From the IMG/VR virus record IMGVR_UViG_3300025502_000007: 64,000 nt of DNA, one strand, 5' to 3'. The number at the start of each line of letters is the position of its first letter. Position 1 is the first letter of the stretch. The position numbers and the translations under genes are program-made. The notes under the pieces were generated by a model. That model was not told where the DNA came from, made no database searches, and was given only the letters and a program-made list of their open reading frames with translations. Shown piece by piece: positions 1-64,000 of this stretch. The DNA is from an uncultured virus (IMG/VR IMGVR_UViG_3300025502_000007). Taxonomy: Duplodnaviria > Heunggongvirae > Uroviricota > Caudoviricetes.

Positions 1-146
1 CCACAGGGGCAATTGAAAACATCATTGGAACTGGAGGATACAGAGTAGCTATGAACCCACAGGACAACGCCATTTTTGGAAGCTCTTTAGCTATGTTTGA
101 GCTCAGGAATCCAAATAAAGATATTAGGGTGCGAGTTGCCTCTTAA
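1..146 (+). CDS. 3' end of probable baseplate wedge (gp6/BplJ-like) protein, partial
   Basis: Open frame from position 3 to TAA at 144-146 reads ...AMFELRNPNKDIRVRVAS. An FE-x3-P-x2-DI-x2-RV type C-terminus is recalled from large-phage baseplate wedge proteins, and it precedes the structural cluster. Confidence 0.5.
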   Translation, partial: TGAIENIIGTGGYRVAMNPQDNAIFGSSLAMFELRNPNKDIRVRVAS

Positions 147-274
147 TTTTTCTTTGTCAGGACCTTTAGATTCGAACATGATTTCTCTTAAAAAGCTTAA
201 ATCTACTATAAGTTAGACGGCTGCTTTATTTAGATTATAAATTTCCTCGCGCATATTTATTGAAAAGCAAGTAG

Positions 275-3200
275 ATGCGCGAGGAAATCCTTTATAAAGA
301 ATCTAAAACAGGTACAACAATAGTATACTTCGATACCTTCCTTCAACCAGGAGAAGGAAAGAGTCCTGCGTACATGACTTTTGACAACCTAAATCTCCCT
401 TATGAAATTACCACTTTTGATGGTAATCAACAATGGATTAACAAAGGAGTGAACAACTCTGGGGTTAATCCTGCATCTGCTGGAATTGGCACAATTACGG
501 GCTCAGTTTACACCAATACTCTAGATTACACATTATCCTCTTCACAAAAGTCAAGAGCAAGAAGAAATTTTGCTCTTGACATGAACGAACTGTTTTCAGG
601 AAACTCTCAGAGTTACATTTTTTTCCGAGAACAACTTGTGGATGATTTATTTATAACAATAGGTTTAGAGAGAACTCAAAAAACTTTAGACACTCTATCA
701 ATATATAACAATCTCAGAAACTCTTTCCCCACACAAGAGTCTGACACAGGAGTTGTGTTTGGCCGTATAATGGCTATACAGAAGGTGAAAGATGAAAATG
801 GTAACAATATCAAGATTCCGCTTAGAAATGTCCCTATTGGCGTGTTTGCCCCCTCAGACGTGTTTTCAGACGCAACTGATGTAGATGATAATGGAAGTCG
901 AATTAGTTTTAACTTAAAAGAGGCTAGCAAACAAAGTGACTACTTTAATACCGAGAGCTTCTCTGCAGATACTGAGCAGTTTTTACAAGATGGTAGCAAC
1001 TTCACTCAAGTGCCCTCTCATTATAAATTCATGACCTACACGAATGACGAGGGAGAATTTGTTATTCACAACGTCCCTACTGGGACACAAACGATGGTGT
1101 TTGAAGTTGACATGTTTAAGCAAGGGCTGACTAAGGATGAAATATCTTTAAATTTTTTCCCATTCCCAGCAGACAATCAACCAAATTTTGACACTGTTCC
1201 TTCTTTCTTTTTTCGGCAGTTCCCAATTGACGTTGTCCCAACATGGGGCGATTTTCAGACTGGATATACAGAAGTAAACATAAACTCAAACCTTGACCTC
1301 AGAAAATGGAGCACGTTCTTCGTTCCCCCTGTGGCGATAGACGAGGAAACAATTGAGCAATTACAATCACAGGGCGTTCCAACACCTGTTCAGGTTCAGA
1401 TTAGAGATATGGCTACTGAGGGGTATCCTATTCGAAATGTTGAAGTTGTAGAAGTTCCTGACATTAGAAGCCGAGAAGAAAATCAGCAGTTTATGTGGAA
1501 AAATGAGTTTAAACAGCTCAAAAGTCGCATTGAAATAAGAAGAGATGGCTGGCAAGCATTTAAGCTCCCTGCCAATTGCTATGACCCACAAGGCTTAAAG
1601 ACTGACAGAGAAGGAGTCCCAACTGGGAACCGTGGAGTATGGTTGGCAGCATATCAAATGAAGCTGTTTTATGATAGCCCGCAAGCTATATACCGAGCTA
1701 CTGGTCAAAAAACAGTCCTAACTGAAGATAATACCTTTTCAAGAAGAGACCATTTTCACTTAAACTTTCCATATGAAAACTTTGATGAAGTGCCCATTTC
1801 TGCGGCTGCGGAAGGCGCATCAAATGGGGTGTTTCCCTATGAAAAGGCGTGGAGTCATAATTACCCTGAGCCATATGGAATACCAAGGCTCCCATCTCAG
1901 TCTAATCCAGACTTTTATGACAACGCGGGAGAAGATGGTTCATATGTACTAGAACACCCTTTGTATACAGATGGAGACAGAATTGGACATCCATTTGTGG
2001 AAGAATTTCAAGATGACGGCTTTGGTGGAGGCACTGGTGGTTATGGCGTGGAGTCTGATAGAACTAATGGAGACTGGTTCCGAACTGATTTTTCAAGATT
2101 TGTGTCAAAAAATACTTTATATCGATATGAAAACAGAGGGAATAGAAGTGAAGAATATGCAAATGGATACAAACCAAACATTCCAACATTTCCAGCACAG
2201 CCTGGCGTATCAAGCGTATTAAATGGAGAAAAGTATCAAAGAACCGAGTGTGGTTACGGATACTTTCTGAAACCAGAAGGTTGGGCAAGAACTGCAATAT
2301 ATTCTTGGTGGGGAATATCAGAAGCTACATTTGACAAAGACTTAAATGCAAGTAATGCGAACTCTATTACGACTCCAGAAGAAGGGAGTGTTGGCGGAAC
2401 CATAAGCAAATCTCCTCATTTTAACTCGATGACTGTAATCGCGTCTAACACGGGGCAAAAAACACACTTAAACTTAGGCTCAAACTCAAATTCGTTCATC
2501 AAGACAGGCTATTTAGACCTTTACAGAATTGTTAATTCGAACCCAAATGAGAATCTCAATCCTCTTAAATTAAAAGAAAACGAATCTTCCATTACATTTT
2601 ACTTTGGACCAACAAGAGTTCAAGGGTCACACACAGCAGGAAACAGAAAGCCTCAGTTTAAACAAACTGAGGACGACGGAAACCAAGACGAATGGAGGTA
2701 TGCTGAGCATAGCGAAGTAAACCAGTCAACCGTGAATGACGCCAAGCTGTATGTTCAGAACTTAGGTATAAAAACTGCTAAGATAAAATTTGGGAATGGA
2801 AATGCGTATTCTTTAGCGGCTGGACAAGGAATAGAACTTAGCTTGTTTGAAGTGGCAAATGACTGGTCTCATCTCACTTGTCAAGCAGAAAGCAATGCTG
2901 ACTATGATTATACAGAGAGATATTACACAAAATGCGTTTACAAATTTGAGTTTAGGAATGTTAAATTCTATAAAAACTTAACAACTACTGGTTCTCAGAA
3001 TTTGAGAAAAACAAACACATATTACATTATCACTAGAGAGCTTGCGTCCACGCCTCCAGGCGGCATTCATAACAAGGTTCATTTACACTCTATCTCTAAG
3101 AACGTAAAAACAAGGTCAAGCTTGACTGGAAACCAAAAATGCAACGGAGGCCCTCGTTATTATCAAAACACTGCTGACATAAGATATCGAGGCTCTTTTT

Positions 3201-3397
3201 GGGATGGCGCAAACAGCAAAAGGCACGCGGCTTCATACTGGAGCTCTCAATCTCCTTATGAGCTAACCTGTATAGAGGACAGCGGTTATCAAATTATTGA
3301 TAGCGATACAGTTCAAAGCGTGTTTAATCTAGCTCTTGACGGGGATTTAGGCGGAGTGATTAGTGGACTATCTAACTTACTTGATGACATCTTTTAA
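275..3397 (+). CDS. large virion structural protein (baseplate region) with carboxypeptidase-regulatory-like beta domain
   Basis: 1040-aa ORF. GVVFGRI...PLRNVPI...TNDEGEFVIHNVPTGTQTM resembles a CarboxypepD_reg-like fold. TATTTAT motif at 254-260. Confidence 0.65.
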   Translation: MREEILYKESKTGTTIVYFDTFLQPGEGKSPAYMTFDNLNLPYEITTFDGNQQWINKGVNNSGVNPASAGIGTITGSVYTNTLDYTLSSSQKSRARRNFALDMNELFSGNSQSYIFFREQLVDDLFITIGLERTQKTLDTLSIYNNLRNSFPTQESDTGVVFGRIMAIQKVKDENGNNIKIPLRNVPIGVFAPSDVFSDATDVDDNGSRISFNLKEASKQSDYFNTESFSADTEQFLQDGSNFTQVPSHYKFMTYTNDEGEFVIHNVPTGTQTMVFEVDMFKQGLTKDEISLNFFPFPADNQPNFDTVPSFFFRQFPIDVVPTWGDFQTGYTEVNINSNLDLRKWSTFFVPPVAIDEETIEQLQSQGVPTPVQVQIRDMATEGYPIRNVEVVEVPDIRSREENQQFMWKNEFKQLKSRIEIRRDGWQAFKLPANCYDPQGLKTDREGVPTGNRGVWLAAYQMKLFYDSPQAIYRATGQKTVLTEDNTFSRRDHFHLNFPYENFDEVPISAAAEGASNGVFPYEKAWSHNYPEPYGIPRLPSQSNPDFYDNAGEDGSYVLEHPLYTDGDRIGHPFVEEFQDDGFGGGTGGYGVESDRTNGDWFRTDFSRFVSKNTLYRYENRGNRSEEYANGYKPNIPTFPAQPGVSSVLNGEKYQRTECGYGYFLKPEGWARTAIYSWWGISEATFDKDLNASNANSITTPEEGSVGGTISKSPHFNSMTVIASNTGQKTHLNLGSNSNSFIKTGYLDLYRIVNSNPNENLNPLKLKENESSITFYFGPTRVQGSHTAGNRKPQFKQTEDDGNQDEWRYAEHSEVNQSTVNDAKLYVQNLGIKTAKIKFGNGNAYSLAAGQGIELSLFEVANDWSHLTCQAESNADYDYTERYYTKCVYKFEFRNVKFYKNLTTTGSQNLRKTNTYYIITRELASTPPGGIHNKVHLHSISKNVKTRSSLTGNQKCNGGPRYYQNTADIRYRGSFWDGANSKRHAASYWSSQSPYELTCIEDSGYQIIDSDTVQSVFNLALDGDLGGVISGLSNLLDDIF

Positions 3398-3399
3398 TA

Positions 3400-6300
3400 A
3401 TGAATAAAAAGAAACATAAAATATTACTGACGGCTTTAAAAAACGCATCGTCTGAGGATGTTGATTTGTTTTTAGAGATTGATTTGGTTCAATCTTATAA
3501 AAACATGAATCAAAGCCGATATGACAACAACTTTGACTTAGCCGAGCAATTTGTAAAAGAAAGAAATGCGTCTCGAAATTTTCGAATTTACGGAGAAATA
3601 TCTAGTACAATAATTGATTGTAATAATTTAACTATAAGAGTGTTTACGGACCCTTTGTATTTGAACGAAATAGACTCTGTTGAGACAACTCTTGTTTCAT
3701 ATGGAAAAGAAAATGTGTTCGGAAAAAAGAGAGGAAAATATATTTTAGAGGTTGATAGCTTCTTTTCTGATGATGTCTACTTTCAAGTAGATTCAGACAA
3801 TTTTAGCTACAAGCAACAGCGCTGGAGTCAAAAGCTAGTCCACTATGATACTGAAGGGAATTTTGCACCATACGGAACCGAAACGCTAGACATCAATCTT
3901 GATAGTTCAGTGTTAATAGAAAACAACTTTCCATTCTTCTTCAACAAACACTGGATAAGACTGGATTATGATATTATAGAGGAAAAAGTTGCTAAATACA
4001 CATGGGATGCCCCTGAAACCACCTTGTCAGAAGGACAGTCTGTGAACCACACTTTGTCTCTGGATAAACTTAGCCCTTTCGGAAATGAAAGATTAACTTT
4101 AACATGGAGCCCCAATACACCCTTTGCAGGGTATTCACAAGGGGTTTTGTCTGGTTTGGGTGCAGATAACCCACAGAGGGTTTTTGAGGTTAATATTCCG
4201 CCTGAACAAGAAGACCAGTCACTAGCAGCTCTAAATGGTAATGCATTTGTTTTAATTCCTATTCTCCCTGATAACCTTCAATATTTTACTGTTGGACAAA
4301 ACCTTCGAATACTAGATGGAGACTATCAAGGGGCATATACTATTGAAGCAGTATCCACACTAGGGTTTTTTGGAGATAATGAAGAATTTGATTTTACAGC
4401 AATAGTCCTAAGTGCTCAGTTTTTTGATATCCCAGACAACACAAACAGTTCAAGGTATTTTGTTGGTACAGCTCCTGATATATCTATATTTCATGAAGGC
4501 AATCAAGTGAGCCTCCCCTTAGATTTGGAGTGGACCACAATTGAACAAAATAAGTTGTTTACATTTCAAGCAAATACCGACTTTGAAATTGAGTTAGATG
4601 AGTTTTTTAAAATTGATGGAGAAAATGCGGTCCGAGTAGAAAAAGGAGTATTTCCTTATCACGGGCTTACACTTCTCGACAATACTGTTCAAAAAGAAGT
4701 AAGATACAATTTTGGAAATATCTGGGAAAACAGAGCAAGGTTTACTGGAAGAACTTCTTATGACATAACAGCTGATGAAGACTTCGATAGAACAGCGCCT
4801 GGCCCCTCAATTTTGAGGAATGGAAACTTTTGGCAAGGCCGAAATGAAGAGTTCTATACAAATGACTTCTTTGACCTCACGATTACAAATGAAGGCATTC
4901 GAACAATTATTCCTCCAAATGAACTCCTAGGTACTGACGCATCTTCTACAATAGAGGCTCAGGAGTCAAGGACATTTAGAATAAAAACCCCGTACTCAGA
5001 CAATCTCCTTCACAAGGTTGAAATTATTTATGAAGATGTGTTAATTAATTCATTAGATGACTTGCCAATCAGCGCTGTTGGGAACATCAATATAAATGGA
5101 ACAGATATAGCTGCCACTTCCCTCGGAAGTTTTCAATACATATACGAAAACATGAAGTCTCGACTAGATGATGGACCAAGTGACTGGTATAGGTTATATG
5201 GCACCCCTAAACCATTTAAAGCAGTATTCGATGATGATGCAAGAAAAATAACGTTAACATCAACTAGCCCTGGAGTGAGGCTAGTTGTGTTTTCTAAGAA
5301 CCCAATCACATTAGTTAATTATTTGAACACTTTCCAATTGAACCCTCAAATGCCAATGAGGGTATCTCTCTATGCCAATTCTAACCAAAATCAGGAATCT
5401 AGATACAAATTCACAATCAACAAATTAGGCTACAAAGAAACCTATATACCTTCTGCTCCTATACAAGCTACGGAGGGGGCGGTAGTTGATAGATACCTTG
5501 TTACGGGGTATCGAGACATTTTATACCCATATGACTCAACTCTTGAGCAGTGTAATTTTAGATTAAACGCTAATGACCTAAAAGGGGTATCGTATTATGA
5601 GGCCACATTCAGTCCTGACCAAAATCAAATTATGGAATATGGAAGTGTTATCATAAACGGGGTTCTCCTTTTATCGTCAAGCCTTTTGCCTCTCAACGAA
5701 GAAAACTTAACACAGCAAGGGTTTTTTCTGAATGAAAACGATGAAATAGAGTTTATGGGAGAATTTAGAGCCGCCCCCATAGTCCCTATACCATGCACCA
5801 GTGAAATCATATCTACTCAAAACACAAGAGCTATATGGGAAGTTCAGATTGAAGACATGTCTGATATTGGAAACAACTTTAACGGTACACGTTCATTTGA
5901 CATAACTCTAGGCAATGGCGATGGGGCATACACACTTACTGTTGGTGGACCTTCGAGTTCTGCTACAAAAAGGGCTGCAAATACTTGGTGGAATGGTTTC
6001 CCCATCCCAGTGTCGGATGAAAATGGTCCATTGGAGCCAAATGCGATACTGAGACTAAGACTCGACGAGGGGAATGGCAATGAAGTACCAGAAGGACCTT
6101 TTTCAGGAAGTGTCACCAACAACAAGCTAACCTTGGTTTCCAAAACTCCAGGACTCAACGTTCAATTGGATAATTTAGTAAACTTTGACGGATACAATGA
6201 GGGAGAAAATGCAAACCTTATTGAAACCCTGGGAGATTTTTTATCAGACATTTTTGAAGAAGTGCTCGATTTAGAGACTGAAGAAGAGCCTGATATAAAC

Positions 6301-6402
6301 CCTTTCTCTTTAAAAGCAAAACAATTTGCGCCTGGAATAGAGGTCGGAGAACTAAACACAGGAAGAAATGGTCTCGGAGGCTTTAGATTTAACATAGAAT
6401 AA
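3400..6402 (+). CDS. virion structural protein with Calx-beta/Ig-like segments
   Basis: 1000-aa acidic, beta-rich ORF directly after the previous gene. Segments such as TLSEGQSVNHTLSLDK and NTDFEIELDEFF are Calx-beta-like. Confidence 0.55.
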   Translation: MNKKKHKILLTALKNASSEDVDLFLEIDLVQSYKNMNQSRYDNNFDLAEQFVKERNASRNFRIYGEISSTIIDCNNLTIRVFTDPLYLNEIDSVETTLVSYGKENVFGKKRGKYILEVDSFFSDDVYFQVDSDNFSYKQQRWSQKLVHYDTEGNFAPYGTETLDINLDSSVLIENNFPFFFNKHWIRLDYDIIEEKVAKYTWDAPETTLSEGQSVNHTLSLDKLSPFGNERLTLTWSPNTPFAGYSQGVLSGLGADNPQRVFEVNIPPEQEDQSLAALNGNAFVLIPILPDNLQYFTVGQNLRILDGDYQGAYTIEAVSTLGFFGDNEEFDFTAIVLSAQFFDIPDNTNSSRYFVGTAPDISIFHEGNQVSLPLDLEWTTIEQNKLFTFQANTDFEIELDEFFKIDGENAVRVEKGVFPYHGLTLLDNTVQKEVRYNFGNIWENRARFTGRTSYDITADEDFDRTAPGPSILRNGNFWQGRNEEFYTNDFFDLTITNEGIRTIIPPNELLGTDASSTIEAQESRTFRIKTPYSDNLLHKVEIIYEDVLINSLDDLPISAVGNININGTDIAATSLGSFQYIYENMKSRLDDGPSDWYRLYGTPKPFKAVFDDDARKITLTSTSPGVRLVVFSKNPITLVNYLNTFQLNPQMPMRVSLYANSNQNQESRYKFTINKLGYKETYIPSAPIQATEGAVVDRYLVTGYRDILYPYDSTLEQCNFRLNANDLKGVSYYEATFSPDQNQIMEYGSVIINGVLLLSSSLLPLNEENLTQQGFFLNENDEIEFMGEFRAAPIVPIPCTSEIISTQNTRAIWEVQIEDMSDIGNNFNGTRSFDITLGNGDGAYTLTVGGPSSSATKRAANTWWNGFPIPVSDENGPLEPNAILRLRLDEGNGNEVPEGPFSGSVTNNKLTLVSKTPGLNVQLDNLVNFDGYNEGENANLIETLGDFLSDIFEEVLDLETEEEPDINPFSLKAKQFAPGIEVGELNTGRNGLGGFRFNIE

Positions 6403-6425
6403 TTGAAACAGGTTATTTATAATAG

Positions 6426-6947
6426 ATGACATATCAAAACGACATAGTAAAAACTCAAATATACATAGACGTGAGGCCGAGTTCAGCCTTCACTCAAGGC
6501 TACGGCGTGTTTCAAGTCTCAACTAGAAGCTTAGGTATGCGGCCTGAGTTTGATTTTTACATCAATGTAAACCTCAATCAAACGTTTGAGATACATGAGT
6601 ATGTTGACACACAAATTGACACTGGTATAAAAAAAATCCCAAGGCAAGAAATAAATCCATACTTTTTGGAATACGGCTTTTTCGATGACATCGCCAGAAA
6701 CAAAGTCAACAATGGAGAAGATTTAAGTTTTTCTCAATTAAACTTTATTCGAAGTGTAAGATTTGATGTATCGTTTTTAAGTGATGATGAATTAAAAAAC
6801 TGGTTCGACTCTGGAGGGAGAAATGAGCTGCCGTGGGCAAGTGTGCTTGGGAGCGACACAACGATATATGACATAGAAAAGGCTCAGATAAATCTAACCA
6901 ACATTATCTCAAAAGCAGAGGTATTGAAAACAGCTATTAATAGATAA
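6426..6947 (+). CDS. hypothetical structural protein
   Basis: 173-aa ORF with TATTTAT 5 nt upstream; TAATG stop/start overlap with the next gene. Confidence 0.6.
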   Translation: MTYQNDIVKTQIYIDVRPSSAFTQGYGVFQVSTRSLGMRPEFDFYINVNLNQTFEIHEYVDTQIDTGIKKIPRQEINPYFLEYGFFDDIARNKVNNGEDLSFSQLNFIRSVRFDVSFLSDDELKNWFDSGGRNELPWASVLGSDTTIYDIEKAQINLTNIISKAEVLKTAINR

Positions 6948-7696
6948 TGCAGAAGCACAACATAATTATAAACAAAAGATTTAAAACAAATGGACCAGTC
7001 GTCAATAGCGGCCTTGACCTGCAAAACAACTATTATGTCTATACTCAAAACTTAGGCGGCGGGTTGACCAGTGAGTTCAATGTACGCGCTTATCTAAACG
7101 ACCCCCAGAATCAGCTTATTATTGACCAGTTCATTGTATTTATTAAAGGAGCCACAACTGAGGCTGAGTTTCTGGAAATATTTTATGACGACTCAAAGCT
7201 TCAAGCGGTGTTTAATAAATTTTTTGAATCAGAACTTCAGGGGCAACAAGTGTCTGTTACGGCAGCTATCGATGAATCTCTTGCAAACACTATCTCAATA
7301 ATCGTGAATGATGGATGGTTTAAGTGGGAAGGAGATGTTACAACAAAACCAATGACAGGGCTCCCTGAAAGTCTTTTGAGCCAAATAAGAATTGACACAC
7401 CTAGAGAAGAGCTTGTCCCAATAAACATTCAAGACAGCTATTATATCCCTGTAAAATTAAACTTTAGCCACAGTCAATTGCCTAGAAGTAAATTTAAAGT
7501 TTGCAACGACTACGTAGATTCAAGACTTAACCCAGTAGAGCACTATTTAACATCGCAAGGCTTGACAGATATTCAGTCTGGAGAAATGGTGAGAACATTT
7601 TTAAATCTAATAAACCCCACTGGAGAAGAGCTTCCTATTGAAACAAATGCAGCTGGAAGCAGTCTATCCAGCCCTGAAACCTCAGAAGAAAGATAA
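6947..7696 (+). CDS. hypothetical structural protein
   Basis: 249-aa ORF with TAATG coupling at both ends. Confidence 0.6.
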   Translation: MQKHNIIINKRFKTNGPVVNSGLDLQNNYYVYTQNLGGGLTSEFNVRAYLNDPQNQLIIDQFIVFIKGATTEAEFLEIFYDDSKLQAVFNKFFESELQGQQVSVTAAIDESLANTISIIVNDGWFKWEGDVTTKPMTGLPESLLSQIRIDTPREELVPINIQDSYYIPVKLNFSHSQLPRSKFKVCNDYVDSRLNPVEHYLTSQGLTDIQSGEMVRTFLNLINPTGEELPIETNAAGSSLSSPETSEER

Positions 7697-9450
7697 TGGA
7701 GGAGTCAAATAAGATATCAACAATACTACAGTGTTTCGTAGATACAAACCTGGAGTTAAATGAGAATTTTCTCTATTCAGAGACAAAGGTTCCGACTGTG
7801 TTTTTTACAGAAACATTTAGACGAGCTCCAGAGAACACCTCCATTAGGATAGATGTATCACTACTTGCTTCTTCTGAAAAAGGGAGAGAAAGCGTCAGTG
7901 TGGTATTTATTCCTGGCGCAGCTGGACTTGAAGACGTAGGGATAAACTTGCCAATTGTTTTAAATTGGGCAGAGGGAGAGCAAATCAAAACTGTGTTTGT
8001 GGAGCTTAAAAAAGATTTTGAGCTAGAAGTCGGAAGAGACGAAGATTTCAGTTTAGCTTTGGTTGGAGCAATAAATTGTTTACCAAAAGAATCAAACTCT
8101 ACAATAACAGTTGTCATTGAGGATGAAACAATATTTAACAAAGTTTCTTTCTTAGAGACAGAAGACAGCTCTCTCTTGTCAAATGGAATAACTCAATATC
8201 TGAGCTACTTCTATGATACAGACAGCCCCGTTACATTAAAACTTGGCTTAAACAATCAGTCTGAGGGCGGAGTCGAACGTTTAAGCGTAAAACTCTATCG
8301 ACTTAGTACACCTAATTTTGATGGGAGATTTGCAGGCTTAATAACATCCATACCTGTTCAATTTGAGATTGGAGAACAGACAAAAGATGTGCTTATTGAA
8401 AATATAGCAAACTCTGTTTTAAACACTTCTCCAGTCATAGTTGTCACAATAGAAAACACTATAAAAGTGGAGTTAGATACAAATCAAGGAGCTTATAAAA
8501 ACGCACTAATGTATGTGGAAAACAATTCGCTCTCTATAAACAGAAGATGGACAACGATAAATTTTGGAGACTTTTATAGACAAAAAGGACCAACAATAGG
8601 CGGCCAGCTCCAGTTAAGAAGCCCAGTTTCTAGCGAAATCCCACAAGACTTAAACGAGACACAGAATGGATGGGCTCTGAAATACGGAAATGTGTACTTA
8701 GAAAATGTTAGCAATGAAGAAAATGGTTTTGCAGAAGCCAATTATGATAATTTCCCCACATACAGGTTTGGGCCATCATTCAACGGTGGGTTAGATGACA
8801 TTTCTTTAAAGATAACAAATAACGGAGAATTTGATATTTTATGGGATAATACCTTAGTGCAGCCAGGAGGAACTTTTGAAGTCCCAGTAAGTGGCGTAGA
8901 TTTTGAAATTTCGCTGCCATCAAACTCTCAGCTAATTGAGGCTGGTGAAATCATTCCTCAAACAGGAACAGAGGCCATCGAGAGGCTTTACGCTCAATCC
9001 TTATACAGCATCAACATTAAATACAACAATGAAGGATATACAAACCCAGACGGAGACAATATGTACTCACATGGCTTCGTTCTTAAAAACGGGAGCGGCG
9101 GGGAAGTCGAGATAGGGACTTTCGAATTCACTAATTACGGCAATGTTTTTGAATCCCAAGTCAACAAAGACTATCTAGCTGGATATTACGTATCAGTTTT
9201 AACCAGATACAACGGCAGCTTATGCACAAATGAATTCAGTGGAGAAGAAAATGTATACAATATTAGAGTGCTTGGAGCTATATTATTAGATGACACAGAG
9301 TCTGAAACTGATTATGGAGGATTTGAATTTATAAAATTCAATGATTTCAACCCCGTGTGTGGAGGAGCAAATACAAGTTACATGTCTCCACTATGGACAG
9401 GAATCCCGTTTGAAATCGCATCTCCAATTGACGATGGAACAGACGGGTAA
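7696..9450 (+). CDS. structural protein with tandem Calx-beta-like domains
   Basis: 584 aa. LNWAEGEQIKTVFVELKKD and VQFEIGEQTKDVLI match the Calx-beta pattern F/W-x2-GE-x2-K. Confidence 0.6.
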   Translation: MEESNKISTILQCFVDTNLELNENFLYSETKVPTVFFTETFRRAPENTSIRIDVSLLASSEKGRESVSVVFIPGAAGLEDVGINLPIVLNWAEGEQIKTVFVELKKDFELEVGRDEDFSLALVGAINCLPKESNSTITVVIEDETIFNKVSFLETEDSSLLSNGITQYLSYFYDTDSPVTLKLGLNNQSEGGVERLSVKLYRLSTPNFDGRFAGLITSIPVQFEIGEQTKDVLIENIANSVLNTSPVIVVTIENTIKVELDTNQGAYKNALMYVENNSLSINRRWTTINFGDFYRQKGPTIGGQLQLRSPVSSEIPQDLNETQNGWALKYGNVYLENVSNEENGFAEANYDNFPTYRFGPSFNGGLDDISLKITNNGEFDILWDNTLVQPGGTFEVPVSGVDFEISLPSNSQLIEAGEIIPQTGTEAIERLYAQSLYSINIKYNNEGYTNPDGDNMYSHGFVLKNGSGGEVEIGTFEFTNYGNVFESQVNKDYLAGYYVSVLTRYNGSLCTNEFSGEENVYNIRVLGAILLDDTESETDYGGFEFIKFNDFNPVCGGANTSYMSPLWTGIPFEIASPIDDGTDG

Positions 9451-9525
9451 AAATATTTTATCCACCAAATTCGACGTAGACATAGAAAGATAATTCAGCG
9501 TCACTATTTATAGAAAATAAGAATC

Positions 9526-10398
9526 ATGGCAACAGGACTTTACGGAACAAAAACACTTGCATCAGTCGATTTTAATGACGTGGACATCTTGTATGCATTC
9601 ACGCCTTCTCATGAAGTCGTAGGAGATTTACAATTTAAACCTCTTTTTGGTTCTATTACAGAAAGCGAGTTCCGAAAAATGATTGGCGCAGACGGGTCAT
9701 ATAAACTTCGCCTCCCCGCTACTATTTTTAATAAGCTTGGTTTTTATACAGTAATCATCAAACCAAAGACATTTCAAACTCAAATAATTGATTGTTCAAT
9801 CGTTGTGACCAATACAGACACTGAAATACAAATGTCTAAAAAAGGAATAATTATTCCAAAATTAAACTTTCAAGACACAGGAAGCTTAATTGGGTACCGC
9901 CTTGAGTATATTGACGAGAACGGAATAAAAATAAAAAACTTTCACCGCATTGTTACTTCCAGCGACTTGGTAAATGTATCTGTGAATTCATCCAGCTCAA
10001 ACTCAAGCTCTACATCTTATGTGTTAGACCAGAATGGAACAAGTTTATTCTTGACGGTCACGCCAGACGAAAACACTTTAATATCCAATGCTCAACAACC
10101 AAGCCTTGGAAGTGCTGGTCAGTCGATTTTAATCTCTAACACTTTCTTTGACCCAGTTATGATTGAAGTCGAAATGGTGGACCAAAATCTTAAAACCCTT
10201 GGCAGAGTTCTCACAGGGAACTCTATCCGAGACAATCTTACTGGGCGACTATCTTACTTTGATGAACAAGGGAATCTTTGGAGACAATACAGTCTTCTCA
10301 CTAAGAAGAATCAGTTTGGAACTGGCGAGATTGACATTAAGAGAGAAGTCAGAAATATCGACTTCAATCAAACGTTTGACGACGTTCAAAACTCCTAA
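9526..10398 (+). CDS. conserved virion structural protein
   Basis: 290-aa ORF preceded by TATTTAT at 9505; ends tail-to-tail with the minus-strand block. Confidence 0.6.
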   Translation: MATGLYGTKTLASVDFNDVDILYAFTPSHEVVGDLQFKPLFGSITESEFRKMIGADGSYKLRLPATIFNKLGFYTVIIKPKTFQTQIIDCSIVVTNTDTEIQMSKKGIIIPKLNFQDTGSLIGYRLEYIDENGIKIKNFHRIVTSSDLVNVSVNSSSSNSSSTSYVLDQNGTSLFLTVTPDENTLISNAQQPSLGSAGQSILISNTFFDPVMIEVEMVDQNLKTLGRVLTGNSIRDNLTGRLSYFDEQGNLWRQYSLLTKKNQFGTGEIDIKREVRNIDFNQTFDDVQNS

Positions 10399-11646
10399 TC
10401 ACCTCTGAGGAGGCAAGCCTTCGTATTCTGTAGTCTGAGTCCCAGAACCCCCTGTACCTTCGCTTGGCGCAGAAGAGTCAGCTGGAGAATCCACAATATA
10501 ACCAATTGTCTGGCCAGAGTACACTTGACTCTGAGTTGCCTCTGTGTATGAAATAATAGACTGTTTAACTCCAAACAGATTTACAACATATTTCACATTT
10601 CCTAACCGATAATAATATGTTGAACCTGGAACCAAAGGAACAGAAGCTCTTCTTGTTGTCTCTGAGATGAACGATGTTTTCTCAACGTTTGCTACACGTC
10701 TTGTGCTATTGTTTGTTTCCGCTTTGGAGTAGAAATACTTAGAAGTGGCGCTAGATATAGTAAACCCACTATTAACTGCTTGATAAGTAATTTCTATCAA
10801 GTACTCATCCCCATCAGACACATTAGAGAAAAAGAATTCTGGAGTAAATGTTTCTGCTGAATAGCTTTCAGGTCTAGGGCTTTCCACTTTAGGAACAGAG
10901 GGCGGGTAAAAACAAGTGAAGAAAAGCCCTTTAGCTGTTAATCCGCTCCAAGAACCAGATTCAATAATATTTTCATCACCAAATGTTTTGAAAGACGGAA
11001 GCCGATTGTAATTTAAGCTTTTTTCGTTCATCCCAATTACATTTTTATATGTATTCAAGACTTCTCTGAAAGCGTGACGAGTATTGAAAAAATACATTGC
11101 TTTGTCCTCAAATATCTCTTCAGACCTGCCTTTAAGTGGTTTATCTATTTGTTCGGGCGAAAACACATATGGAACGGCTTCGCTAGTAAGTGTGGTAGTT
11201 ATAGCTGTTGATGCTGAAAATGAAATAAAAGGCTGAGCTATTCTTCCTTTTACAATATCGTAATTTTCCTGACTTGGAACCTCTCTATACTTTAGAATTT
11301 CCGTATAAGGAACTTTGTATATATCATGACTCATTCCTAAGTAGTTCTCTGACAAAAATACAGCATTGTTTGCTGAAAATGCAAACTTTATTTGAGGCCT
11401 GCCGTAGAGTTCAAAAATTGACTTATTGGTCTGACCTGCAAAAAGAAGAGTTCCTGCTGTAATTGCGCTGTAAACAGGCGCATCGAACTCAAACACATCA
11501 CTGACTGATGCTTTATGGTTTAAGTGAGTATTGGCATAGAAAGATTGACCCTTAGTAGATTTAGTACCAGAGGTTTTTGAGGTTTTGGTTTTTTGAATTA
11601 CACCATTCCTTATTCTAGCAATATTTGTATCGTTTTTCTTAGCCAT
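10399..11646 (-). CDS. structural protein with C-terminal fibronectin-III-like domain
   Basis: About 415 aa. VPLVPGSTYYYRLG is FN3-like. Overlaps the stop of the upstream baseplate gene. ATG at 11646 chosen over TTG at 11649. Confidence 0.55.
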   Translation of the reverse strand: MAKKNDTNIARIRNGVIQKTKTSKTSGTKSTKGQSFYANTHLNHKASVSDVFEFDAPVYSAITAGTLLFAGQTNKSIFELYGRPQIKFAFSANNAVFLSENYLGMSHDIYKVPYTEILKYREVPSQENYDIVKGRIAQPFISFSASTAITTTLTSEAVPYVFSPEQIDKPLKGRSEEIFEDKAMYFFNTRHAFREVLNTYKNVIGMNEKSLNYNRLPSFKTFGDENIIESGSWSGLTAKGLFFTCFYPPSVPKVESPRPESYSAETFTPEFFFSNVSDGDEYLIEITYQAVNSGFTISSATSKYFYSKAETNNSTRRVANVEKTSFISETTRRASVPLVPGSTYYYRLGNVKYVVNLFGVKQSIISYTEATQSQVYSGQTIGYIVDSPADSSAPSEGTGGSGTQTTEYEGLPPQR

Positions 11647-14056
11647 CAATTATTTCTATATCTTCAACAAAATCATCAACTTCAACTTCAATTTCAAATG
11701 TATCAATTTGAGACTGGACTAAATCAACGTTTGCTCCAATGTTTAATGTGACTGGACATAAATCCAGCTTTATCTCTGCTACAACCTGCGACGTTAAGGC
11801 CCAGGGAGTTCCTGACATTGTTATAATGTCGTTAACAGTATTAGTAACTCGAATAGGATAAAGTTGATTATCAGGAGACAAAGGCACTGCTATCTGAAAT
11901 TCAGAACCAGCATTTATGCCAACAGGATAAACAAATTTCTGTCTATTAAATACTGTATTTCTATAAATCGTACCAAAAGCCTCTAGAATAGAAGTTGCGG
12001 GAATCAATTGTTCCGCCGCACAGTAAAACTGGACCTCTATTAGCTCTAGAAACTTTTCTAATTTCCCAAATCCAATTTGATTTGGGTCAGGGGTTGTCAT
12101 CTTATAGTAATGCATATATATTTCTCGCAATTTATGGTAGTGGTATCCACCATTGTGCGCATTAGACGTCTTCCTGTTGACGGGGTCTACATTTGATTTA
12201 TAAATAAAATCAGTCCATTGCGCGAGCGTCATTCCCGTTATGTTTCCAGGGTTTACTTTACTGCAATCCTCAATAGTCCATTCAAATGGAACATTTAAGT
12301 TGGAAAACTGAAATGGGTCTCCAGAGCCCCACACCCAACACGTTCCGCTTAGTTGGTAATATTCATGCAAATCACACTCAATAGCTTGAGCGGGGTCGAT
12401 TCCTACAATCAACTCCTTGGAATTCATTATGTTTTCAGAACCCCAATTTATTGTTGCCCCTGTTTGGATTTTAATGTTATCAATTCTAGCAATGGGGTCA
12501 AACTCAGTTCTCCACTGATTTATGTATTTATCTCCATTTCCACGACCCATGCCGCCTTCTTGAAAAGCAAAATTGGAATCATCATAATTGATGTAACCGT
12601 GCTCGTTAATTTTATTATTCAGTTGCAGCTCTAAAATAGTTCCCGTGGAGCCTGTAATAATTGCTTTATTGATGTCGTATACAAACTCTTCAATTCGAAT
12701 CATACAGTCTGGTGCACCAATTAGTTTAAAAATAAACTGCATAGCATCTCGTGTTCCTTTTCGTTTAAACAACCAAGTTAGATTCACCATCATTCTCCTC
12801 CAAAGCTGAAGGTCGTACTCTTTCTTAGGGCTCCCTGTGGACCCGACGCTTGTAGCGAGGTACTCCAAAAGGTCTAGTTCGTTAAAACCGCTGGTTAACT
12901 TCCATCCAAGAAGTTCAGCTAATTTAAACATAAACTTGTCTGGAACACTACACTCCCCATCATATTCAACTGTGTGAGCATAAGATATTCCATCGATGTA
13001 ACGTTTTATTTCGTCAAACTGGTGAGCGTAGGTTTGGATTGTTCTTCTGTAAAGAGAGTCGGCAGAATCTAAGTCCAAGTAATTTTCTGGAATCATAGTT
13101 CGCATCATAATATCGGTTTTCTCACAATCTAGCAATTCAGCTAAGGTGAGAAGGTTGTCCTGGTAAGTTACGTACCCCGCTGTGTTTATGTCAATGTTGA
13201 AGCCATCAATATTTTTAGGCCATGTGTATGTGGTTGTGATGTAGTTTCCGTCATCGAACTGCGGGTTTTGATGCCTCCATGCTCCGCTTGTTAATATGTG
13301 ATTCTCCAGAGGAGTCCTGTCTTTATAAAAGCTCTTTAGAATTCTATCAGTTGGGCGAATCCATATAGCAGCTGTTTGTTCTGTGTCTGTTGACCCAGTA
13401 AATAAAAGCGTTTCTAAAGTAAATTCTAAGTATGTTCCAGCTGAAAATGTGTATGCGGATATTACATGTAAAGGATTATCGTATAACGTTACACCGCTAA
13501 GCTGAATAACATAGTCCTGTGTATCCATTAAAAGGCTTCTTCCTGTAATTGTAGAGCCTGAGTTAAGAATTACACCGCCTTGGTTAGTTAAAGCAGAGTA
13601 TGGCACCTTAAACTTGCAATAAGAGGCTGTGGTACCCGTGGTAACAGCTGTGTACTCATATGCCGTTACTCCAGCAGATTCTTTTTGGATAGATGCCACA
13701 GCATATGGCCACGCTGTAATCGAATTATCCAAAGATGTGGCGATGTCTAACTTAAGAGTTTGAAAATACGCGTAGTTAGACGGGTCTTTCTTTTTTAAAT
13801 TAAGTTCACGAGATGACACAAATACAGAATTGTTTCTAGAAAACCCAGAAACATTAAGACTAGAAAGAGACTCATACCCATCAAATCGGAGTCCTTGAGT
13901 ATCCCCATTAACAATGTCTGTGCTTGGATTTCTCGTGACTCTGTAGTCGCCAAACGTGAACACTGACTGGGATTGTGTAGGGAAATCCCTGAAATCCTGT
14001 CCTGGGCGGAAGTTTACAGAAATCGTATCTGCTGTGTTTGGTTCGAAAATAGGCAT
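11639..14056 (-). CDS. baseplate wedge / P2 gpI-like tail protein
   Basis: VPDKFMFKLAELLGWKL...WRRMMVNLTWLFKRKGTRDAMQFIFKLIG matches the tail protein I / gp7-type motif (K-x-KGT). ATG at 14056 lies just after the TATTTAT motif at 14071-14077 (minus). Confidence 0.65.
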   Translation of the reverse strand: MPIFEPNTADTISVNFRPGQDFRDFPTQSQSVFTFGDYRVTRNPSTDIVNGDTQGLRFDGYESLSSLNVSGFSRNNSVFVSSRELNLKKKDPSNYAYFQTLKLDIATSLDNSITAWPYAVASIQKESAGVTAYEYTAVTTGTTASYCKFKVPYSALTNQGGVILNSGSTITGRSLLMDTQDYVIQLSGVTLYDNPLHVISAYTFSAGTYLEFTLETLLFTGSTDTEQTAAIWIRPTDRILKSFYKDRTPLENHILTSGAWRHQNPQFDDGNYITTTYTWPKNIDGFNIDINTAGYVTYQDNLLTLAELLDCEKTDIMMRTMIPENYLDLDSADSLYRRTIQTYAHQFDEIKRYIDGISYAHTVEYDGECSVPDKFMFKLAELLGWKLTSGFNELDLLEYLATSVGSTGSPKKEYDLQLWRRMMVNLTWLFKRKGTRDAMQFIFKLIGAPDCMIRIEEFVYDINKAIITGSTGTILELQLNNKINEHGYINYDDSNFAFQEGGMGRGNGDKYINQWRTEFDPIARIDNIKIQTGATINWGSENIMNSKELIVGIDPAQAIECDLHEYYQLSGTCWVWGSGDPFQFSNLNVPFEWTIEDCSKVNPGNITGMTLAQWTDFIYKSNVDPVNRKTSNAHNGGYHYHKLREIYMHYYKMTTPDPNQIGFGKLEKFLELIEVQFYCAAEQLIPATSILEAFGTIYRNTVFNRQKFVYPVGINAGSEFQIAVPLSPDNQLYPIRVTNTVNDIITMSGTPWALTSQVVAEIKLDLCPVTLNIGANVDLVQSQIDTFEIEVEVDDFVEDIEIIDG

Positions 14057-14070
14057 TGAATGTCTTTTCA

Positions 14071-14153
14071 ATAAATATTAATCAAAAAGATTCTAACCTC
14101 AATGTGCATTTACTTTAGAAACACTCTGTGTTATTTTTTGGATGATTATTTAT
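14071..14153. promoter_or_regulatory. divergent pair of putative late promoters (TATTTAT)
   Basis: TATTTAT on minus (14071-14077) and on plus (14147-14153), each about 15 nt before a structural-gene ATG. Representative of 18 such sites in the window. Confidence 0.7.
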
Positions 14154-14168
14154 CAGTAAAACAATTTG

Positions 14169-16364
14169 ATGTCATTTCTCACTCAGGACGACAACACGTA
14201 CATAAACATAAAACTAACCGACACAGGACGAAGACGACTGGCTCAAGGTAACTTGACTTTCGACCAAGCCGTGTTATCGGATAGAGAAACAAACTACTCT
14301 TTTGACCGTAGGTATGATACGCTTTGGAATCTAAACCCAAATAGCGGCACCGAACTAGCTTTAAGTGGAAACAGCATTTTTTCACCAAAAGATGACCACC
14401 CTGCTCTAAGTCCAATAAATTATGACGGCTCTCAACCTTACTCGCTAAACTCAAGAGTGCACGTAAAAAACGAGACAACAACTGCTCAAACGGATTCTGT
14501 AGGATTTTGGAGCGCATTAACGAATGGTAACAAACACAAGATTGGGCGATACCTGCTAAAAAATAACTGGGTTTACTCAGGCTCAAACAGCACAAGCATA
14601 CAAGAAGGAGCTATTGACTTCGTTTTTGGTACCTCCAACCTTCTAGCTGGAGTATTGCCAAAATTGGGTCAGCTGTTGTATTTACGCACTACCACGTCTA
14701 TTAACACCGCTAATGGGTTCTTAGGGATGTCAAATGCTCGCTATAACGACGTGGCAATGATTTCTAAATGGTATCGCGTAACAAATGAAATTTCTTCAGG
14801 CAGGAGAACTTTAGACCGAAACCCTCCTTTTATTGCTGCTCAGTCTGGGCAAGACAAGCCTCTACCATATTTTGTCTATGAATTTGACGCCGTAGATAAC
14901 TACTATGGCTCCGCCGTAACAGTAAATTGCCCTGTTTGGAATTTAAACATCGTAAGAACATCAAGGGAAATTGGACACAAAAGAAAAGCTGTAGGAGGGA
15001 ACATAGGCCATAGCTACACCAACTACGGCTCTGTTCCATACGCAGGGGCAAAAGAAATGTTTGACTTTGATGAAAATCAAAGACAAGTAGGCTTCTTGCA
15101 TTACTCCAATGAATCATCAGGTCAAACCTACTGGGATTCCATAATTCCAGGCGCCACTGAGGTAGACATCCCTGATTTACTTTGGCACAGAGCCACAGAT
15201 GAAAGCGGGAATCTTTTCATAAGTGGAACAGCTATAAGCTCTGGCCATAGATTTACAGATTACGGAAGTACTATCTATCAAGATAAAAAAGCGGGAACAT
15301 CATATACACTCCTTCGTGACGCTGTTACAGGAAGTCCATTAACAGTTGGTCGAGTTTACTACGACCTTAAAACGATTGTTTTAACAGACCCAGAACTATT
15401 GACGGCGTTGTCATATAAGTCAAATAGAAACTGGACACTTCCGCCAATGAATTTCTCTTCTGTGTCAAGCCCTAAGCCTCAGTTCGACACTGGCAAGAAG
15501 CCTGGGTTTATGAAAAGTAATCATAACTACTACATGACCTATTACATGAGCCCAGGTGAATTGGGAGAACTGAGCTCAAACGCTTATCTTGAAGGTAGAA
15601 ATTTTGGGCATCACTATTACATGCACTGTGGTTATGTTCAAAAACTAAGCGGTCACACGGACGAAAATGGATACCACAAACACCTTAAAGGAACTTTTCC
15701 TCAGGGCCAGCTTCCGTACATGAGAAACAGTCAAACGTTTGAATCATTCTCAGGAACAGGCTGGGGAGCTAGTAAAGTTCAAATATTAGTTCAAGAAGTA
15801 CCTGTAAACAGGGACGGAGGTGCAGATAGCTTGCATCCTGGAAAGTGGTCTGGTTGTTCAAGCTTGAACAAAAATGCGCAAAACCAAGACCCTGCAGGAG
15901 TGTTTTCTTTTGGACATGCAAGCTCAAGCTTAATTGAGCCGTCCCAGCTTTACAACGCTGAGTTCATTGTTTCGCAAGCCGATATAACATCTGGCGACAC
16001 AATGCCTCTCCTTTTAAGTGGCTCAACCAGAAACATATACGAGTTGCATGACTATTTTAATCTTTACAATGATGAAAAAAATAACGGATTAGCTTTGGGT
16101 TCAGAAAATCACTTCTTTGGAAATATTAAGACTGCTAAAAAGAAAGTGCGATATGATACGTACATCACTTTAGTTGTTGAGGGCGGAGAATTAAACAGCT
16201 CACAGAATTCTTCATTCGATGCAGAAAAAAATGACAACACATACATTACAGAAATAGGAGTACTAAATTCTGATGGAGAACTTGTAGCTGTCGGGAAACC
16301 GACGCGCCCTATTCGAAAAGGTAGCGGAGAATGGAAAGTGCTCCAATTGAAATTAGAATTTTAA
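14169..16364 (+). CDS. baseplate/tail-collar fibre-attachment protein, paralogue 1
   Basis: N-terminal LTDTGRRRLAQG and C-terminal YITEIGVLNSDGELVAVGK resemble the two halves of the P2 gpH N-terminal (DUF3751-like) domain. Confidence 0.6.
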   Translation: MSFLTQDDNTYINIKLTDTGRRRLAQGNLTFDQAVLSDRETNYSFDRRYDTLWNLNPNSGTELALSGNSIFSPKDDHPALSPINYDGSQPYSLNSRVHVKNETTTAQTDSVGFWSALTNGNKHKIGRYLLKNNWVYSGSNSTSIQEGAIDFVFGTSNLLAGVLPKLGQLLYLRTTTSINTANGFLGMSNARYNDVAMISKWYRVTNEISSGRRTLDRNPPFIAAQSGQDKPLPYFVYEFDAVDNYYGSAVTVNCPVWNLNIVRTSREIGHKRKAVGGNIGHSYTNYGSVPYAGAKEMFDFDENQRQVGFLHYSNESSGQTYWDSIIPGATEVDIPDLLWHRATDESGNLFISGTAISSGHRFTDYGSTIYQDKKAGTSYTLLRDAVTGSPLTVGRVYYDLKTIVLTDPELLTALSYKSNRNWTLPPMNFSSVSSPKPQFDTGKKPGFMKSNHNYYMTYYMSPGELGELSSNAYLEGRNFGHHYYMHCGYVQKLSGHTDENGYHKHLKGTFPQGQLPYMRNSQTFESFSGTGWGASKVQILVQEVPVNRDGGADSLHPGKWSGCSSLNKNAQNQDPAGVFSFGHASSSLIEPSQLYNAEFIVSQADITSGDTMPLLLSGSTRNIYELHDYFNLYNDEKNNGLALGSENHFFGNIKTAKKKVRYDTYITLVVEGGELNSSQNSSFDAEKNDNTYITEIGVLNSDGELVAVGKPTRPIRKGSGEWKVLQLKLEF

Positions 16365-16394
16365 ACCAAGACTATTTAAGATAAACTTTCCCAT

Positions 16395-18503
16395 ATGGCT
16401 TTTTTGCAACAAGAACCAACCACATTTATCAGTGTTAAGCTCACCAACAAGGGCCGAAAGGAATTGGCATTGGGTAGGCTAAATTTTAGTCAAGCAGTGG
16501 TTTCCGATAGAGAAATCAATTACGAGTTCAATAGAAGATATCCAGATACACCTTATTTTGCAAACCTTAATCCTCCAGCCACAGAGATGTTTAACATCTG
16601 CAAAAGCAGGGTTATGGAACCACACGATAACCAACCTGCCCTTCCGACATTAAACTTTGATGGAACAAATGCTTTAGATTTAACGTCAAAAGTGTTCGTG
16701 ACAAAACAGATTGCTACGGCTCAAACTAGCTCAGTCGGATTCTGGTCTGCAACAACAGCTGACTCAGCAACTGTTAATGATTACATATTGCATCCAAGCA
16801 GATACATCAGGAGCGGACAAACAACAACAGGGTTAATTAGTGGACCAGCTACGTGGAGCTCCTCAACCGAAGTAATGCTAGGAGGCGGAAATCTCCTGCT
16901 TTTAAGGTATTCTGCACCTATAGGCTCAGAACCGCAATTAATTAGTACTGCCCCGTTTGTGGATTTATTTTATAGGATAAGAACGGCAGATGCTTCTGTT
17001 GATTCAATACGAGTAGACAGGCCTGTTCCTATATTTGCTTCAGGCACAAGAAACGTTGCTTGGTATGAATATCCTTGGAATGGCGTAGAAACATACTATG
17101 GCTCTGGAGCAACGGAAAATTGTCCAGTCTGGAACTTAAATATTGTAAGAACGTCAAGAGAGATTGGTCAAACAAAAATGGCTATAGGAGCCAACACAGG
17201 ATATAGTTATTCTACTTTTGCCTCCAAAGAGTATAGTGGCACAAAACAATATTTTGGATTCGAAGATGACTTGAGACAAGTAGGGTTTATTCACTACTCT
17301 AATAAGTACACGGGAAATACATATGCTGAACAATTAGTCCCAGGAACAACTCAGGTTGACATGCCCAGCATTATGTGGCATCGAAAAAGTGCTAACCCAG
17401 GACAAGCTTATGAGAGTGGCCAGAGATTTACAGACGAAGGAAGCGATGTGTATTTTGACCAAGCAGCGAAAACCTCATTCACCCTATTAAAGGATGGGAC
17501 TTCAAGTAGTGCTTTAATTGTGGGAAGAATCTATAATAAGCTAAAACTTATTGTAGTTACAGACCCTGAGTTATTGACGGCAATGTCTTATAAGACCGAC
17601 CGTAACCACACGCTCCCTCCTTTGATTGTTGGAAGTCAGTCTGCACCAAAGTCTCCTTCTACAGTAATGAATACGTCAGGGCTATTGAGAAGCGACCATT
17701 ACTACTATGTAACATATTTTACTCAATCTAAAACTCCATACAGCTCAACAGATTCCTACGGTTACAAGCAAGCTATGCATTGTGGATATATAAGTAAGGT
17801 TGAAGGCTTTACTGACGAAAACGGATATGCTCAGTATTTAACGTGCTCATTTCCAACTAAAGCATTCCCCTACCTAAGGAACACAGCAGGGTTCACTACA
17901 TACTCTGGAACAGGGTGGAGTGCCAATAAAGTTCAGATTTTAGTTCAAGAAGTTAGAAAAGATGAAGACAAAGGCTTGGATGCGTTGCACCCAGGAAAGT
18001 GGTCTGGCGCCTCTGATATTAAAGCGTTTGGTAATGGAGTTTACTCTGGTGAGTCAACACACACAACCATCGACCCAACATACTTACAGGGGCAGCAATT
18101 TATTGTCTCTCTAGATGACATAAAATCAGGGACAACTCAGCCAAATTTTATTGCTGGACCCAGCAATAATTTATATGGGGTTTCAAGCGGTTTCACATTC
18201 AACAGTGATTATTTAAATCTTACTGGGATGACATATGGAAACGAAGATTTCTTCTTTGGAAACATCAAAACAAAAATAATGTCTACCACCTACAAAACTG
18301 TGTTTACAATTGTAGCAAAAGACAGCGAGTTCAACGCTTCTAATAACGGAGGTTTTGATGGGGCAGAAGACGCAAACACATATATAACCGAAATAGGCAT
18401 ACTTAACGACCAAGGCTTACTTGTGGCTGTAGGGAAGCCTACTTATCCTATTAAGAAAAGCTCGGCAAGGTATTTAACCTTCCAATTAGAGCTAGATTTT
18501 TAA
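16395..18503 (+). CDS. baseplate/tail-collar fibre-attachment protein, paralogue 2
   Basis: Collinear with 14169-16364 (shared CPVWNLNIVRTSREIG, TDPELLTA, LHPGKWSG, YITEIG). Confidence 0.6.
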   Translation: MAFLQQEPTTFISVKLTNKGRKELALGRLNFSQAVVSDREINYEFNRRYPDTPYFANLNPPATEMFNICKSRVMEPHDNQPALPTLNFDGTNALDLTSKVFVTKQIATAQTSSVGFWSATTADSATVNDYILHPSRYIRSGQTTTGLISGPATWSSSTEVMLGGGNLLLLRYSAPIGSEPQLISTAPFVDLFYRIRTADASVDSIRVDRPVPIFASGTRNVAWYEYPWNGVETYYGSGATENCPVWNLNIVRTSREIGQTKMAIGANTGYSYSTFASKEYSGTKQYFGFEDDLRQVGFIHYSNKYTGNTYAEQLVPGTTQVDMPSIMWHRKSANPGQAYESGQRFTDEGSDVYFDQAAKTSFTLLKDGTSSSALIVGRIYNKLKLIVVTDPELLTAMSYKTDRNHTLPPLIVGSQSAPKSPSTVMNTSGLLRSDHYYYVTYFTQSKTPYSSTDSYGYKQAMHCGYISKVEGFTDENGYAQYLTCSFPTKAFPYLRNTAGFTTYSGTGWSANKVQILVQEVRKDEDKGLDALHPGKWSGASDIKAFGNGVYSGESTHTTIDPTYLQGQQFIVSLDDIKSGTTQPNFIAGPSNNLYGVSSGFTFNSDYLNLTGMTYGNEDFFFGNIKTKIMSTTYKTVFTIVAKDSEFNASNNGGFDGAEDANTYITEIGILNDQGLLVAVGKPTYPIKKSSARYLTFQLELDF

Positions 18504-18539
18504 TAAGAGAAACTATTTACTAGAAAGAGAATAAAAAAA

Positions 18540-19013
18540 ATGGGATTCATAGCATCAGCAGACACACTTTATGCGAAAGCATATTTGACCGACAAAGGTC
18601 GTGAATATCTTTTCAATAAGAGCAATATTCGTTTCGACGCGTTCGGAGATGACCTCTTTGAGATTAAGTCATTTGCCCTAGGAGACCCCGACGTCAATTA
18701 CAAAACAACGATTACACTAATTTCAGGTGAAGTCCCAGATATTTCTGGAAAAAGCGAGGGTTGTTTAAAGACTTCTGTGAATTACGAACAGCGCAACCAG
18801 TTATTTTTTGAAAACTTTGACCAACTTGTTTCCCAAGATGTTCTTTACGGCACAAACTTGACCGACAATGTTTTAGATATATCTGTTAATCTTGGAGGCT
18901 CTAATGACCTTCCAAATGGAAGTGACACTAGTGGTGGAACAGGTACAGATGACGGCGGTGGTGTAGGCACAGGAACTGGAACAGGTGGAACTCAATTGCC
19001 AAACGCAGGATAA
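18540..19013 (+). CDS. baseplate-associated protein (N-terminal-half homologue of the collar domain)
   Basis: AYLTDKGREYL...FALGDPDVNY parallels LT-x2-GR...SD-x-E-x-NY of the two preceding genes; Gly/Thr-rich tail. Confidence 0.55.
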   Translation: MGFIASADTLYAKAYLTDKGREYLFNKSNIRFDAFGDDLFEIKSFALGDPDVNYKTTITLISGEVPDISGKSEGCLKTSVNYEQRNQLFFENFDQLVSQDVLYGTNLTDNVLDISVNLGGSNDLPNGSDTSGGTGTDDGGGVGTGTGTGGTQLPNAG

Positions 19014-19031
19014 CAATAAACAAAACTAAAA

Positions 19032-19583
19032 ATGCCTAACAATCCAAGCCCAACAAACGTAGTCTTCCGAAAGGTGACTCTGGCGACAACCAACAACGAG
19101 ACAGTTATTTCTGAGGGGCACAAAATATTTGGGCCTTATGCTCAAGGTATTACTGTCTCTACTTTGGCTACAGGAAACAAGAAAGTTATACCTCTTACCG
19201 ATAGCACAGGAGAAGGGTCTCATTTTTTAAAACTCACTTTTCCAGACCCGACTGACACGAATTCAATCTCAAATTCGACTTTATATGTGACTTTTGCTAA
19301 AAAAGACGCAACATATACAGACGGGTATAGAGATTATGAAACTGCTTTGCCAGATAGCATGATTGCTGACATAAAAACATGGATTAACAATGGTCGTGCC
19401 GCGCTTAATTCTAGTATGATTCGTTACAGGAAGCTTGTTTTTACATCTTACGGACGTCAAACACTTCAGTCTGAGAACTCCTTAACTTTTGAGGTAAGGT
19501 TTAATTATACTGGTTTACAGATTGGCGGCGGACCTGGCGGACCTACTGAAGGCGGCGATGGTGTCGGACTCGGACAAGGTTAA
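19032..19583 (+). CDS. hypothetical structural protein
   Basis: 183-aa ORF inside the structural operon; Gly-rich C-terminus. Confidence 0.55.
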   Translation: MPNNPSPTNVVFRKVTLATTNNETVISEGHKIFGPYAQGITVSTLATGNKKVIPLTDSTGEGSHFLKLTFPDPTDTNSISNSTLYVTFAKKDATYTDGYRDYETALPDSMIADIKTWINNGRAALNSSMIRYRKLVFTSYGRQTLQSENSLTFEVRFNYTGLQIGGGPGGPTEGGDGVGLGQG

Positions 19584-19646
19584 TCACTGGTACATAGTCA
19601 AAAAAAATCCAACAAAAAAATCTCAACATCAATAATAATATAAACG

Positions 19647-20759
19647 ATGCCAAGTAATTTTCAAAAACCAATACAGAGTGTTATTTCAACAAAGAGTGAG
19701 ACTGCATCACTAAAGTCTGTTGCTACGTCTGACCTGACATACACTGCGTGTTTTAGGACTGGGCTGACTTCTACAGAAGCTAATTACTTTGTGTCATTTA
19801 ACCTTCCACACATTGCAGCAGATTTAGCATCAGGAAGTACAATGGCTTCCGCACATCCTGAGATTTATCAGCTAAATGTCGGTAAAATTGTAATAGCGCC
19901 TATTCCAAGAAGCTTCTACAGTGAGATGATAGATGGACGTTCCATTACGTTTACAGTTCCTCAACATGGAATAGCAGATAACCCCAATTGGACCGCTAAA
20001 ACAATTGTGTCGTCAACATACAACATACTGGAGAAGAAGAGCGAAAACGCCCTTCTAGGTAAGAATATTGCATTTTTGTTTTGTGATGAAATTAACCTTC
20101 CTTATACAGGAACCACAGACGGAAACGGCGTTAACAAAGCGAGTCAAACCACTTGGAATACATCAAGCTATCTTGACAGACCTTCGGCAACAGCATATCA
20201 AAACTTGCACCCAGATGGGGTGCAAATCGACATTAATTCTGACCAAAGACCCTGGAGCCAAGTAAATCTTGCCGCCGCAGTACCTGAAATTTACCCAACC
20301 ACAACAAACCAAGGATACAACTATGATGTCCCTGTTGGGTTTGCAGCGCTAGACAAAGGATATATGGTGTTAACTCACCCGATGATTGTAAATCAAATCC
20401 CGTGGGCATCTGGAAAAACAACCCCACACGCATATGCAAACTCTGGGGTTGGAACAACAGATATCTGGTTTGGCTCAGGAAGTACTGCTCAGTTTTACGA
20501 CTTAAACATTAGTTTTAAAACATCAGTCGTTTGCATGGCTCTTCCAGGAGAATTTCACTTTACAAACAACCCAACGTGGAACTTCTCTGAAAACCTTCAA
20601 GAGTACACTCTTGGAACAAACAACTTTGATTCAACTTATGTAACCGAAATCGGGCTCTACAACAAAGAGGAAGAGCTTTTAGCTATTGCTAAACTGGACA
20701 GAGCTAAAGAGAAAGGGTACACTGGAGTATTAACATTTACATTGGAACTGGACGTATAA
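19647..20759 (+). CDS. baseplate-associated protein (C-terminal-half homologue of the collar domain)
   Basis: Ends in YVTEIGLYNKEEELLAIAKL...LTFTLELDV, like the two large paralogues. Confidence 0.6.
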   Translation: MPSNFQKPIQSVISTKSETASLKSVATSDLTYTACFRTGLTSTEANYFVSFNLPHIAADLASGSTMASAHPEIYQLNVGKIVIAPIPRSFYSEMIDGRSITFTVPQHGIADNPNWTAKTIVSSTYNILEKKSENALLGKNIAFLFCDEINLPYTGTTDGNGVNKASQTTWNTSSYLDRPSATAYQNLHPDGVQIDINSDQRPWSQVNLAAAVPEIYPTTTNQGYNYDVPVGFAALDKGYMVLTHPMIVNQIPWASGKTTPHAYANSGVGTTDIWFGSGSTAQFYDLNISFKTSVVCMALPGEFHFTNNPTWNFSENLQEYTLGTNNFDSTYVTEIGLYNKEEELLAIAKLDRAKEKGYTGVLTFTLELDV

Positions 20760-20776
20760 CCAGTAACACTACAAAT

Positions 20777-20809
20777 AAAAAAGCCTTGATATTCGTCAAG
20801 GCTTTTTTT
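20777..20809 (+). terminator. intrinsic (bidirectional-type) terminator closing the structural operon
   Basis: A6-GCCTTGA-tattcg-TCAAGGC-T7. Confidence 0.8.
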
Positions 20810-20819
20810 ATCATTAAAC

Positions 20820-21008
20820 ATGATAAGAACAATTTCAATTGCAGAAAGAATAACAATCATTTCCACACTTTTGAGTATCCTCAAATCAGAAGGGCTTACC
20901 CTGACGGCTCCTGAGAAGAAAACGATAAAGGAAGTTATGCTAGAACATGTTACTTATCTACAGGCTGGGATTGTTGACAACCTTAAAAAAGATACAGAAG
21001 AAAAATGA
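20820..21008 (+). CDS. small hypothetical protein
   Basis: 62-aa ORF with ATGA overlap into the resolvase gene. Confidence 0.6.
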   Translation: MIRTISIAERITIISTLLSILKSEGLTLTAPEKKTIKEVMLEHVTYLQAGIVDNLKKDTEEK

Positions 21009-21550
21009 TTTTAGGATTAGATATATCAACCACCTGTATTGGGTACACACTTTTTTCAGAAGATGGAGACATGCTCAAGATTGGGTACGTTAAAATGCGT
21101 CCAAAACAAACTCTTTTTGAAAAGCTAAAACACTTCGAGGAGCATTTAAGTGAAATAAGTAAAATGGAACTGACATATATTGCTATAGAGGAACCGCTTA
21201 AAAAGTTCGCTGGAAAATTCTCTTCTGCTACAACAATCGGATTGCTTAATTTCTTTAACGGAATGATTTCGGCTGTATGCTATAAAACCTGGGGAATAGA
21301 GCCAGTATACTACAACGTAAACTCTGCACGAAAAACTGCATACCCGCATGTGAAATTTGGAAAAAAAGGCTCTGAAAGCAAATCTCAAGTGTGGGAGGAA
21401 GTATGTAAATTGCAGCCTCTTTTGAATTGGAAATACGGTCCGAAGTCAAGGAAGCTTATGGATGAAAATTTCGATATGTGCGACAGCTACACCATCGCTC
21501 TGTGTCACATGATTACCTTGGAGAAACAAGCAGCACTTAAAAGCGAATAA
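21005..21550 (+). CDS. ruvC: RuvC-like Holliday junction resolvase
   Basis: MILGLDISTTCIG, IAIEEP and FDMCDSY carry the RuvC acidic tetrad. Confidence 0.85.
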   Translation: MILGLDISTTCIGYTLFSEDGDMLKIGYVKMRPKQTLFEKLKHFEEHLSEISKMELTYIAIEEPLKKFAGKFSSATTIGLLNFFNGMISAVCYKTWGIEPVYYNVNSARKTAYPHVKFGKKGSESKSQVWEEVCKLQPLLNWKYGPKSRKLMDENFDMCDSYTIALCHMITLEKQAALKSE

Positions 21551-22227
21551 TGAAACATCTAATTTTAGGAGACATACACGGAGGACCATCCTGGAAAAAG
21601 CATGTCAAATCAGTTAATCCTGATAAAATCGTATTTGTCGGAGATTACTTCGACAGCAAGGAGTTTACAGCTCTGGAGCAGATGGACAACTTCAGAGACA
21701 TCATCGCTCTCAAAAAAGAAAGACCAGACGACGTAACTTTGCTCACAGGAAACCATGATGCCCATTATATGGGAATAGGCGGAATGTATAGCGGGTTTCA
21801 AGCTGGAGCATTTTTAAATATTGAAGCACTTCTAGAGGATAACAAGGATTTGATGCAATGGTGCCACTCCATAGATGACTATCTCATTTCTCATGCAGGA
21901 GTCACTAAAGATTGGTGCGATATTCATAAAGTTGACACGAAAGATATTGTTAAAAAAATCAACTCCCTACACATCTCACACTTTGCATTCGCTGGTTTTC
22001 AAAGACACGGTGATTCAACTGTGTCCAGCCCTATTTGGGTCAGGCCAAGAAGTCTAAACATCAACAGAATTGATGACTGGAAACAGATTGTGGGCCACAC
22101 TAGACAATTTTCAATAACTCTTGACAATCCAAACATTATTCTCGTGGATGCGATAGAAAAAGGAGAGGCTCTTATTCTAGAGCAAAAACCTGGTCGCACA
22201 ATTGTCGAGGTATCATTTGTTGAATAG
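21550..22227 (+). CDS. calcineurin-like metallophosphoesterase
   Basis: GDIHG, GDYFD, GNHD, SHAG and GHT motifs. Confidence 0.9.
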   Translation: MKHLILGDIHGGPSWKKHVKSVNPDKIVFVGDYFDSKEFTALEQMDNFRDIIALKKERPDDVTLLTGNHDAHYMGIGGMYSGFQAGAFLNIEALLEDNKDLMQWCHSIDDYLISHAGVTKDWCDIHKVDTKDIVKKINSLHISHFAFAGFQRHGDSTVSSPIWVRPRSLNINRIDDWKQIVGHTRQFSITLDNPNIILVDAIEKGEALILEQKPGRTIVEVSFVE

Positions 22228-22314
22228 TTGAATAGTTGAAAACTTTTCCTTTTTTTACATCTGACTTATTAATTATAATCGCTATATTCGCTATTAAACA
22301 CAATAGCATCAAAC

Positions 22315-25300
22315 ATGCGAATCGCACACTTATCAGATATTCACATTCGATTTTCAACTCGACACGCTGAATATCGTCAGGTTTTTGAAAGATTATATGA
22401 GGACCTAAAATCAAACAAAGTAGACCGTATTGCTATAACTGGGGACGTATTACACAATAAGGTCTCCATGTCTCCTAAGTCGTTCATATTGATGTCAGAG
22501 TTTTTCTTAAAACTTTCTGAGATTGCACCAGTAGATATTATAGCTGGAAATCATGATATGAACATGAAACAAGAGAGCCAAGGCGATGTTATTAGCCCAA
22601 TTTTCGAGCTTTCAGAGATTTTGGGAGGAAAATCCACTTACCAAGTCACAAAAGAAAATGCATCCTCAATAAATCTTTGGGAAAACAGCGTTTACTACTA
22701 TCCTTTATCTGGATTTTTCAGTATCGACGAAAATCATACATATGGCATTTTCTCTTGTCGAGACGAAAAAGTGCTGGAGTTAGACCAGAAAGAAGCTGAT
22801 AAAACATATATCGCTATGTGGCACGGAGCTCTTTATGGTGCTCGCATGGATAATGGTCATGAAAATTCAAACCAGGCCAGCTGGAAAAAATCGATATTCA
22901 AAGATTTTGACATCACCATGATGGGTGACTTTCACGAGTACCAAGATTTCTTTGATGGCAGAATGGCTTATAGTGGAAGTTGCATCCAACAGGGCTATGG
23001 AGAATCAATAGACAAAGGATATCTGATTTGGGATACTAAAACTAAAACCCACGAAAGAAAGATAGTTTTAAATGACTGGGGATTTGCAAAAATCACAGTA
23101 ACCCGTGGAGAGTCAGTTGAGGACCGAATAGAGAACATGAGTTTTTCCAATAACAAGAGAAAAACAAAAGTAATTGTAACTGTCGAAGATTTTGAGGAAA
23201 ACAAATCACAAGAACGTACCAATCAAATAACCAAGCTTATAAAGGACCGATATAAGTGTGAGAGTATTCGCGTGGAATGGAAGACTTTGCAAAAAGAAGA
23301 CCTGGGCGATGATAGTGAAGTATTAGAAGGTGGAGATAGTTTTGAAGGCAGATTTAAAAAATTCATGAAACGCACTGAGCATGACATGGAAGACGATGAG
23401 CTACAAGAGTTGTTTACATTTGCATACTCAATTGAAAAAGAACTTGGACTTGACAAAGAAAAAATCAAATCAAAAAAATTCGATATTCTATCGATGGAAG
23501 TTCGAAACTTATTTTCGTTTCCCGATAGAGCTGTTTATTTTCCAATAGAAAGCATGCCAGGGTTGACTGGGATTTTCGGCGAGAACTACTGCGGAAAATC
23601 AAACACTCTTCGTGCTTTAGTTTTCGGTCTGTTTGAAGTTATTATTGGGACCAAAAATAAGTCCAAGCTCGTAAATATTTACACAAAATCCAACAAAGGA
23701 TATGTGAGTGTAGTCGTTTCAATTGAAGGGGTGAAGTTTAGAATTACTCGCGAGGTCGTTCAAAAGCGGAACGGCGGGAATTCTTACCCAACTCGGTTCG
23801 AGATTTGGAAAGAAGTCCAAATTCCAACTGGAGAGCAAGATTGGATGTGGACAGACGAAGAAACAGATGAAGGAGTTGCTGAGAACACAAACATTAAAGG
23901 ACAGATAAAAAAAGCAATTGGAGATTATGAAGATTTTTCAATAATCGCTCTTCACGCTTCAAACAATGACAGTGACTACCTGGCTTTGAGCCAGCAACCT
24001 AAAAATGCTCTAATTGCTAGATACCTTGACTTGTCTAACTTTAAGATGAGATACGACTTTGTTAATAAAAAACAAAACAATCTCAATCGAGACTTTAAAG
24101 ATGCTGGGCAAGTTCCTGAGATTAAAGAAGAAATAGCTCAGAAAAATATTCAAAAGCAAGATTTTAATATTCAAATCAAGAGCCTTGAGGAAGAGCAATT
24201 TCTAAGCGAAACAAAACAAACTGACATAAACAGCAAAATTTTAGAGCACACCCGCAAGCTTCATAGAGTGGAGATAATGGAGTTTGACTCCAAAGACGTA
24301 TTAGAGAATGAAATCGAACTATCAGAGGACCTACTTAATAAAGATATTGAGCGCCAGTCCGAACTTAAATCTTGGCTGGACAGCAATCTTCGAAAAGATG
24401 TCCCATTCGAAGGTGAGAAAAACCTATCAGATGTCGAGCATCAACTGCAGCAAGAAAGAGCCCAAAAGACTAATATTGAATCCATTAAGCAGCAGTCTGA
24501 AACTTGGATATTACAGAACTCAAAAAAATTCATCGAAGACACCACGACTACAGAGGAATCGATTAGAAAGATTCAGTCTGATATTATCGAGTGTCAAAAC
24601 AAAATCATCTCTTTCCAAGGCAAGAAGTGTCCGACTTGCGGAAATGTATCTGAAAAACCGAACCCTTTTGGTGAAACAGAACAGAATATCCGAAAAACTA
24701 GGCTTGAGCGGGAACTCACAGAGAAAAAGAATGTACTTAAAGAAGTAGAGGTTTGCAAGAATCATAACCAGAATTTTGAAACTAGAAACTCTGAGTTAGA
24801 AATAACAAAAGTTAAACTTGCCGCAAAGGAAATGCTCTTAGAGAACATCTCTAAAGACCGAGAAAAACTATTAGGAGCCAAAGACATCGTTGCGATGAAC
24901 GAGTTAATTAATTCCCGCTCAAATGAGCTATCAAAGCTCTCTGATGCTATTGAGAAGACGCGCAAAGAGCTTGTGGAGCTAAAAGTGATGTGCGATAACT
25001 TTGACAAAAATGAGCGTAACATTGAATCTAACACAGAAACTCAAAAAACGATAGATGATAATCAAGAATTGCTTGAGGGATACAAGCAAAGCATCACATC
25101 TATCGTTTTGAAATTACGAATATTAGCGGGTGAACTTGCGGTTTTAAGTCGAGACGTGGAAGGCAAAGAGGAAAGGTTGAAGGAGATACGCGAATTTGAC
25201 ACTTTATATCGTCGTCACAGTCTGTACCTTCAAGCTGTGCACAGGCAAGGAATACCAGCGATGGTTATTAAGACAAAGCTTCCTACTATCAATGAGAAAA

Positions 25301-25791
25301 TACAGAACATCCTATCAGGGATTGTTGAGTTTAAAGTTGATTTAGAGATTGATGACAAAGGAGACGTGACAGAAGTCTTCTATTTTATGGAAGATAAATT
25401 TGATGCACTACCTCTTGGAGCTATGGCGTCATCATCTCAAAAATTCATTGTGTCTCTGGCTATAAAAAACGCTTTGCACGAGATTTCAAATCATGCCGTT
25501 TCTCAGCCATCAATTATAATGATTGATGAAGGATTTGGAAGCCTTGATGATGACTTAATCTCAGAGGTTCAGAGCATGCTCTTGTACTTAGGGACGAAGT
25601 ATAAGAATGTTCTAATTATTACACATAGAAATGAAGTAAAAGACTGTGTAGATAACATAGTTGAGGTAACAAAAGACAGAGGATTTATTAATAAGGAGTT
25701 TTCTGCTCTCCCAGAAAACGCAGGAGTAAGCAATTTCAGTTTTACCACGTCAACGGCAATATCCTCCACAAATCAACACACAATATCATGA
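22315..25791 (+). CDS. fused SbcD/Mre11 nuclease and SbcC/Rad50 ATPase (gp47-gp46-like)
   Basis: N-terminal SDIH, GDVLH, GNHD, GDFH. Then Walker A GENYCGKS, coiled coil with CPTC zinc hook, Walker B IIMIDEGFGSLD and H-loop IITH. Confidence 0.92.
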   Translation: MRIAHLSDIHIRFSTRHAEYRQVFERLYEDLKSNKVDRIAITGDVLHNKVSMSPKSFILMSEFFLKLSEIAPVDIIAGNHDMNMKQESQGDVISPIFELSEILGGKSTYQVTKENASSINLWENSVYYYPLSGFFSIDENHTYGIFSCRDEKVLELDQKEADKTYIAMWHGALYGARMDNGHENSNQASWKKSIFKDFDITMMGDFHEYQDFFDGRMAYSGSCIQQGYGESIDKGYLIWDTKTKTHERKIVLNDWGFAKITVTRGESVEDRIENMSFSNNKRKTKVIVTVEDFEENKSQERTNQITKLIKDRYKCESIRVEWKTLQKEDLGDDSEVLEGGDSFEGRFKKFMKRTEHDMEDDELQELFTFAYSIEKELGLDKEKIKSKKFDILSMEVRNLFSFPDRAVYFPIESMPGLTGIFGENYCGKSNTLRALVFGLFEVIIGTKNKSKLVNIYTKSNKGYVSVVVSIEGVKFRITREVVQKRNGGNSYPTRFEIWKEVQIPTGEQDWMWTDEETDEGVAENTNIKGQIKKAIGDYEDFSIIALHASNNDSDYLALSQQPKNALIARYLDLSNFKMRYDFVNKKQNNLNRDFKDAGQVPEIKEEIAQKNIQKQDFNIQIKSLEEEQFLSETKQTDINSKILEHTRKLHRVEIMEFDSKDVLENEIELSEDLLNKDIERQSELKSWLDSNLRKDVPFEGEKNLSDVEHQLQQERAQKTNIESIKQQSETWILQNSKKFIEDTTTTEESIRKIQSDIIECQNKIISFQGKKCPTCGNVSEKPNPFGETEQNIRKTRLERELTEKKNVLKEVEVCKNHNQNFETRNSELEITKVKLAAKEMLLENISKDREKLLGAKDIVAMNELINSRSNELSKLSDAIEKTRKELVELKVMCDNFDKNERNIESNTETQKTIDDNQELLEGYKQSITSIVLKLRILAGELAVLSRDVEGKEERLKEIREFDTLYRRHSLYLQAVHRQGIPAMVIKTKLPTINEKIQNILSGIVEFKVDLEIDDKGDVTEVFYFMEDKFDALPLGAMASSSQKFIVSLAIKNALHEISNHAVSQPSIIMIDEGFGSLDDDLISEVQSMLLYLGTKYKNVLIITHRNEVKDCVDNIVEVTKDRGFINKEFSALPENAGVSNFSFTTSTAISSTNQHTIS

Positions 25792-26210
25792 GTAAAAGAA
25801 AACAGTCTAGAAACTTAAAATCTCAAGCTCAAAGCCTAAGAAACGACGGAAAAGACGACGAGGCACAAATACTAGAATCTCTTGCTCATAAAGTTGATAG
25901 AGAAGAGAGAGCTACAGATAAAATTAAAGCAATGCAGGATGCTATCGATAAAATGGAGAAAGGAACGTCCTCACTGTCTTGGAGGATAGAGGACTTGATT
26001 GGAAATGTTCTTGTAGGGTTTCATAATCAAAAGCCTTTGTTCGAAATAAAGCGAGGGACTTTGATTTACACTCTCAAGATATTAGATGAAAAAATTAAAG
26101 AAAGAAACAAGCTATCATTCAGCACCAGCACGCAGTTGAATCGCATAAAGAATAAGGCGGATAAAATATGCCTAGAGCACTATATCCCACATCTGAAACC
26201 GAAGAAATGA
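25788..26210 (+). CDS. hypothetical protein
   Basis: 140-aa ORF with ATGA overlap with the upstream gene. Confidence 0.6.
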   Translation: MSKRKQSRNLKSQAQSLRNDGKDDEAQILESLAHKVDREERATDKIKAMQDAIDKMEKGTSSLSWRIEDLIGNVLVGFHNQKPLFEIKRGTLIYTLKILDEKIKERNKLSFSTSTQLNRIKNKADKICLEHYIPHLKPKK

Positions 26211-26292
26211 CTATGATGCTATGCGCTGTTTTTTTTGCGGCACGGGCAAATCTTGGATAATACTGAATTGAATTTTTGGAAAATATTATAGT

Positions 26293-26648
26293 GTGAACTA
26301 CCCACCCACGGCAGAGCCGATGGGTTGGGCTTCGGGGGTCGTAGACTCACCTAATAGCAACGCCTCATCCCGTTTTTGATTATCGTCCGACTGCATCCCA
26401 CAACCAGACGTGAATGTTTTTAATTCAGTTTTACTTTTTGGTTTTATGCAAACTGCAAGATTTTGCAGAGCAACCTTATACCACGTCAAAGAACAACAAA
26501 CTCTTGGTTATCGAAGTTTGTTATAACAAATATATGCGTTTAAACCAAAAACATCAAGTCTTTATCAAAAACAATTGTTATATTTGCTGAATAAGGTCGC
26601 TTTCATCCCATCCACGCTGCGCGATGAATGGGTTTTACGCTCCGTCTT
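26293..26648 (-). mobile_element. non-autonomous IS200/IS605-family mini-element (356 bp) with TnpB omega-RNA, copy 1
   Basis: Minus strand reads TTTAT|AAGACGGAGCG, left-end hairpin, TnpB-tail-like frame (SGCGMQSD..QKRDEALLLGES..PEAQPIGSAVGG*), right-end hairpin, GGGTAGTTCAC. Identical by eye to 34517-34872. Confidence 0.85.
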
Positions 26649-26721
26649 ATAAAAAATGCATTGCGAGGTAGATAGAATCAGTTGGTTTCAAATGCTTTGG
26701 TGCTGTTAAAAATACAGAATT

Positions 26722-27078
26722 ATGAGTTTAGACATTATGTTTCAAAAAGGCTTTCCATTAGAAGACGTTGAAAAGAAAACAGATATTAAGGTAGAGGAAA
26801 GAGACGGAGAGTTTTGGTTGAAGAAAGGTGAAAATGTAATTCTAACCAAAGTAAAAAATGGTATCATACACGGATTAACTCGTTACGGTGAAAATAGTAT
26901 TTCGGAAGTAATGAATAAACTTGTTGTTGTGTTTCAGACAAAGTTCATAACTGACAATGAAGAGGAAATGGTTCATCATGACCCAGAGATAGATGTTGAC
27001 AAGTTATTTGATGATACAACTACTGAATATGGGTACACAATAAGCGAGAAAGGTGATATATCCATCACCGAAGAATAA
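26722..27078 (+). CDS. hypothetical protein (accessory islet)
   Basis: 118-aa ORF with AT-rich codon usage. Confidence 0.65.
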   Translation: MSLDIMFQKGFPLEDVEKKTDIKVEERDGEFWLKKGENVILTKVKNGIIHGLTRYGENSISEVMNKLVVVFQTKFITDNEEEMVHHDPEIDVDKLFDDTTTEYGYTISEKGDISITEE

Positions 27079-27123
27079 ACAGGCTGGGTTAGCTATGTAT
27101 ATACTTCACTATGTAAATTTATT

Positions 27124-27369
27124 ATGTCAAAAGCAAAAGAGTACTACGAAAAAGCAAAGCATCAAGACACTTGGGGATTAGATGTTGTTTATCCTAAATC
27201 AGTTGAAGAAATAATTGAAATATCAAGAATAGAAGGTGTTTTACTTGGGTTAAAATTGTGCAAAGAAATGTGGGCACAAGGAACTATTAATCACGAAGAA
27301 ATCTATGAGAATGAGCAGCATTACAAAGACGAATTACTTACTATTATAAAAAAGATAGATGCTTCTTAA
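27124..27369 (+). CDS. hypothetical protein (accessory islet)
   Basis: 81-aa ORF followed by a small hairpin (AAGACCT-agt-AGGTCTT). Confidence 0.6.
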   Translation: MSKAKEYYEKAKHQDTWGLDVVYPKSVEEIIEISRIEGVLLGLKLCKEMWAQGTINHEEIYENEQHYKDELLTIIKKIDAS

Positions 27370-27429
27370 TTAATAACCAATAAGACCTAGTAGGTCTTTA
27401 TTTTCAACCTGTACCATAAAGCGTTTATT

Positions 27430-27678
27430 ATGAACCAATTTGAATTAAAATCACAGTTTACAGAAGAGTTCTTTGAAGAGTTTCAATTTGATGCAGAATT
27501 TAGAAGTATCTTTGAGTCTATGATTAGGGGATTAACACCTTATGAAGCAATAGAACACTTGTTTAAAAGCAAAAAAGAACTATTTCAATCACTTGAAAGA
27601 GCAATTAACAACTCGCCAAGAAAAATAATAGTGACAACTGAAAGACTTGAACAACTGAAAGACGAAATTCAGAAGTAA
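27430..27678 (+). CDS. hypothetical protein (accessory islet)
   Basis: 82-aa ORF. Confidence 0.6.
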   Translation: MNQFELKSQFTEEFFEEFQFDAEFRSIFESMIRGLTPYEAIEHLFKSKKELFQSLERAINNSPRKIIVTTERLEQLKDEIQK

Positions 27679-27781
27679 CCAAATGATATCATCATCACAC
27701 AAACACAAGGTTTGAAGTGGTACATAGCAAAACCGATACCATTTTACTCGATACAGACCAAACGCTAATAATGCTCTTTAA

Positions 27782-28396
27782 TTACCACTTCCTTCGATAA
27801 TCTTTCTTAAACAAACTCTTTATAACTCTAGACTTCTCGTTCAACTCAGGACTGTAGTCGGACTGCGGTTGCGACATCTTGTTATATTCGTCTTGGTAAG
27901 CTTTTGCTCGCCCCGCATCAAACGATACTATCTGACGCGTAATGTCACTGTCATTTGATTTAAACCCTCCAATTGGCACCTGGGAAAAGAAACCCCCAGT
28001 AAAGAACATGCTTTTTACATTTGATGCCAAAAACAGCCTCCATTCGTTCGATGCCTCTGCGCTTCTAACGCCAGTCTGTCGAGCCTTCTTTTCACTCTGA
28101 CCTTTAACGTGGACCCCACGAAAAACTAATCTACCGTCTTTATCATACCCCATAGCCACAGGCATGATGTTGCGGTACTTGGCTACAGGCATCTTGTACT
28201 TGGTGTTGTTGGATTGAAACAGAAGACCAACCACAAGACCTTGTTCGATTGCTTGCTGCATCAGGTCGACATTAAAAGGAACACGCTCGTTGGACCTCGC
28301 AAAAGGGTCAGGTGCAGTGGCAGTGTTAAGTGCCTCTGAAACAATTCCAGCAAGTCTGTTTAGTTTATGAAGATAAATTGAGGATACGTGTCCCAT
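27782..28396 (-). CDS. WYL-like domain protein
   Basis: RNIMPVAMG...LVFRGVH...WRLFLASNVKSM follows the WYL pattern (R-x3-P...WRLF). N-terminal KLNRLAGIVSE; CTATTTA 5 nt upstream. Confidence 0.6.
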   Translation of the reverse strand: MGHVSSIYLHKLNRLAGIVSEALNTATAPDPFARSNERVPFNVDLMQQAIEQGLVVGLLFQSNNTKYKMPVAKYRNIMPVAMGYDKDGRLVFRGVHVKGQSEKKARQTGVRSAEASNEWRLFLASNVKSMFFTGGFFSQVPIGGFKSNDSDITRQIVSFDAGRAKAYQDEYNKMSQPQSDYSPELNEKSRVIKSLFKKDYRRKW

Positions 28397-28401
28397 ATAC
28401 C

Positions 28402-28441
28402 TAAATAGCCTAGATTATAATCTAAAAATTGATTATATTCG
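28402..28441. promoter_or_regulatory. divergent late-type (CTATTTA, minus) and host-type (TATATTCG, plus) promoters
   Basis: TAAATAG at 28402-28408; TATATTCG at 28434-28441 resembles the Bacteroidota -7 box TAnnTTTG. Confidence 0.5.
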
Positions 28442-28465
28442 CTAAGGACACAACACAGCAGTATT

Positions 28466-29431
28466 ATGAGCAAAGGCAAAGAAGATATGTTTCGCGTAAT
28501 GGCCGAGGGTAAACAAAAGGGATACAAGCACATTTCTTTTTCAGAATTCTCATTATTCCGAGAATGCGGACACAAGCACTTGATTGAGAAACACTTAGGT
28601 CTGGACCAACAGCCTCCATCAATTCACTTGTACTTCGGAAACGCCATTCACGAATCGATTGAACGCACGTTTGAGAACGAGTATAGCACCGACAAGCGAG
28701 TAGAGCATTTCAAGCTCACTTTCAGGAAGGACATGATTGAGAACATGAAAGACACCCCTGAGTTCGCTGACCTTGATGCGTTCACCGACCAAGGCGAGAA
28801 CATGCTTCGGACCATTGATGTGGAAGCATTTATGCGAGATTACGAGATAGTCTCGGTGGAGGAGCCTCTTTACGAACACATTTATGGAATTTTTTACTTC
28901 AAAGGGTTTATTGATTTTGTGGTCAAAAACAGAAAGACTGGTCGAATTGTGATAATCGATTGGAAGACGTCCTCTGAGCCGTGGAATATGTACTGGAAGA
29001 ACAAAAACAAAACCTTCCTTATGCAAATGAAATTGTATAAGTATTTCTGGGCCAGAAAGAACAACGTGGATTTGACTCAGATAGATACCAAGTATGTTGT
29101 TTTGAACAGACTGAAAAACAAGAAGAAGCCAGACATGGGCTTCGGAGAAATTGTTGATGTTCCAATGACTTCATCGCTAGGAGAAATTCGCCAGGCAATA
29201 GAGGCAATGTCGGAGTCACTCAACAAAATCCACATCAAACAAGACTTTCAAAAAGCTAAATTCGTTTTAGATTTCGCTGGAAACCCAACGGTTGACCTTG
29301 GCGGGAACTATTTGATAGATGACAAAAACTCTTGTCGTTTTTGTTCCTACAAAGGCGGTAAACACCCGTTATGTAGCGGATTCCCAGGCCAAGACAAGAC
29401 ACTTTTGAAAGAACACGGGAAGTTAAAATAA
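28466..29431 (+). CDS. PD-(D/E)XK RecB/Cas4-like exonuclease
   Basis: ISFSE..LF.EC, FGNAIHESIE, VEE, GFIDFV, IIDWKT, QMKLY and C-terminal CRFC-x8-C (possible Fe-S ligands). Confidence 0.85.
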   Translation: MSKGKEDMFRVMAEGKQKGYKHISFSEFSLFRECGHKHLIEKHLGLDQQPPSIHLYFGNAIHESIERTFENEYSTDKRVEHFKLTFRKDMIENMKDTPEFADLDAFTDQGENMLRTIDVEAFMRDYEIVSVEEPLYEHIYGIFYFKGFIDFVVKNRKTGRIVIIDWKTSSEPWNMYWKNKNKTFLMQMKLYKYFWARKNNVDLTQIDTKYVVLNRLKNKKKPDMGFGEIVDVPMTSSLGEIRQAIEAMSESLNKIHIKQDFQKAKFVLDFAGNPTVDLGGNYLIDDKNSCRFCSYKGGKHPLCSGFPGQDKTLLKEHGKLK

Positions 29432-29477
29432 TTCCCATTCAAGGAATCACTGTCTATTTATACCAAAAATAAGCATT

Positions 29478-30074
29478 TTGAAAGAAAAAGAATCAGAATT
29501 AAAAAATATCCATAAGTTATTCAGCGAAGTTGGAATTAACTTAGAGCAAGAGCAAGATGAACTAAACAGCTTGGCTGCTAGAGTTAAATCGGAACTGCCG
29601 AATTACAACGAGAGGATGAAATCCACTCAGGATATTCGTAATCAATACCACGGGGGAACATCCAAACGCATCAAAGAAAACGACTACATCCGTATCTACG
29701 GAGAAGGCACAGGTGCGTTTGTTACTATATACCCTTGTAAAAACAAATACAAATGGGTGAGAAACCTGAAGAATAAGTTTGCTATTTGGAAAGCAGAGAG
29801 AGCTGGGAAGAACTACATTTTCCACAAACTCAGAGACAAAAAAAGTACACAGGATTTTGCTTGTATCCAGAAGCCAAGACCAAATAAAGAATTCGAAACT
29901 CCTTCTCAAATTACATCGTTGGAAAACATGTTCAAAGATTTAGCTAAGGAGCGAGAGGTGCTGAAAAATGCTAACAAGGCATTCAAAATCGACATGGATA
30001 AGTTAAAAAAGAAAAGTTTTAAAAAAAGAGCTACCCTTTATATCCCAAAAATAGTATTTCGCTCTAAGAAGTAA
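29478..30074 (+). CDS. basic hypothetical protein
   Basis: 198-aa ORF with TTG start downstream of TATTTAT at 29455. Confidence 0.55.
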   Translation: MKEKESELKNIHKLFSEVGINLEQEQDELNSLAARVKSELPNYNERMKSTQDIRNQYHGGTSKRIKENDYIRIYGEGTGAFVTIYPCKNKYKWVRNLKNKFAIWKAERAGKNYIFHKLRDKKSTQDFACIQKPRPNKEFETPSQITSLENMFKDLAKEREVLKNANKAFKIDMDKLKKKSFKKRATLYIPKIVFRSKK

Positions 30075-30109
30075 TTTGATTTTTCGAGAATAATTGTTCA
30101 TTATTCTCT

Positions 30110-30541
30110 ATGCCATATTATAATTCAAAAGACATAGAGAAATACATCCGTAAAGAGCTGCAAGCGATAGACGGAGATTCAACCGCTCGTGTACTAACAC
30201 CAATAAGCCAGCCCTTAACCCAACTCAAGAACGAGGAGGACTTGGTTGGCTTTTGCTATACTAAACTAGAGGAGAAAGAAGGGGCCAAGCTGCCGACCAT
30301 GACAGCTAAAGTGTTCTATCGAATCGACAAAGACCTATATACAGACGACCGTTTCGCAGTAGACCTTTTCCAGGCCTCCAAAGACGGGAAGACTGTGTCT
30401 GATGTAATCCGTGAGCGTCATCACGAACAACAAGCAGCTATTAGAGAATTAACTGGCGACGACTTACAATCAATATCAAAACTGTATGAAAGAACCGACC
30501 TGGACTCTAGCGGAGCTGGAGAGGATGAAGGAGTTCAGTGA
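30110..30541 (+). CDS. hypothetical protein
   Basis: 143-aa ORF. Confidence 0.65.
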   Translation: MPYYNSKDIEKYIRKELQAIDGDSTARVLTPISQPLTQLKNEEDLVGFCYTKLEEKEGAKLPTMTAKVFYRIDKDLYTDDRFAVDLFQASKDGKTVSDVIRERHHEQQAAIRELTGDDLQSISKLYERTDLDSSGAGEDEGVQ

Positions 30542-30959
30542 GCTAGACATCTTTTATGAACTCCTTGAAACCCTCATGTCTATGGAAGCTCATGCGGAAA
30601 AAGGCCTTTTAGGAAAAAAGGCTTCTAAGAAGCACTTGCGTAAGCAGTCAATGGAATTAAAGTTTCTGGCTGACTTTATGCGTCAAAAAATGAGTTTAGA
30701 ACTTAGAGGTAAAGAGTCTGTCCCAAGCTGTTTGGAAAAAAAGTTAGAGAAAGAAAAAGAACGAATGGACAATGCCGATAAGCGATATAAAGCTAGAATC
30801 GACAATTTAAAAAAAGCTAATTCTAACCCTACTGAGAGAGTAGGCAGATTGAAAGACGCCATGATAAAGCAAAAGGAGTTAAATGAGCAAAGAAAAAGGA
30901 AAGCCAAAAAAGAAAGCCAGCTACAGGCCGACGGTGAATATAAAAAAGCTCAGGACTAA
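30525..30959 (+). CDS. histone H1-like (Hc1-family-like) basic protein
   Basis: EAHAEKGLLGKKASKKHLRKQSMELKFLADFMRQK resembles the Bacteroidota Hc1-like pattern (DAEK..GNKAAG.RARK...ELK.....R). Start at 30525 preferred over 30486. Confidence 0.45.
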   Translation: MKEFSELDIFYELLETLMSMEAHAEKGLLGKKASKKHLRKQSMELKFLADFMRQKMSLELRGKESVPSCLEKKLEKEKERMDNADKRYKARIDNLKKANSNPTERVGRLKDAMIKQKELNEQRKRKAKKESQLQADGEYKKAQD

Positions 30960-33900
30960 TTACAACCTGACTTTCGAATTCGACAAACGACTTCAATCTT
31001 ATATCAAATCATTCCCTCGCGAGCACAAGAAGCTGTTCAAAGAGGAAGTGCTGCAATTAGATGGAACCGTAAAAGCTCAGTGGGTCACTCAAGTTAGAGA
31101 GGTCCAGATGGGAAATGTCATCTCATTCCTCCTGGACAATAGTTATCCATTTGCTTTAGACAATTTCACTAAAGCAGAAATGGGGCAACTTCGACAGCTT
31201 TATTTGGAACGCCAAAACAGAATCCGAGAAGCCTTAAAAGCAAAGGCAGACAGCATACAAGTTGACGATGAAGATTACAGTTTTATGAAGATAGAGCCGT
31301 ATGACTACCAAAAGCAGGCAGTTAAATTCATGGAAATCAACGAAGGCGTAATTATGCTTGGCGATGAACCTGGTGTTGGTAAGAGTTTGTTTTTAGAAAC
31401 CCCTATTTGCACCGATAAAGGATGGATACGAATGGGTGATATATCACTCGACTCAAGTGTGTTAGGTTCTGATGGCGAATTTCACAAAGTCACTGGAGTA
31501 TATCCTCAAGGGCTTCTTGATGCATACGAAGTCACCTTTAACGACGGCTCAAAAGTAAAATGTTGCGAAGAGCATTTATGGACAGTAAGAGATGCTAACA
31601 GAAGACAAAAAGGCATAGGGTGGACAGTTAAGTCTATTGCTGAGTTAATAAAATCTGGACTATCGTATAAGACAAATAAAAAAAGAATTGACAGCGGTAG
31701 AAAGCCTGTTTTGAAATGGGAAATCCCGACTATCCAGCCAGCGAATTTCCCTGAGAAGAAATATGTGATTCATCCTTTTATTTTAGGCTCTTTAATCGGA
31801 GATGGAGCTATTTCATCGCCCACCCCTACGATGTCTATACCTGATTTCCAAGAATCAACAGCCAGTTTAATTGAGTCGAATTTATTACCTGGGATGAAGA
31901 TGGCTAAAATAAAAAAATCTGAGTCCACTCAACACTCTTGCAGTAGATACTCAATATCAGATACTTTAGGACAAAAAAACAGATACACCGACGAGATAAG
32001 ACGCTTGAAATTAAATGTGAAATCCCATTACAAATTTATTCCACAAGAGTACAGAAACGGCTCCACTGAGCAGCGAACAGAGCTATTAAAAGGGCTTATG
32101 GACACTGATGGGAGTTGTTCTAACAGTAGAACTCACTATCACACAGTATCAAAACAACTGGCGGAAGATGTAAAAGAATTAACACAGTCATTGGGAGGCA
32201 TAGCAAAAGTGTTTTCTTATGACAGGACACATGAACAAAAAGGGGTTGAGTACCGAGTAAATGTGAAACTCAACTGGGCACCATTTCATCTTGACGATAA
32301 AATAAAAGAACACAAAATAGTAGCAACCAATCACACGTCTAGATATATAGAGAGTATTGAGTATATTGGAGTGCTCCCTCAACAATGTATAAGTGTTGAT
32401 TCTGATGATAGCACATTTGTTGTGAACGATTACATAGTAACTCACAATACAGCTCCAGCATTCGCATACGCAATCAAGCATAACTTAAAAACTCTTGTTA
32501 TATGCCCTGCATCGCTAAAGCTCAACTGGAAGTCGGAGATTGAGAAGTTCTCTCACGAGAAATCGTTTGTATATAAATACAACCCAACCAAAAGAAGCGG
32601 GAAGACAAACAACACTAAAGAGGAGTCTCTATTCCATATAATAAACTTTGAATCAATCCAAACGTTTATCAAACTGGAATACAACCACAGGTGCACAGGA
32701 ACTCTTTTCTCAAGCGGAGGAAATAGAAACTGCGACTGCAAAATCACCAGCCTCAAGAAAAAGATTACAGACGACTGCCCTCAGTGTGCAAACACTAACT
32801 CTTTCAAAAGCAGAATAAAAGGTCTCCAATACATCATTGATAAAGATGGGGAAGTTCTGGACCCTGACGATTATGATTTGATTATCATTGATGAGTTTCA
32901 TAGGATAAAAGAAAGAACTACAGATTGGACAAAAATAATAAACATGGCATTTAGAGAGTCTGTAAGCAAGAAAGTGCTCCTTTCTGGTACCGCCATCAAA
33001 TCTAGGCCGATAGAACTGTTTATGCCTCTCAATTTGCTCGATAAGGACATGTGGAACTCTTTCCATGACTTCGGCGTGCGTTATGGAGCTGGGTTCGAAG
33101 ATAGTTTTGGGTGGAAGTACGATGGGGCATCATATTTAGAAGAGCTATACCAAAGAATATCTCCGTTTTATCTAAGGCGACTCAAAAAAGATGTTTTGTC
33201 CCAACTGCCACCTAAAACATATAGCGAAGTTGTGTTGGAAATGGACATAAAAACCAAGCGAGAATACAACAAAGCCGAGAAAGAGGTAATCAAATTCATT
33301 AACGAGGAAGGAAAAGAAGATGAAAAAGAAATGAGCTTCCTTGCGAAAGTTCACTTACTAAAAAAATGCACGGAGACATTCAAACTTGAAAAGGCGAGGG
33401 ATTTTATTGACGACATCATTGAGTCTGGAGACAAAGTTGTAATATTCTTTGATTACATCGACACGGGAAATGCTATAAAAGAACTGTGGGGTGATAGATG
33501 TGTTTTGCACACAGGGCAAATGAATGCTATCCAAAAGCATGAGTCTGTCACCAGTTTTCAAGAAAAGAAAAACATAAATGTGTTCGGCGGGACGTTTGGC
33601 TCTGCAGGTGTTGGTATCACGTTGACATCCGCTAATAAACTAATTTTTATTGGGCAAGCATGGACACCTGCAGACATGGGTCAGGCCGAAGACAGGATTC
33701 ACAGAGCAACGACGACACACGATAACGTCCAGATTATGACTTTTCTTTGTGAAGACTCAATTGACATCGACATCTATGAGTTACTTAAAGAGAAAAACCA
33801 GGTTGTGAGTAAAGTTTTGGACAACAAAGATTTTAAGCGAGATGTCTCACGAGGAGATGAGAGCATAATTTCAAGACTAATGAATAGAATGGCGGATTAA
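30883..33900 (+). CDS. SNF2/HARP-like superfamily 2 helicase, intein-containing
   Basis: PYDYQ Q-motif, DEPGVGK|T Walker A, ICPASLK, IIDEFH, LSGT, GVGITLT and QAEDRIHR. Confidence 0.92.
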   Translation: MSKEKGKPKKKASYRPTVNIKKLRTNYNLTFEFDKRLQSYIKSFPREHKKLFKEEVLQLDGTVKAQWVTQVREVQMGNVISFLLDNSYPFALDNFTKAEMGQLRQLYLERQNRIREALKAKADSIQVDDEDYSFMKIEPYDYQKQAVKFMEINEGVIMLGDEPGVGKSLFLETPICTDKGWIRMGDISLDSSVLGSDGEFHKVTGVYPQGLLDAYEVTFNDGSKVKCCEEHLWTVRDANRRQKGIGWTVKSIAELIKSGLSYKTNKKRIDSGRKPVLKWEIPTIQPANFPEKKYVIHPFILGSLIGDGAISSPTPTMSIPDFQESTASLIESNLLPGMKMAKIKKSESTQHSCSRYSISDTLGQKNRYTDEIRRLKLNVKSHYKFIPQEYRNGSTEQRTELLKGLMDTDGSCSNSRTHYHTVSKQLAEDVKELTQSLGGIAKVFSYDRTHEQKGVEYRVNVKLNWAPFHLDDKIKEHKIVATNHTSRYIESIEYIGVLPQQCISVDSDDSTFVVNDYIVTHNTAPAFAYAIKHNLKTLVICPASLKLNWKSEIEKFSHEKSFVYKYNPTKRSGKTNNTKEESLFHIINFESIQTFIKLEYNHRCTGTLFSSGGNRNCDCKITSLKKKITDDCPQCANTNSFKSRIKGLQYIIDKDGEVLDPDDYDLIIIDEFHRIKERTTDWTKIINMAFRESVSKKVLLSGTAIKSRPIELFMPLNLLDKDMWNSFHDFGVRYGAGFEDSFGWKYDGASYLEELYQRISPFYLRRLKKDVLSQLPPKTYSEVVLEMDIKTKREYNKAEKEVIKFINEEGKEDEKEMSFLAKVHLLKKCTETFKLEKARDFIDDIIESGDKVVIFFDYIDTGNAIKELWGDRCVLHTGQMNAIQKHESVTSFQEKKNINVFGGTFGSAGVGITLTSANKLIFIGQAWTPADMGQAEDRIHRATTTHDNVQIMTFLCEDSIDIDIYELLKEKNQVVSKVLDNKDFKRDVSRGDESIISRLMNRMAD
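31384..32448 (+). mobile_element. intein (355 aa) with LAGLIDADG homing endonuclease
   Basis: Starts SLFLETPICTDKGW after GVGK, block B EEHLW, LGSLIGDG and LKGLMDTDG, ends IVTHN followed by Thr. Removal restores Walker A GVGKT. Confidence 0.93.
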
Positions 33901-33956
33901 TTGGGTTTTTACTTCTATTTATTTGCACAGCTTACACAACCAAACGGAACACAACG

Positions 33957-34517
33957 ATGAAACTTAAAATTTCTAAAGAAAAACTCAATGCTCTTATTAA
34001 AGAGGAAGCGATGAAGCTTAAATTTAATAAGATTCAAGAAAGTGCTGCTGACAGCAAAGTAAAGCTTCTTGAAAACAAGCTTGCAAAGGTAGAGCAGGAA
34101 ATGCGAGATGTTTATAAAGGACAAAACCTTGACGAACACACTGCTGCCACGCTTGGTATAACTCAAGAGCAAGATATCGAAGAAATTTTCGGAATGGGCA
34201 AGTATGAAAAAGCAAAAAAAGAATACAAGCAAATAAAATCTCAAGAACTCGCTCAATTAACTCAAGCCTATAAGGCTCGCACAGCAGATTATGTTGAGAT
34301 TTCGAAAGGCTTGCTACAAACGCTTCGTCAAGATTCTGCTGAAATCGCTAAAAGACATGGCATTACTGATGTTGCAATTTTTTACAAAGACCTGCAACAA
34401 TTAGCTCAACCAATGGACTTTAACACATTTAATAGGCAAGCCGCCAAAGGTGGGGCTAGCTTTAAAGATTTTGTATCTGGAGCGAGAAGTGGCCAGGGAG
34501 GCGATTTCGGAGTATAG
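33957..34517 (+). CDS. probable internal head protein
   Basis: N-terminal KISKEKLNALIKEE helix; IQE, LDE and IEE motifs; TATTTAT upstream. The last base of its TAG stop is supplied by the mini-IS. Confidence 0.55.
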   Translation: MKLKISKEKLNALIKEEAMKLKFNKIQESAADSKVKLLENKLAKVEQEMRDVYKGQNLDEHTAATLGITQEQDIEEIFGMGKYEKAKKEYKQIKSQELAQLTQAYKARTADYVEISKGLLQTLRQDSAEIAKRHGITDVAIFYKDLQQLAQPMDFNTFNRQAAKGGASFKDFVSGARSGQGGDFGV

Positions 34518-34872
34518 TGAACTACCCACCCACGGCAGAGCCGATGGGTTGGGCTTCGGGGGTCGTAGACTCACCTAATAGCAACGCCTCATCCCGTTTT
34601 TGATTATCGTCCGACTGCATCCCACAACCAGACGTGAATGTTTTTAATTCAGTTTTACTTTTTGGTTTTATGCAAACTGCAAGATTTTGCAGAGCAACCT
34701 TATACCACGTCAAAGAACAACAAACTCTTGGTTATCGAAGTTTGTTATAACAAATATATGCGTTTAAACCAAAAACATCAAGTCTTTATCAAAAACAATT
34801 GTTATATTTGCTGAATAAGGTCGCTTTCATCCCATCCACGCTGCGCGATGAATGGGTTTTACGCTCCGTCTT
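34517..34872 (-). mobile_element. non-autonomous IS200/IS605-family mini-element (356 bp) with TnpB omega-RNA, copy 2
   Basis: Identical to copy 1. Removing it gives GGA GTA TAA TAA, restoring a natural stop, with no target-site duplication and TTTAT at the left end. Confidence 0.88.
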
Positions 34873-34889
34873 ATAAAAACAAATTTAAC

Positions 34890-34917
34890 AAAAAGTCAGC
34901 TTCAAGCTGACTTTTTT
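34890..34917. terminator. bidirectional intrinsic terminator between convergent genes
   Basis: AAAAAGTCAGC-ttcaa-GCTGACTTTTTT. Confidence 0.7.
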
Positions 34918-35351
34918 GCTTCAGAAGTGTTGAAGTTTGTAAGTATTTGTCGGTCAAATTTATCAAGAGAGTTAATTCCACCAATGTAAATTTTTTCAAG
35001 AACCTCGTCGCATTTAATGTGCTTGGAATAAAAGTCTGAAATGAAATCACTGGGACTCAGTGTGTCATTGCTATAAACAAATTCACATAATCTTCCGCTT
35101 CTATATAGCTCTTTAAAGTTCTCGGTGAAGTCAACATCCTGCTGAACATTTACTTGGAATTCCAATAAAGTTTTTTTAAGTATTTCAAAGCACGACTCAT
35201 TCATGATAGTGTACACACATTGAGCCCCATTTTCCTCTCTGACTATAATGTGCTCGTAAAGCTCAATCCCTGACTTAGCTTTAAAGGTTTTTGTGAAATC
35301 CATTTGGACTTCATTATCACGATTGGGTGTTATGACTATTTTCCTTACCAT
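34902..35351 (-). CDS. hypothetical protein with C-terminal DUF6576-like motif
   Basis: DEVLEKIYIGGINSLDKFDRQIL resembles D-x-ILDKI-x2-SG-x2-SLT-x2-E-x3-L. CGTATATTG promoter-like box just upstream. Confidence 0.55.
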   Translation of the reverse strand: MVRKIVITPNRDNEVQMDFTKTFKAKSGIELYEHIIVREENGAQCVYTIMNESCFEILKKTLLEFQVNVQQDVDFTENFKELYRSGRLCEFVYSNDTLSPSDFISDFYSKHIKCDEVLEKIYIGGINSLDKFDRQILTNFNTSEAKKSA

Positions 35352-35440
35352 CACTTACAATATACGCAGGAAATAAAGAAATGTTACATCTACGCATTCA
35401 TAAATATCCCAGCTATTTATAAACCAACAACACTAATGGC

Positions 35441-36352
35441 ATGATTTTAAAGGTAGGAGATAGAGGTCAGAAAGTAATAGAAGTGCAAAAAATGCTGTCG
35501 GTTCTAGGTTACGACTTGGTTATAGATGGCGATTATGGTGCAAAAACGCAACGTTCAGTAAAAGCTTTTCAAAAGAAAATTGGATTGATGAATGACGGTG
35601 TAGTTGGTCAGTCAACTGCAGACGCTTTAAAAGCACATGCATCAAGAAAAAGAACATGGAAGCCATCAGTGACTAATGAAGCTTCAAAACAAGAATATCC
35701 AATGCCAGTAGATAAAAGTCACAGACTGTCTACGGGGCAATACATCAAGCAAACTACGTCAAAAACTCAAATCTTTCTTCATTTTACAGCTGGAGGGCCA
35801 AGTGCGAAAAACGTAATAGATTATTGGGATTCTAATGAGCCTAGAGTTGCAACGCCATTTGTCATAGATGGCGACGGTGATGTGTTTGAATGCTTCAATC
35901 CAGACTACTGGAGCTATCACTTAGGCATAAAAGGCACTAAGGGCAGGTTAGATAAATCATCATTTGGAATTGAAATCTGCAATTATGGGCCCTTAAAGTT
36001 AAAAGATGGAAAATACTACGCTTGGCCAAAAGATTACTCTACAAAAGTAATACCTAAAGATGAAGTTTACAGCCTACCTAGAGGGTTTAGAGGTTTTCAA
36101 TATTACCAATCATTTACTGATGGGCAAATCAATGCCACAGAAAAACTTTGTGAGCATTTAATTGAGAAATATAATATCGAAATCCAATACGAGTTTGACT
36201 ATTCTTGGTTTGACTATGATAGCGAAGTTATTCGACAAACTCTTCCTGGAATTTGGTCACACTCCACAGTTAGAAAAGATAAACTTGACTTGTATCCAGA
36301 CCACAGAATTCTAGAGATGCTTAATCGATTAGCAACAAAGTATGGAAAATAA
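35441..36352 (+). CDS. endolysin: peptidoglycan-binding domain plus N-acetylmuramoyl-L-alanine amidase (Amidase_2)
   Basis: LKVGDRG..V..VQ..L...DGDYG..T..SVKAFQ...DGVVG..T, then IFLHFTAG, SFGIEICN and HSTVRKDKLD. Confidence 0.88.
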   Translation: MILKVGDRGQKVIEVQKMLSVLGYDLVIDGDYGAKTQRSVKAFQKKIGLMNDGVVGQSTADALKAHASRKRTWKPSVTNEASKQEYPMPVDKSHRLSTGQYIKQTTSKTQIFLHFTAGGPSAKNVIDYWDSNEPRVATPFVIDGDGDVFECFNPDYWSYHLGIKGTKGRLDKSSFGIEICNYGPLKLKDGKYYAWPKDYSTKVIPKDEVYSLPRGFRGFQYYQSFTDGQINATEKLCEHLIEKYNIEIQYEFDYSWFDYDSEVIRQTLPGIWSHSTVRKDKLDLYPDHRILEMLNRLATKYGK

Positions 36353-37250
36353 AACATATCCAGTAGAGATACTTTTTAAATATCTGACAAGGGATGAAAC
36401 TGCTGCGGATATAGCTAAGGAAGTTGGTGTTGACTTAAGTGTTGATAAGTCGTGGTTTGTACGAACGTATAAAGCTACTGTAGAATTATTTACTCAGTCA
36501 GGCCCTGATTTAAAGCTAAAATTTTCATCTGGCCTCAGGAGGGAAGAGATGCAGAGCTTAATCTCCACCTTTATTAGCGTTATTACTGCTAGTAAGAAAA
36601 AGTTTGACGCAGCAAAGTCTACTCCAGGGAAGAAGATGTATGCCATTAACAATCAGGGCGACGCGCAAACTCTTGATGCGTTTAGTATGAATGAAACAGA
36701 GGATTGGGACTCTGAACAAAAGGAAGACTTTTCAAACAAGCTTTACGAAGAAGGTGTAATTACCAGAGTTCATCTTGCTTGGATTGAAGAGTACCCAGAT
36801 AAAGGAACGAATCAATTTGAGCCAGCTTTGAAGATGGCTCTGGATATTCTTATAGAACAGGTTCCAAAACAATATAACGGACCTTTAATGCCTTCTGACA
36901 TAAAAGAAATTGAAGACTTTTTAAAAGAGCTTGTTCTTTCCTTTGAGCCAGCAAAATCTATTTTTAATTCAACAGGAAAATCTCAAAAAAACAAGTCAAA
37001 CAAAGAAGTTGGATACGTTGACCCACAACCATTTGAAAAAGGCTCTTACAGCACTGTCGGCTTAAACGAATCAGTTGATGCGTGGACAGAGGCCAAGCTT
37101 AGAAAGTTTGTCAAAAAAGAATTTGAAACACAAACAAAAAAAGGTGAATACATGTCCAAGAAAGAAGTTAAGGACATGATTCGCAAGACGATTGTGCTAC
37201 AGTATAAGTATTTATGGGAGAAGAGCGCGTTCTTCATAAACCAGATTTAA
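36342..37250 (+). CDS. hypothetical (probable head-associated) protein
   Basis: 302 aa with MNE and LNES motifs and a KEVKDMIRKTI helix. Confidence 0.6.
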   Translation: MENKTYPVEILFKYLTRDETAADIAKEVGVDLSVDKSWFVRTYKATVELFTQSGPDLKLKFSSGLRREEMQSLISTFISVITASKKKFDAAKSTPGKKMYAINNQGDAQTLDAFSMNETEDWDSEQKEDFSNKLYEEGVITRVHLAWIEEYPDKGTNQFEPALKMALDILIEQVPKQYNGPLMPSDIKEIEDFLKELVLSFEPAKSIFNSTGKSQKNKSNKEVGYVDPQPFEKGSYSTVGLNESVDAWTEAKLRKFVKKEFETQTKKGEYMSKKEVKDMIRKTIVLQYKYLWEKSAFFINQI

Positions 37251-37251
37251 T

Positions 37252-37941
37252 ATGAACAAAGAAGATTTGAAAGATTTAATCAGAAAAGAGGTGTGGTCAG
37301 CAGCAGCATCCAAGCTAAAGCAAGAAAAAGCAGCAGCAGCCAATAAGCCTCAAGCTGATTTGCCTCCAAAGATGGACGACAGAGAATTTGAAAATATCTT
37401 GTTTAATGGCGGCTATGAAGACACGGGGTTCAACAAAATATATGGCCTAGCTGAGGGAGCAATTCCACAGATAGATGCTGGTGAAATAAATGAATTTGAA
37501 AGAAAGTTTGCCGAGACGCTTTCAAAATATCCAAACACAACTGTCACATTCGATGAGCAGGGCAAGAACAGAAAAAGCATGTCATTCACGCAAAACCCAA
37601 AAGGGATTGCTGTAACTGCATCTGGATATATTCAAATTGGAAATGAAGGAAATATGCGATGGATGTTTTCCATTCCCAATGGGCTAAGGATTGAAACAGA
37701 AGGGGTTGAGCTGACCCAGGAAAACAAAGAATTGTTCCCTGAGATTTACAATTTCTACAACGAATGGCAAAAAGAATGGAGACAAAAACTTACTGGAAAC
37801 GAGGAAGCCCCAGAAGACTTTGCCGATGATATGCTTCCTGGCCAAGAACAGCCAGGAATGGTTCCTGGATTAAGCTCTGCTCCTGGAGAAGCGCCTGGAG
37901 CGGTTGCAGGTGGAGGAGCTGGTGGAGCAGCAGCTGTTTAA
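37252..37941 (+). CDS. hypothetical (probable head-associated) protein
   Basis: 229 aa; N-terminal KEDLKDLIRKEV; Gly/Ala/Pro-rich tail. Confidence 0.6.
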   Translation: MNKEDLKDLIRKEVWSAAASKLKQEKAAAANKPQADLPPKMDDREFENILFNGGYEDTGFNKIYGLAEGAIPQIDAGEINEFERKFAETLSKYPNTTVTFDEQGKNRKSMSFTQNPKGIAVTASGYIQIGNEGNMRWMFSIPNGLRIETEGVELTQENKELFPEIYNFYNEWQKEWRQKLTGNEEAPEDFADDMLPGQEQPGMVPGLSSAPGEAPGAVAGGGAGGAAAV

Positions 37942-37977
37942 GCTTTAAAATAGTTCCTTGAAAAACTATCATTAAGT

Positions 37978-38304
37978 GTGAATCATACCATTAAGCAAAT
38001 CCTTATAAACCAAGACAAGTTTAAAACTGAAATTGTCACGTGGCTTAAAAGAGATTTTAAAGAGCAGAAAAAAGAACTTTCTGAGATAAAAGTGGATAAC
38101 GACAAAGAAATTGCTAAATCAATAAAATCTTTGAAGAAGAAATTTAAAAACCTCAGCGTTAATTCTCTTATAGACTCTTTGCTATTTAGAGGCGGCTCAA
38201 AAAGAAGCAAATCATACTACGCTTGGTGGAGTGAAACACTAGACACAGTAATCATTTACACTTATGGCAAAAAAACAACCAATAGAAGCATTAGTCGACC
38301 TTGA
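37978..38304 (+). CDS. hypothetical protein
   Basis: 108-aa ORF with GTG start. Confidence 0.5.
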   Translation: MNHTIKQILINQDKFKTEIVTWLKRDFKEQKKELSEIKVDNDKEIAKSIKSLKKKFKNLSVNSLIDSLLFRGGSKRSKSYYAWWSETLDTVIIYTYGKKTTNRSISRP

Positions 38305-38653
38305 GTTCGATGGAAGCACTAATAAGTTTGAGGAGTTCTATGGAGACTCCGTTACTTACCAACAAGTAGAACAAGAAAGTTACATTGAGTTCAAAATAAT
38401 GATGAACGATTTTGTTGGAAAAGTGAAATTCAGGAAATCTAGAGAAATATCTCGACCCAGCTCTCTCACTTGTCGTCTAACAATGAGCGACGTCCAATAT
38501 TCACTATTTGAAGCTATTTACAAGGGAGAGAGTATTGACGAAGAAGAATCTACGGAAGATAAAATAGTATATCACCGTTTTTTCTTTCTACATGATTTCA
38601 AAATTTGCAACATTCGCCTCCATGACGAAAACAACCCAGAACTACCTAGATAA
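38264..38653 (+). CDS. hypothetical protein
   Basis: 129-aa ORF with TAATG coupling to the next gene. Confidence 0.6.
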   Translation: MAKKQPIEALVDLEFDGSTNKFEEFYGDSVTYQQVEQESYIEFKIMMNDFVGKVKFRKSREISRPSSLTCRLTMSDVQYSLFEAIYKGESIDEEESTEDKIVYHRFFFLHDFKICNIRLHDENNPELPR

Positions 38654-39591
38654 TGAATCAGCAGAATCATCAAACCTTACAAGACGAAAGATATAACAGA
38701 CTCCAGACATTGGGGTACAAAGGACCTGTGGGAGGAGGTCTTACTGAGGGGGATGTAAATGGGAACGCACATTCACCAGCCGTTAGAAGACAATATGGCG
38801 ATGTCCTTAGTGGACAGTTTCGTCAAAAGTACCAGGAAATGTTTTCAAAAAAGTCTAAAACAGGACCATCTGGATTCAATCCTATTCCAGTAAAACCCCA
38901 CAACGGAGCCCCAGTAGACGAAGACAAAAAAGTTTCGGTTGCTGATTTTTCATCAGGAGTGGATAGAAGTAATGACTCAGAGTTGAGCGCTATCGATAAA
39001 ATGTTTGACCCAGACTACGGTAGCGGTGGTGGTGCAAGGCTTTCAATGAGCCCAAGAGGAGAAATTGGAGCTAATCTTGACAATTATGGCCCAAATTGGA
39101 ACGCAATGAATGTTTCCAATCAATTACAGAACAGATTGCAACAAAAACAAACTGAGATGGAGCAGCCGCTTACTCAGTCGCCTGTTCAACAACAACCAGC
39201 TAAATCAAATGCTCTCTCATATAGAGATTTCGCTAGCGATAAACAAGGGTTTGCTTCAGAAGTTTCTCCAGTTGCAGAATCTACTCCAGAGGTGCGTAAG
39301 GACTATAAAGCGCACCAGAATTATATGTATCACATGAATGAAGCTATTATTCGTGAGATTGCTGAAGAAATTGCATCAAAAACTGTAAAATCAGTACTTG
39401 CTGAGCACATCAAGACTGAACGCAGTAAATATGTGTTTGAAAGAGTAACATTCAAGAAAAAAGATGGAACACTTGTTGAGCTGCTAAAGAAAGACGACAA
39501 ATATTTCGAACTCACAACAATTGAGACAGCCAAAGGAAATTTTACAGCTCTAAAAGAACGTAAAGTTAGTCCTAAAAAACGAAAATATTAA
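38653..39591 (+). CDS. hypothetical protein, largely low-complexity
   Basis: 312-aa ORF with LTE, MNE and LAE motifs. Confidence 0.6.
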   Translation: MNQQNHQTLQDERYNRLQTLGYKGPVGGGLTEGDVNGNAHSPAVRRQYGDVLSGQFRQKYQEMFSKKSKTGPSGFNPIPVKPHNGAPVDEDKKVSVADFSSGVDRSNDSELSAIDKMFDPDYGSGGGARLSMSPRGEIGANLDNYGPNWNAMNVSNQLQNRLQQKQTEMEQPLTQSPVQQQPAKSNALSYRDFASDKQGFASEVSPVAESTPEVRKDYKAHQNYMYHMNEAIIREIAEEIASKTVKSVLAEHIKTERSKYVFERVTFKKKDGTLVELLKKDDKYFELTTIETAKGNFTALKERKVSPKKRKY

Positions 39592-39779
39592 CTACGCATT
39601 TTTCTAGTAAGCGTTCTAAGAAGGTCTAAAGCTTCATCATAACCCTCAGAATCAGAGTTATATATTCCTAGATTTCCAAGAAGCCAGCGAATATTAGAGA
39701 TGAAATTAAGGTCTTTGCGCTCATTTGGGATGTACATCTCCATCAAGAGTTCGTCAAGTCTCAGTTTCATCTCGTTCAT
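39588..39779 (-). CDS. small hypothetical protein
   Basis: 63-aa ORF 10 nt downstream of infC on the same strand. Confidence 0.55.
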   Translation of the reverse strand: MNEMKLRLDELLMEMYIPNERKDLNFISNIRWLLGNLGIYNSDSEGYDEALDLLRTLTRKMRS

Positions 39780-39789
39780 CGGCAGTTTC

Positions 39790-40356
39790 TTATTTTTGTT
39801 TAGGCTTGGGCTTAATATCCACTTTTAGTCTTTTTCCTTCGAACTTAGGTAACGCTAACGGTATCCCATAGCTTTCAAGGGAGGACGCAAACTCTAGCAT
39901 TAGCTTTTGGCCAATTTCTTTATTTGCAATCATTCTGCCACGGAAAAACATGCTTAGACGGACAATGTTTCCATCCTCCAGGAAGCTGATTGCATGAGCG
40001 CGTTTAAAGTCTAAGTCACCTGGACCAGTTGTTGGCCCTAAACGAATCTCTTTTGTTTCAACTTTTGCTATTCGCTGCTTAGCTTCTTGCTCTCGCGCCT
40101 TCTTTTTGATTTCATATTTAAATTTACCAAGCTCTATAATTCTACATACAGGAGGCTTTGCGTTTGGGGAAATCTCTATTAAATCAAGCTCAAGACTTGC
40201 CGCTATGTTTTTAGCTTCTTCGGTCTTATACACTTCTCCTGATACAAACTTGTCACTATCACCTGTTAACCGTACCTCTAGTACTTTAATCTGATGGTTG
40301 ACTCTGTGTGTGAATTTATCCTGTCTCTTAGGTTGGGCTTTTTTGCCTCGTCGCAT
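39790..40356 (-). CDS. infC: translation initiation factor IF-3 (phage-encoded)
   Basis: RVNHQI...EVRL...LDLIEISPNAKPPVCRIIELGKFKYE..KK, KEIRLGP...DLDFK and FFRGR: both IF3 domains present. Confidence 0.93.
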   Translation of the reverse strand: MRRGKKAQPKRQDKFTHRVNHQIKVLEVRLTGDSDKFVSGEVYKTEEAKNIAASLELDLIEISPNAKPPVCRIIELGKFKYEIKKKAREQEAKQRIAKVETKEIRLGPTTGPGDLDFKRAHAISFLEDGNIVRLSMFFRGRMIANKEIGQKLMLEFASSLESYGIPLALPKFEGKRLKVDIKPKPKQK

Positions 40357-40389
40357 ATTGGTGTATTGAATTTGTTATAAATATGGCTG

Positions 40390-42111
40390 TTAATTCGGAA
40401 GTATACCTTTTTTTCGAGAATCTTTTTTATTTCCCGTAGGCAAGGCCGTCTCATTACCATTATCGTAAATTACTGGATTTTTTAAATTAAACTCTAACTC
40501 TTCTTGTTTGTCGGACACTTGAATGTCTAAGTTAATGTTGTCAAAATAGACAGCCGATTCTGTTTCCGATTCAGAAGGCATAACTCCTACAACTACTGAA
40601 TCCTGTCTTTCGCTTAAAAAAACCTCTTGGAAACTTACTCCATCAACAGTGGTGATTTTATCCTGACCTTCAAAAAGTAAATAGAACATCCCACTTTCAG
40701 CATCCTGCCTAATTCTTTGTATGACATGCAAAGCTAAATCTTTTTCAATGTCCTCAGATAATATAGCATCATGCATATTTCTAGTTAACTTGCCTCGGTA
40801 ATCGCGCAGTGCTGAACCTATAGTCTCCCCATTTCCGACAGTATTATAGTTTTCAACGTTAACCATACAGACGGCCTTAATCATGCCTGAGGAAGCTTGC
40901 ATGCCCATTATGTATGTTGGCTCCCCATTAACATTATATGTTTTAGGAAAAGTGGCTTTATAGCCAAGGTCAGCATACATATCATTAGCACTCTTCATTG
41001 CAGCGTCTTCGGTGGCTCCTGCTTTTTTGTAAAAAATGGTTTTCTTAGTTTTTGTGTTAACTTCAATAAATCCAATAGTAGCATCGTCTTTCCCAACAGA
41101 AGTTACACCTGTATAATAGTAGCAATCTCCATCGTTTCCGTAAACAACACTCATGTCATTTGTGATTTTCTTTCTGTTTTTATCATCCCAATTAATGTAA
41201 CCCATTGCTAAAGAACCCCAGTCGACCAGTTGTTCATGGATTATATGAGATGGCTGGACCCTGTCCACCCAATCAGGAGCCTCTTTAGTGGTGTACTGTT
41301 CTATTTCCCCAGTTTCAGCGTCTACAACTAAACATCCAGAAACCTCTTTCCCTGACATACCAATAGTTCTGTCATACATAGTCACAACCCAATATGGCTT
41401 TCCCATGTCGTCAATTTCAAACTGATAATCTGTCAAATAAGTTGTCGAATACCCGCTCAACCACAGGTGCCTTTCCAAGTTCTGGTCAAAACAAGCCTTT
41501 GGTTGATACACAATGTTGTACGTGTCTATGTATTGAATATCTTTCTCATCAACAGCATTCACCATTACATATCCTGGTGTGCCTTGTTTGTTGCTACGCC
41601 ATTTCCAATAGCTTGTGTGAAGCGTTGGAGCGACATAGTAAATCCCTTGATTAACCTCCTGGAGAACGTACTCACCAATCTCAACTTGAGACCCAACTAC
41701 GTTTTCAGTGGTATCTTCTGGGTCTACAAGAGACTTCTGGCCGAGTAATAAAGCAGTTGATGGCGGTATAACAAATATCTTTGACTGGTCAATTGGAGCC
41801 ACCTCATCTGAATATACTTTATATTCCACTACCCCAATTAAATCTCGATATTTTTCGTCATTTAACCATCGATTCCCCCCTATCGACTGTAAAAGAAGCA
41901 CAGTTATTGTTAAAACACTAATTATTACCCCTACCCAAGTGAAAGGTGTGGCTTTGCTTTTAGACCAATTTATCCCTAATACTGTGACACAAATTCCCCA
42001 AAACAAAAATGTAAGCCACATGTTGGGGTTGTCCATTTTCCAAGTTGGAAGTCCAAAATAAACACAGAAGTAAACAATACCTCCAAGTAGAATAGTCTTA
42101 ACTATATTCAT
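40390..42111 (-). CDS. membrane protein with three N-terminal TM helices and a large soluble domain
   Basis: 573 aa; hydrophobic N-terminal segments; PepSY-like YWVV...VVDAETGEI motif. Confidence 0.7.
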   Translation of the reverse strand: MNIVKTILLGGIVYFCVYFGLPTWKMDNPNMWLTFLFWGICVTVLGINWSKSKATPFTWVGVIISVLTITVLLLQSIGGNRWLNDEKYRDLIGVVEYKVYSDEVAPIDQSKIFVIPPSTALLLGQKSLVDPEDTTENVVGSQVEIGEYVLQEVNQGIYYVAPTLHTSYWKWRSNKQGTPGYVMVNAVDEKDIQYIDTYNIVYQPKACFDQNLERHLWLSGYSTTYLTDYQFEIDDMGKPYWVVTMYDRTIGMSGKEVSGCLVVDAETGEIEQYTTKEAPDWVDRVQPSHIIHEQLVDWGSLAMGYINWDDKNRKKITNDMSVVYGNDGDCYYYTGVTSVGKDDATIGFIEVNTKTKKTIFYKKAGATEDAAMKSANDMYADLGYKATFPKTYNVNGEPTYIMGMQASSGMIKAVCMVNVENYNTVGNGETIGSALRDYRGKLTRNMHDAILSEDIEKDLALHVIQRIRQDAESGMFYLLFEGQDKITTVDGVSFQEVFLSERQDSVVVGVMPSESETESAVYFDNINLDIQVSDKQEELEFNLKNPVIYDNGNETALPTGNKKDSRKKGILPN

Positions 42112-42135
42112 ATGCTTTTTGAGTTATATTTTTTT

Positions 42136-42214
42136 TAGTAGCGTGTGCTGAATCGAACAGCAGCAGGGGTATCCCCCAAAGACTTAATGAGAGTCTTACT
42201 TCCACATCACGCTA
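42136..42214 (-). ncRNA. tRNA-like RNA lacking a D-stem, CAU anticodon, long variable arm
   Basis: Acceptor TAGCGTG/CACGCTA; T-arm TGCTG-TTCGATT-CAGCA; anticodon arm AAGACT-CTCATTA-AGTCTT; variable hairpin GGGG-GATA-CCCC; only 10 nt (ATGTGGAAGT) in place of the D-arm. Confidence 0.65.
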
Positions 42215-42319
42215 TTTACTTCTAATATACGGAGGTTGTCTATAAAAGTTTCGTAAAAATTGAATTTGTTGTTTTCCTTGCTATTTATGAGGGAATTCTA
42301 GCAAACAAAACGAATACAC

Positions 42320-43009
42320 ATGTCTAAGCAAATCAGAAAAGAAGACCTCGTAAGATACATCCACGGACAAGCTCAAAGGCTAATCGAGGCTGACGAGATA
42401 AAAGCAGCAGGCAATCCAACTGATGTTGTTATGAACAAGATGGTTGGTGGAGCAAGCGCAAATCCAGAAGCCAAAGTTAAGAACATTGGTGGAAACGAGG
42501 AAACTAAATCAGCGAAAGTTGCTGCCAAAGACCCTATGAACGTTGCCATGAATACAATGGACAAAGAGGCTGGCTGTGACGGAGCGGCGTCTACTGCGGT
42601 TAAAGTTAACGCAGGTGGAGACCTTTCAAGTGACCAATCGGCCACAGCTGGTCAAAAAACTGCAAACTTTGATTCAAAAAAATCAAACCCTACCAAAGAG
42701 AAAGGTGAACCATTTGATAAAGATGGCGAAGCAAAAATGAACTCTATGGACAAGGAAGTTGACGAAGGGACAAAAACTTTTGTCGGTGCAAAAGGAAATC
42801 TAAGCTCAGACCAGGCAACAAATGTCGGGATGAACGGAGCAGATGTTCACGAAGATGCACAAAATGAAGCAGTTCCAGAAGCTATAGCTAAAGCAATTGA
42901 GATGCCGAAAGAAGGGTTTACCTTCAAGAATAGAAATGAATTGCTAGAATGGACTAAAATCCAGGCTGAGAAAGTTGCGACTCTAATGGAGTCTAAAAAA
43001 AAAGATTAA
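42320..43009 (+). CDS. probable prohead core/internal protein, with possible -1 frameshift extension to 43260
   Basis: Low-complexity K/D/A/N protein with internal repeats (MN-x-MDKE; G-x-LSSDQ twice). Ends TCT AAA AAA AAA GAT TAA; the -1 frame is open for 85 codons. Confidence 0.7.
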   Translation: MSKQIRKEDLVRYIHGQAQRLIEADEIKAAGNPTDVVMNKMVGGASANPEAKVKNIGGNEETKSAKVAAKDPMNVAMNTMDKEAGCDGAASTAVKVNAGGDLSSDQSATAGQKTANFDSKKSNPTKEKGEPFDKDGEAKMNSMDKEVDEGTKTFVGAKGNLSSDQATNVGMNGADVHEDAQNEAVPEAIAKAIEMPKEGFTFKNRNELLEWTKIQAEKVATLMESKKKD

Positions 43010-43280
43010 GTGAAGGCACACTTGGAGCAGGTGAACAGGCTTTACATGCCAGCCAAGAAGGCGAGAGCGCTTTTAAAGAATACCTTGACACGCTTGAGTG
43101 GGAAGAGCGTTCAAATCCATCTGTTCTGATAGACATTGGAAAAGGATTCACACGTGGCGTTAATGCTGCTTTAGAGTCAAATCTCACAGATTTAGCACCA
43201 AACGCAGGAGCAGCGCCTGATGAGATTGCTGGAATCAACTTTGAACAGCCAGGCTTCTAAACACCAATAAAATATAAAAC

Positions 43281-43311
43281 AAAAAAGAGACTAATTTAAG
43301 TCTCTTTTTTG
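43281..43311 (+). terminator. intrinsic terminator
   Basis: AAAAAAGAGACT-aattta-AGTCTCTTTTTT, just after the TAA at 43260. Confidence 0.75.
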
Positions 43312-43338
43312 TTTTATTGAAGTAACTGATTATATTCT

Positions 43339-43628
43339 GTGAACTACCCATCCACAGCAAGCTGATGGAAGGGCTTCTAAAAAAAATATAAATGCAAAGA
43401 GCAGATACATATTCAGAATTTACAGCGTTTCGTAGACTTGCCCAATGGCAACGCCTCACCGCCTTTTTGTTTATCCTGCGAAGTTGGTCCCCAACCCACA
43501 GCTTAATATTTTGTTTCGCTTATGATTTTATGCAAACAACGAAAAAGAACTTATTTGTAAATATATAAAAAAAACGCTTACATCTCACCCACGCTAAAAA
43601 GCGATGAGTGAGTTTTACGCTAAATCAT
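43339..43628 (-). mobile_element. divergent non-autonomous IS200/IS605 mini-element (290 bp), copy 3
   Basis: Same GTGAACTACCCA end and TTTTACGCT end followed by ATAAA (TTTAT on minus). Shares CGTAGACT, GCAACGCCTCA and TTTTATGCAAAC with copies 1 and 2, with compensatory hairpin changes. Confidence 0.8.
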
Positions 43629-43644
43629 ATAAAATTAAGTTACA

Positions 43645-45696
43645 ATGACGCAAATCAGCCAGCTTCCAGAGATTATAAATCTCAAAAATAAGTTCGCTTT
43701 CACATATGAAAAAGAAGAAGAAGACCACTTTCATTGCAGGTGTGGAAATCACTTCTCATCGGATATTGATGAATTTAACTCCTTAGATAACGTTACTGAT
43801 TTAGTGCAGGACGACCAGAAAGAATACTTAGAAGAGTTTTCAGAGATGTTCAACGACATTAAAATGGCTATACACCAGGGAACAACGTGCCCTAAGTGTA
43901 AAACAAATTATGTCCACCCATTAGATAAAAAATACTTAGTGAGCGAGGGTCAAACGTTTGCATCAGGGTTCCACACGGACACCGACGCAGACAACCTCTT
44001 CATTTACTATTATCACGTGCGATTTGTAAGAGATGACGAAGGGTATGACACAGCTGTCAAATATAAAAAACTCTCATTTAGCAAAATCGATAGTTCGGCC
44101 ACTTATAAAAGCATAGACTCAGACGAAGAGTTCAAAATAGACCTCAGTGATATTACCTCAGTGTGTCAAGACTTCTTGTCGAGAGATTCCGAATACGTTA
44201 TTGGTCTTCATAATCTTCACCACTTCATAAACTCTCTAGCGAACTTTGTTCCTGATGCTGATTCAATTCACGTCATGCAAGAGATTATCTCTAAAATCAG
44301 AGGAAGTAAAGACACAGGGTTCGGAGAGCTTCAGAAAGTCTTGTCGATATTCATGGCAGTTAGACTCTATAGTAACCTGTCCACTGTGGCCATCACTAAA
44401 GGAGCCGAGTTCCTGTATGATGTAATGGTGAAATGCCATCTTCCATCGTTGGAAGAGATTCAAGCAGCAGAAGTCACATCACCATTGGCAATATTTAACT
44501 TCCTCATAAAAAACTATATCGACCAAGTCAATGACGACATATCTGGGGAAGATAGAAACGTTAGAGACTTTATCTACAAGACAGACGTAGAAATGAAGCT
44601 TGAGGACCAGTCCGACGATAGCTCAGAACTAATTGTTTCCCACGGTGACGAGAAGGAGATGACTATAAAAGTTCGAAATCAGAGGGCTTATGAAAAAGCT
44701 CTTCAACTTGCCCGTGCACAGCGTGGACAGAAAAAAGGTGATATGAACGTAAAAGAGGCGATTGAGGATGGTGCAATCTCTAAGTTTATCTTTAAACGAA
44801 TAGACTCATTTAAAGAATACGAAAAGCTTATTAGATTTTTCAAGTTCATAGACAAGAAGAAACTAATCTCGTTGATGCAAAAGCATCCGAAAGAATTCTT
44901 AGTGGCGATTATTGACAGAATTTATCACAGAAGAGAATGTGATGAAAAAGAGATGACTCAAATATTTAATATCGTCATTTCGTTTGTACAGGAAGAATCT
45001 AAGAAGCATGCGTTCGTTGACGAAAAAGGAGTCATCCAAGAAAGCTTGGACTACAGAGTAGTAGAGGACTTTGATTTTGCGTTTTACGACGATGCCATTA
45101 TGGCTATCGAGTATCTATACCGAATTGTAGACGAAGAACATAAGAAGAATTTTGTAAGAAGCAAATTCTTCAATAAAATAAAAAAATATGATGCGCTCGT
45201 TAAATTCCACGACGGAATTATGACTCAACAAAACTATTTCTCTAAATCAGAGGAAGGAAACAACGGCGCACTCACAGAGATTGTCGATAAGTATAGAATC
45301 TTAGAGGAGCTACCGCCAGAGTATGAAGGAAAAGTTAGAATCAAAATCCTCGACACGTTTCATGATTTTGTTCAAGAAGGACAGGAAATGGACCATTCAG
45401 CTGGGCGATATGCACAAAAAACCCTGGATGACGAAATGCTGGTTTGCAAGTTGCTTGTATCTGGAAAACCAATTAAACAAGGGGAGCAACTAAGGTTCAC
45501 TTTGGGCTTGACAATAGATTACTATGATGGAATTGTATTTGACGCCTTAAAAGGGAAAAACAATACTCACGCATCCGACAGAGTCATTAAAGAAGTGCGA
45601 GACTGGTTAGAGATGAAAGGAATAGCAATCAGACGAATCACAGACATTAAGTATCGAGGAGATGACACTCTCGACTTATCAAATATTGAGCTATGA
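43645..45696 (+). CDS. zinc-ribbon plus C-terminal PcfJ-like domain protein
   Basis: CRCG...CPKC at the N-terminus; DFVQEGQEMDHSAGRY...QLRFTL...LKGKNN matches the PcfJ pattern EG-x2-M-x-HC. Confidence 0.6.
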   Translation: MTQISQLPEIINLKNKFAFTYEKEEEDHFHCRCGNHFSSDIDEFNSLDNVTDLVQDDQKEYLEEFSEMFNDIKMAIHQGTTCPKCKTNYVHPLDKKYLVSEGQTFASGFHTDTDADNLFIYYYHVRFVRDDEGYDTAVKYKKLSFSKIDSSATYKSIDSDEEFKIDLSDITSVCQDFLSRDSEYVIGLHNLHHFINSLANFVPDADSIHVMQEIISKIRGSKDTGFGELQKVLSIFMAVRLYSNLSTVAITKGAEFLYDVMVKCHLPSLEEIQAAEVTSPLAIFNFLIKNYIDQVNDDISGEDRNVRDFIYKTDVEMKLEDQSDDSSELIVSHGDEKEMTIKVRNQRAYEKALQLARAQRGQKKGDMNVKEAIEDGAISKFIFKRIDSFKEYEKLIRFFKFIDKKKLISLMQKHPKEFLVAIIDRIYHRRECDEKEMTQIFNIVISFVQEESKKHAFVDEKGVIQESLDYRVVEDFDFAFYDDAIMAIEYLYRIVDEEHKKNFVRSKFFNKIKKYDALVKFHDGIMTQQNYFSKSEEGNNGALTEIVDKYRILEELPPEYEGKVRIKILDTFHDFVQEGQEMDHSAGRYAQKTLDDEMLVCKLLVSGKPIKQGEQLRFTLGLTIDYYDGIVFDALKGKNNTHASDRVIKEVRDWLEMKGIAIRRITDIKYRGDDTLDLSNIEL

Positions 45697-45732
45697 TTAA
45701 TTCAAGTTTTTTTTGGTTTAAATCAGAGAAGC

Positions 45733-46095
45733 ATGCAGGGAATATCTGAAAAAGACTGTGTGTTCAAGTATGATAGACAAGGAAATCTCTATGAATACAT
45801 TGAATACAAGTGTGGGGAAATAAAGTACGCTTACCATTTCACAGACAACACTCTGAAAAAAGTCTATCGCAATCATGAAGACGATGGTGAGATTTACCGC
45901 GAGTTAAAATCCGTAACCATTTTTCCTGATGGAGGAGTTTTGCTCCATCAGTTTTTTGATGGAGCAAGTAGAGTGGTGGTTAGAACTCCAGAGGGAGATT
46001 ACCTGCCGCCTTTGAAGCGAATGGAGAAAAGTGATGGGAATTACACTGGATACTCAATAAAGCCTGAGTTGATTAAAAAATGGATAAACACATGA
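45733..46095 (+). CDS. hypothetical protein
   Basis: 120-aa ORF. Confidence 0.6.
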   Translation: MQGISEKDCVFKYDRQGNLYEYIEYKCGEIKYAYHFTDNTLKKVYRNHEDDGEIYRELKSVTIFPDGGVLLHQFFDGASRVVVRTPEGDYLPPLKRMEKSDGNYTGYSIKPELIKKWINT

Positions 46096-46116
46096 ACATT
46101 TAAGTCTCTGATTAGA

Positions 46117-46356
46117 ATGACTCGAAAATACGAAGCCCAAATAGAAGCACTCTTATCCGACCTCTTCCGAGAGGGTTCGATGGATAAAAAAGATTGGGAG
46201 CAATTTCGAAGAACAATATTCACTAAAAGTGGTATAACATATGATGAGCTTGAGAAAAGCCTTGACAAAGGTGTTGAAGAAGGATTCACCCTCAAGCAGC
46301 AACTCATCATCCTCAGAAAACAGTTTGGAGACCTCAAAGATGAAACTGACGATTGA
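46117..46356 (+). CDS. hypothetical protein
   Basis: 79-aa ORF; could start at the in-frame ATG at 46117 as given. Confidence 0.55.
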   Translation: MTRKYEAQIEALLSDLFREGSMDKKDWEQFRRTIFTKSGITYDELEKSLDKGVEEGFTLKQQLIILRKQFGDLKDETDD

Positions 46357-46471
46357 ACTCGTTCCATCCACTGCTTGGTTTACCAACGTTAGGAGCGAAG
46401 TGTCGAAAGCTAAGTGGGACAAGATAAGAAGAAAGTCATACAAGCATGCGGATTACAAGTGCGAGATTTGT
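46340..46471 (+). pseudogene. truncated HNH endonuclease (N-terminal fragment)
   Basis: MKLTIELVPSTAWFTNVRSEVSKAKWDKIRRKSYKHADYKCEIC is a typical phage HNH start. The CHE-x-W catalytic part is missing and the frame runs into the promoter of the next gene. Confidence 0.6.
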
Positions 46472-46533
46472 TACGCCAGTACAGCTGTTTGGTTTCATCT
46501 AATTCGCCCTATTTACTATAAAGCGCTTTATAC

Positions 46534-47001
46534 ATGGGAAAATCTATCAAAAAATTCTTGCTGGAATCTATGTCTGAATGGGACAATGGCTACAACCACA
46601 TATCTGAAGATACTGTTGGAGGTGTAGAACATGTAGCATTTGACAAAGATGATGATTACATCCGTATTGATTTTTCAACCAACTTTGGAACCAAAGCCTC
46701 TATAGTTACTTCGTTTGCGAAGTTTAAAGAGTGGTTTAGCTCTCTAGAAGGCGAAAGCAAACCTCCTTACAAAAAATTCATTAAAGATTTTTTGAAAACA
46801 TCTTCCGAACAAGAAGGCGAATTAGAAGAGGTTATTGATGACAATGGGAACATAATGGGAGATGATGACCAACCGCCTAACACCACAAACTCAATGATAG
46901 GAACATCCACCTGGGACCTTGACAAGGTGTATCAGTCCTCAATCCCTAAATCGATTAGACACTATTCAGGAAGCATGGGCATAGGGATGGTGACATGGTA
47001 A
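46534..47001 (+). CDS. acidic hypothetical (probable head-associated) protein
   Basis: 155 aa; KSIKKFLLES N-terminus; CTATTTA upstream. Confidence 0.6.
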   Translation: MGKSIKKFLLESMSEWDNGYNHISEDTVGGVEHVAFDKDDDYIRIDFSTNFGTKASIVTSFAKFKEWFSSLEGESKPPYKKFIKDFLKTSSEQEGELEEVIDDNGNIMGDDDQPPNTTNSMIGTSTWDLDKVYQSSIPKSIRHYSGSMGIGMVTW

Positions 47002-47693
47002 CCAAAGACATCGTCTATAACAGACTAACCAAACAGTTTGCATTAGTTAAAGAGTTTACAAATAACTTTACAAAAGGAGTCAGAACAGGCGCAGGACTAT
47101 GGCCAGAGGGAGAATACATTTTACTCACTCCTGAGCATAGAAAGAAATTTGAAGAGTACGTAAATAATCTTATTACAAGCAATGAAAGTTGGAACCGCCC
47201 TAGCAAGGATTGGGTAGAGTGGGTATTTGAGGAAGTCCCATCAAGCGAAGGATTGAGTTATGGGTTTAACGAAAGCAATATGAAAAAAAAAGAAAGAACA
47301 GAAACTCTCGCAGAGCAAAGACTTAGAGAGGAGTACGAAAAAATGAAGAAATGTGCTGTTCATGACCCTGGGTCAGAGAATAGAGCTAAAATAGATGAAT
47401 CACAATACTCGACTCCTGCATCTGTAGGCATGCACCGTGGACGTAGTGTGAATTCTCTTGTGGACGATTACGAGCAGAAGCACGGAGGTTCTAATTCAGT
47501 TGCTACCTCAATTAAACCAGCAGAAGCATTAGACCTCGCGATTAAAAGGACATTAGCATCTGGTGCCCCTATTAATAACATGGGTTTTTATGATGAAATA
47601 AACTGGCATCTAAAAACGCTTGGAAACCCTGCACAGCTTCCAATTGCAATTAAAGAAACATTAAACAAGCTTTTGAAAAAAGGCATTGAGTAA
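46995..47693 (+). CDS. hypothetical (probable head-associated) protein
   Basis: 232 aa with FNES, LREE and IDES motifs. Confidence 0.6.
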   Translation: MVTKDIVYNRLTKQFALVKEFTNNFTKGVRTGAGLWPEGEYILLTPEHRKKFEEYVNNLITSNESWNRPSKDWVEWVFEEVPSSEGLSYGFNESNMKKKERTETLAEQRLREEYEKMKKCAVHDPGSENRAKIDESQYSTPASVGMHRGRSVNSLVDDYEQKHGGSNSVATSIKPAEALDLAIKRTLASGAPINNMGFYDEINWHLKTLGNPAQLPIAIKETLNKLLKKGIE

Positions 47694-47697
47694 TTAA

Positions 47698-49473
47698 ATG
47701 AGATTCGAGAACTTATCATATGATGAACTACTTGAAGTAGCAGAGTGGGGTTTGACTGGGGTTTACGAATCTAGCGGGTGTTGGGATGAGGCTAATTCTT
47801 TGGATGAGGCAAAAGAATGTGCTGTTGAAGATTTTCATCAGTCTATAAAAAGCCTTTGGCCTCATGGGTTTGGTGACACCCCCTCAAATCCATTAATTTA
47901 TCGCCTTATTGCAATGAAGCCAGGGGAGAAGTTAAATGAAACCAATTTAGGAATCAGCTGGTACTCAAATCCTAAACAGCATGAAGAGCGTGCATTTTGG
48001 GACATGCTTACACACATTAGCCCTAGGGAGGTAAAATTAAGAGGAGATATTCTCTATCGGCTAACTGCAAAGATTAGCAGTGATGACATTGACACGGCAG
48101 TTTCTTTATGGGAGAGAAGCACGCAGTTTTGGGAAAATGAAATAGCATTAAAGCATTCAGCGAAACCTAAGCTCGTAAAATTAGAAACCTATGACCAAGT
48201 TATGTCTTTAACCGAAAATACAACAGAGTACAGTATGACTCAACAGGATTTTTATGCAAAAAACAACATCGACCCCGACTCAATCAGTTGGGCGGGTAAG
48301 GGAGATTTTGGTGAGGCATATTATGTCAATGGAGACCGAGTTTTAAAAAAAACAACGGCTGTAAGCGAGTTTGATATAGCTAAGCGGCTTATCGGAGACA
48401 CCTCTCCTGTATTTAAAGTGTTTGCAGATATTTATGCTGCCGAGCTTGTTGAAGGAGAAAAGTGGATTTTAATGGAGGAGTTAGAAATTGACTCTGAAAT
48501 AGAGGATTACTACTATCAAGTCAGCAGCTACATGGAAGAGCAAGGGTTGCCTATTCAGTATACACACTCAATGGACTGGGACGAAACAGACGCCCCAGAC
48601 GATGTGAAAGAATTCGCAGACCAACTAGATGATATCAATAGAGCATTTCGCGCATTAGGCATTGAAGCCTCTGATATGCGTCCAGAAAATATGGGCTACG
48701 ATAAAAATGGTAAACTAAAGGCGTTTGACCTTCATGATAGAAGTATTGGTGAAATTCGTAATTTCATCAGAGAAGCTTTGCTGGAGCGTTTTGGCTTCAA
48801 TAATAATAAGTCTTTTTCTCCGCCAGAAAACGTAAAAAGCACTGTTCGTCGCGCTATCTCTAGTGGCGGCCAAACTGCTAATGGAGGTAACGAGGGTAGT
48901 GGAGTAAGAAAAGCCCAAGACCTTGCGGACGGAGGAATTCAAACGCATGCTCAAATGAAGCGTCTAAAAGCATTCTTTGACAACAATCAAGCTGGAAGTC
49001 CAGAGTGGGATTTACATGGCGGTAATGCCGCTAAAATGTGGGTAGATAGAGCTTTGGCTGGAACTCACGACAGTAACATGCGAACTAAAGAGCATATGCG
49101 AAGAGTTGGTGGTGGTGGATATGGGATGAACGATGGTATGGGCTCAATGTCAGCAACCATGATGAAAACCAATAACTCAAGAAACCACTCGGTTTGGACT
49201 AAGGCAAAGAACGCAACACAAAACAAAAAAATAATGAACAAAAAGAAGAATATTCAAGAAACGCTAAGATTGCAGCTCTTGTCAAAGATAATTACAGAGG
49301 AGCAGTTTGAAGAGAGAATGGAAAACCTCCTCTCTGAAGATGCTCAAGTTGAAGAAAAAGTTGACTTCGTAAGATTTCCAGACAAACAACTGAGACGACA
49401 ATTATTGTCTAACATCATCTCTGAAGAGCAGTACGATAAAAAAATAAGTGAAAAAGACAATTTAAACTCTTAA
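47698..49473 (+). CDS. multidomain polyprotein: ART-like domain, protein-kinase-like domain, head-morphogenesis-type helical domain
   Basis: IYRLI...LGISW...ENEI (R-S-E ART pattern); GKGDFGEAY, VLKKT, ILMEEL, DMRPENMG, KAFD (kinase); PPENVK...RKAQDLADG...KRLKAFF...WDLHGG..AKMW. Confidence 0.7.
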   Translation: MRFENLSYDELLEVAEWGLTGVYESSGCWDEANSLDEAKECAVEDFHQSIKSLWPHGFGDTPSNPLIYRLIAMKPGEKLNETNLGISWYSNPKQHEERAFWDMLTHISPREVKLRGDILYRLTAKISSDDIDTAVSLWERSTQFWENEIALKHSAKPKLVKLETYDQVMSLTENTTEYSMTQQDFYAKNNIDPDSISWAGKGDFGEAYYVNGDRVLKKTTAVSEFDIAKRLIGDTSPVFKVFADIYAAELVEGEKWILMEELEIDSEIEDYYYQVSSYMEEQGLPIQYTHSMDWDETDAPDDVKEFADQLDDINRAFRALGIEASDMRPENMGYDKNGKLKAFDLHDRSIGEIRNFIREALLERFGFNNNKSFSPPENVKSTVRRAISSGGQTANGGNEGSGVRKAQDLADGGIQTHAQMKRLKAFFDNNQAGSPEWDLHGGNAAKMWVDRALAGTHDSNMRTKEHMRRVGGGGYGMNDGMGSMSATMMKTNNSRNHSVWTKAKNATQNKKIMNKKKNIQETLRLQLLSKIITEEQFEERMENLLSEDAQVEEKVDFVRFPDKQLRRQLLSNIISEEQYDKKISEKDNLNS

Positions 49474-49483
49474 CTAAGGCTTA

Positions 49484-50071
49484 ATGGCTCAAGGCACCGT
49501 AAATGAGGTTCGACGTGCTATACGAAAAGCGCTTCTAGAGATTGAGTTATCTGATTTTTCATTGGATGACAACCTAAATCTTTATAGAGGTGAAAAACGT
49601 CTGTACTCGCCTGATTCCAAAAATGACCTTATTCGGTTTTTAGCATTTAATATTCCTGCATTGGTGGCGCACTTTGGTTTGGACCAAGCTCCTGCTAAAC
49701 GTTCACCCTCAAATCTCAACTCCAAACTTCTCAGTCGACAAGTATTTACTCAGGCTGAGATGGTAAAGCTAGGTGGAAATTATCATCTGGAGCACGGGCT
49801 TTTAATGATGATACCCGTGGATAAAATAGACGGCTTGGACCCAACTCCTGGAAGCTGGTCAGATGACGAAGGAAACGAATATGAATTCCAGAAGGGCGTT
49901 GATTTATTTGATGCGAAACCCATCGAGGTCCATTACGATTCTGACCAAGACTTGTTTATGCTCTATGATGGTAATCATAGAGTTACTCAGGCAAAATTAA
50001 ACCAAGACCAATACATTAAAGCGCTTGTTCAAGCAACAAAGCAAGACTATCAAAGATGGCTTCAGAAATAA
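49484..50071 (+). CDS. ParB/Srx-like domain protein
   Basis: KPIEV...MLYDGNHRVTQA; N-terminal EVRRAIRKALLE. Confidence 0.65.
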   Translation: MAQGTVNEVRRAIRKALLEIELSDFSLDDNLNLYRGEKRLYSPDSKNDLIRFLAFNIPALVAHFGLDQAPAKRSPSNLNSKLLSRQVFTQAEMVKLGGNYHLEHGLLMMIPVDKIDGLDPTPGSWSDDEGNEYEFQKGVDLFDAKPIEVHYDSDQDLFMLYDGNHRVTQAKLNQDQYIKALVQATKQDYQRWLQK

Positions 50072-52269
50072 ACTCCATACGAAAACTTATCAGAGAAGTC
50101 TTAGAGGATTATCATAATCATCCAGACATTGTTGCTATATCCAAAAGTAAAAATGGTATTAGCCTTAGCTCTGGAGAGGTTACGTCAATCAAGTGTGATA
50201 AATCAAAGTCAAATAAGTGTGAAACTAATGTCTTTCATTACATTCACAACAGGCCTAATGAAAATCTGTATCCCGTAAAGGGATACGCTTTTGAAAACGA
50301 TTTCCCCATTGAACACTGGTGGGTTTATGATGCCGATAAAAAAGAATATTTTGACCCAACCCCAGGCTCTAGCTCTTTTGGAAGGTATGTAGGAATAGTT
50401 GGTGTGGATACCAAAGACGAAATTCATAAAACAAAAGCACCTTGGCACGAGCCAGAGAGAGGCCTTAATCCATTCGATGTAGACTTCTTTAGAAGTGGAA
50501 ACATTAAGTCGTATCTTCAAGAAAATACTACCCAAAACATTTATTATCATGGCGTAGGCCCTAAGGGAAAGTTTGCTTCTTTTGATAAATCACAAATAGG
50601 CTCCACCAGTGGGAATGATGGCCATTTTGGTAAGGGATTTTATTTTACAGATACAGAATCAAAAGCCAGAAGCTTTTCAGAATTCTTCGGAGGAACTGGT
50701 GAAGTTCTTTCTGTACGCTTGGATATGAAAAACCCTTTTTATGTCAACGAAAGCAGCCTTGTGCGTATTGGAGAAAAATATAAATTAAATCTCCCAAAAA
50801 AAACAGTTGTAGCTATTGACCTTAAAGACTTGCTTCTGCAATTAAAGACAAAAGACATTGTCGCTTTTAATCTTCTTGCATCTATCACTAAAAACAAAGA
50901 CCATAGCCGTGGGTGGGAAGAGTTTAAAACTAAGCACCCTGACACATACGAAGGAGAAACAGGCTTAGACCTAAACATTGTGTCTGACTGGTACGAAGAA
51001 ACTCAGGGCACCAGATACGGAAGAGGAGTAAACGATTTCTCAGTAGAAGAACTTCGAGAGATTGGGATTGAGCCCAAACTGATTTACGACTTCGAAGAAG
51101 ACGTAAGAATGGACTACCTTACCGACTTGGGCCAAAATTCAGATGATTGGACTAACGCGATAAAACAAGAAGGGCACGATTCGATAATAGCAGGTGATGA
51201 GATTGTTGTATTTGAATCTGAGCAGATTAAAATAATCGAGGCTGAGAGCTTGTCGGAACAAACTGGGTCTGACGAAGCCATTCAGATGTACACTGATGTT
51301 GTCGACTTGAATCCAAAGGCTGAAAAAAATCAGAAGTATATCGATTTGTTGAAGACTAAATACAATTATAAATACATTCCTCCTGAGAAAAGATATAAAG
51401 AAGAAAACAATATCATTGATAAATATAATGGTATAGGATATATTGCGACAACTATAAAAGGGACTCCAATAGCAATCTCAATATTTAAGACACCAGGTTT
51501 ACATCGTTCTTTAACTATCAAAGCCTCAACTGAGAATTTAACACCCGTTGGGAGAGTTGGTTTTAATATTGACTCTAAATCAAACACATTAAGAATAGGA
51601 GGAGCTGAAGTAAATCAAAAATACCGAAGACAAGGGATATATACCCTGCTAATTAAGGTTGTCCAAAAAATTTCATCTGACAATGGGTTTCAAATTTCAA
51701 AAGAAGGTAGAAGCGACGATGCAAAAGCTTTTTGGTCAAGCATAGACGAAAATGTTTCAAGCAAAAGCCTAAGCAACTATAGAGGTGAAAATATTCGCAT
51801 AGAAGAATTAATTGAATCAATTGAGGCAAGTTTAGGCATAACTCTAAAAAAAACTCGCCGTACAAACGATGGATGGATAAGCGAAGGTCAAGGCTTTATG
51901 TGTAAAGTCACAATGAGCAAAATAGAAGCGGAAACCAGTAATTACTTTCACCAAAATCCTCTTCCATTTGTGGCTAAAATAATGGCTGTTTACAAAATTA
52001 ATAACCCTCAGGGAAATGGTTTATACCTAAGAGACTACCCAATAGATATAGGCAATTTCTATGTCGTTATAACTCAAAAATTAAACACGGGAAAAATAGA
52101 TAAAAAAGATTTCTATGAACTTAAAAATAAGTGCGATGAGATTGGGTTAACTGATACACATTACAAAAACACTGGTTATGACAGCGAAGGGAATCTTTTG
52201 GTTTTCGATTTAAAGTCAGACACCACACTAAGTCCTTTAACTAAAAGCTTAACCTTTAATAAACGGTAG
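50056..52269 (+). CDS. polyvalent polyprotein: papain/transglutaminase-like, ADP-ribosyltransferase (ART-PolyVal-like), GNAT and degenerate kinase-like domains
   Basis: CETN..HWWVYD..YFDPT; YYHG..F..FD..GKGFYFTD..KNPF..GHDSII..EIVVF..EQIK; VNQKYRRQGIYTLL..SDDAKAFW; DTHYKNTGYD..LLVFD. Confidence 0.75.
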   Translation: MASEINSIRKLIREVLEDYHNHPDIVAISKSKNGISLSSGEVTSIKCDKSKSNKCETNVFHYIHNRPNENLYPVKGYAFENDFPIEHWWVYDADKKEYFDPTPGSSSFGRYVGIVGVDTKDEIHKTKAPWHEPERGLNPFDVDFFRSGNIKSYLQENTTQNIYYHGVGPKGKFASFDKSQIGSTSGNDGHFGKGFYFTDTESKARSFSEFFGGTGEVLSVRLDMKNPFYVNESSLVRIGEKYKLNLPKKTVVAIDLKDLLLQLKTKDIVAFNLLASITKNKDHSRGWEEFKTKHPDTYEGETGLDLNIVSDWYEETQGTRYGRGVNDFSVEELREIGIEPKLIYDFEEDVRMDYLTDLGQNSDDWTNAIKQEGHDSIIAGDEIVVFESEQIKIIEAESLSEQTGSDEAIQMYTDVVDLNPKAEKNQKYIDLLKTKYNYKYIPPEKRYKEENNIIDKYNGIGYIATTIKGTPIAISIFKTPGLHRSLTIKASTENLTPVGRVGFNIDSKSNTLRIGGAEVNQKYRRQGIYTLLIKVVQKISSDNGFQISKEGRSDDAKAFWSSIDENVSSKSLSNYRGENIRIEELIESIEASLGITLKKTRRTNDGWISEGQGFMCKVTMSKIEAETSNYFHQNPLPFVAKIMAVYKINNPQGNGLYLRDYPIDIGNFYVVITQKLNTGKIDKKDFYELKNKCDEIGLTDTHYKNTGYDSEGNLLVFDLKSDTTLSPLTKSLTFNKR

Positions 52270-52304
52270 TCCTTTGTTATGAATTGATGTTTGATTATAT
52301 TGTG

Positions 52305-52329
52305 CAACACAACACAACACAACACAACA
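52305..52329 (+). repeat. (CAACA)5 microsatellite in a 5' leader
   Basis: CAACA x5 between the TATATTG box at 52296 and the ATG at 52332. Confidence 0.85.
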
Positions 52330-52331
52330 AC

Positions 52332-52889
52332 ATGGACACAACAGAGTCAACACAGAGTTTTTCAGACATGGTTTTTTCTAAATTAGATAACACCGCAATT
52401 ACACCAGACATTCCTTACGAAGTTCCTTACATGGATGCAGATGATGAAATGCATGCAATTTCAGCTTTCATTAAAAGAAGATGTGCCCACAACCAAGACA
52501 TTGAAATCAGCCGAATTAAGTTTCTTTACTCAAACAAACCAAAGAAAGACGGGGGCAAGTTTGTAGCGGGATACATTATCGCTCGAAGTGAAATCGAACA
52601 AGTTGTAGACGACAGATACGACTATGTGATTTGCGTATTTGCACCAGTGTGGGCAGGACTTGACAGTAAGCATAAAGTGATTCAACTAGATAAGCTTCTT
52701 TGTGGAGTTAATGTTGAAGTTGACTTACAGCAGCAGCGTAAAGTTAAAAAGAATCAAACAGATGTTCGTGAGTTTTTAAACAATGTCAATTATTTCGGAG
52801 CAAACGAGGTGATGCAGAGTTCAGAGATTGTAGACCTGGCAACCGTACAGGCGATGGAAGCCATTAAAGAAGCCAAGAAGAATGGATAA
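52332..52889 (+). CDS. putative phage metallopeptidase-family protein, catalytic motif degenerate
   Basis: I.FLYS.KPKK.GG...G...YDYVI.V....W..L....VIQLDKLLCG...DVREF follows the phage metallopeptidase pattern, with DKLLCG in place of DHELxH. Confidence 0.55.
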   Translation: MDTTESTQSFSDMVFSKLDNTAITPDIPYEVPYMDADDEMHAISAFIKRRCAHNQDIEISRIKFLYSNKPKKDGGKFVAGYIIARSEIEQVVDDRYDYVICVFAPVWAGLDSKHKVIQLDKLLCGVNVEVDLQQQRKVKKNQTDVREFLNNVNYFGANEVMQSSEIVDLATVQAMEAIKEAKKNG

Positions 52890-53199
52890 TATCAGAATCC
52901 TACGTCAGGTATATGACGACTGTGAAGCTGAGAGAGTCTTACACTACGACAGACTTAGCAGAACTCTGAATAACTCCGATTTAACTAGAGACCCAATTAG
53001 AGAAGTAAAAGCTTTTATTGAACAAATTGTTCGACTGGAGCGCTCTCAAGAAGTTGCTGTTAGGTTTATGACTCAAATTCAAGAAGACACAGCGAAAGCT
53101 CAACAAAAACAAGAACAAGAACAACATTCCCATGAAGACGGCTCAGAAGATGAACTGGAAGATAATTCAGACGGAACGGAGGAAGAAGACGGAAAATAA
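52882..53199 (+). CDS. hypothetical coiled-coil protein with acidic tail
   Basis: 105-aa ORF. Confidence 0.6.
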   Translation: MDNIRILRQVYDDCEAERVLHYDRLSRTLNNSDLTRDPIREVKAFIEQIVRLERSQEVAVRFMTQIQEDTAKAQQKQEQEQHSHEDGSEDELEDNSDGTEEEDGK

Positions 53200-53441
53200 T
53201 GGCGTGGGTCCTGAAAATCATTTTAATACTTTTCCTAGCTGCATGTGGATTTTGTTTCAATTACATCTTTAAAGATTGGAATGGAATAAGAAAAACAGAT
53301 GGCTTCGGAGAAATCACTCCTTTTGAGAGAATCAGGTTTCACTTGGTGTTCTTCATGATTTTTAGCGCCCTGTCTTCCCTGTCTGTGTTTTTGTTGCTTA
53401 TAATCACTAGCAAGATTGAACTTACATTTTTGCAATGGTAA
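53199..53441 (+). CDS. small two-TM membrane protein
   Basis: 80 aa with two hydrophobic segments; TAATG coupling. Confidence 0.6.
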   Translation: MAWVLKIILILFLAACGFCFNYIFKDWNGIRKTDGFGEITPFERIRFHLVFFMIFSALSSLSVFLLLIITSKIELTFLQW

Positions 53442-53743
53442 AATGGTGGAAACATTCAAAACTAAGATTCTACTGGTGTAACACCAGGTGGAACTATCAA
53501 TTTTGGCTTCACGCGAAGCCAATCTACAGAGAGCATAAGTACACAGTCGACGAGGGTCTGGATTTAGACCAGACCCTCAGCGACGCTGTGATGAAAGTTA
53601 AAGTTAAAAGGACAACCAAAACCCAAAGGAGGTTTATTGGATTTTTTTATAAAAACCAAATCTATCAAGACAACCCTGGGATTCAAGGTCAAGACGCAGA
53701 GACTTGGGACGCTTGGATTCAAAAAGGGCTGGTTAAAGCGTAA
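53435..53743 (+). CDS. hypothetical protein
   Basis: 102-aa ORF overlapping the previous stop. Confidence 0.55.
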   Translation: MVKWWKHSKLRFYWCNTRWNYQFWLHAKPIYREHKYTVDEGLDLDQTLSDAVMKVKVKRTTKTQRRFIGFFYKNQIYQDNPGIQGQDAETWDAWIQKGLVKA

Positions 53744-53782
53744 CTTTTTTGGTTTGCATACGTATATTAACAAAATTGACCT

Positions 53783-54016
53783 ATGCCTTATTCAACACTC
53801 ACACTTACTCCGCGCTACAACGTTAAGGAACATCAAATAATTGATGTGGAAAAAGTAATTAAAATTACAGTTGATAGCCACAAGCCTCTCACGTGCCATA
53901 ATAAAAAGCACGAGCGCCCAGAAGAAGTGAATCCGATGAATATCTCCGTGTATGACCACGACGTTTTTATCGATGATGAACTGTGCGTGATTATTCACAT
54001 GCTCACAAAAGGGTAA
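53783..54016 (+). CDS. hypothetical protein
   Basis: 77-aa ORF after a CGTATATTA box. Confidence 0.5.
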   Translation: MPYSTLTLTPRYNVKEHQIIDVEKVIKITVDSHKPLTCHNKKHERPEEVNPMNISVYDHDVFIDDELCVIIHMLTKG

Positions 54017-54029
54017 AAAAAAAGATGTT

Positions 54030-54305
54030 ATGAATATCCTGGCTCTAAAAGGTTTTCGAGTTAAAGTCACAGAAAAGACCCGCCATTCAGGCTGGAGTGG
54101 CGACAAAAAAAGAGTCGCATCCTATTTAGAGATAGACAAAGAGTACGCAATAGAACGAACGGAGATTGACAGTTCAAGCTCCACAGTGATACTTCAAGAT
54201 TTTCCAAATGTTAGATTCAACACAGTTAATTTCGCAGATGTTGACGTTCAGTCCGAGGAGGATGACGCAAAACACCCCTACGCAGAGCGATGGAATAAGA
54301 AATAA
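54030..54305 (+). CDS. hypothetical protein
   Basis: 91-aa ORF. Confidence 0.6.
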   Translation: MNILALKGFRVKVTEKTRHSGWSGDKKRVASYLEIDKEYAIERTEIDSSSSTVILQDFPNVRFNTVNFADVDVQSEEDDAKHPYAERWNKK

Positions 54306-54342
54306 GTTGTTTTTGTAGCTATTTATTACAAAACCAGTATAA

Positions 54343-56946
54343 ATGGCTGAAGGTATAATTTACCCAAAGGGAGTCGTCCCTAGAAACAAAGACTTTAGAG
54401 AGGCACAGAAGATGCGAGGAGAAGTCTATAATTTCCTAAAAAACACAATGGAAGAGACTGCAGAGTTTGCTTTCAACACTCTTGGCTATAATCAAAAAGC
54501 TGCACCTGCTGGATTTTACGGCGACGGAAACGCTTATGGATATGGCGTAGATGAAGGTGCGTACAATGTAAAAGTTGGTTCCAAAACTGACTCGTACCTC
54601 GAAAAAAGACTTTCTCTTGGCGGAAAAAGAATTGTCGTTGAAATGCATATGACCATCCACCCTGCAACTATGACTGTTGAAATGCATTACAAAAACACAG
54701 AAGACGCTGCGTTTCGTGGATTTCAAGAAGGAAAAGGCGGATACATGATTAACGAGAAAATAATTATGAATTGCGCCAATATGGATAAGTTTAAAAAAGA
54801 AATGACAAAGAAGCTCAAAGAGTTTTCTGAAAAAGAAATAGGATTTATAACCATGACAAAACTTGGAAACGAAGACGGCATTGAAAAGTCAACTGCATCT
54901 GTGGTTGAAGGATTTACACTGTCAAGCCTCTTTTCTGATGATTTCGAATCAACAGAAAAAAAGATTACAGAAAGCTTTAACATAGATGAGACAAAACCGC
55001 GTCCAATTGTGAAGCAAGAGCCTGCTGAGTATCATCAAGATACCGAAGGAAACACTAGAGCAAACGGGAAACCACGTGTAAAAGTGAAGCAAGAGCCTGC
55101 TGAGTACCCGCAAGCTGAACAAAGAGAAGAAAAAGATGACCTCATTTTGGGTGACAAAATGAATGAATCCGAAGGCGAGCCGTATTCAGCTGAACAGGTA
55201 AAAAACACGCTTAACACCCCATACGCTCAAAGCACGTTTTTTGTAACCAATTATGGAAATGTTTTATCTCCAAGCGAAGCTTTAGATTGGGACCACGAAG
55301 ACACGATGGAGTGGATTGTAAAAGGAGAAGCTCACTGGGAAGGTGAACCTATGTACTCTGAGTCTGGTGAAGAAATTCCATCTGCTTATGGTGAAGAAGA
55401 AGTTTCAGAAATCACATCTGCTGGAGGTGCTGGCGGAGCAGGAGGATTTGCTTATGATGCTCCCATCAACGCTACAAGAAAAAGAAACATTGCTTCATCA
55501 GCACCTTTCGACCAGCCAGTAAACGAAGGAAAAAGCGACACGGTTATGTATAAAGGTGCAAAAATCGAACCTCTCGATAGAATACCTGGATACAAATGGA
55601 TGCACACTGATTACTATGACTATGCTCCCGACACAGGGCAATATGGAGCTGGAGAAGGAGATACAGTTAAAGACTGCATGAGGCAGATTGACGATTTCCT
55701 TAAAAGCCAAACCAGTGCTGGAGAACAAATGACAGAATCACAAAAGCGCTTCAACAACACTCCTTACGCACGAAGTCTTCGTGAGAATCGCAGACCAACA
55801 AACCATACCCGCATCATCCCTGAAGGGACTGAAGGAAAAAGCGACACGGTTATGTATAAAGGTGCAAAAATCGAACCTCTCGATAGAATACCTGGATACA
55901 AATGGATGCACACTGATTACTATGACTATGCTCCCGACACAGGGCAATATGGAGCTGGAGAAGGAGATACAGTTAAAGACTGCATGAGGCAGATTGACGA
56001 TTTCCTTAAAAGCCAAACCAGTGCTGGAGAACAAATGACAGAATCACAAAAGCGCTTCAACAACACTCCTTACGCACGAAGTCTTCGTGAGAATCGCAGA
56101 CCAACAAACCATACCCGCATCATCCCTGAAGGGACTGACGGATTCTGGCAAGTTGTCCCTCAAGAGACGTTAGACGGTTACAAAAAAAACCACATTATGG
56201 GTGCCCCAGGCGCCGAAGGTATAGAAGTAAATTCTGACGAAGAAGAAGAGTATAATTCTGGAGGAGTTCAAAAGTACCCAGGTGGAAAATCTCATAAGCA
56301 CGATTTGAAAGAAAGCGAAGACAGAGCTCGTCAAAAATACACAGCTTGGACTTATTTGAAAAACGCTCAAACTCCAGTTGTGGTAAATGAAATTGCCGAA
56401 TCAAAAACATTCATTGTGTATGAAAACGCAAACCCAGCAAGCCCAGAAGTAGAGGCTAACGGGTATAAGGTAATGGAGGTTCCTCAAGTTCTTGAGCTAA
56501 TGGAAAACGGAGGATATCATGCAATGCTAGTAGGTGTTCATCAGATTCATCAAGAGTCTGTAAATGAATCCGTTTCTAAGCGATACACGAGAGTTGGGCT
56601 TACGACTCAGACTGAATTAAATGAAAGATGGAAGCGCCTTGCCACAATGAAAGATGCAGAAACTATTCATGCAGCTGAAAGCGTAATACCTGATTCAAAA
56701 GAAATTTTTTTACCAAAAAGAGGAATCACTGAATCAGTCGAAGGCCTAAACTCTCTATCAAGAGACGGTGGAATCGAAGAAGGAGAATCAGTTGACGGAA
56801 AACTAGTAATTGAGATTGAAAAACCAATGTGCTTAGCACCTGTTTATTACAAAGTATTCAAAGAGGATTATGAGAACACAGGGAAAGCTTTCCTTTGGGA
56901 TTTTAATACTGGAATGCTTGTAAACAACCCAGGGTTCAAAATTTAA
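54343..56946 (+). CDS. large acidic probable internal head polyprotein with an exact 102-aa tandem duplication
   Basis: 867 aa; many [ILVM]-x-E(S/G) motifs (ITES, MNES, VSEI, VNEG, MTES, LKES, VNES); CTATTTAT upstream. Confidence 0.7.
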   Translation: MAEGIIYPKGVVPRNKDFREAQKMRGEVYNFLKNTMEETAEFAFNTLGYNQKAAPAGFYGDGNAYGYGVDEGAYNVKVGSKTDSYLEKRLSLGGKRIVVEMHMTIHPATMTVEMHYKNTEDAAFRGFQEGKGGYMINEKIIMNCANMDKFKKEMTKKLKEFSEKEIGFITMTKLGNEDGIEKSTASVVEGFTLSSLFSDDFESTEKKITESFNIDETKPRPIVKQEPAEYHQDTEGNTRANGKPRVKVKQEPAEYPQAEQREEKDDLILGDKMNESEGEPYSAEQVKNTLNTPYAQSTFFVTNYGNVLSPSEALDWDHEDTMEWIVKGEAHWEGEPMYSESGEEIPSAYGEEEVSEITSAGGAGGAGGFAYDAPINATRKRNIASSAPFDQPVNEGKSDTVMYKGAKIEPLDRIPGYKWMHTDYYDYAPDTGQYGAGEGDTVKDCMRQIDDFLKSQTSAGEQMTESQKRFNNTPYARSLRENRRPTNHTRIIPEGTEGKSDTVMYKGAKIEPLDRIPGYKWMHTDYYDYAPDTGQYGAGEGDTVKDCMRQIDDFLKSQTSAGEQMTESQKRFNNTPYARSLRENRRPTNHTRIIPEGTDGFWQVVPQETLDGYKKNHIMGAPGAEGIEVNSDEEEEYNSGGVQKYPGGKSHKHDLKESEDRARQKYTAWTYLKNAQTPVVVNEIAESKTFIVYENANPASPEVEANGYKVMEVPQVLELMENGGYHAMLVGVHQIHQESVNESVSKRYTRVGLTTQTELNERWKRLATMKDAETIHAAESVIPDSKEIFLPKRGITESVEGLNSLSRDGGIEEGESVDGKLVIEIEKPMCLAPVYYKVFKEDYENTGKAFLWDFNTGMLVNNPGFKI
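55525..56136 (+). repeat. exact 306-bp tandem duplication (2 copies)
   Basis: 55525-55830 equals 55831-56136 (GAAGGAAAAAGCGAC...GAAGGGACT); in frame. Confidence 0.95.
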
Positions 56947-56963
56947 TAAACGAAATTAAGAAC

Positions 56964-56997
56964 AAAAAAAACGCTGCCAATAGGCGGCGTTTTTTTT
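56964..56997 (+). terminator. intrinsic terminator
   Basis: A8-CGCTGCC-aata-GGCGGCG-T8. Confidence 0.8.
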
Positions 56998-57040
56998 GTT
57001 TTATGGATAAATCTGATTATTATTATCAAAATAAATTATA

Positions 57041-57562
57041 ATGGCACTTTGTATCACACACACAAATAACAATGACGCAACATATCCTATTCAGGTAATG
57101 ATAAAGTATGGGTCTAAAGATGTTGAAACAATAAACTTAGCCCCTAACCAGGAGTTTTGGACCGAGTCAAACGCAATGACGTCTTCCCTTCGAGTTTATC
57201 AACGAAAAGCATTAATCAAAATTACTCAAGACGATGGAAAAATAGGGATGACATTTCTGACTCCGTATACCATTGGAGATAAAACCGAAAAACTAAAACA
57301 AGACCACGTTGCTATAGAAGCTCAGGAAAAACCCAAGCCTAACGAAACGTCTATATCATCAATTCTTGGTAAAGCATCACAAAAAGTAGAGGAGTATACC
57401 AAAAGCGATTTAAAGACTGGAAAATGGGACGAAGAAGAACTTTCTTATCTCAAAAAACATTATCCAAAAAATGGAGCTAAGTATGTGGCGGAAAAACTTA
57501 ATCGAGGAGAAAAAAGCGTAAGTAAGAAAGCTGAGGCTTTGAAAATTAAGAGAAAAAGATAA
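57041..57562 (+). CDS. protein with C-terminal Myb/SANT-like HTH
   Basis: KWDEEELSYLKKHY...YVAEKLNRGEKSVSKKAEALKI. Confidence 0.65.
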   Translation: MALCITHTNNNDATYPIQVMIKYGSKDVETINLAPNQEFWTESNAMTSSLRVYQRKALIKITQDDGKIGMTFLTPYTIGDKTEKLKQDHVAIEAQEKPKPNETSISSILGKASQKVEEYTKSDLKTGKWDEEELSYLKKHYPKNGAKYVAEKLNRGEKSVSKKAEALKIKRKR

Positions 57563-57852
57563 TGCTTTCTCTTTCTCAAGAAGTCCATCGCCTTAAGTAC
57601 ATCAGCTGCAAGTGGAGATTTTTCAAAGACCTCTTTACTAAAGTCACTAAATGCTGGTACGTGAAAAACATAGAACTTGACGAAGTCAACAATGTCGGAA
57701 CGTTTAAAAAAGTATATAAAATAGGTGGTATAAAGCTGGAAAGCAAAGTCTTAATGGAAGCAATTTGGGAAGAAGAGGTTTTAGAGAACGATAAGATGAA
57801 AATAACTGTTTATGTCCAAGAGTCAAAACCTAACAAAGAGGCAGAAGTATAA
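57562..57852 (+). CDS. hypothetical protein
   Basis: 96-aa ORF with TAATG coupling. Confidence 0.5.
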   Translation: MLSLSQEVHRLKYISCKWRFFKDLFTKVTKCWYVKNIELDEVNNVGTFKKVYKIGGIKLESKVLMEAIWEEEVLENDKMKITVYVQESKPNKEAEV

Positions 57853-58609
57853 TCTGTCTTTTTTCTTCCCAAAATACTACAAAGAAGAGGAAGCTGTTGT
57901 TATTATAGAACGCATCAGTGAGCTTGGGTCCAGAATTGGTTTTATAGGCAATCAAGGCGACGACAATCGACGCGAACATAAATATGACACGTGGATAGCT
58001 AAAATAGTAAAAGACCACCTTAAACAGCTCTTTAAACAAGACCAGCCATTAAACTTAGATATTTTAGATAAGGAACTGGAATTTCAATCTATTATGGACT
58101 GGATGATTGACGAAAAAATTGACGCATTTAAGTATAACTTTAAACAGGCGTTTCTTGCACAAGAGGCATGGCATCAAGAAATTGCTATGCGGATGCAGAT
58201 TGAGAAGATAGATAGCCCAGACCTAGACCCTGAAAGAATTGTGTATAGATGCAAAAACCAAGAGCATTTTTTTTACATACTAGACCCAAGAGAGCTGAAG
58301 TTTGAAGGAACCCACATGGGACACTGTGTTGGTGCTATGGGATACCAGCAAAAAATAAAAAATGACCACTCAATCATTGTGTCTCTTCGAGATAAAAACA
58401 ACAAGCCACACGTTACAACTGAAATTTTACTAAGAAAAAATAATGGTGTTTCCATTAGTGGAATGGTGGCTCAGTGTCAAGGAAAAATGCATGAAGGTTC
58501 AAGAATGCCTAGTCCACACTATCTAGAGATGATACAAGAGTTCGTTTTATTTGCTTCTGATTTTTACTCCGATGAAACAATGAGCTTCATGAACAAACAA
58601 TACTTCTGA
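57812..58609 (+). CDS. PcfJ-like domain protein
   Basis: ELKFEGTHMGHCVG...IVSLRDKNNKPHVTTEI...QCQGK. Confidence 0.75.
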   Translation: MSKSQNLTKRQKYNLSFFFPKYYKEEEAVVIIERISELGSRIGFIGNQGDDNRREHKYDTWIAKIVKDHLKQLFKQDQPLNLDILDKELEFQSIMDWMIDEKIDAFKYNFKQAFLAQEAWHQEIAMRMQIEKIDSPDLDPERIVYRCKNQEHFFYILDPRELKFEGTHMGHCVGAMGYQQKIKNDHSIIVSLRDKNNKPHVTTEILLRKNNGVSISGMVAQCQGKMHEGSRMPSPHYLEMIQEFVLFASDFYSDETMSFMNKQYF

Positions 58610-58697
58610 TGAACTAGCAAAAATCCTGTTTGATAGAATATAGAATTAATGTTTAGCAATTTCTTCTCTTGAGCTATTTATGATAAAGCTCTAAAAA

Positions 58698-59597
58698 ATG
58701 CCATCTGGCTGCACCATATACAACATATACCCACAAGACACGCCTAACGAAGGAAGGAATAAAATTAACGACAATTTTATGTGCCTGGCCACAGGAAGTG
58801 TTACTGGGTTTTCAGGTAGTTTTTTCACTAACTCAGACCCCACAACGATTGATGCAGGTGGTATTGATGCAGGAACAACATTCGGGGGAAATTTCGATGT
58901 TCAACAAATGTTCGACCTTCTGTTGTACCCCTTTCAACATCCTGCTTTTTCAGCATTTGAAATAGATAGCCAAGCGGTGGTTGTAGAGGCGGGAGTGTCT
59001 ATATCAGGAACAAAAACATTCACTTGGACCACAACTAACTCTGCTAACGTACTAGGAAATACGTTATTAATCGTGGACACAACCAACACAGCCACACTTG
59101 GTTCATCTTTAGCTGATGACAGCACAGAAAACTTGGCACTAGGAGCAACGATTCAGAAAACAACTCCTGGGTCTCACGAATGGACAATAAAAGGAACAGA
59201 TTCAGAGAGTGTAGATTTTTCAAAAACATTTACAATGGAGTGGAGATGGAAGATGTATTACGGAACCTCAACAAACACAGCTTTAAACGAAACGCAAATT
59301 GAAGCTCTTTCAGAGGATTCTTTAGTTGTTTCAATTGCTGGCACATGGACACTTGCTGCTGGTGGATATAAATACTTCTGTGTACCTGACTCATTTGATG
59401 CAATAAACACAATCAAAGATGACCAAACAGGGTTCAACTTGGTAATGGCAGGCACAGCAGAGGGGTATGCAAGTTCTGAAAATGGATTCCACTATAAAAC
59501 CGTATCCGTGACTAACGGGAACTCTCAAACAACAAATTACAGGATATATAGGACTAAGAATATTCTAGGCGCGGCAATTGATATAACGATTACATAA
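58698..59597 (+). CDS. virion structural/fibre-associated protein
   Basis: 299 aa, Thr/Ser-rich beta protein; GRNKINDNF N-terminal motif; CTATTTAT upstream. Confidence 0.6.
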   Translation: MPSGCTIYNIYPQDTPNEGRNKINDNFMCLATGSVTGFSGSFFTNSDPTTIDAGGIDAGTTFGGNFDVQQMFDLLLYPFQHPAFSAFEIDSQAVVVEAGVSISGTKTFTWTTTNSANVLGNTLLIVDTTNTATLGSSLADDSTENLALGATIQKTTPGSHEWTIKGTDSESVDFSKTFTMEWRWKMYYGTSTNTALNETQIEALSEDSLVVSIAGTWTLAAGGYKYFCVPDSFDAINTIKDDQTGFNLVMAGTAEGYASSENGFHYKTVSVTNGNSQTTNYRIYRTKNILGAAIDITIT

Positions 59598-61036
59598 TGG
59601 GAGCAATACCAGGAAGTGTTAGAGTAACAGGGTTTATAGCCCCTACGGACAGTGAGGATACTTATCCAGTAACCGACACAATTTATGGCGTTGATGGATT
59701 AAGAAATTTCTCAGGAGACAGTTCTGTCCTCTCTGGAATTACAGTTCAAAGACGTAGAGCTGGTATGATTGCTGGAACCATTTCTAATGGTGTCCGAATG
59801 TATTATAGACTTAATTCGACGCCCTGGGACTACACTTCAAGTGATTGGGCGCAGTTAACGCTATATGATTACACAGGGCAAACAAACTTTACAAGTGTTG
59901 AGTCTGCATATTGGAAATCTGGGTCCACAGCCACATCGTTGCTAACAATCCAGGGAGATAATACAGCAACAAGCCCATATTCATTTGTGGGTGGAGGTAG
60001 TGGGAATACTGCTTCAGCCTTATACTCATCAGCTGGAGGACTCTCAAACACAGCCTCTGGAAACTCTCAAGTGGTTATTGGCCGATATGCGCAGCCACAA
60101 GGGACTAATTCTTTTACAGCAACTGACTACGGGATGATTCTTGGGGGAGGAACAGGAGCGGGCGAACGAGCCAACGCTGCGGCAATCACTTGGGAAGGTA
60201 TGATTCAAATGCGAGGATTTTCTGGAGCAACGCTTCCCTCAACAAACACTTCTGACGGAGCCATAGCGTATTCTGCAAACACAGGCCTTTTTCAATATAT
60301 AAATGGAGCATGGACTGGGCTCACATCAGGAGGTGGAAATAAAAGCTGGCAAGAAACCATTATTCAAAACAACATAGTAACTGAGGGCTCTCCAACAATT
60401 TCTGGCGAATCCCTAACTTTTAGAACATCTTCTGGCGCCCGTGATTGGTGCGTTCGCGCTGATTCAGACGACATCTTCATGATTACAGGAGATACTTATG
60501 GAGCTCTTAGATATGTTGGGAAAACACTTGACATCCTTAGAGAAGATGGCGTATTCTTTAAATCAGGAAGTCAAACAAACGGAAATGGTTTTATATCAGC
60601 TTACAATGGAACACGAATGGCTGGGCTCGACTTTAGTTCATTACTCACAGCTGATAGAAACTGGAGTCTTCCAGATGCTTCTGGGACAATAGCGCTAGTA
60701 TCTCAATTAACAGGAAACACAGGTGGAGCACCACAGACTCTTGCATTCAACACGACCACTATTTGGAATTTAGAGTTCGGACATAATGCTTTCTTAATCC
60801 TTACTGCAGATACCACTTTAAATGTAAGTAACGTATCTGCAGGAGACTACGGCACCCTTCTAGTGAAGCAAGATGCTTCAGGCGGACACGCCTTAGCTCC
60901 TCCAGGGAGCTCAGCTGTTGTTAATGGAGCAGGAGGGTTGCTTAACATCACTTCAAATAGCGGTAGTGAAGATATTGTTACATTCTACTACACAGGAACC
61001 AAATACTACTGGACCATAGGTGGAGATTATACTTAA
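59597..61036 (+). CDS. tail fibre-like protein
   Basis: 479 aa; YadA-head-like repeats (NTATSPYSFVGGGSGNTASALYS), RNWSLPDASGTIAL, C-terminal TLLVKQDASG domain. Confidence 0.65.
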   Translation: MGAIPGSVRVTGFIAPTDSEDTYPVTDTIYGVDGLRNFSGDSSVLSGITVQRRRAGMIAGTISNGVRMYYRLNSTPWDYTSSDWAQLTLYDYTGQTNFTSVESAYWKSGSTATSLLTIQGDNTATSPYSFVGGGSGNTASALYSSAGGLSNTASGNSQVVIGRYAQPQGTNSFTATDYGMILGGGTGAGERANAAAITWEGMIQMRGFSGATLPSTNTSDGAIAYSANTGLFQYINGAWTGLTSGGGNKSWQETIIQNNIVTEGSPTISGESLTFRTSSGARDWCVRADSDDIFMITGDTYGALRYVGKTLDILREDGVFFKSGSQTNGNGFISAYNGTRMAGLDFSSLLTADRNWSLPDASGTIALVSQLTGNTGGAPQTLAFNTTTIWNLEFGHNAFLILTADTTLNVSNVSAGDYGTLLVKQDASGGHALAPPGSSAVVNGAGGLLNITSNSGSEDIVTFYYTGTKYYWTIGGDYT

Positions 61037-61042
61037 TAACAC

Positions 61043-62581
61043 ATGTTCAATAGCTTTTCATTTTCACAAGGACAGTCGTCTAAACGTATTGGCTTCACTT
61101 ATTCAGGTGAGGCAATATATTACAGGGTTAATAACAATTTGTTTTCTACAAACAGAAGAAGTAGAACAGAGTTTTCAACACTGGGATATGCCGTTGCTGG
61201 GGACGATGTAGACCTCCGACCCACAACAACTGGATACACAGGAGCAATCGTGTTTGACAGAGACAACATGATGCAAGATATTTTTTGGACTACAACTGGA
61301 GCAACAGATAGCTTAATCGGAACTTTTGATTTATCTTCTCAATCACAACTAAGGGGTAGTGTTCAAATTGCTGGACACCATAATCTTACAAAGATAATTT
61401 TTCCTAGTGATGTAAATCCAGTAGATAAATCAAATAGTGCAATAACAACTTTTTCTGTTTTTGCAAACGATTTGAGAAACTTAGACATATCTGGTTTTCA
61501 CAATATAGGTGAAGACTCAGACAATAGCTTTGTTAGAGTTAGGACAAATTTTAATTTAACCGCTGTCACATGGCCAAGCACAATTTACCGCGTTTCTTTA
61601 TCTATACGTGATACAATGTTAACAAATGAAAATTTAAGCCCCTTTTCCGCTCTTACAGCGCTTGATGCATATCCGCTGTCGACACTATCTGCAATAACAT
61701 TTCCAACGAATATAATCAGCGCAGCTACAGGGGTTTGGCAATTTCAGTCTACAAAGTTAACCGATTTAGACATGAGCGTAATGGGACCCAATTTTGGCGG
61801 CTCTATCAACTTATTTGGAAATACGTCACTCACCGCAGTAACTTTTCCGAGCTGTTCAAATAGTGTAAGCACAGTGTTTATGCAATCAAACGGATATAAT
61901 GCCACTGACACAGTCGACCTAAGCCCTATGAGTGGGATAGCAGGAAGTATAACCATTAGAAACCAGTCAAACGGAAGTGTATTATTTGGACCATCCTCTA
62001 GGTCTATTGTTTTAATGTCTTTAAATAGTAACTCAAATTTACAAGATTTAGATTTCTCTATGCTCAGTAATGTTAATACTGATTTTAGGATTAACAACAA
62101 CAGTGTCTTATCTGGGATGACATTAGGAGGTTGGAGCAACAGTATTTCTTTATTTCAAGTGTTCTCAAACCCTCTTTTAGCAACCTTAGACATTTCTAAC
62201 GTTACTGGGTTAAGAGGGTTTATCAGGCTTCATTCAAACGCCTCCTTAACTGCCACAACACTTCCTACCATAGCAAACACAGTGACAAACCTCGAATTAT
62301 ATAACTGCCCTGAGCATGGATATTTAGATATGAAGCCAATATCAGGAAGTTCAAGCAACGATATTACTCTCCAGTTTGATGACAACTCGAATTGGGATGA
62401 AACAGTGTCAAATCACATACTTCACGACCTTGATAACTTCGGGTGGACTGGAGGTTCTTTATCTATGTCAGGCACAACAAGTGGGTATGATACATCTAGT
62501 GGTGGCATTAATGGGTTTAGTCATTATCAAAGTTTAACGGGAAAATCTTGGACCATTATAATGAGCGGTTTAACAAGCTAA
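61043..62581 (+). CDS. LRR-like repeat adhesin / receptor-binding protein
   Basis: About 44-aa repeats of the form N-x2-LTA[VI]TFP...L-x2-LD[IMF]S. Confidence 0.6.
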   Translation: MFNSFSFSQGQSSKRIGFTYSGEAIYYRVNNNLFSTNRRSRTEFSTLGYAVAGDDVDLRPTTTGYTGAIVFDRDNMMQDIFWTTTGATDSLIGTFDLSSQSQLRGSVQIAGHHNLTKIIFPSDVNPVDKSNSAITTFSVFANDLRNLDISGFHNIGEDSDNSFVRVRTNFNLTAVTWPSTIYRVSLSIRDTMLTNENLSPFSALTALDAYPLSTLSAITFPTNIISAATGVWQFQSTKLTDLDMSVMGPNFGGSINLFGNTSLTAVTFPSCSNSVSTVFMQSNGYNATDTVDLSPMSGIAGSITIRNQSNGSVLFGPSSRSIVLMSLNSNSNLQDLDFSMLSNVNTDFRINNNSVLSGMTLGGWSNSISLFQVFSNPLLATLDISNVTGLRGFIRLHSNASLTATTLPTIANTVTNLELYNCPEHGYLDMKPISGSSSNDITLQFDDNSNWDETVSNHILHDLDNFGWTGGSLSMSGTTSGYDTSSGGINGFSHYQSLTGKSWTIIMSGLTS

Positions 62582-62595
62582 CACTATTTATAGAT

Positions 62596-63342
62596 ATGGA
62601 ACTCAAATTAAAAAAAATAGATTGGAGATTACCTCCACACGAACTTAAAGCTAATATTGATGGCAATTTCACACAACTTACTTTTGCTTTCAAATCTCTG
62701 CTAAAAGAGCTAGATTCTAATGCTTCTAAGCTAAAGTGTGAAGATGATAACTTCGTGGTTTCTGAGCCAAAAGGAGAGAGTCTTACTTATGGTTTAAAAC
62801 TGAACCACAAGCTTAATATAACTAACATAGAAGGAGATGAAGCTAGTTTTAAAAAAATTGATTCACTTCTATTAAAGACTTCCTCAATAGAGGCGGGCTT
62901 GATTAAGTCTGATTCGAAAGAGCTTTCCATCGATGGAACTCTAAATTACAACAAAGAGCACGCTGCTGTTACTTTAGGGGTAGAACACGAGTTCACAACT
63001 GGACCTTACCAGAAAACAAGGCTTAGAATAGCTCCGAAAAAAGATACGCCTGCATATCACAGTTTAGTAATACAATCAAAAGCAGGAGAAAAAAAGAATG
63101 CTTTTCAAGATTCAACCACACACTTGGTTGTAAAAGGCGATGGCAGTGTCGGCATAGGAGCCTTTCATAAGCTAGGCGCCAAGCTAACATTAAGCGGAGA
63201 AGGCCCTCTTCTTTGTCTAAGAGACTCAACAACTCCAACGTCAAAAGACAAGTCTCCAATCGGAACATTTGCTTGGGATGATGTTTTCTTCTACATCAAA
63301 ACAAATACAGGATGGAAGAAAACTAAGCTTGACAATCTGTAA
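62596..63342 (+). CDS. fibre-associated structural protein
   Basis: ATG at 62596, 4 nt after TATTTAT; LVVKGDGSVGIG and GTFAWDDVFFYIKTNTGWKK are fibre-type motifs. Confidence 0.55.
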   Translation: MELKLKKIDWRLPPHELKANIDGNFTQLTFAFKSLLKELDSNASKLKCEDDNFVVSEPKGESLTYGLKLNHKLNITNIEGDEASFKKIDSLLLKTSSIEAGLIKSDSKELSIDGTLNYNKEHAAVTLGVEHEFTTGPYQKTRLRIAPKKDTPAYHSLVIQSKAGEKKNAFQDSTTHLVVKGDGSVGIGAFHKLGAKLTLSGEGPLLCLRDSTTPTSKDKSPIGTFAWDDVFFYIKTNTGWKKTKLDNL

Positions 63343-63372
63343 TTCTCTTATCATTTTTAGTAAAACACAATC

Positions 63373-63552
63373 ATGACAGCAAACGACGCAATTATCAACT
63401 TGGTAAATTACCTTGAGATGGCTCAATCCAGAGGGACTTACACCCTTCGAGAAGCAAGAGAAATCGCGAACACTATAGACTTTCTGGCGCAGCCACTTCC
63501 TGAAGCAAAAAAAAGTCAGAACTCTGGCGAGCCTGACTTAAAAGTTGATTAA
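63373..63552 (+). CDS. small hypothetical protein (59 aa, below the ORF-track cutoff)
   Basis: MTANDAIINLVNYLEMAQSRGTYTLREAREIANTIDFL...; fills the intergenic gap. Confidence 0.6.
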   Translation: MTANDAIINLVNYLEMAQSRGTYTLREAREIANTIDFLAQPLPEAKKSQNSGEPDLKVD

Positions 63553-63566
63553 AATTCTTTACTCTA

Positions 63567-63926
63567 CTAAGTATCTAAGGAGGAGATAAATTTTCTAATT
63601 AAACCCTTAGCTTTCTTCGTTGAAATATTTTCGTAGTCATCACTTGATTTAAACTCACTGTGCCCCTCGCTAATTAGTTCGTCTACAACCATGATTTCAA
63701 ATGTTTCATTTGTAAGGTCATAAAGCACGGAGTCTTCTTCGCGTGATTTAAAACTTTTTTGCTCAAAATCTTCAACAGTCATCCCTTCTTTATTAGCTTC
63801 GTCACTCTTTTGTTCCTCATAGGATTCACTCAAATGCTTAAATGAATCGTTTTGAAGCGACTTTAGATTGACCCCCTCGGAAAGTCCGAGCAGCTCCATG
63901 TTGCGTTGTTTGGTTGACTTATTCAT
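63567..63926 (-). CDS. acidic probable internal head protein
   Basis: 119 aa; RNMELLGLSE, LSES, KGLIRKFI; CTATTTAT at 63944-63951 (minus). Confidence 0.6.
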   Translation of the reverse strand: MNKSTKQRNMELLGLSEGVNLKSLQNDSFKHLSESYEEQKSDEANKEGMTVEDFEQKSFKSREEDSVLYDLTNETFEIMVVDELISEGHSEFKSSDDYENISTKKAKGLIRKFISSLDT

Positions 63927-64000
63927 AGCCGTTGTTGTTTCCTATAAATAGGCGAGAAAAACACCTATCAATAAGCGTTTATATTGCTAAATAAATCCTT

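What the first reader, a model, noticed from the sequence alone, without database searches (positions are those of the whole stretch)
26293..43628. Family of protein-less IS200/IS605 mini-elements that act as stand-alone TnpB guide-RNA cassettes in a jumbo phage
Seen in sequence: two identical 356-bp elements (26293-26648, 34517-34872) and a diverged 290-bp relative (43339-43628), all on the minus strand. Each lies directly 3' of TTTAT, has no target duplication, has subterminal hairpins at both ends and ends in GGGTAGTTCAC. No tnpA or tnpB is present in the elements or in the window; only the TnpB C-tail-coding stretch remains. Established: IS200/IS605 elements insert 3' of a 4-5 nt motif without duplication, and the TnpB omega-RNA overlaps the tnpB 3' end and right end, taking its guide from flanking DNA. 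Inference: each copy is a minimal promoter plus omega-RNA gene with its own guide (ACTATAATATTTTCCAAAAA, TATACTCCGAAATCGCCTCC, AGAATATAATCAGTTACTTC). Loaded in trans onto a TnpB, these would cut element-free alleles, giving a dispersed RNA-guided homing or phage-versus-phage exclusion system.
Basis: partly seen in the sequence, partly recalled or inferred. Interest (0 to 1): 0.85.

Follow-up and report, generated by a model that had tools for sequence, protein, structure and literature searches.

The report
Protein-less guide-RNA mini-transposons in jumbo phage
A very large bacterial virus carries several tiny jumping DNA elements that have lost their genes but kept the template for a guide RNA, which a cutting enzyme encoded elsewhere in the same virus could borrow to protect or spread them; this kind of element is known from bacteria, and here it turns up in a phage.

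Summary
e1 and e2 (356 bp, identical) and e3 (290 bp) are gene-less IS605-family elements: TTTAT upstream, no duplication, end hairpins, TTCAC end. Full-length tnpA/tnpB relatives share both ends. e1/e2 keep exactly the last 116 nt of tnpB, which folds as a complete omega-RNA scaffold (108 bits against a model built from 33 tnpB-bearing relatives). They also carry a Bacteroidota-type promoter. e3 keeps the stems but has a 46-nt insert. An intact tnpB with the same ends lies on a 447-kb contig linked to this phage by identical proteins and matching depth, and a fourth mini-element lies outside the window. Similar minis recur in other phages. Not shown: transcription, TnpB loading, cleavage, an empty allele of e1-e3, or a tnpA on this phage. 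The concept is already in print: PATEs encoding omega-RNAs acted on in trans, stand-alone omega-RNAs, and TnpB homing between co-infecting replicons. Best reading: selfish PATE-type elements that kept their guide so a trans TnpB maintains or homes them. A domesticated phage-versus-phage exclusion system is not excluded but has no direct support. New member of a known kind.

The parts
26293..26648 (-). e1: protein-less IS605-family mini-element, 356 bp
34517..34872 (-). e2: identical copy of e1
43339..43628 (-). e3: diverged mini-element, 290 bp; a second copy elsewhere in the phage is implied by about 2x depth of its core and a second right-end flank
26649..26653 (-). TAM TTTAT of e1
34873..34877 (-). 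TAM TTTAT of e2
43629..43633 (-). TAM TTTAT of e3
26607..26636 (-). e1 left-end DNA guide (AAAA) and subterminal hairpin (same in e2 at 34831-34860)
43584..43612 (-). e3 left-end hairpin
26527..26557 (-). e1 Bacteroidota-type promoter: TTG, 20-nt spacer, TATATTTG (-7 box); predicted, not measured
34751..34781 (-). e2 promoter, identical to e1
43558..43565 (-). e3 imperfect -7 box (TATATTTA); the upstream TTG present in relative L071 is deleted
26409..26522 (-). e1 leader (two hairpins, boxA-like GTTCTTTGA), shared in part with L071 and e3, origin unknown (e2: 34633-34746)
26293..26408 (-). e1 omega-RNA scaffold, 116 nt = tnpB 3' tail: stem 1 with GGA loop, stem 2, right-end hairpin, TTCAC
34517..34632 (-). 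e2 omega-RNA scaffold
43339..43501 (-). e3 omega-RNA scaffold with stems 1 and 2 intact
43378..43423 (-). 46-nt insert in e3 between stem 2 and the right-end hairpin
26273..26292 (-). predicted guide of e1 (intergenic flank)
   Evidence: guide rule from the literature
34497..34516 (-). predicted guide of e2 (antisense to the last codons of ORF 33957-34517)
43319..43338 (-). predicted guide of e3
43274..43317 (-). intrinsic-terminator-like hairpin directly after the e3 guide
33957..34517 (+). 186-aa ORF whose stop codon ends on the last base of e2; the computed empty allele stops at the same codon, so the insertion is silent for the protein

Best explanation
These are non-autonomous IS605-family derivatives (PATE type) in a jumbo phage of about 450 kb, probably infecting Bacteroidota. 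Each arose by internal deletion that removed tnpA and tnpB but left the left end, a host-type promoter and the whole omega-RNA scaffold up to the right end. Steps: (1) a TnpA supplied in trans moves them to TTTAT sites without duplication (shown by anatomy and by identical copies; the source of TnpA was not found). (2) The internal promoter makes an RNA that runs through the scaffold into the flank, which becomes the guide (inferred). (3) The intact TnpB of a full-length relative in the same phage trims and loads this RNA (partner shown by linkage; loading inferred). (4) The complex cuts TTTAT-plus-guide, that is the allele without the element, after excision or in a co-infecting strain, and repair from the filled allele restores or spreads the element (inferred from published TnpB biology). 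The beneficiary is the element itself. e1/e2 are the best candidates for activity; e3 may be decaying.
For: Same ends as full-length tnpA/tnpB elements. TAM and left-end guide covary: 42 TTTAT/AAAA and 3 TTTAC/AAAG among 50 elements with a left end, duplicates included, 5 with no TAM assigned. The tnpB tail of 33 relatives has a covarying three-stem fold with a possible GRA:UUC pseudoknot (92.4% cells paired vs 75.2% shuffled, 0/500). e1 homology starts at the first base of stem 1, 116 nt from the end, the length of the ISDra2 scaffold. e1/e2 score 108 bits on the parent-only model. Intact TnpB P0021 in a 1356-bp element with TTTAT and TTCAC; its contig length, 446,956, is also the longest contig of 2 of 5 window proteins exactly and of variants of 2 more; its unitig depth tracks the phage in 2 of 4 runs (14.9 vs 15.5; 30.3 vs 32.3). 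P0021 is 381/401 identical to a TnpB whose tail is 101/116 identical to e1. All 19 two-hairpin minis catalogued keep stem 1. In a 205-214-bp family the -7 box ends about 6 nt before stem 1. L077 shows a right end joined right after the next TTTAT of the L076 allele.
Against: No empty allele of e1-e4 among 1.38 Mb of largely redundant loci, and no joint skipping e2 or e3 in 4 runs of contigs. No TnpA in G001-G004 or on the 447-kb contig among listed cluster members. Four 48-51-bp single-hairpin elements and several remnants lack the scaffold, so retention is not universal. Six of the 19 minis show no promoter pattern. e3 scores only 41.6 bits, within the range of scaffold-less remnants (26-61 bits). 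The phage's own TnpB tail is only 94/116 identical to e1 and differs most in stem 1. The link to the 447-kb contig rests on contig length and depth, not on a sequence overlap.
Confidence: 0.62

Rival explanations
1. Ordinary passive PATEs: mobile or stranded deletion remnants whose scaffold and promoter survive as a by-product of where deletions fall, with no working guide RNA.
For: No expression or cleavage data; scaffold-less hybrids and remnants exist; some deletions join similar sequences of the left end and tnpB (L008); insertions sit in intergenic DNA or at a stop codon and look neutral; e3 has lost promoter and leader parts relative to L071.
Against: All seven lineages found without using the RNA model keep stem 1 (hand estimate about 0.03 if break points were uniform 45-200 nt from the end). 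Promoter fused about 6 nt before stem 1 in a multi-copy family. The promoter pattern arises in 0.66% of shuffles of the e1 middle. e1 and L071 keep the fold despite sequence divergence (for e1 and e3).
Confidence: 0.2
2. A domesticated, dispersed multi-guide system: the phage keeps one TnpB and several guide cassettes because cutting element-free relatives during co-infection benefits the phage (exclusion or marker exclusion).
For: One tnpB and at least five minis in one phage (e1-e3, e4, second e3 copy); other phage records hold many scaffold matches but fewer tnpB genes (G412: 11 matches, 4 OrfB_IS605 hits); a conserved non-parental leader in two diverged lineages; the same flank and guide with two different scaffolds in L030 and L042.
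Against: The elements keep intact transposon ends and e1 = e2, the mark of recent mobility, not immobilisation. Guides are simply the flanks and fall mostly in intergenic DNA, not in conserved essential genes. No target in another phage was found. Selfish homing predicts the same anatomy.
Confidence: 0.12
3. The minis act as decoys or regulators: abundant scaffold RNA titrates TnpB (the phage's or the host's), or the transcripts act antisense on neighbouring genes.
For: All three run antisense to the prevailing gene direction and the e2 transcript would enter the 3' end of an ORF; the e3 insert can pair with the guide of the second e3 copy.
Against: That pairing is matched or beaten by 16 of 1008 random TTTAT-adjacent 20-mers. 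The full-length element in L076 is not antisense to most neighbours. No host target is known.
Confidence: 0.06

Closest known systems
PATE-like, omega-RNA-only ISGst elements of Geobacillus stearothermophilus (Meers et al., bioRxiv 10.1101/2023.03.14.532601; passages read)
   Same: Gene-less IS200/IS605 derivatives with both ends; TAM TTTAT and TEM TTCAC as in ISGst2; covariation of TAM with the left-end DNA guide; the paper states that PATEs often encode omega-RNAs acted on in trans by TnpB of other elements.
   Different: Here in a jumbo phage, with Bacteroidota-type promoters and a leader not found in the parents; no experimental data.
Stand-alone omega-RNAs of OMEGA systems (described in Altae-Tran et al. 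2023, PMC10691335; passages read)
   Same: Mobilised omega-RNA loci without effector or transposase in the same genome as an effector-bearing locus; reported to function in trans; biological role called unknown.
   Different: The original demonstration concerned IscB (recalled; that paper was not held). Here the effector is TnpB and the genome is a phage.
ISDra2 TnpB and its omega-RNA (Nakagawa et al. 2023, PMC10097598; passages read; PDB 8H1J, 8BF8)
   Same: 116-nt scaffold overlapping the tnpB 3' end; 5' stem loop pairing with the 3' UUC; the phage TnpB matches at E about 1e-80.
   Different: Different TAM (ISDra2 TTGAT, recalled); in ISDra2 the RNA sits in a coding element.
Transposon non-restorative homing and free-standing phage homing endonucleases (review PMC13565253; passages read)
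   Same: Cutting of the element-free orthologous site in co-infecting phages or plasmids, repaired from the filled allele.
   Different: Described for TnpB-coding elements in plasmids and protein-guided nucleases in T4; not for protein-less guide cassettes.
Viral CRISPR mini-arrays (review PMC11656645; passages read)
   Same: Small guide-only loci in viruses that borrow an effector and can act against related viruses.
   Different: Spacers there are acquired from competitors and use host Cas proteins; here the guide is just the flank, so only the same site in close relatives can be hit.

Membership tests
IS200/IS605 family (Y1 TnpA type) | Subterminal hairpins at both ends, no terminal inverted repeats | tested here: met
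IS200/IS605 family (Y1 TnpA type) | Insertion 3' of a fixed 4-5-nt motif without target duplication | tested here: met
   TTTAT at 3 of 3; flanks differ; right end joined after TTTAT in L077 vs L076
IS200/IS605 family (Y1 TnpA type) | TAM specified by a DNA guide 5' of the left hairpin | tested here: met
   42 TTTAT/AAAA and 3 TTTAC/AAAG of 50, duplicates included
IS200/IS605 family (Y1 TnpA type) | Scarless empty allele at the same site | tested here: inconclusive
   none found for e1-e4; computed e2 empty allele keeps the ORF stop
PATE (non-autonomous IS200/IS605 derivative) | Both ends shared with an autonomous family member, no protein-coding gene | tested here: met
PATE (non-autonomous IS200/IS605 derivative) | Mobilised in trans by TnpA | tested here: inconclusive
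   identical copies at two sites; no tnpA located on this phage
Stand-alone TnpB omega-RNA | Complete scaffold with stem 1 pseudoknot loop, ending at the right end | tested here: met
   e1/e2; e3 only by fold, with a 46-nt insert
Stand-alone TnpB omega-RNA | Compatible catalytically intact TnpB in the same genome | tested here: met
Stand-alone TnpB omega-RNA | Transcribed across the right end into the flank | not testable with these tools
   no RNA holder listed; promoter only predicted
Stand-alone TnpB omega-RNA | Loads TnpB in trans and directs TAM-dependent cleavage | not testable with these tools
   needs biochemistry
Viral CRISPR mini-array-like exclusion system | Guides match other, related viruses rather than only the own flank | tested here: inconclusive
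   no target in 1.38 Mb of held loci, which include no element-free strain

The most novel reading that the evidence does not exclude
Large Bacteroidota phages keep one TnpB and a scattered set of mobile, promoter-fused guide cassettes (in this lineage with a dedicated boxA-like leader that may protect the untranslated RNA from termination). Together these would act as a self-writing multi-guide system that cuts element-free relatives at many sites during co-infection, a transposon-based counterpart of viral CRISPR mini-arrays and a living intermediate between one-guide TnpB and array-guided Cas12.
Probability: 0.15. Interest if true: 0.75.

Novelty: new member of a known kind. Interest (0 to 1): 0.42.

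Why it matters
The role of stand-alone omega-RNAs is called unknown in PMC10691335. This phage offers a compact natural test: one intact TnpB, several guide-only elements with cognate TAM, and even a natural allele pair (L076/L077) in which one strain's guide matches the other strain's DNA. If the minis program the TnpB in trans, phage-borne guide cassettes drive site-specific gene conversion between co-infecting jumbo phages. The 205-214-bp promoter-plus-scaffold family also marks natural minimal omega-RNA boundaries for a TTTAT-TAM TnpB clade.

Tried and rejected
No whole genome was held. Rfam gave no match at gathering threshold in the window and only chance matches on e1 and L071. BLAST of e1 and of its leader against the GenBank phage set found nothing meaningful. 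Searches for related loci by flanking proteins returned only the same genome, so no empty site came from there. No RNA holder was listed; this says nothing about expression. Joints (34223-34875, 34542-34847, 34534-43597) were rejected as empty sites: they have short sides and come from similar hairpins or other organisms. The unbroken contig over the e2 left end in run X20 was rejected as evidence that e1 is absent, because its raised depth fits two copies. The leader as tnpA or tnpB remnant: rejected, no open frame or match in the sampled parents. The leader pattern was not found in 401 genomes of the phylum of G006. boxA reading: only 2 of 30 sampled GTTCTTTGA sites lay near tRNA genes, so it stays a recalled resemblance. 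e3 insert as anti-guide: weak, 16 of 1008 controls as good. Strand preference from GC skew: four elements, not interpretable. TAM-plus-guide targets elsewhere in the 158-kb composite: best 11 of 16 matches, none credible. The 447-kb record could not be searched directly, so the number of further elements and the presence of tnpA on it remain open.
Full report
1. Observation. e1 (26293-26648) and e2 (34517-34872) are identical over 356 bp; e3 (43339-43628) shares the left hairpin, the middle of the scaffold and the right end at 79-83%. End hairpins fold as single-stranded DNA. No TnpA or TnpB family was hit in the 61 and 62 ORFs I scanned out of 113 listed, or in six-frame searches of records G001-G004 (one search covered G002-G004 only). 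The window encodes phage-like genes (SbcCD, RuvC-like resolvase, SNF2 helicase, endolysin, IF3). The nearest record, G001, is 109 kb and rated 31% complete. Twenty of 23 listed runs hold the stretch, all labelled salt-lake metagenome, 19 of them flagged as possible sources.

2. The family. A 26-nt right-end pattern hit 42 viral loci and a degenerate version hit 53 genome loci, 35 of them titled as Bacteroidota by my count. Many carry a 390-440-aa ORF ending at the right end with the tail that e1 still reads in frame, and the same left end. Several have divergent tnpA plus tnpB, others tnpB alone. Among 50 elements with a recognised left end, duplicates included, 42 pair TTTAT with left-end guide AAAA and 3 pair TTTAC with AAAG; 5 had no TAM assigned. 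Meers et al. describe this covariation, TAM TTTAT and TEM TTCAC for ISGst2 (passages). So e1-e3 are IS605-family derivatives.

3. The RNA. The last 128 nt of 33 tnpB-bearing relatives (one contains a run of N) fold into three stems. 92.4% of cells pair against 75.2% in shuffles (0 of 500) and 37-45% in slid controls; 208 cells show two-sided change. The GRA loop of stem 1 can pair with the terminal UUC in all 32 scorable rows, though that helix has no two-sided change. This matches the ISDra2 architecture: a 116-nt scaffold with a pseudoknot, and a dispensable 5' excess that is processed (PMC10097598 passages). e1's similarity to its closest parent begins at the first base of stem 1, 116 nt from the end. 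A model built from parents only scores e1 and e2 at 108 bits and e3 at 41.6. e3's score alone is not decisive, since scaffold-less remnants reach 26-61 bits. Its fold, however, keeps stems 1 and 2 and adds a 46-nt insert before the right-end hairpin.

4. Promoter and leader. e1/e2 carry TTG, 20 nt, TATATTTG. TAnnTTTG is the flavobacterial -7 box (PMC9723704 passages); the upstream TTG and its spacing are recalled. The pattern occurs 20 times in the 158-kb composite, three of them in e1, e2 and e4 on the element strand, and in 0.66% of shuffles of the e1 middle. The sigma-70 scan found nothing above background. Between promoter and scaffold lies a 116-nt leader whose motifs recur only in the e3 lineage (L071, partly deleted in e3). 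It matches no sampled parent (first 42 loci), Rfam family or any of 401 genomes searched. It contains GTTCTTTGA, which resembles boxA (recalled; my check was uninformative). Its origin is unexplained.

5. The partner. Contigs laid on 33000-45000 showed the e1/e2 unitig at about twice flank depth, the e3 core also raised, and an 11.5-kb contig at phage depth in 2 of 4 runs that shares 84 nt of the e2 right end and continues as tnpB-like sequence. A metagenome scan with that continuation gave 9 loci. L076 holds an intact 1356-bp element: TTTAT, left end, 401-aa TnpB (P0021), TTCAC. P0021 aligns with ISDra2 TnpB at E about 1e-80 with D183, E267 and D349 in place (catalytic positions recalled). 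L076 lies on a 446,956-bp contig. That length is the longest contig for 2 of 5 window proteins exactly and for variants of 2 more; the fifth gave 217,560. L076 does not overlap the 158 kb I could assemble, and the record could not be searched, so the link is strong but indirect. P0021 is 381/401 identical to a TnpB whose tail is 101/116 identical to e1; its own tail is 94/116. A fourth mini (e4, 229 bp, TTTAC, 126 bits, perfect promoter) lies about 40 kb left of the window. No tnpA was tied to this phage, but autonomous relatives exist (L081). L077 differs from L076 by a 327-bp deletion joining the right end to the base after the next TTTAT, the junction TnpA should make, and L077's guide now matches the L076 allele.

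6. Is the scaffold kept on purpose? I catalogued 23 distinct gene-less elements of at most 420 bp: 19 with two hairpins (204-356 bp) and 4 single-hairpin left/right hybrids of 48-51 bp. All 19 keep stem 1. The gapless finder missed the bulged stem in 7 and picked another hairpin in 1; 18 were scored over the full model at 40-126 bits, and L029 shares its tail with L028. Seven lineages were found without the RNA model; by hand, uniform break points 45-200 nt from the end would keep stem 1 in all seven with probability about 0.03. In a 205-214-bp family present in four copies in record G412, the -7 box ends about 6 nt before stem 1. Against: the hybrids, four left-end-less remnants that lack or break stem 1, and six minis without a promoter pattern. 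G412 has 11 model matches and 4 OrfB_IS605 hits; G415 has 7 matches, so dispersed copies are common in these phages.

7. What is missing. No RNA run was listed. No empty allele of e1-e4 turned up: of 109 distinct guides, only L077's had a TAM-adjacent target in 1.38 Mb of redundant loci, and 4 runs of contigs showed no joint skipping e2 or e3, which contigs can hide. The insertions look neutral: e1 and e3 are intergenic, and e2 supplies the last base of a stop codon that the empty allele would also have.

8. Mechanism and comparison. Most likely these are selfish PATEs, moved by a trans TnpA, whose retained promoter and scaffold let the phage's TnpB cut the element-free allele so that repair restores or spreads them (0.62). 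Passive remnants (0.2), a domesticated exclusion system (0.12) and decoy or antisense roles (0.06) are the rivals. Meers et al. state that PATEs often encode omega-RNAs to be acted on in trans; Altae-Tran et al. 2023 describe mobilised stand-alone omega-RNAs that work in trans, role unknown; a 271-nt PATE with a tnpB tail is reported in Halanaerobium (PMC7290912 passages); homing of IS605 between co-resident replicons is reviewed in PMC13565253 (passages); viral CRISPR mini-arrays in PMC11656645 (passages). TnpB genes are common in phages (425 records). The listings of searches showed no paper on protein-less TnpB guide elements in phage genomes. I read only passages of seven papers and no supplements, the library lacks most subscription journals, and the 2021 paper on stand-alone omega-RNAs was not held, so this is weak evidence of novelty.

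9. Verdict. Real, well-formed and testable, but a new member of a known kind. The phage setting, the cognate TnpB, the promoter fusions and the unexplained leader lift it above a routine remnant. Interest 0.42.

Noticed in passing
L076:10111-10438 vs L077: 327-bp deletion adjacent to the full-length element joins its right end to the base after the next TTTAT; the new guide matches the undeleted strain's allele, a natural target pair.
   Followed up: partly
L067:6211-6439 (G003, about 40 kb left of the window): Fourth mini-element e4, 229 bp, TTTAC TAM with matching AAAG guide, different scaffold lineage, perfect promoter 14 nt before stem 1.
   Followed up: yes
window 43378-43423: The e3 insert is partly complementary to the guide of the second e3 copy seen as a loose end; 16 of 1008 control 20-mers pair as well, so only a lead.
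   Followed up: partly
L170, L174, L176, L180 (G412); L017, L191: Multi-copy 205-214-bp family in other phages with the -7 box about 6 nt before stem 1: a tighter promoter-plus-omega-RNA cassette than e1.
   Followed up: partly
L175, L177, L197, L198: 48-51-bp elements with TTTAT, one hairpin and TTCAC, apparently left/right-end fusions without omega-RNA.
   Followed up: partly
L032, L090, L134, L195; L009, L035, L038: Family members carrying extra ORFs inside the element or inside tnpB that look like HNH or GIY-YIG homing endonucleases (by eye, not scanned).
   Followed up: no
L030 and L042: Same upstream gene and same guide but two different omega-RNA scaffolds, both without a left end: scaffold exchange at a fixed site.
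   Followed up: partly
L181 (G412:42856-42984): Scaffold without a left end directly downstream of tRNA-like sequence, possibly co-transcribed.
   Followed up: no
window 55525-56136: Exact 306-bp tandem duplication inside ORF 54343-56946; record G001 is 306 bp shorter across this part, so it may be an assembly or strain difference.
   Followed up: partly
window 30883-33900: SNF2-type helicase with an internal LAGLIDADG domain, likely an intein.
   Followed up: no
window 39790-40356: Phage-encoded translation initiation factor IF-3.
   Followed up: no
window 50056-52269 and 52284-52889: Protein with an ART-PolyVal ADP-ribosyltransferase domain followed by a phage metallopeptidase gene.
   Followed up: no
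L076:4431-5345: Sigma-70-family factor on the 447-kb contig, 3.4 kb from the tnpB element; it may read phage promoters.
   Followed up: no
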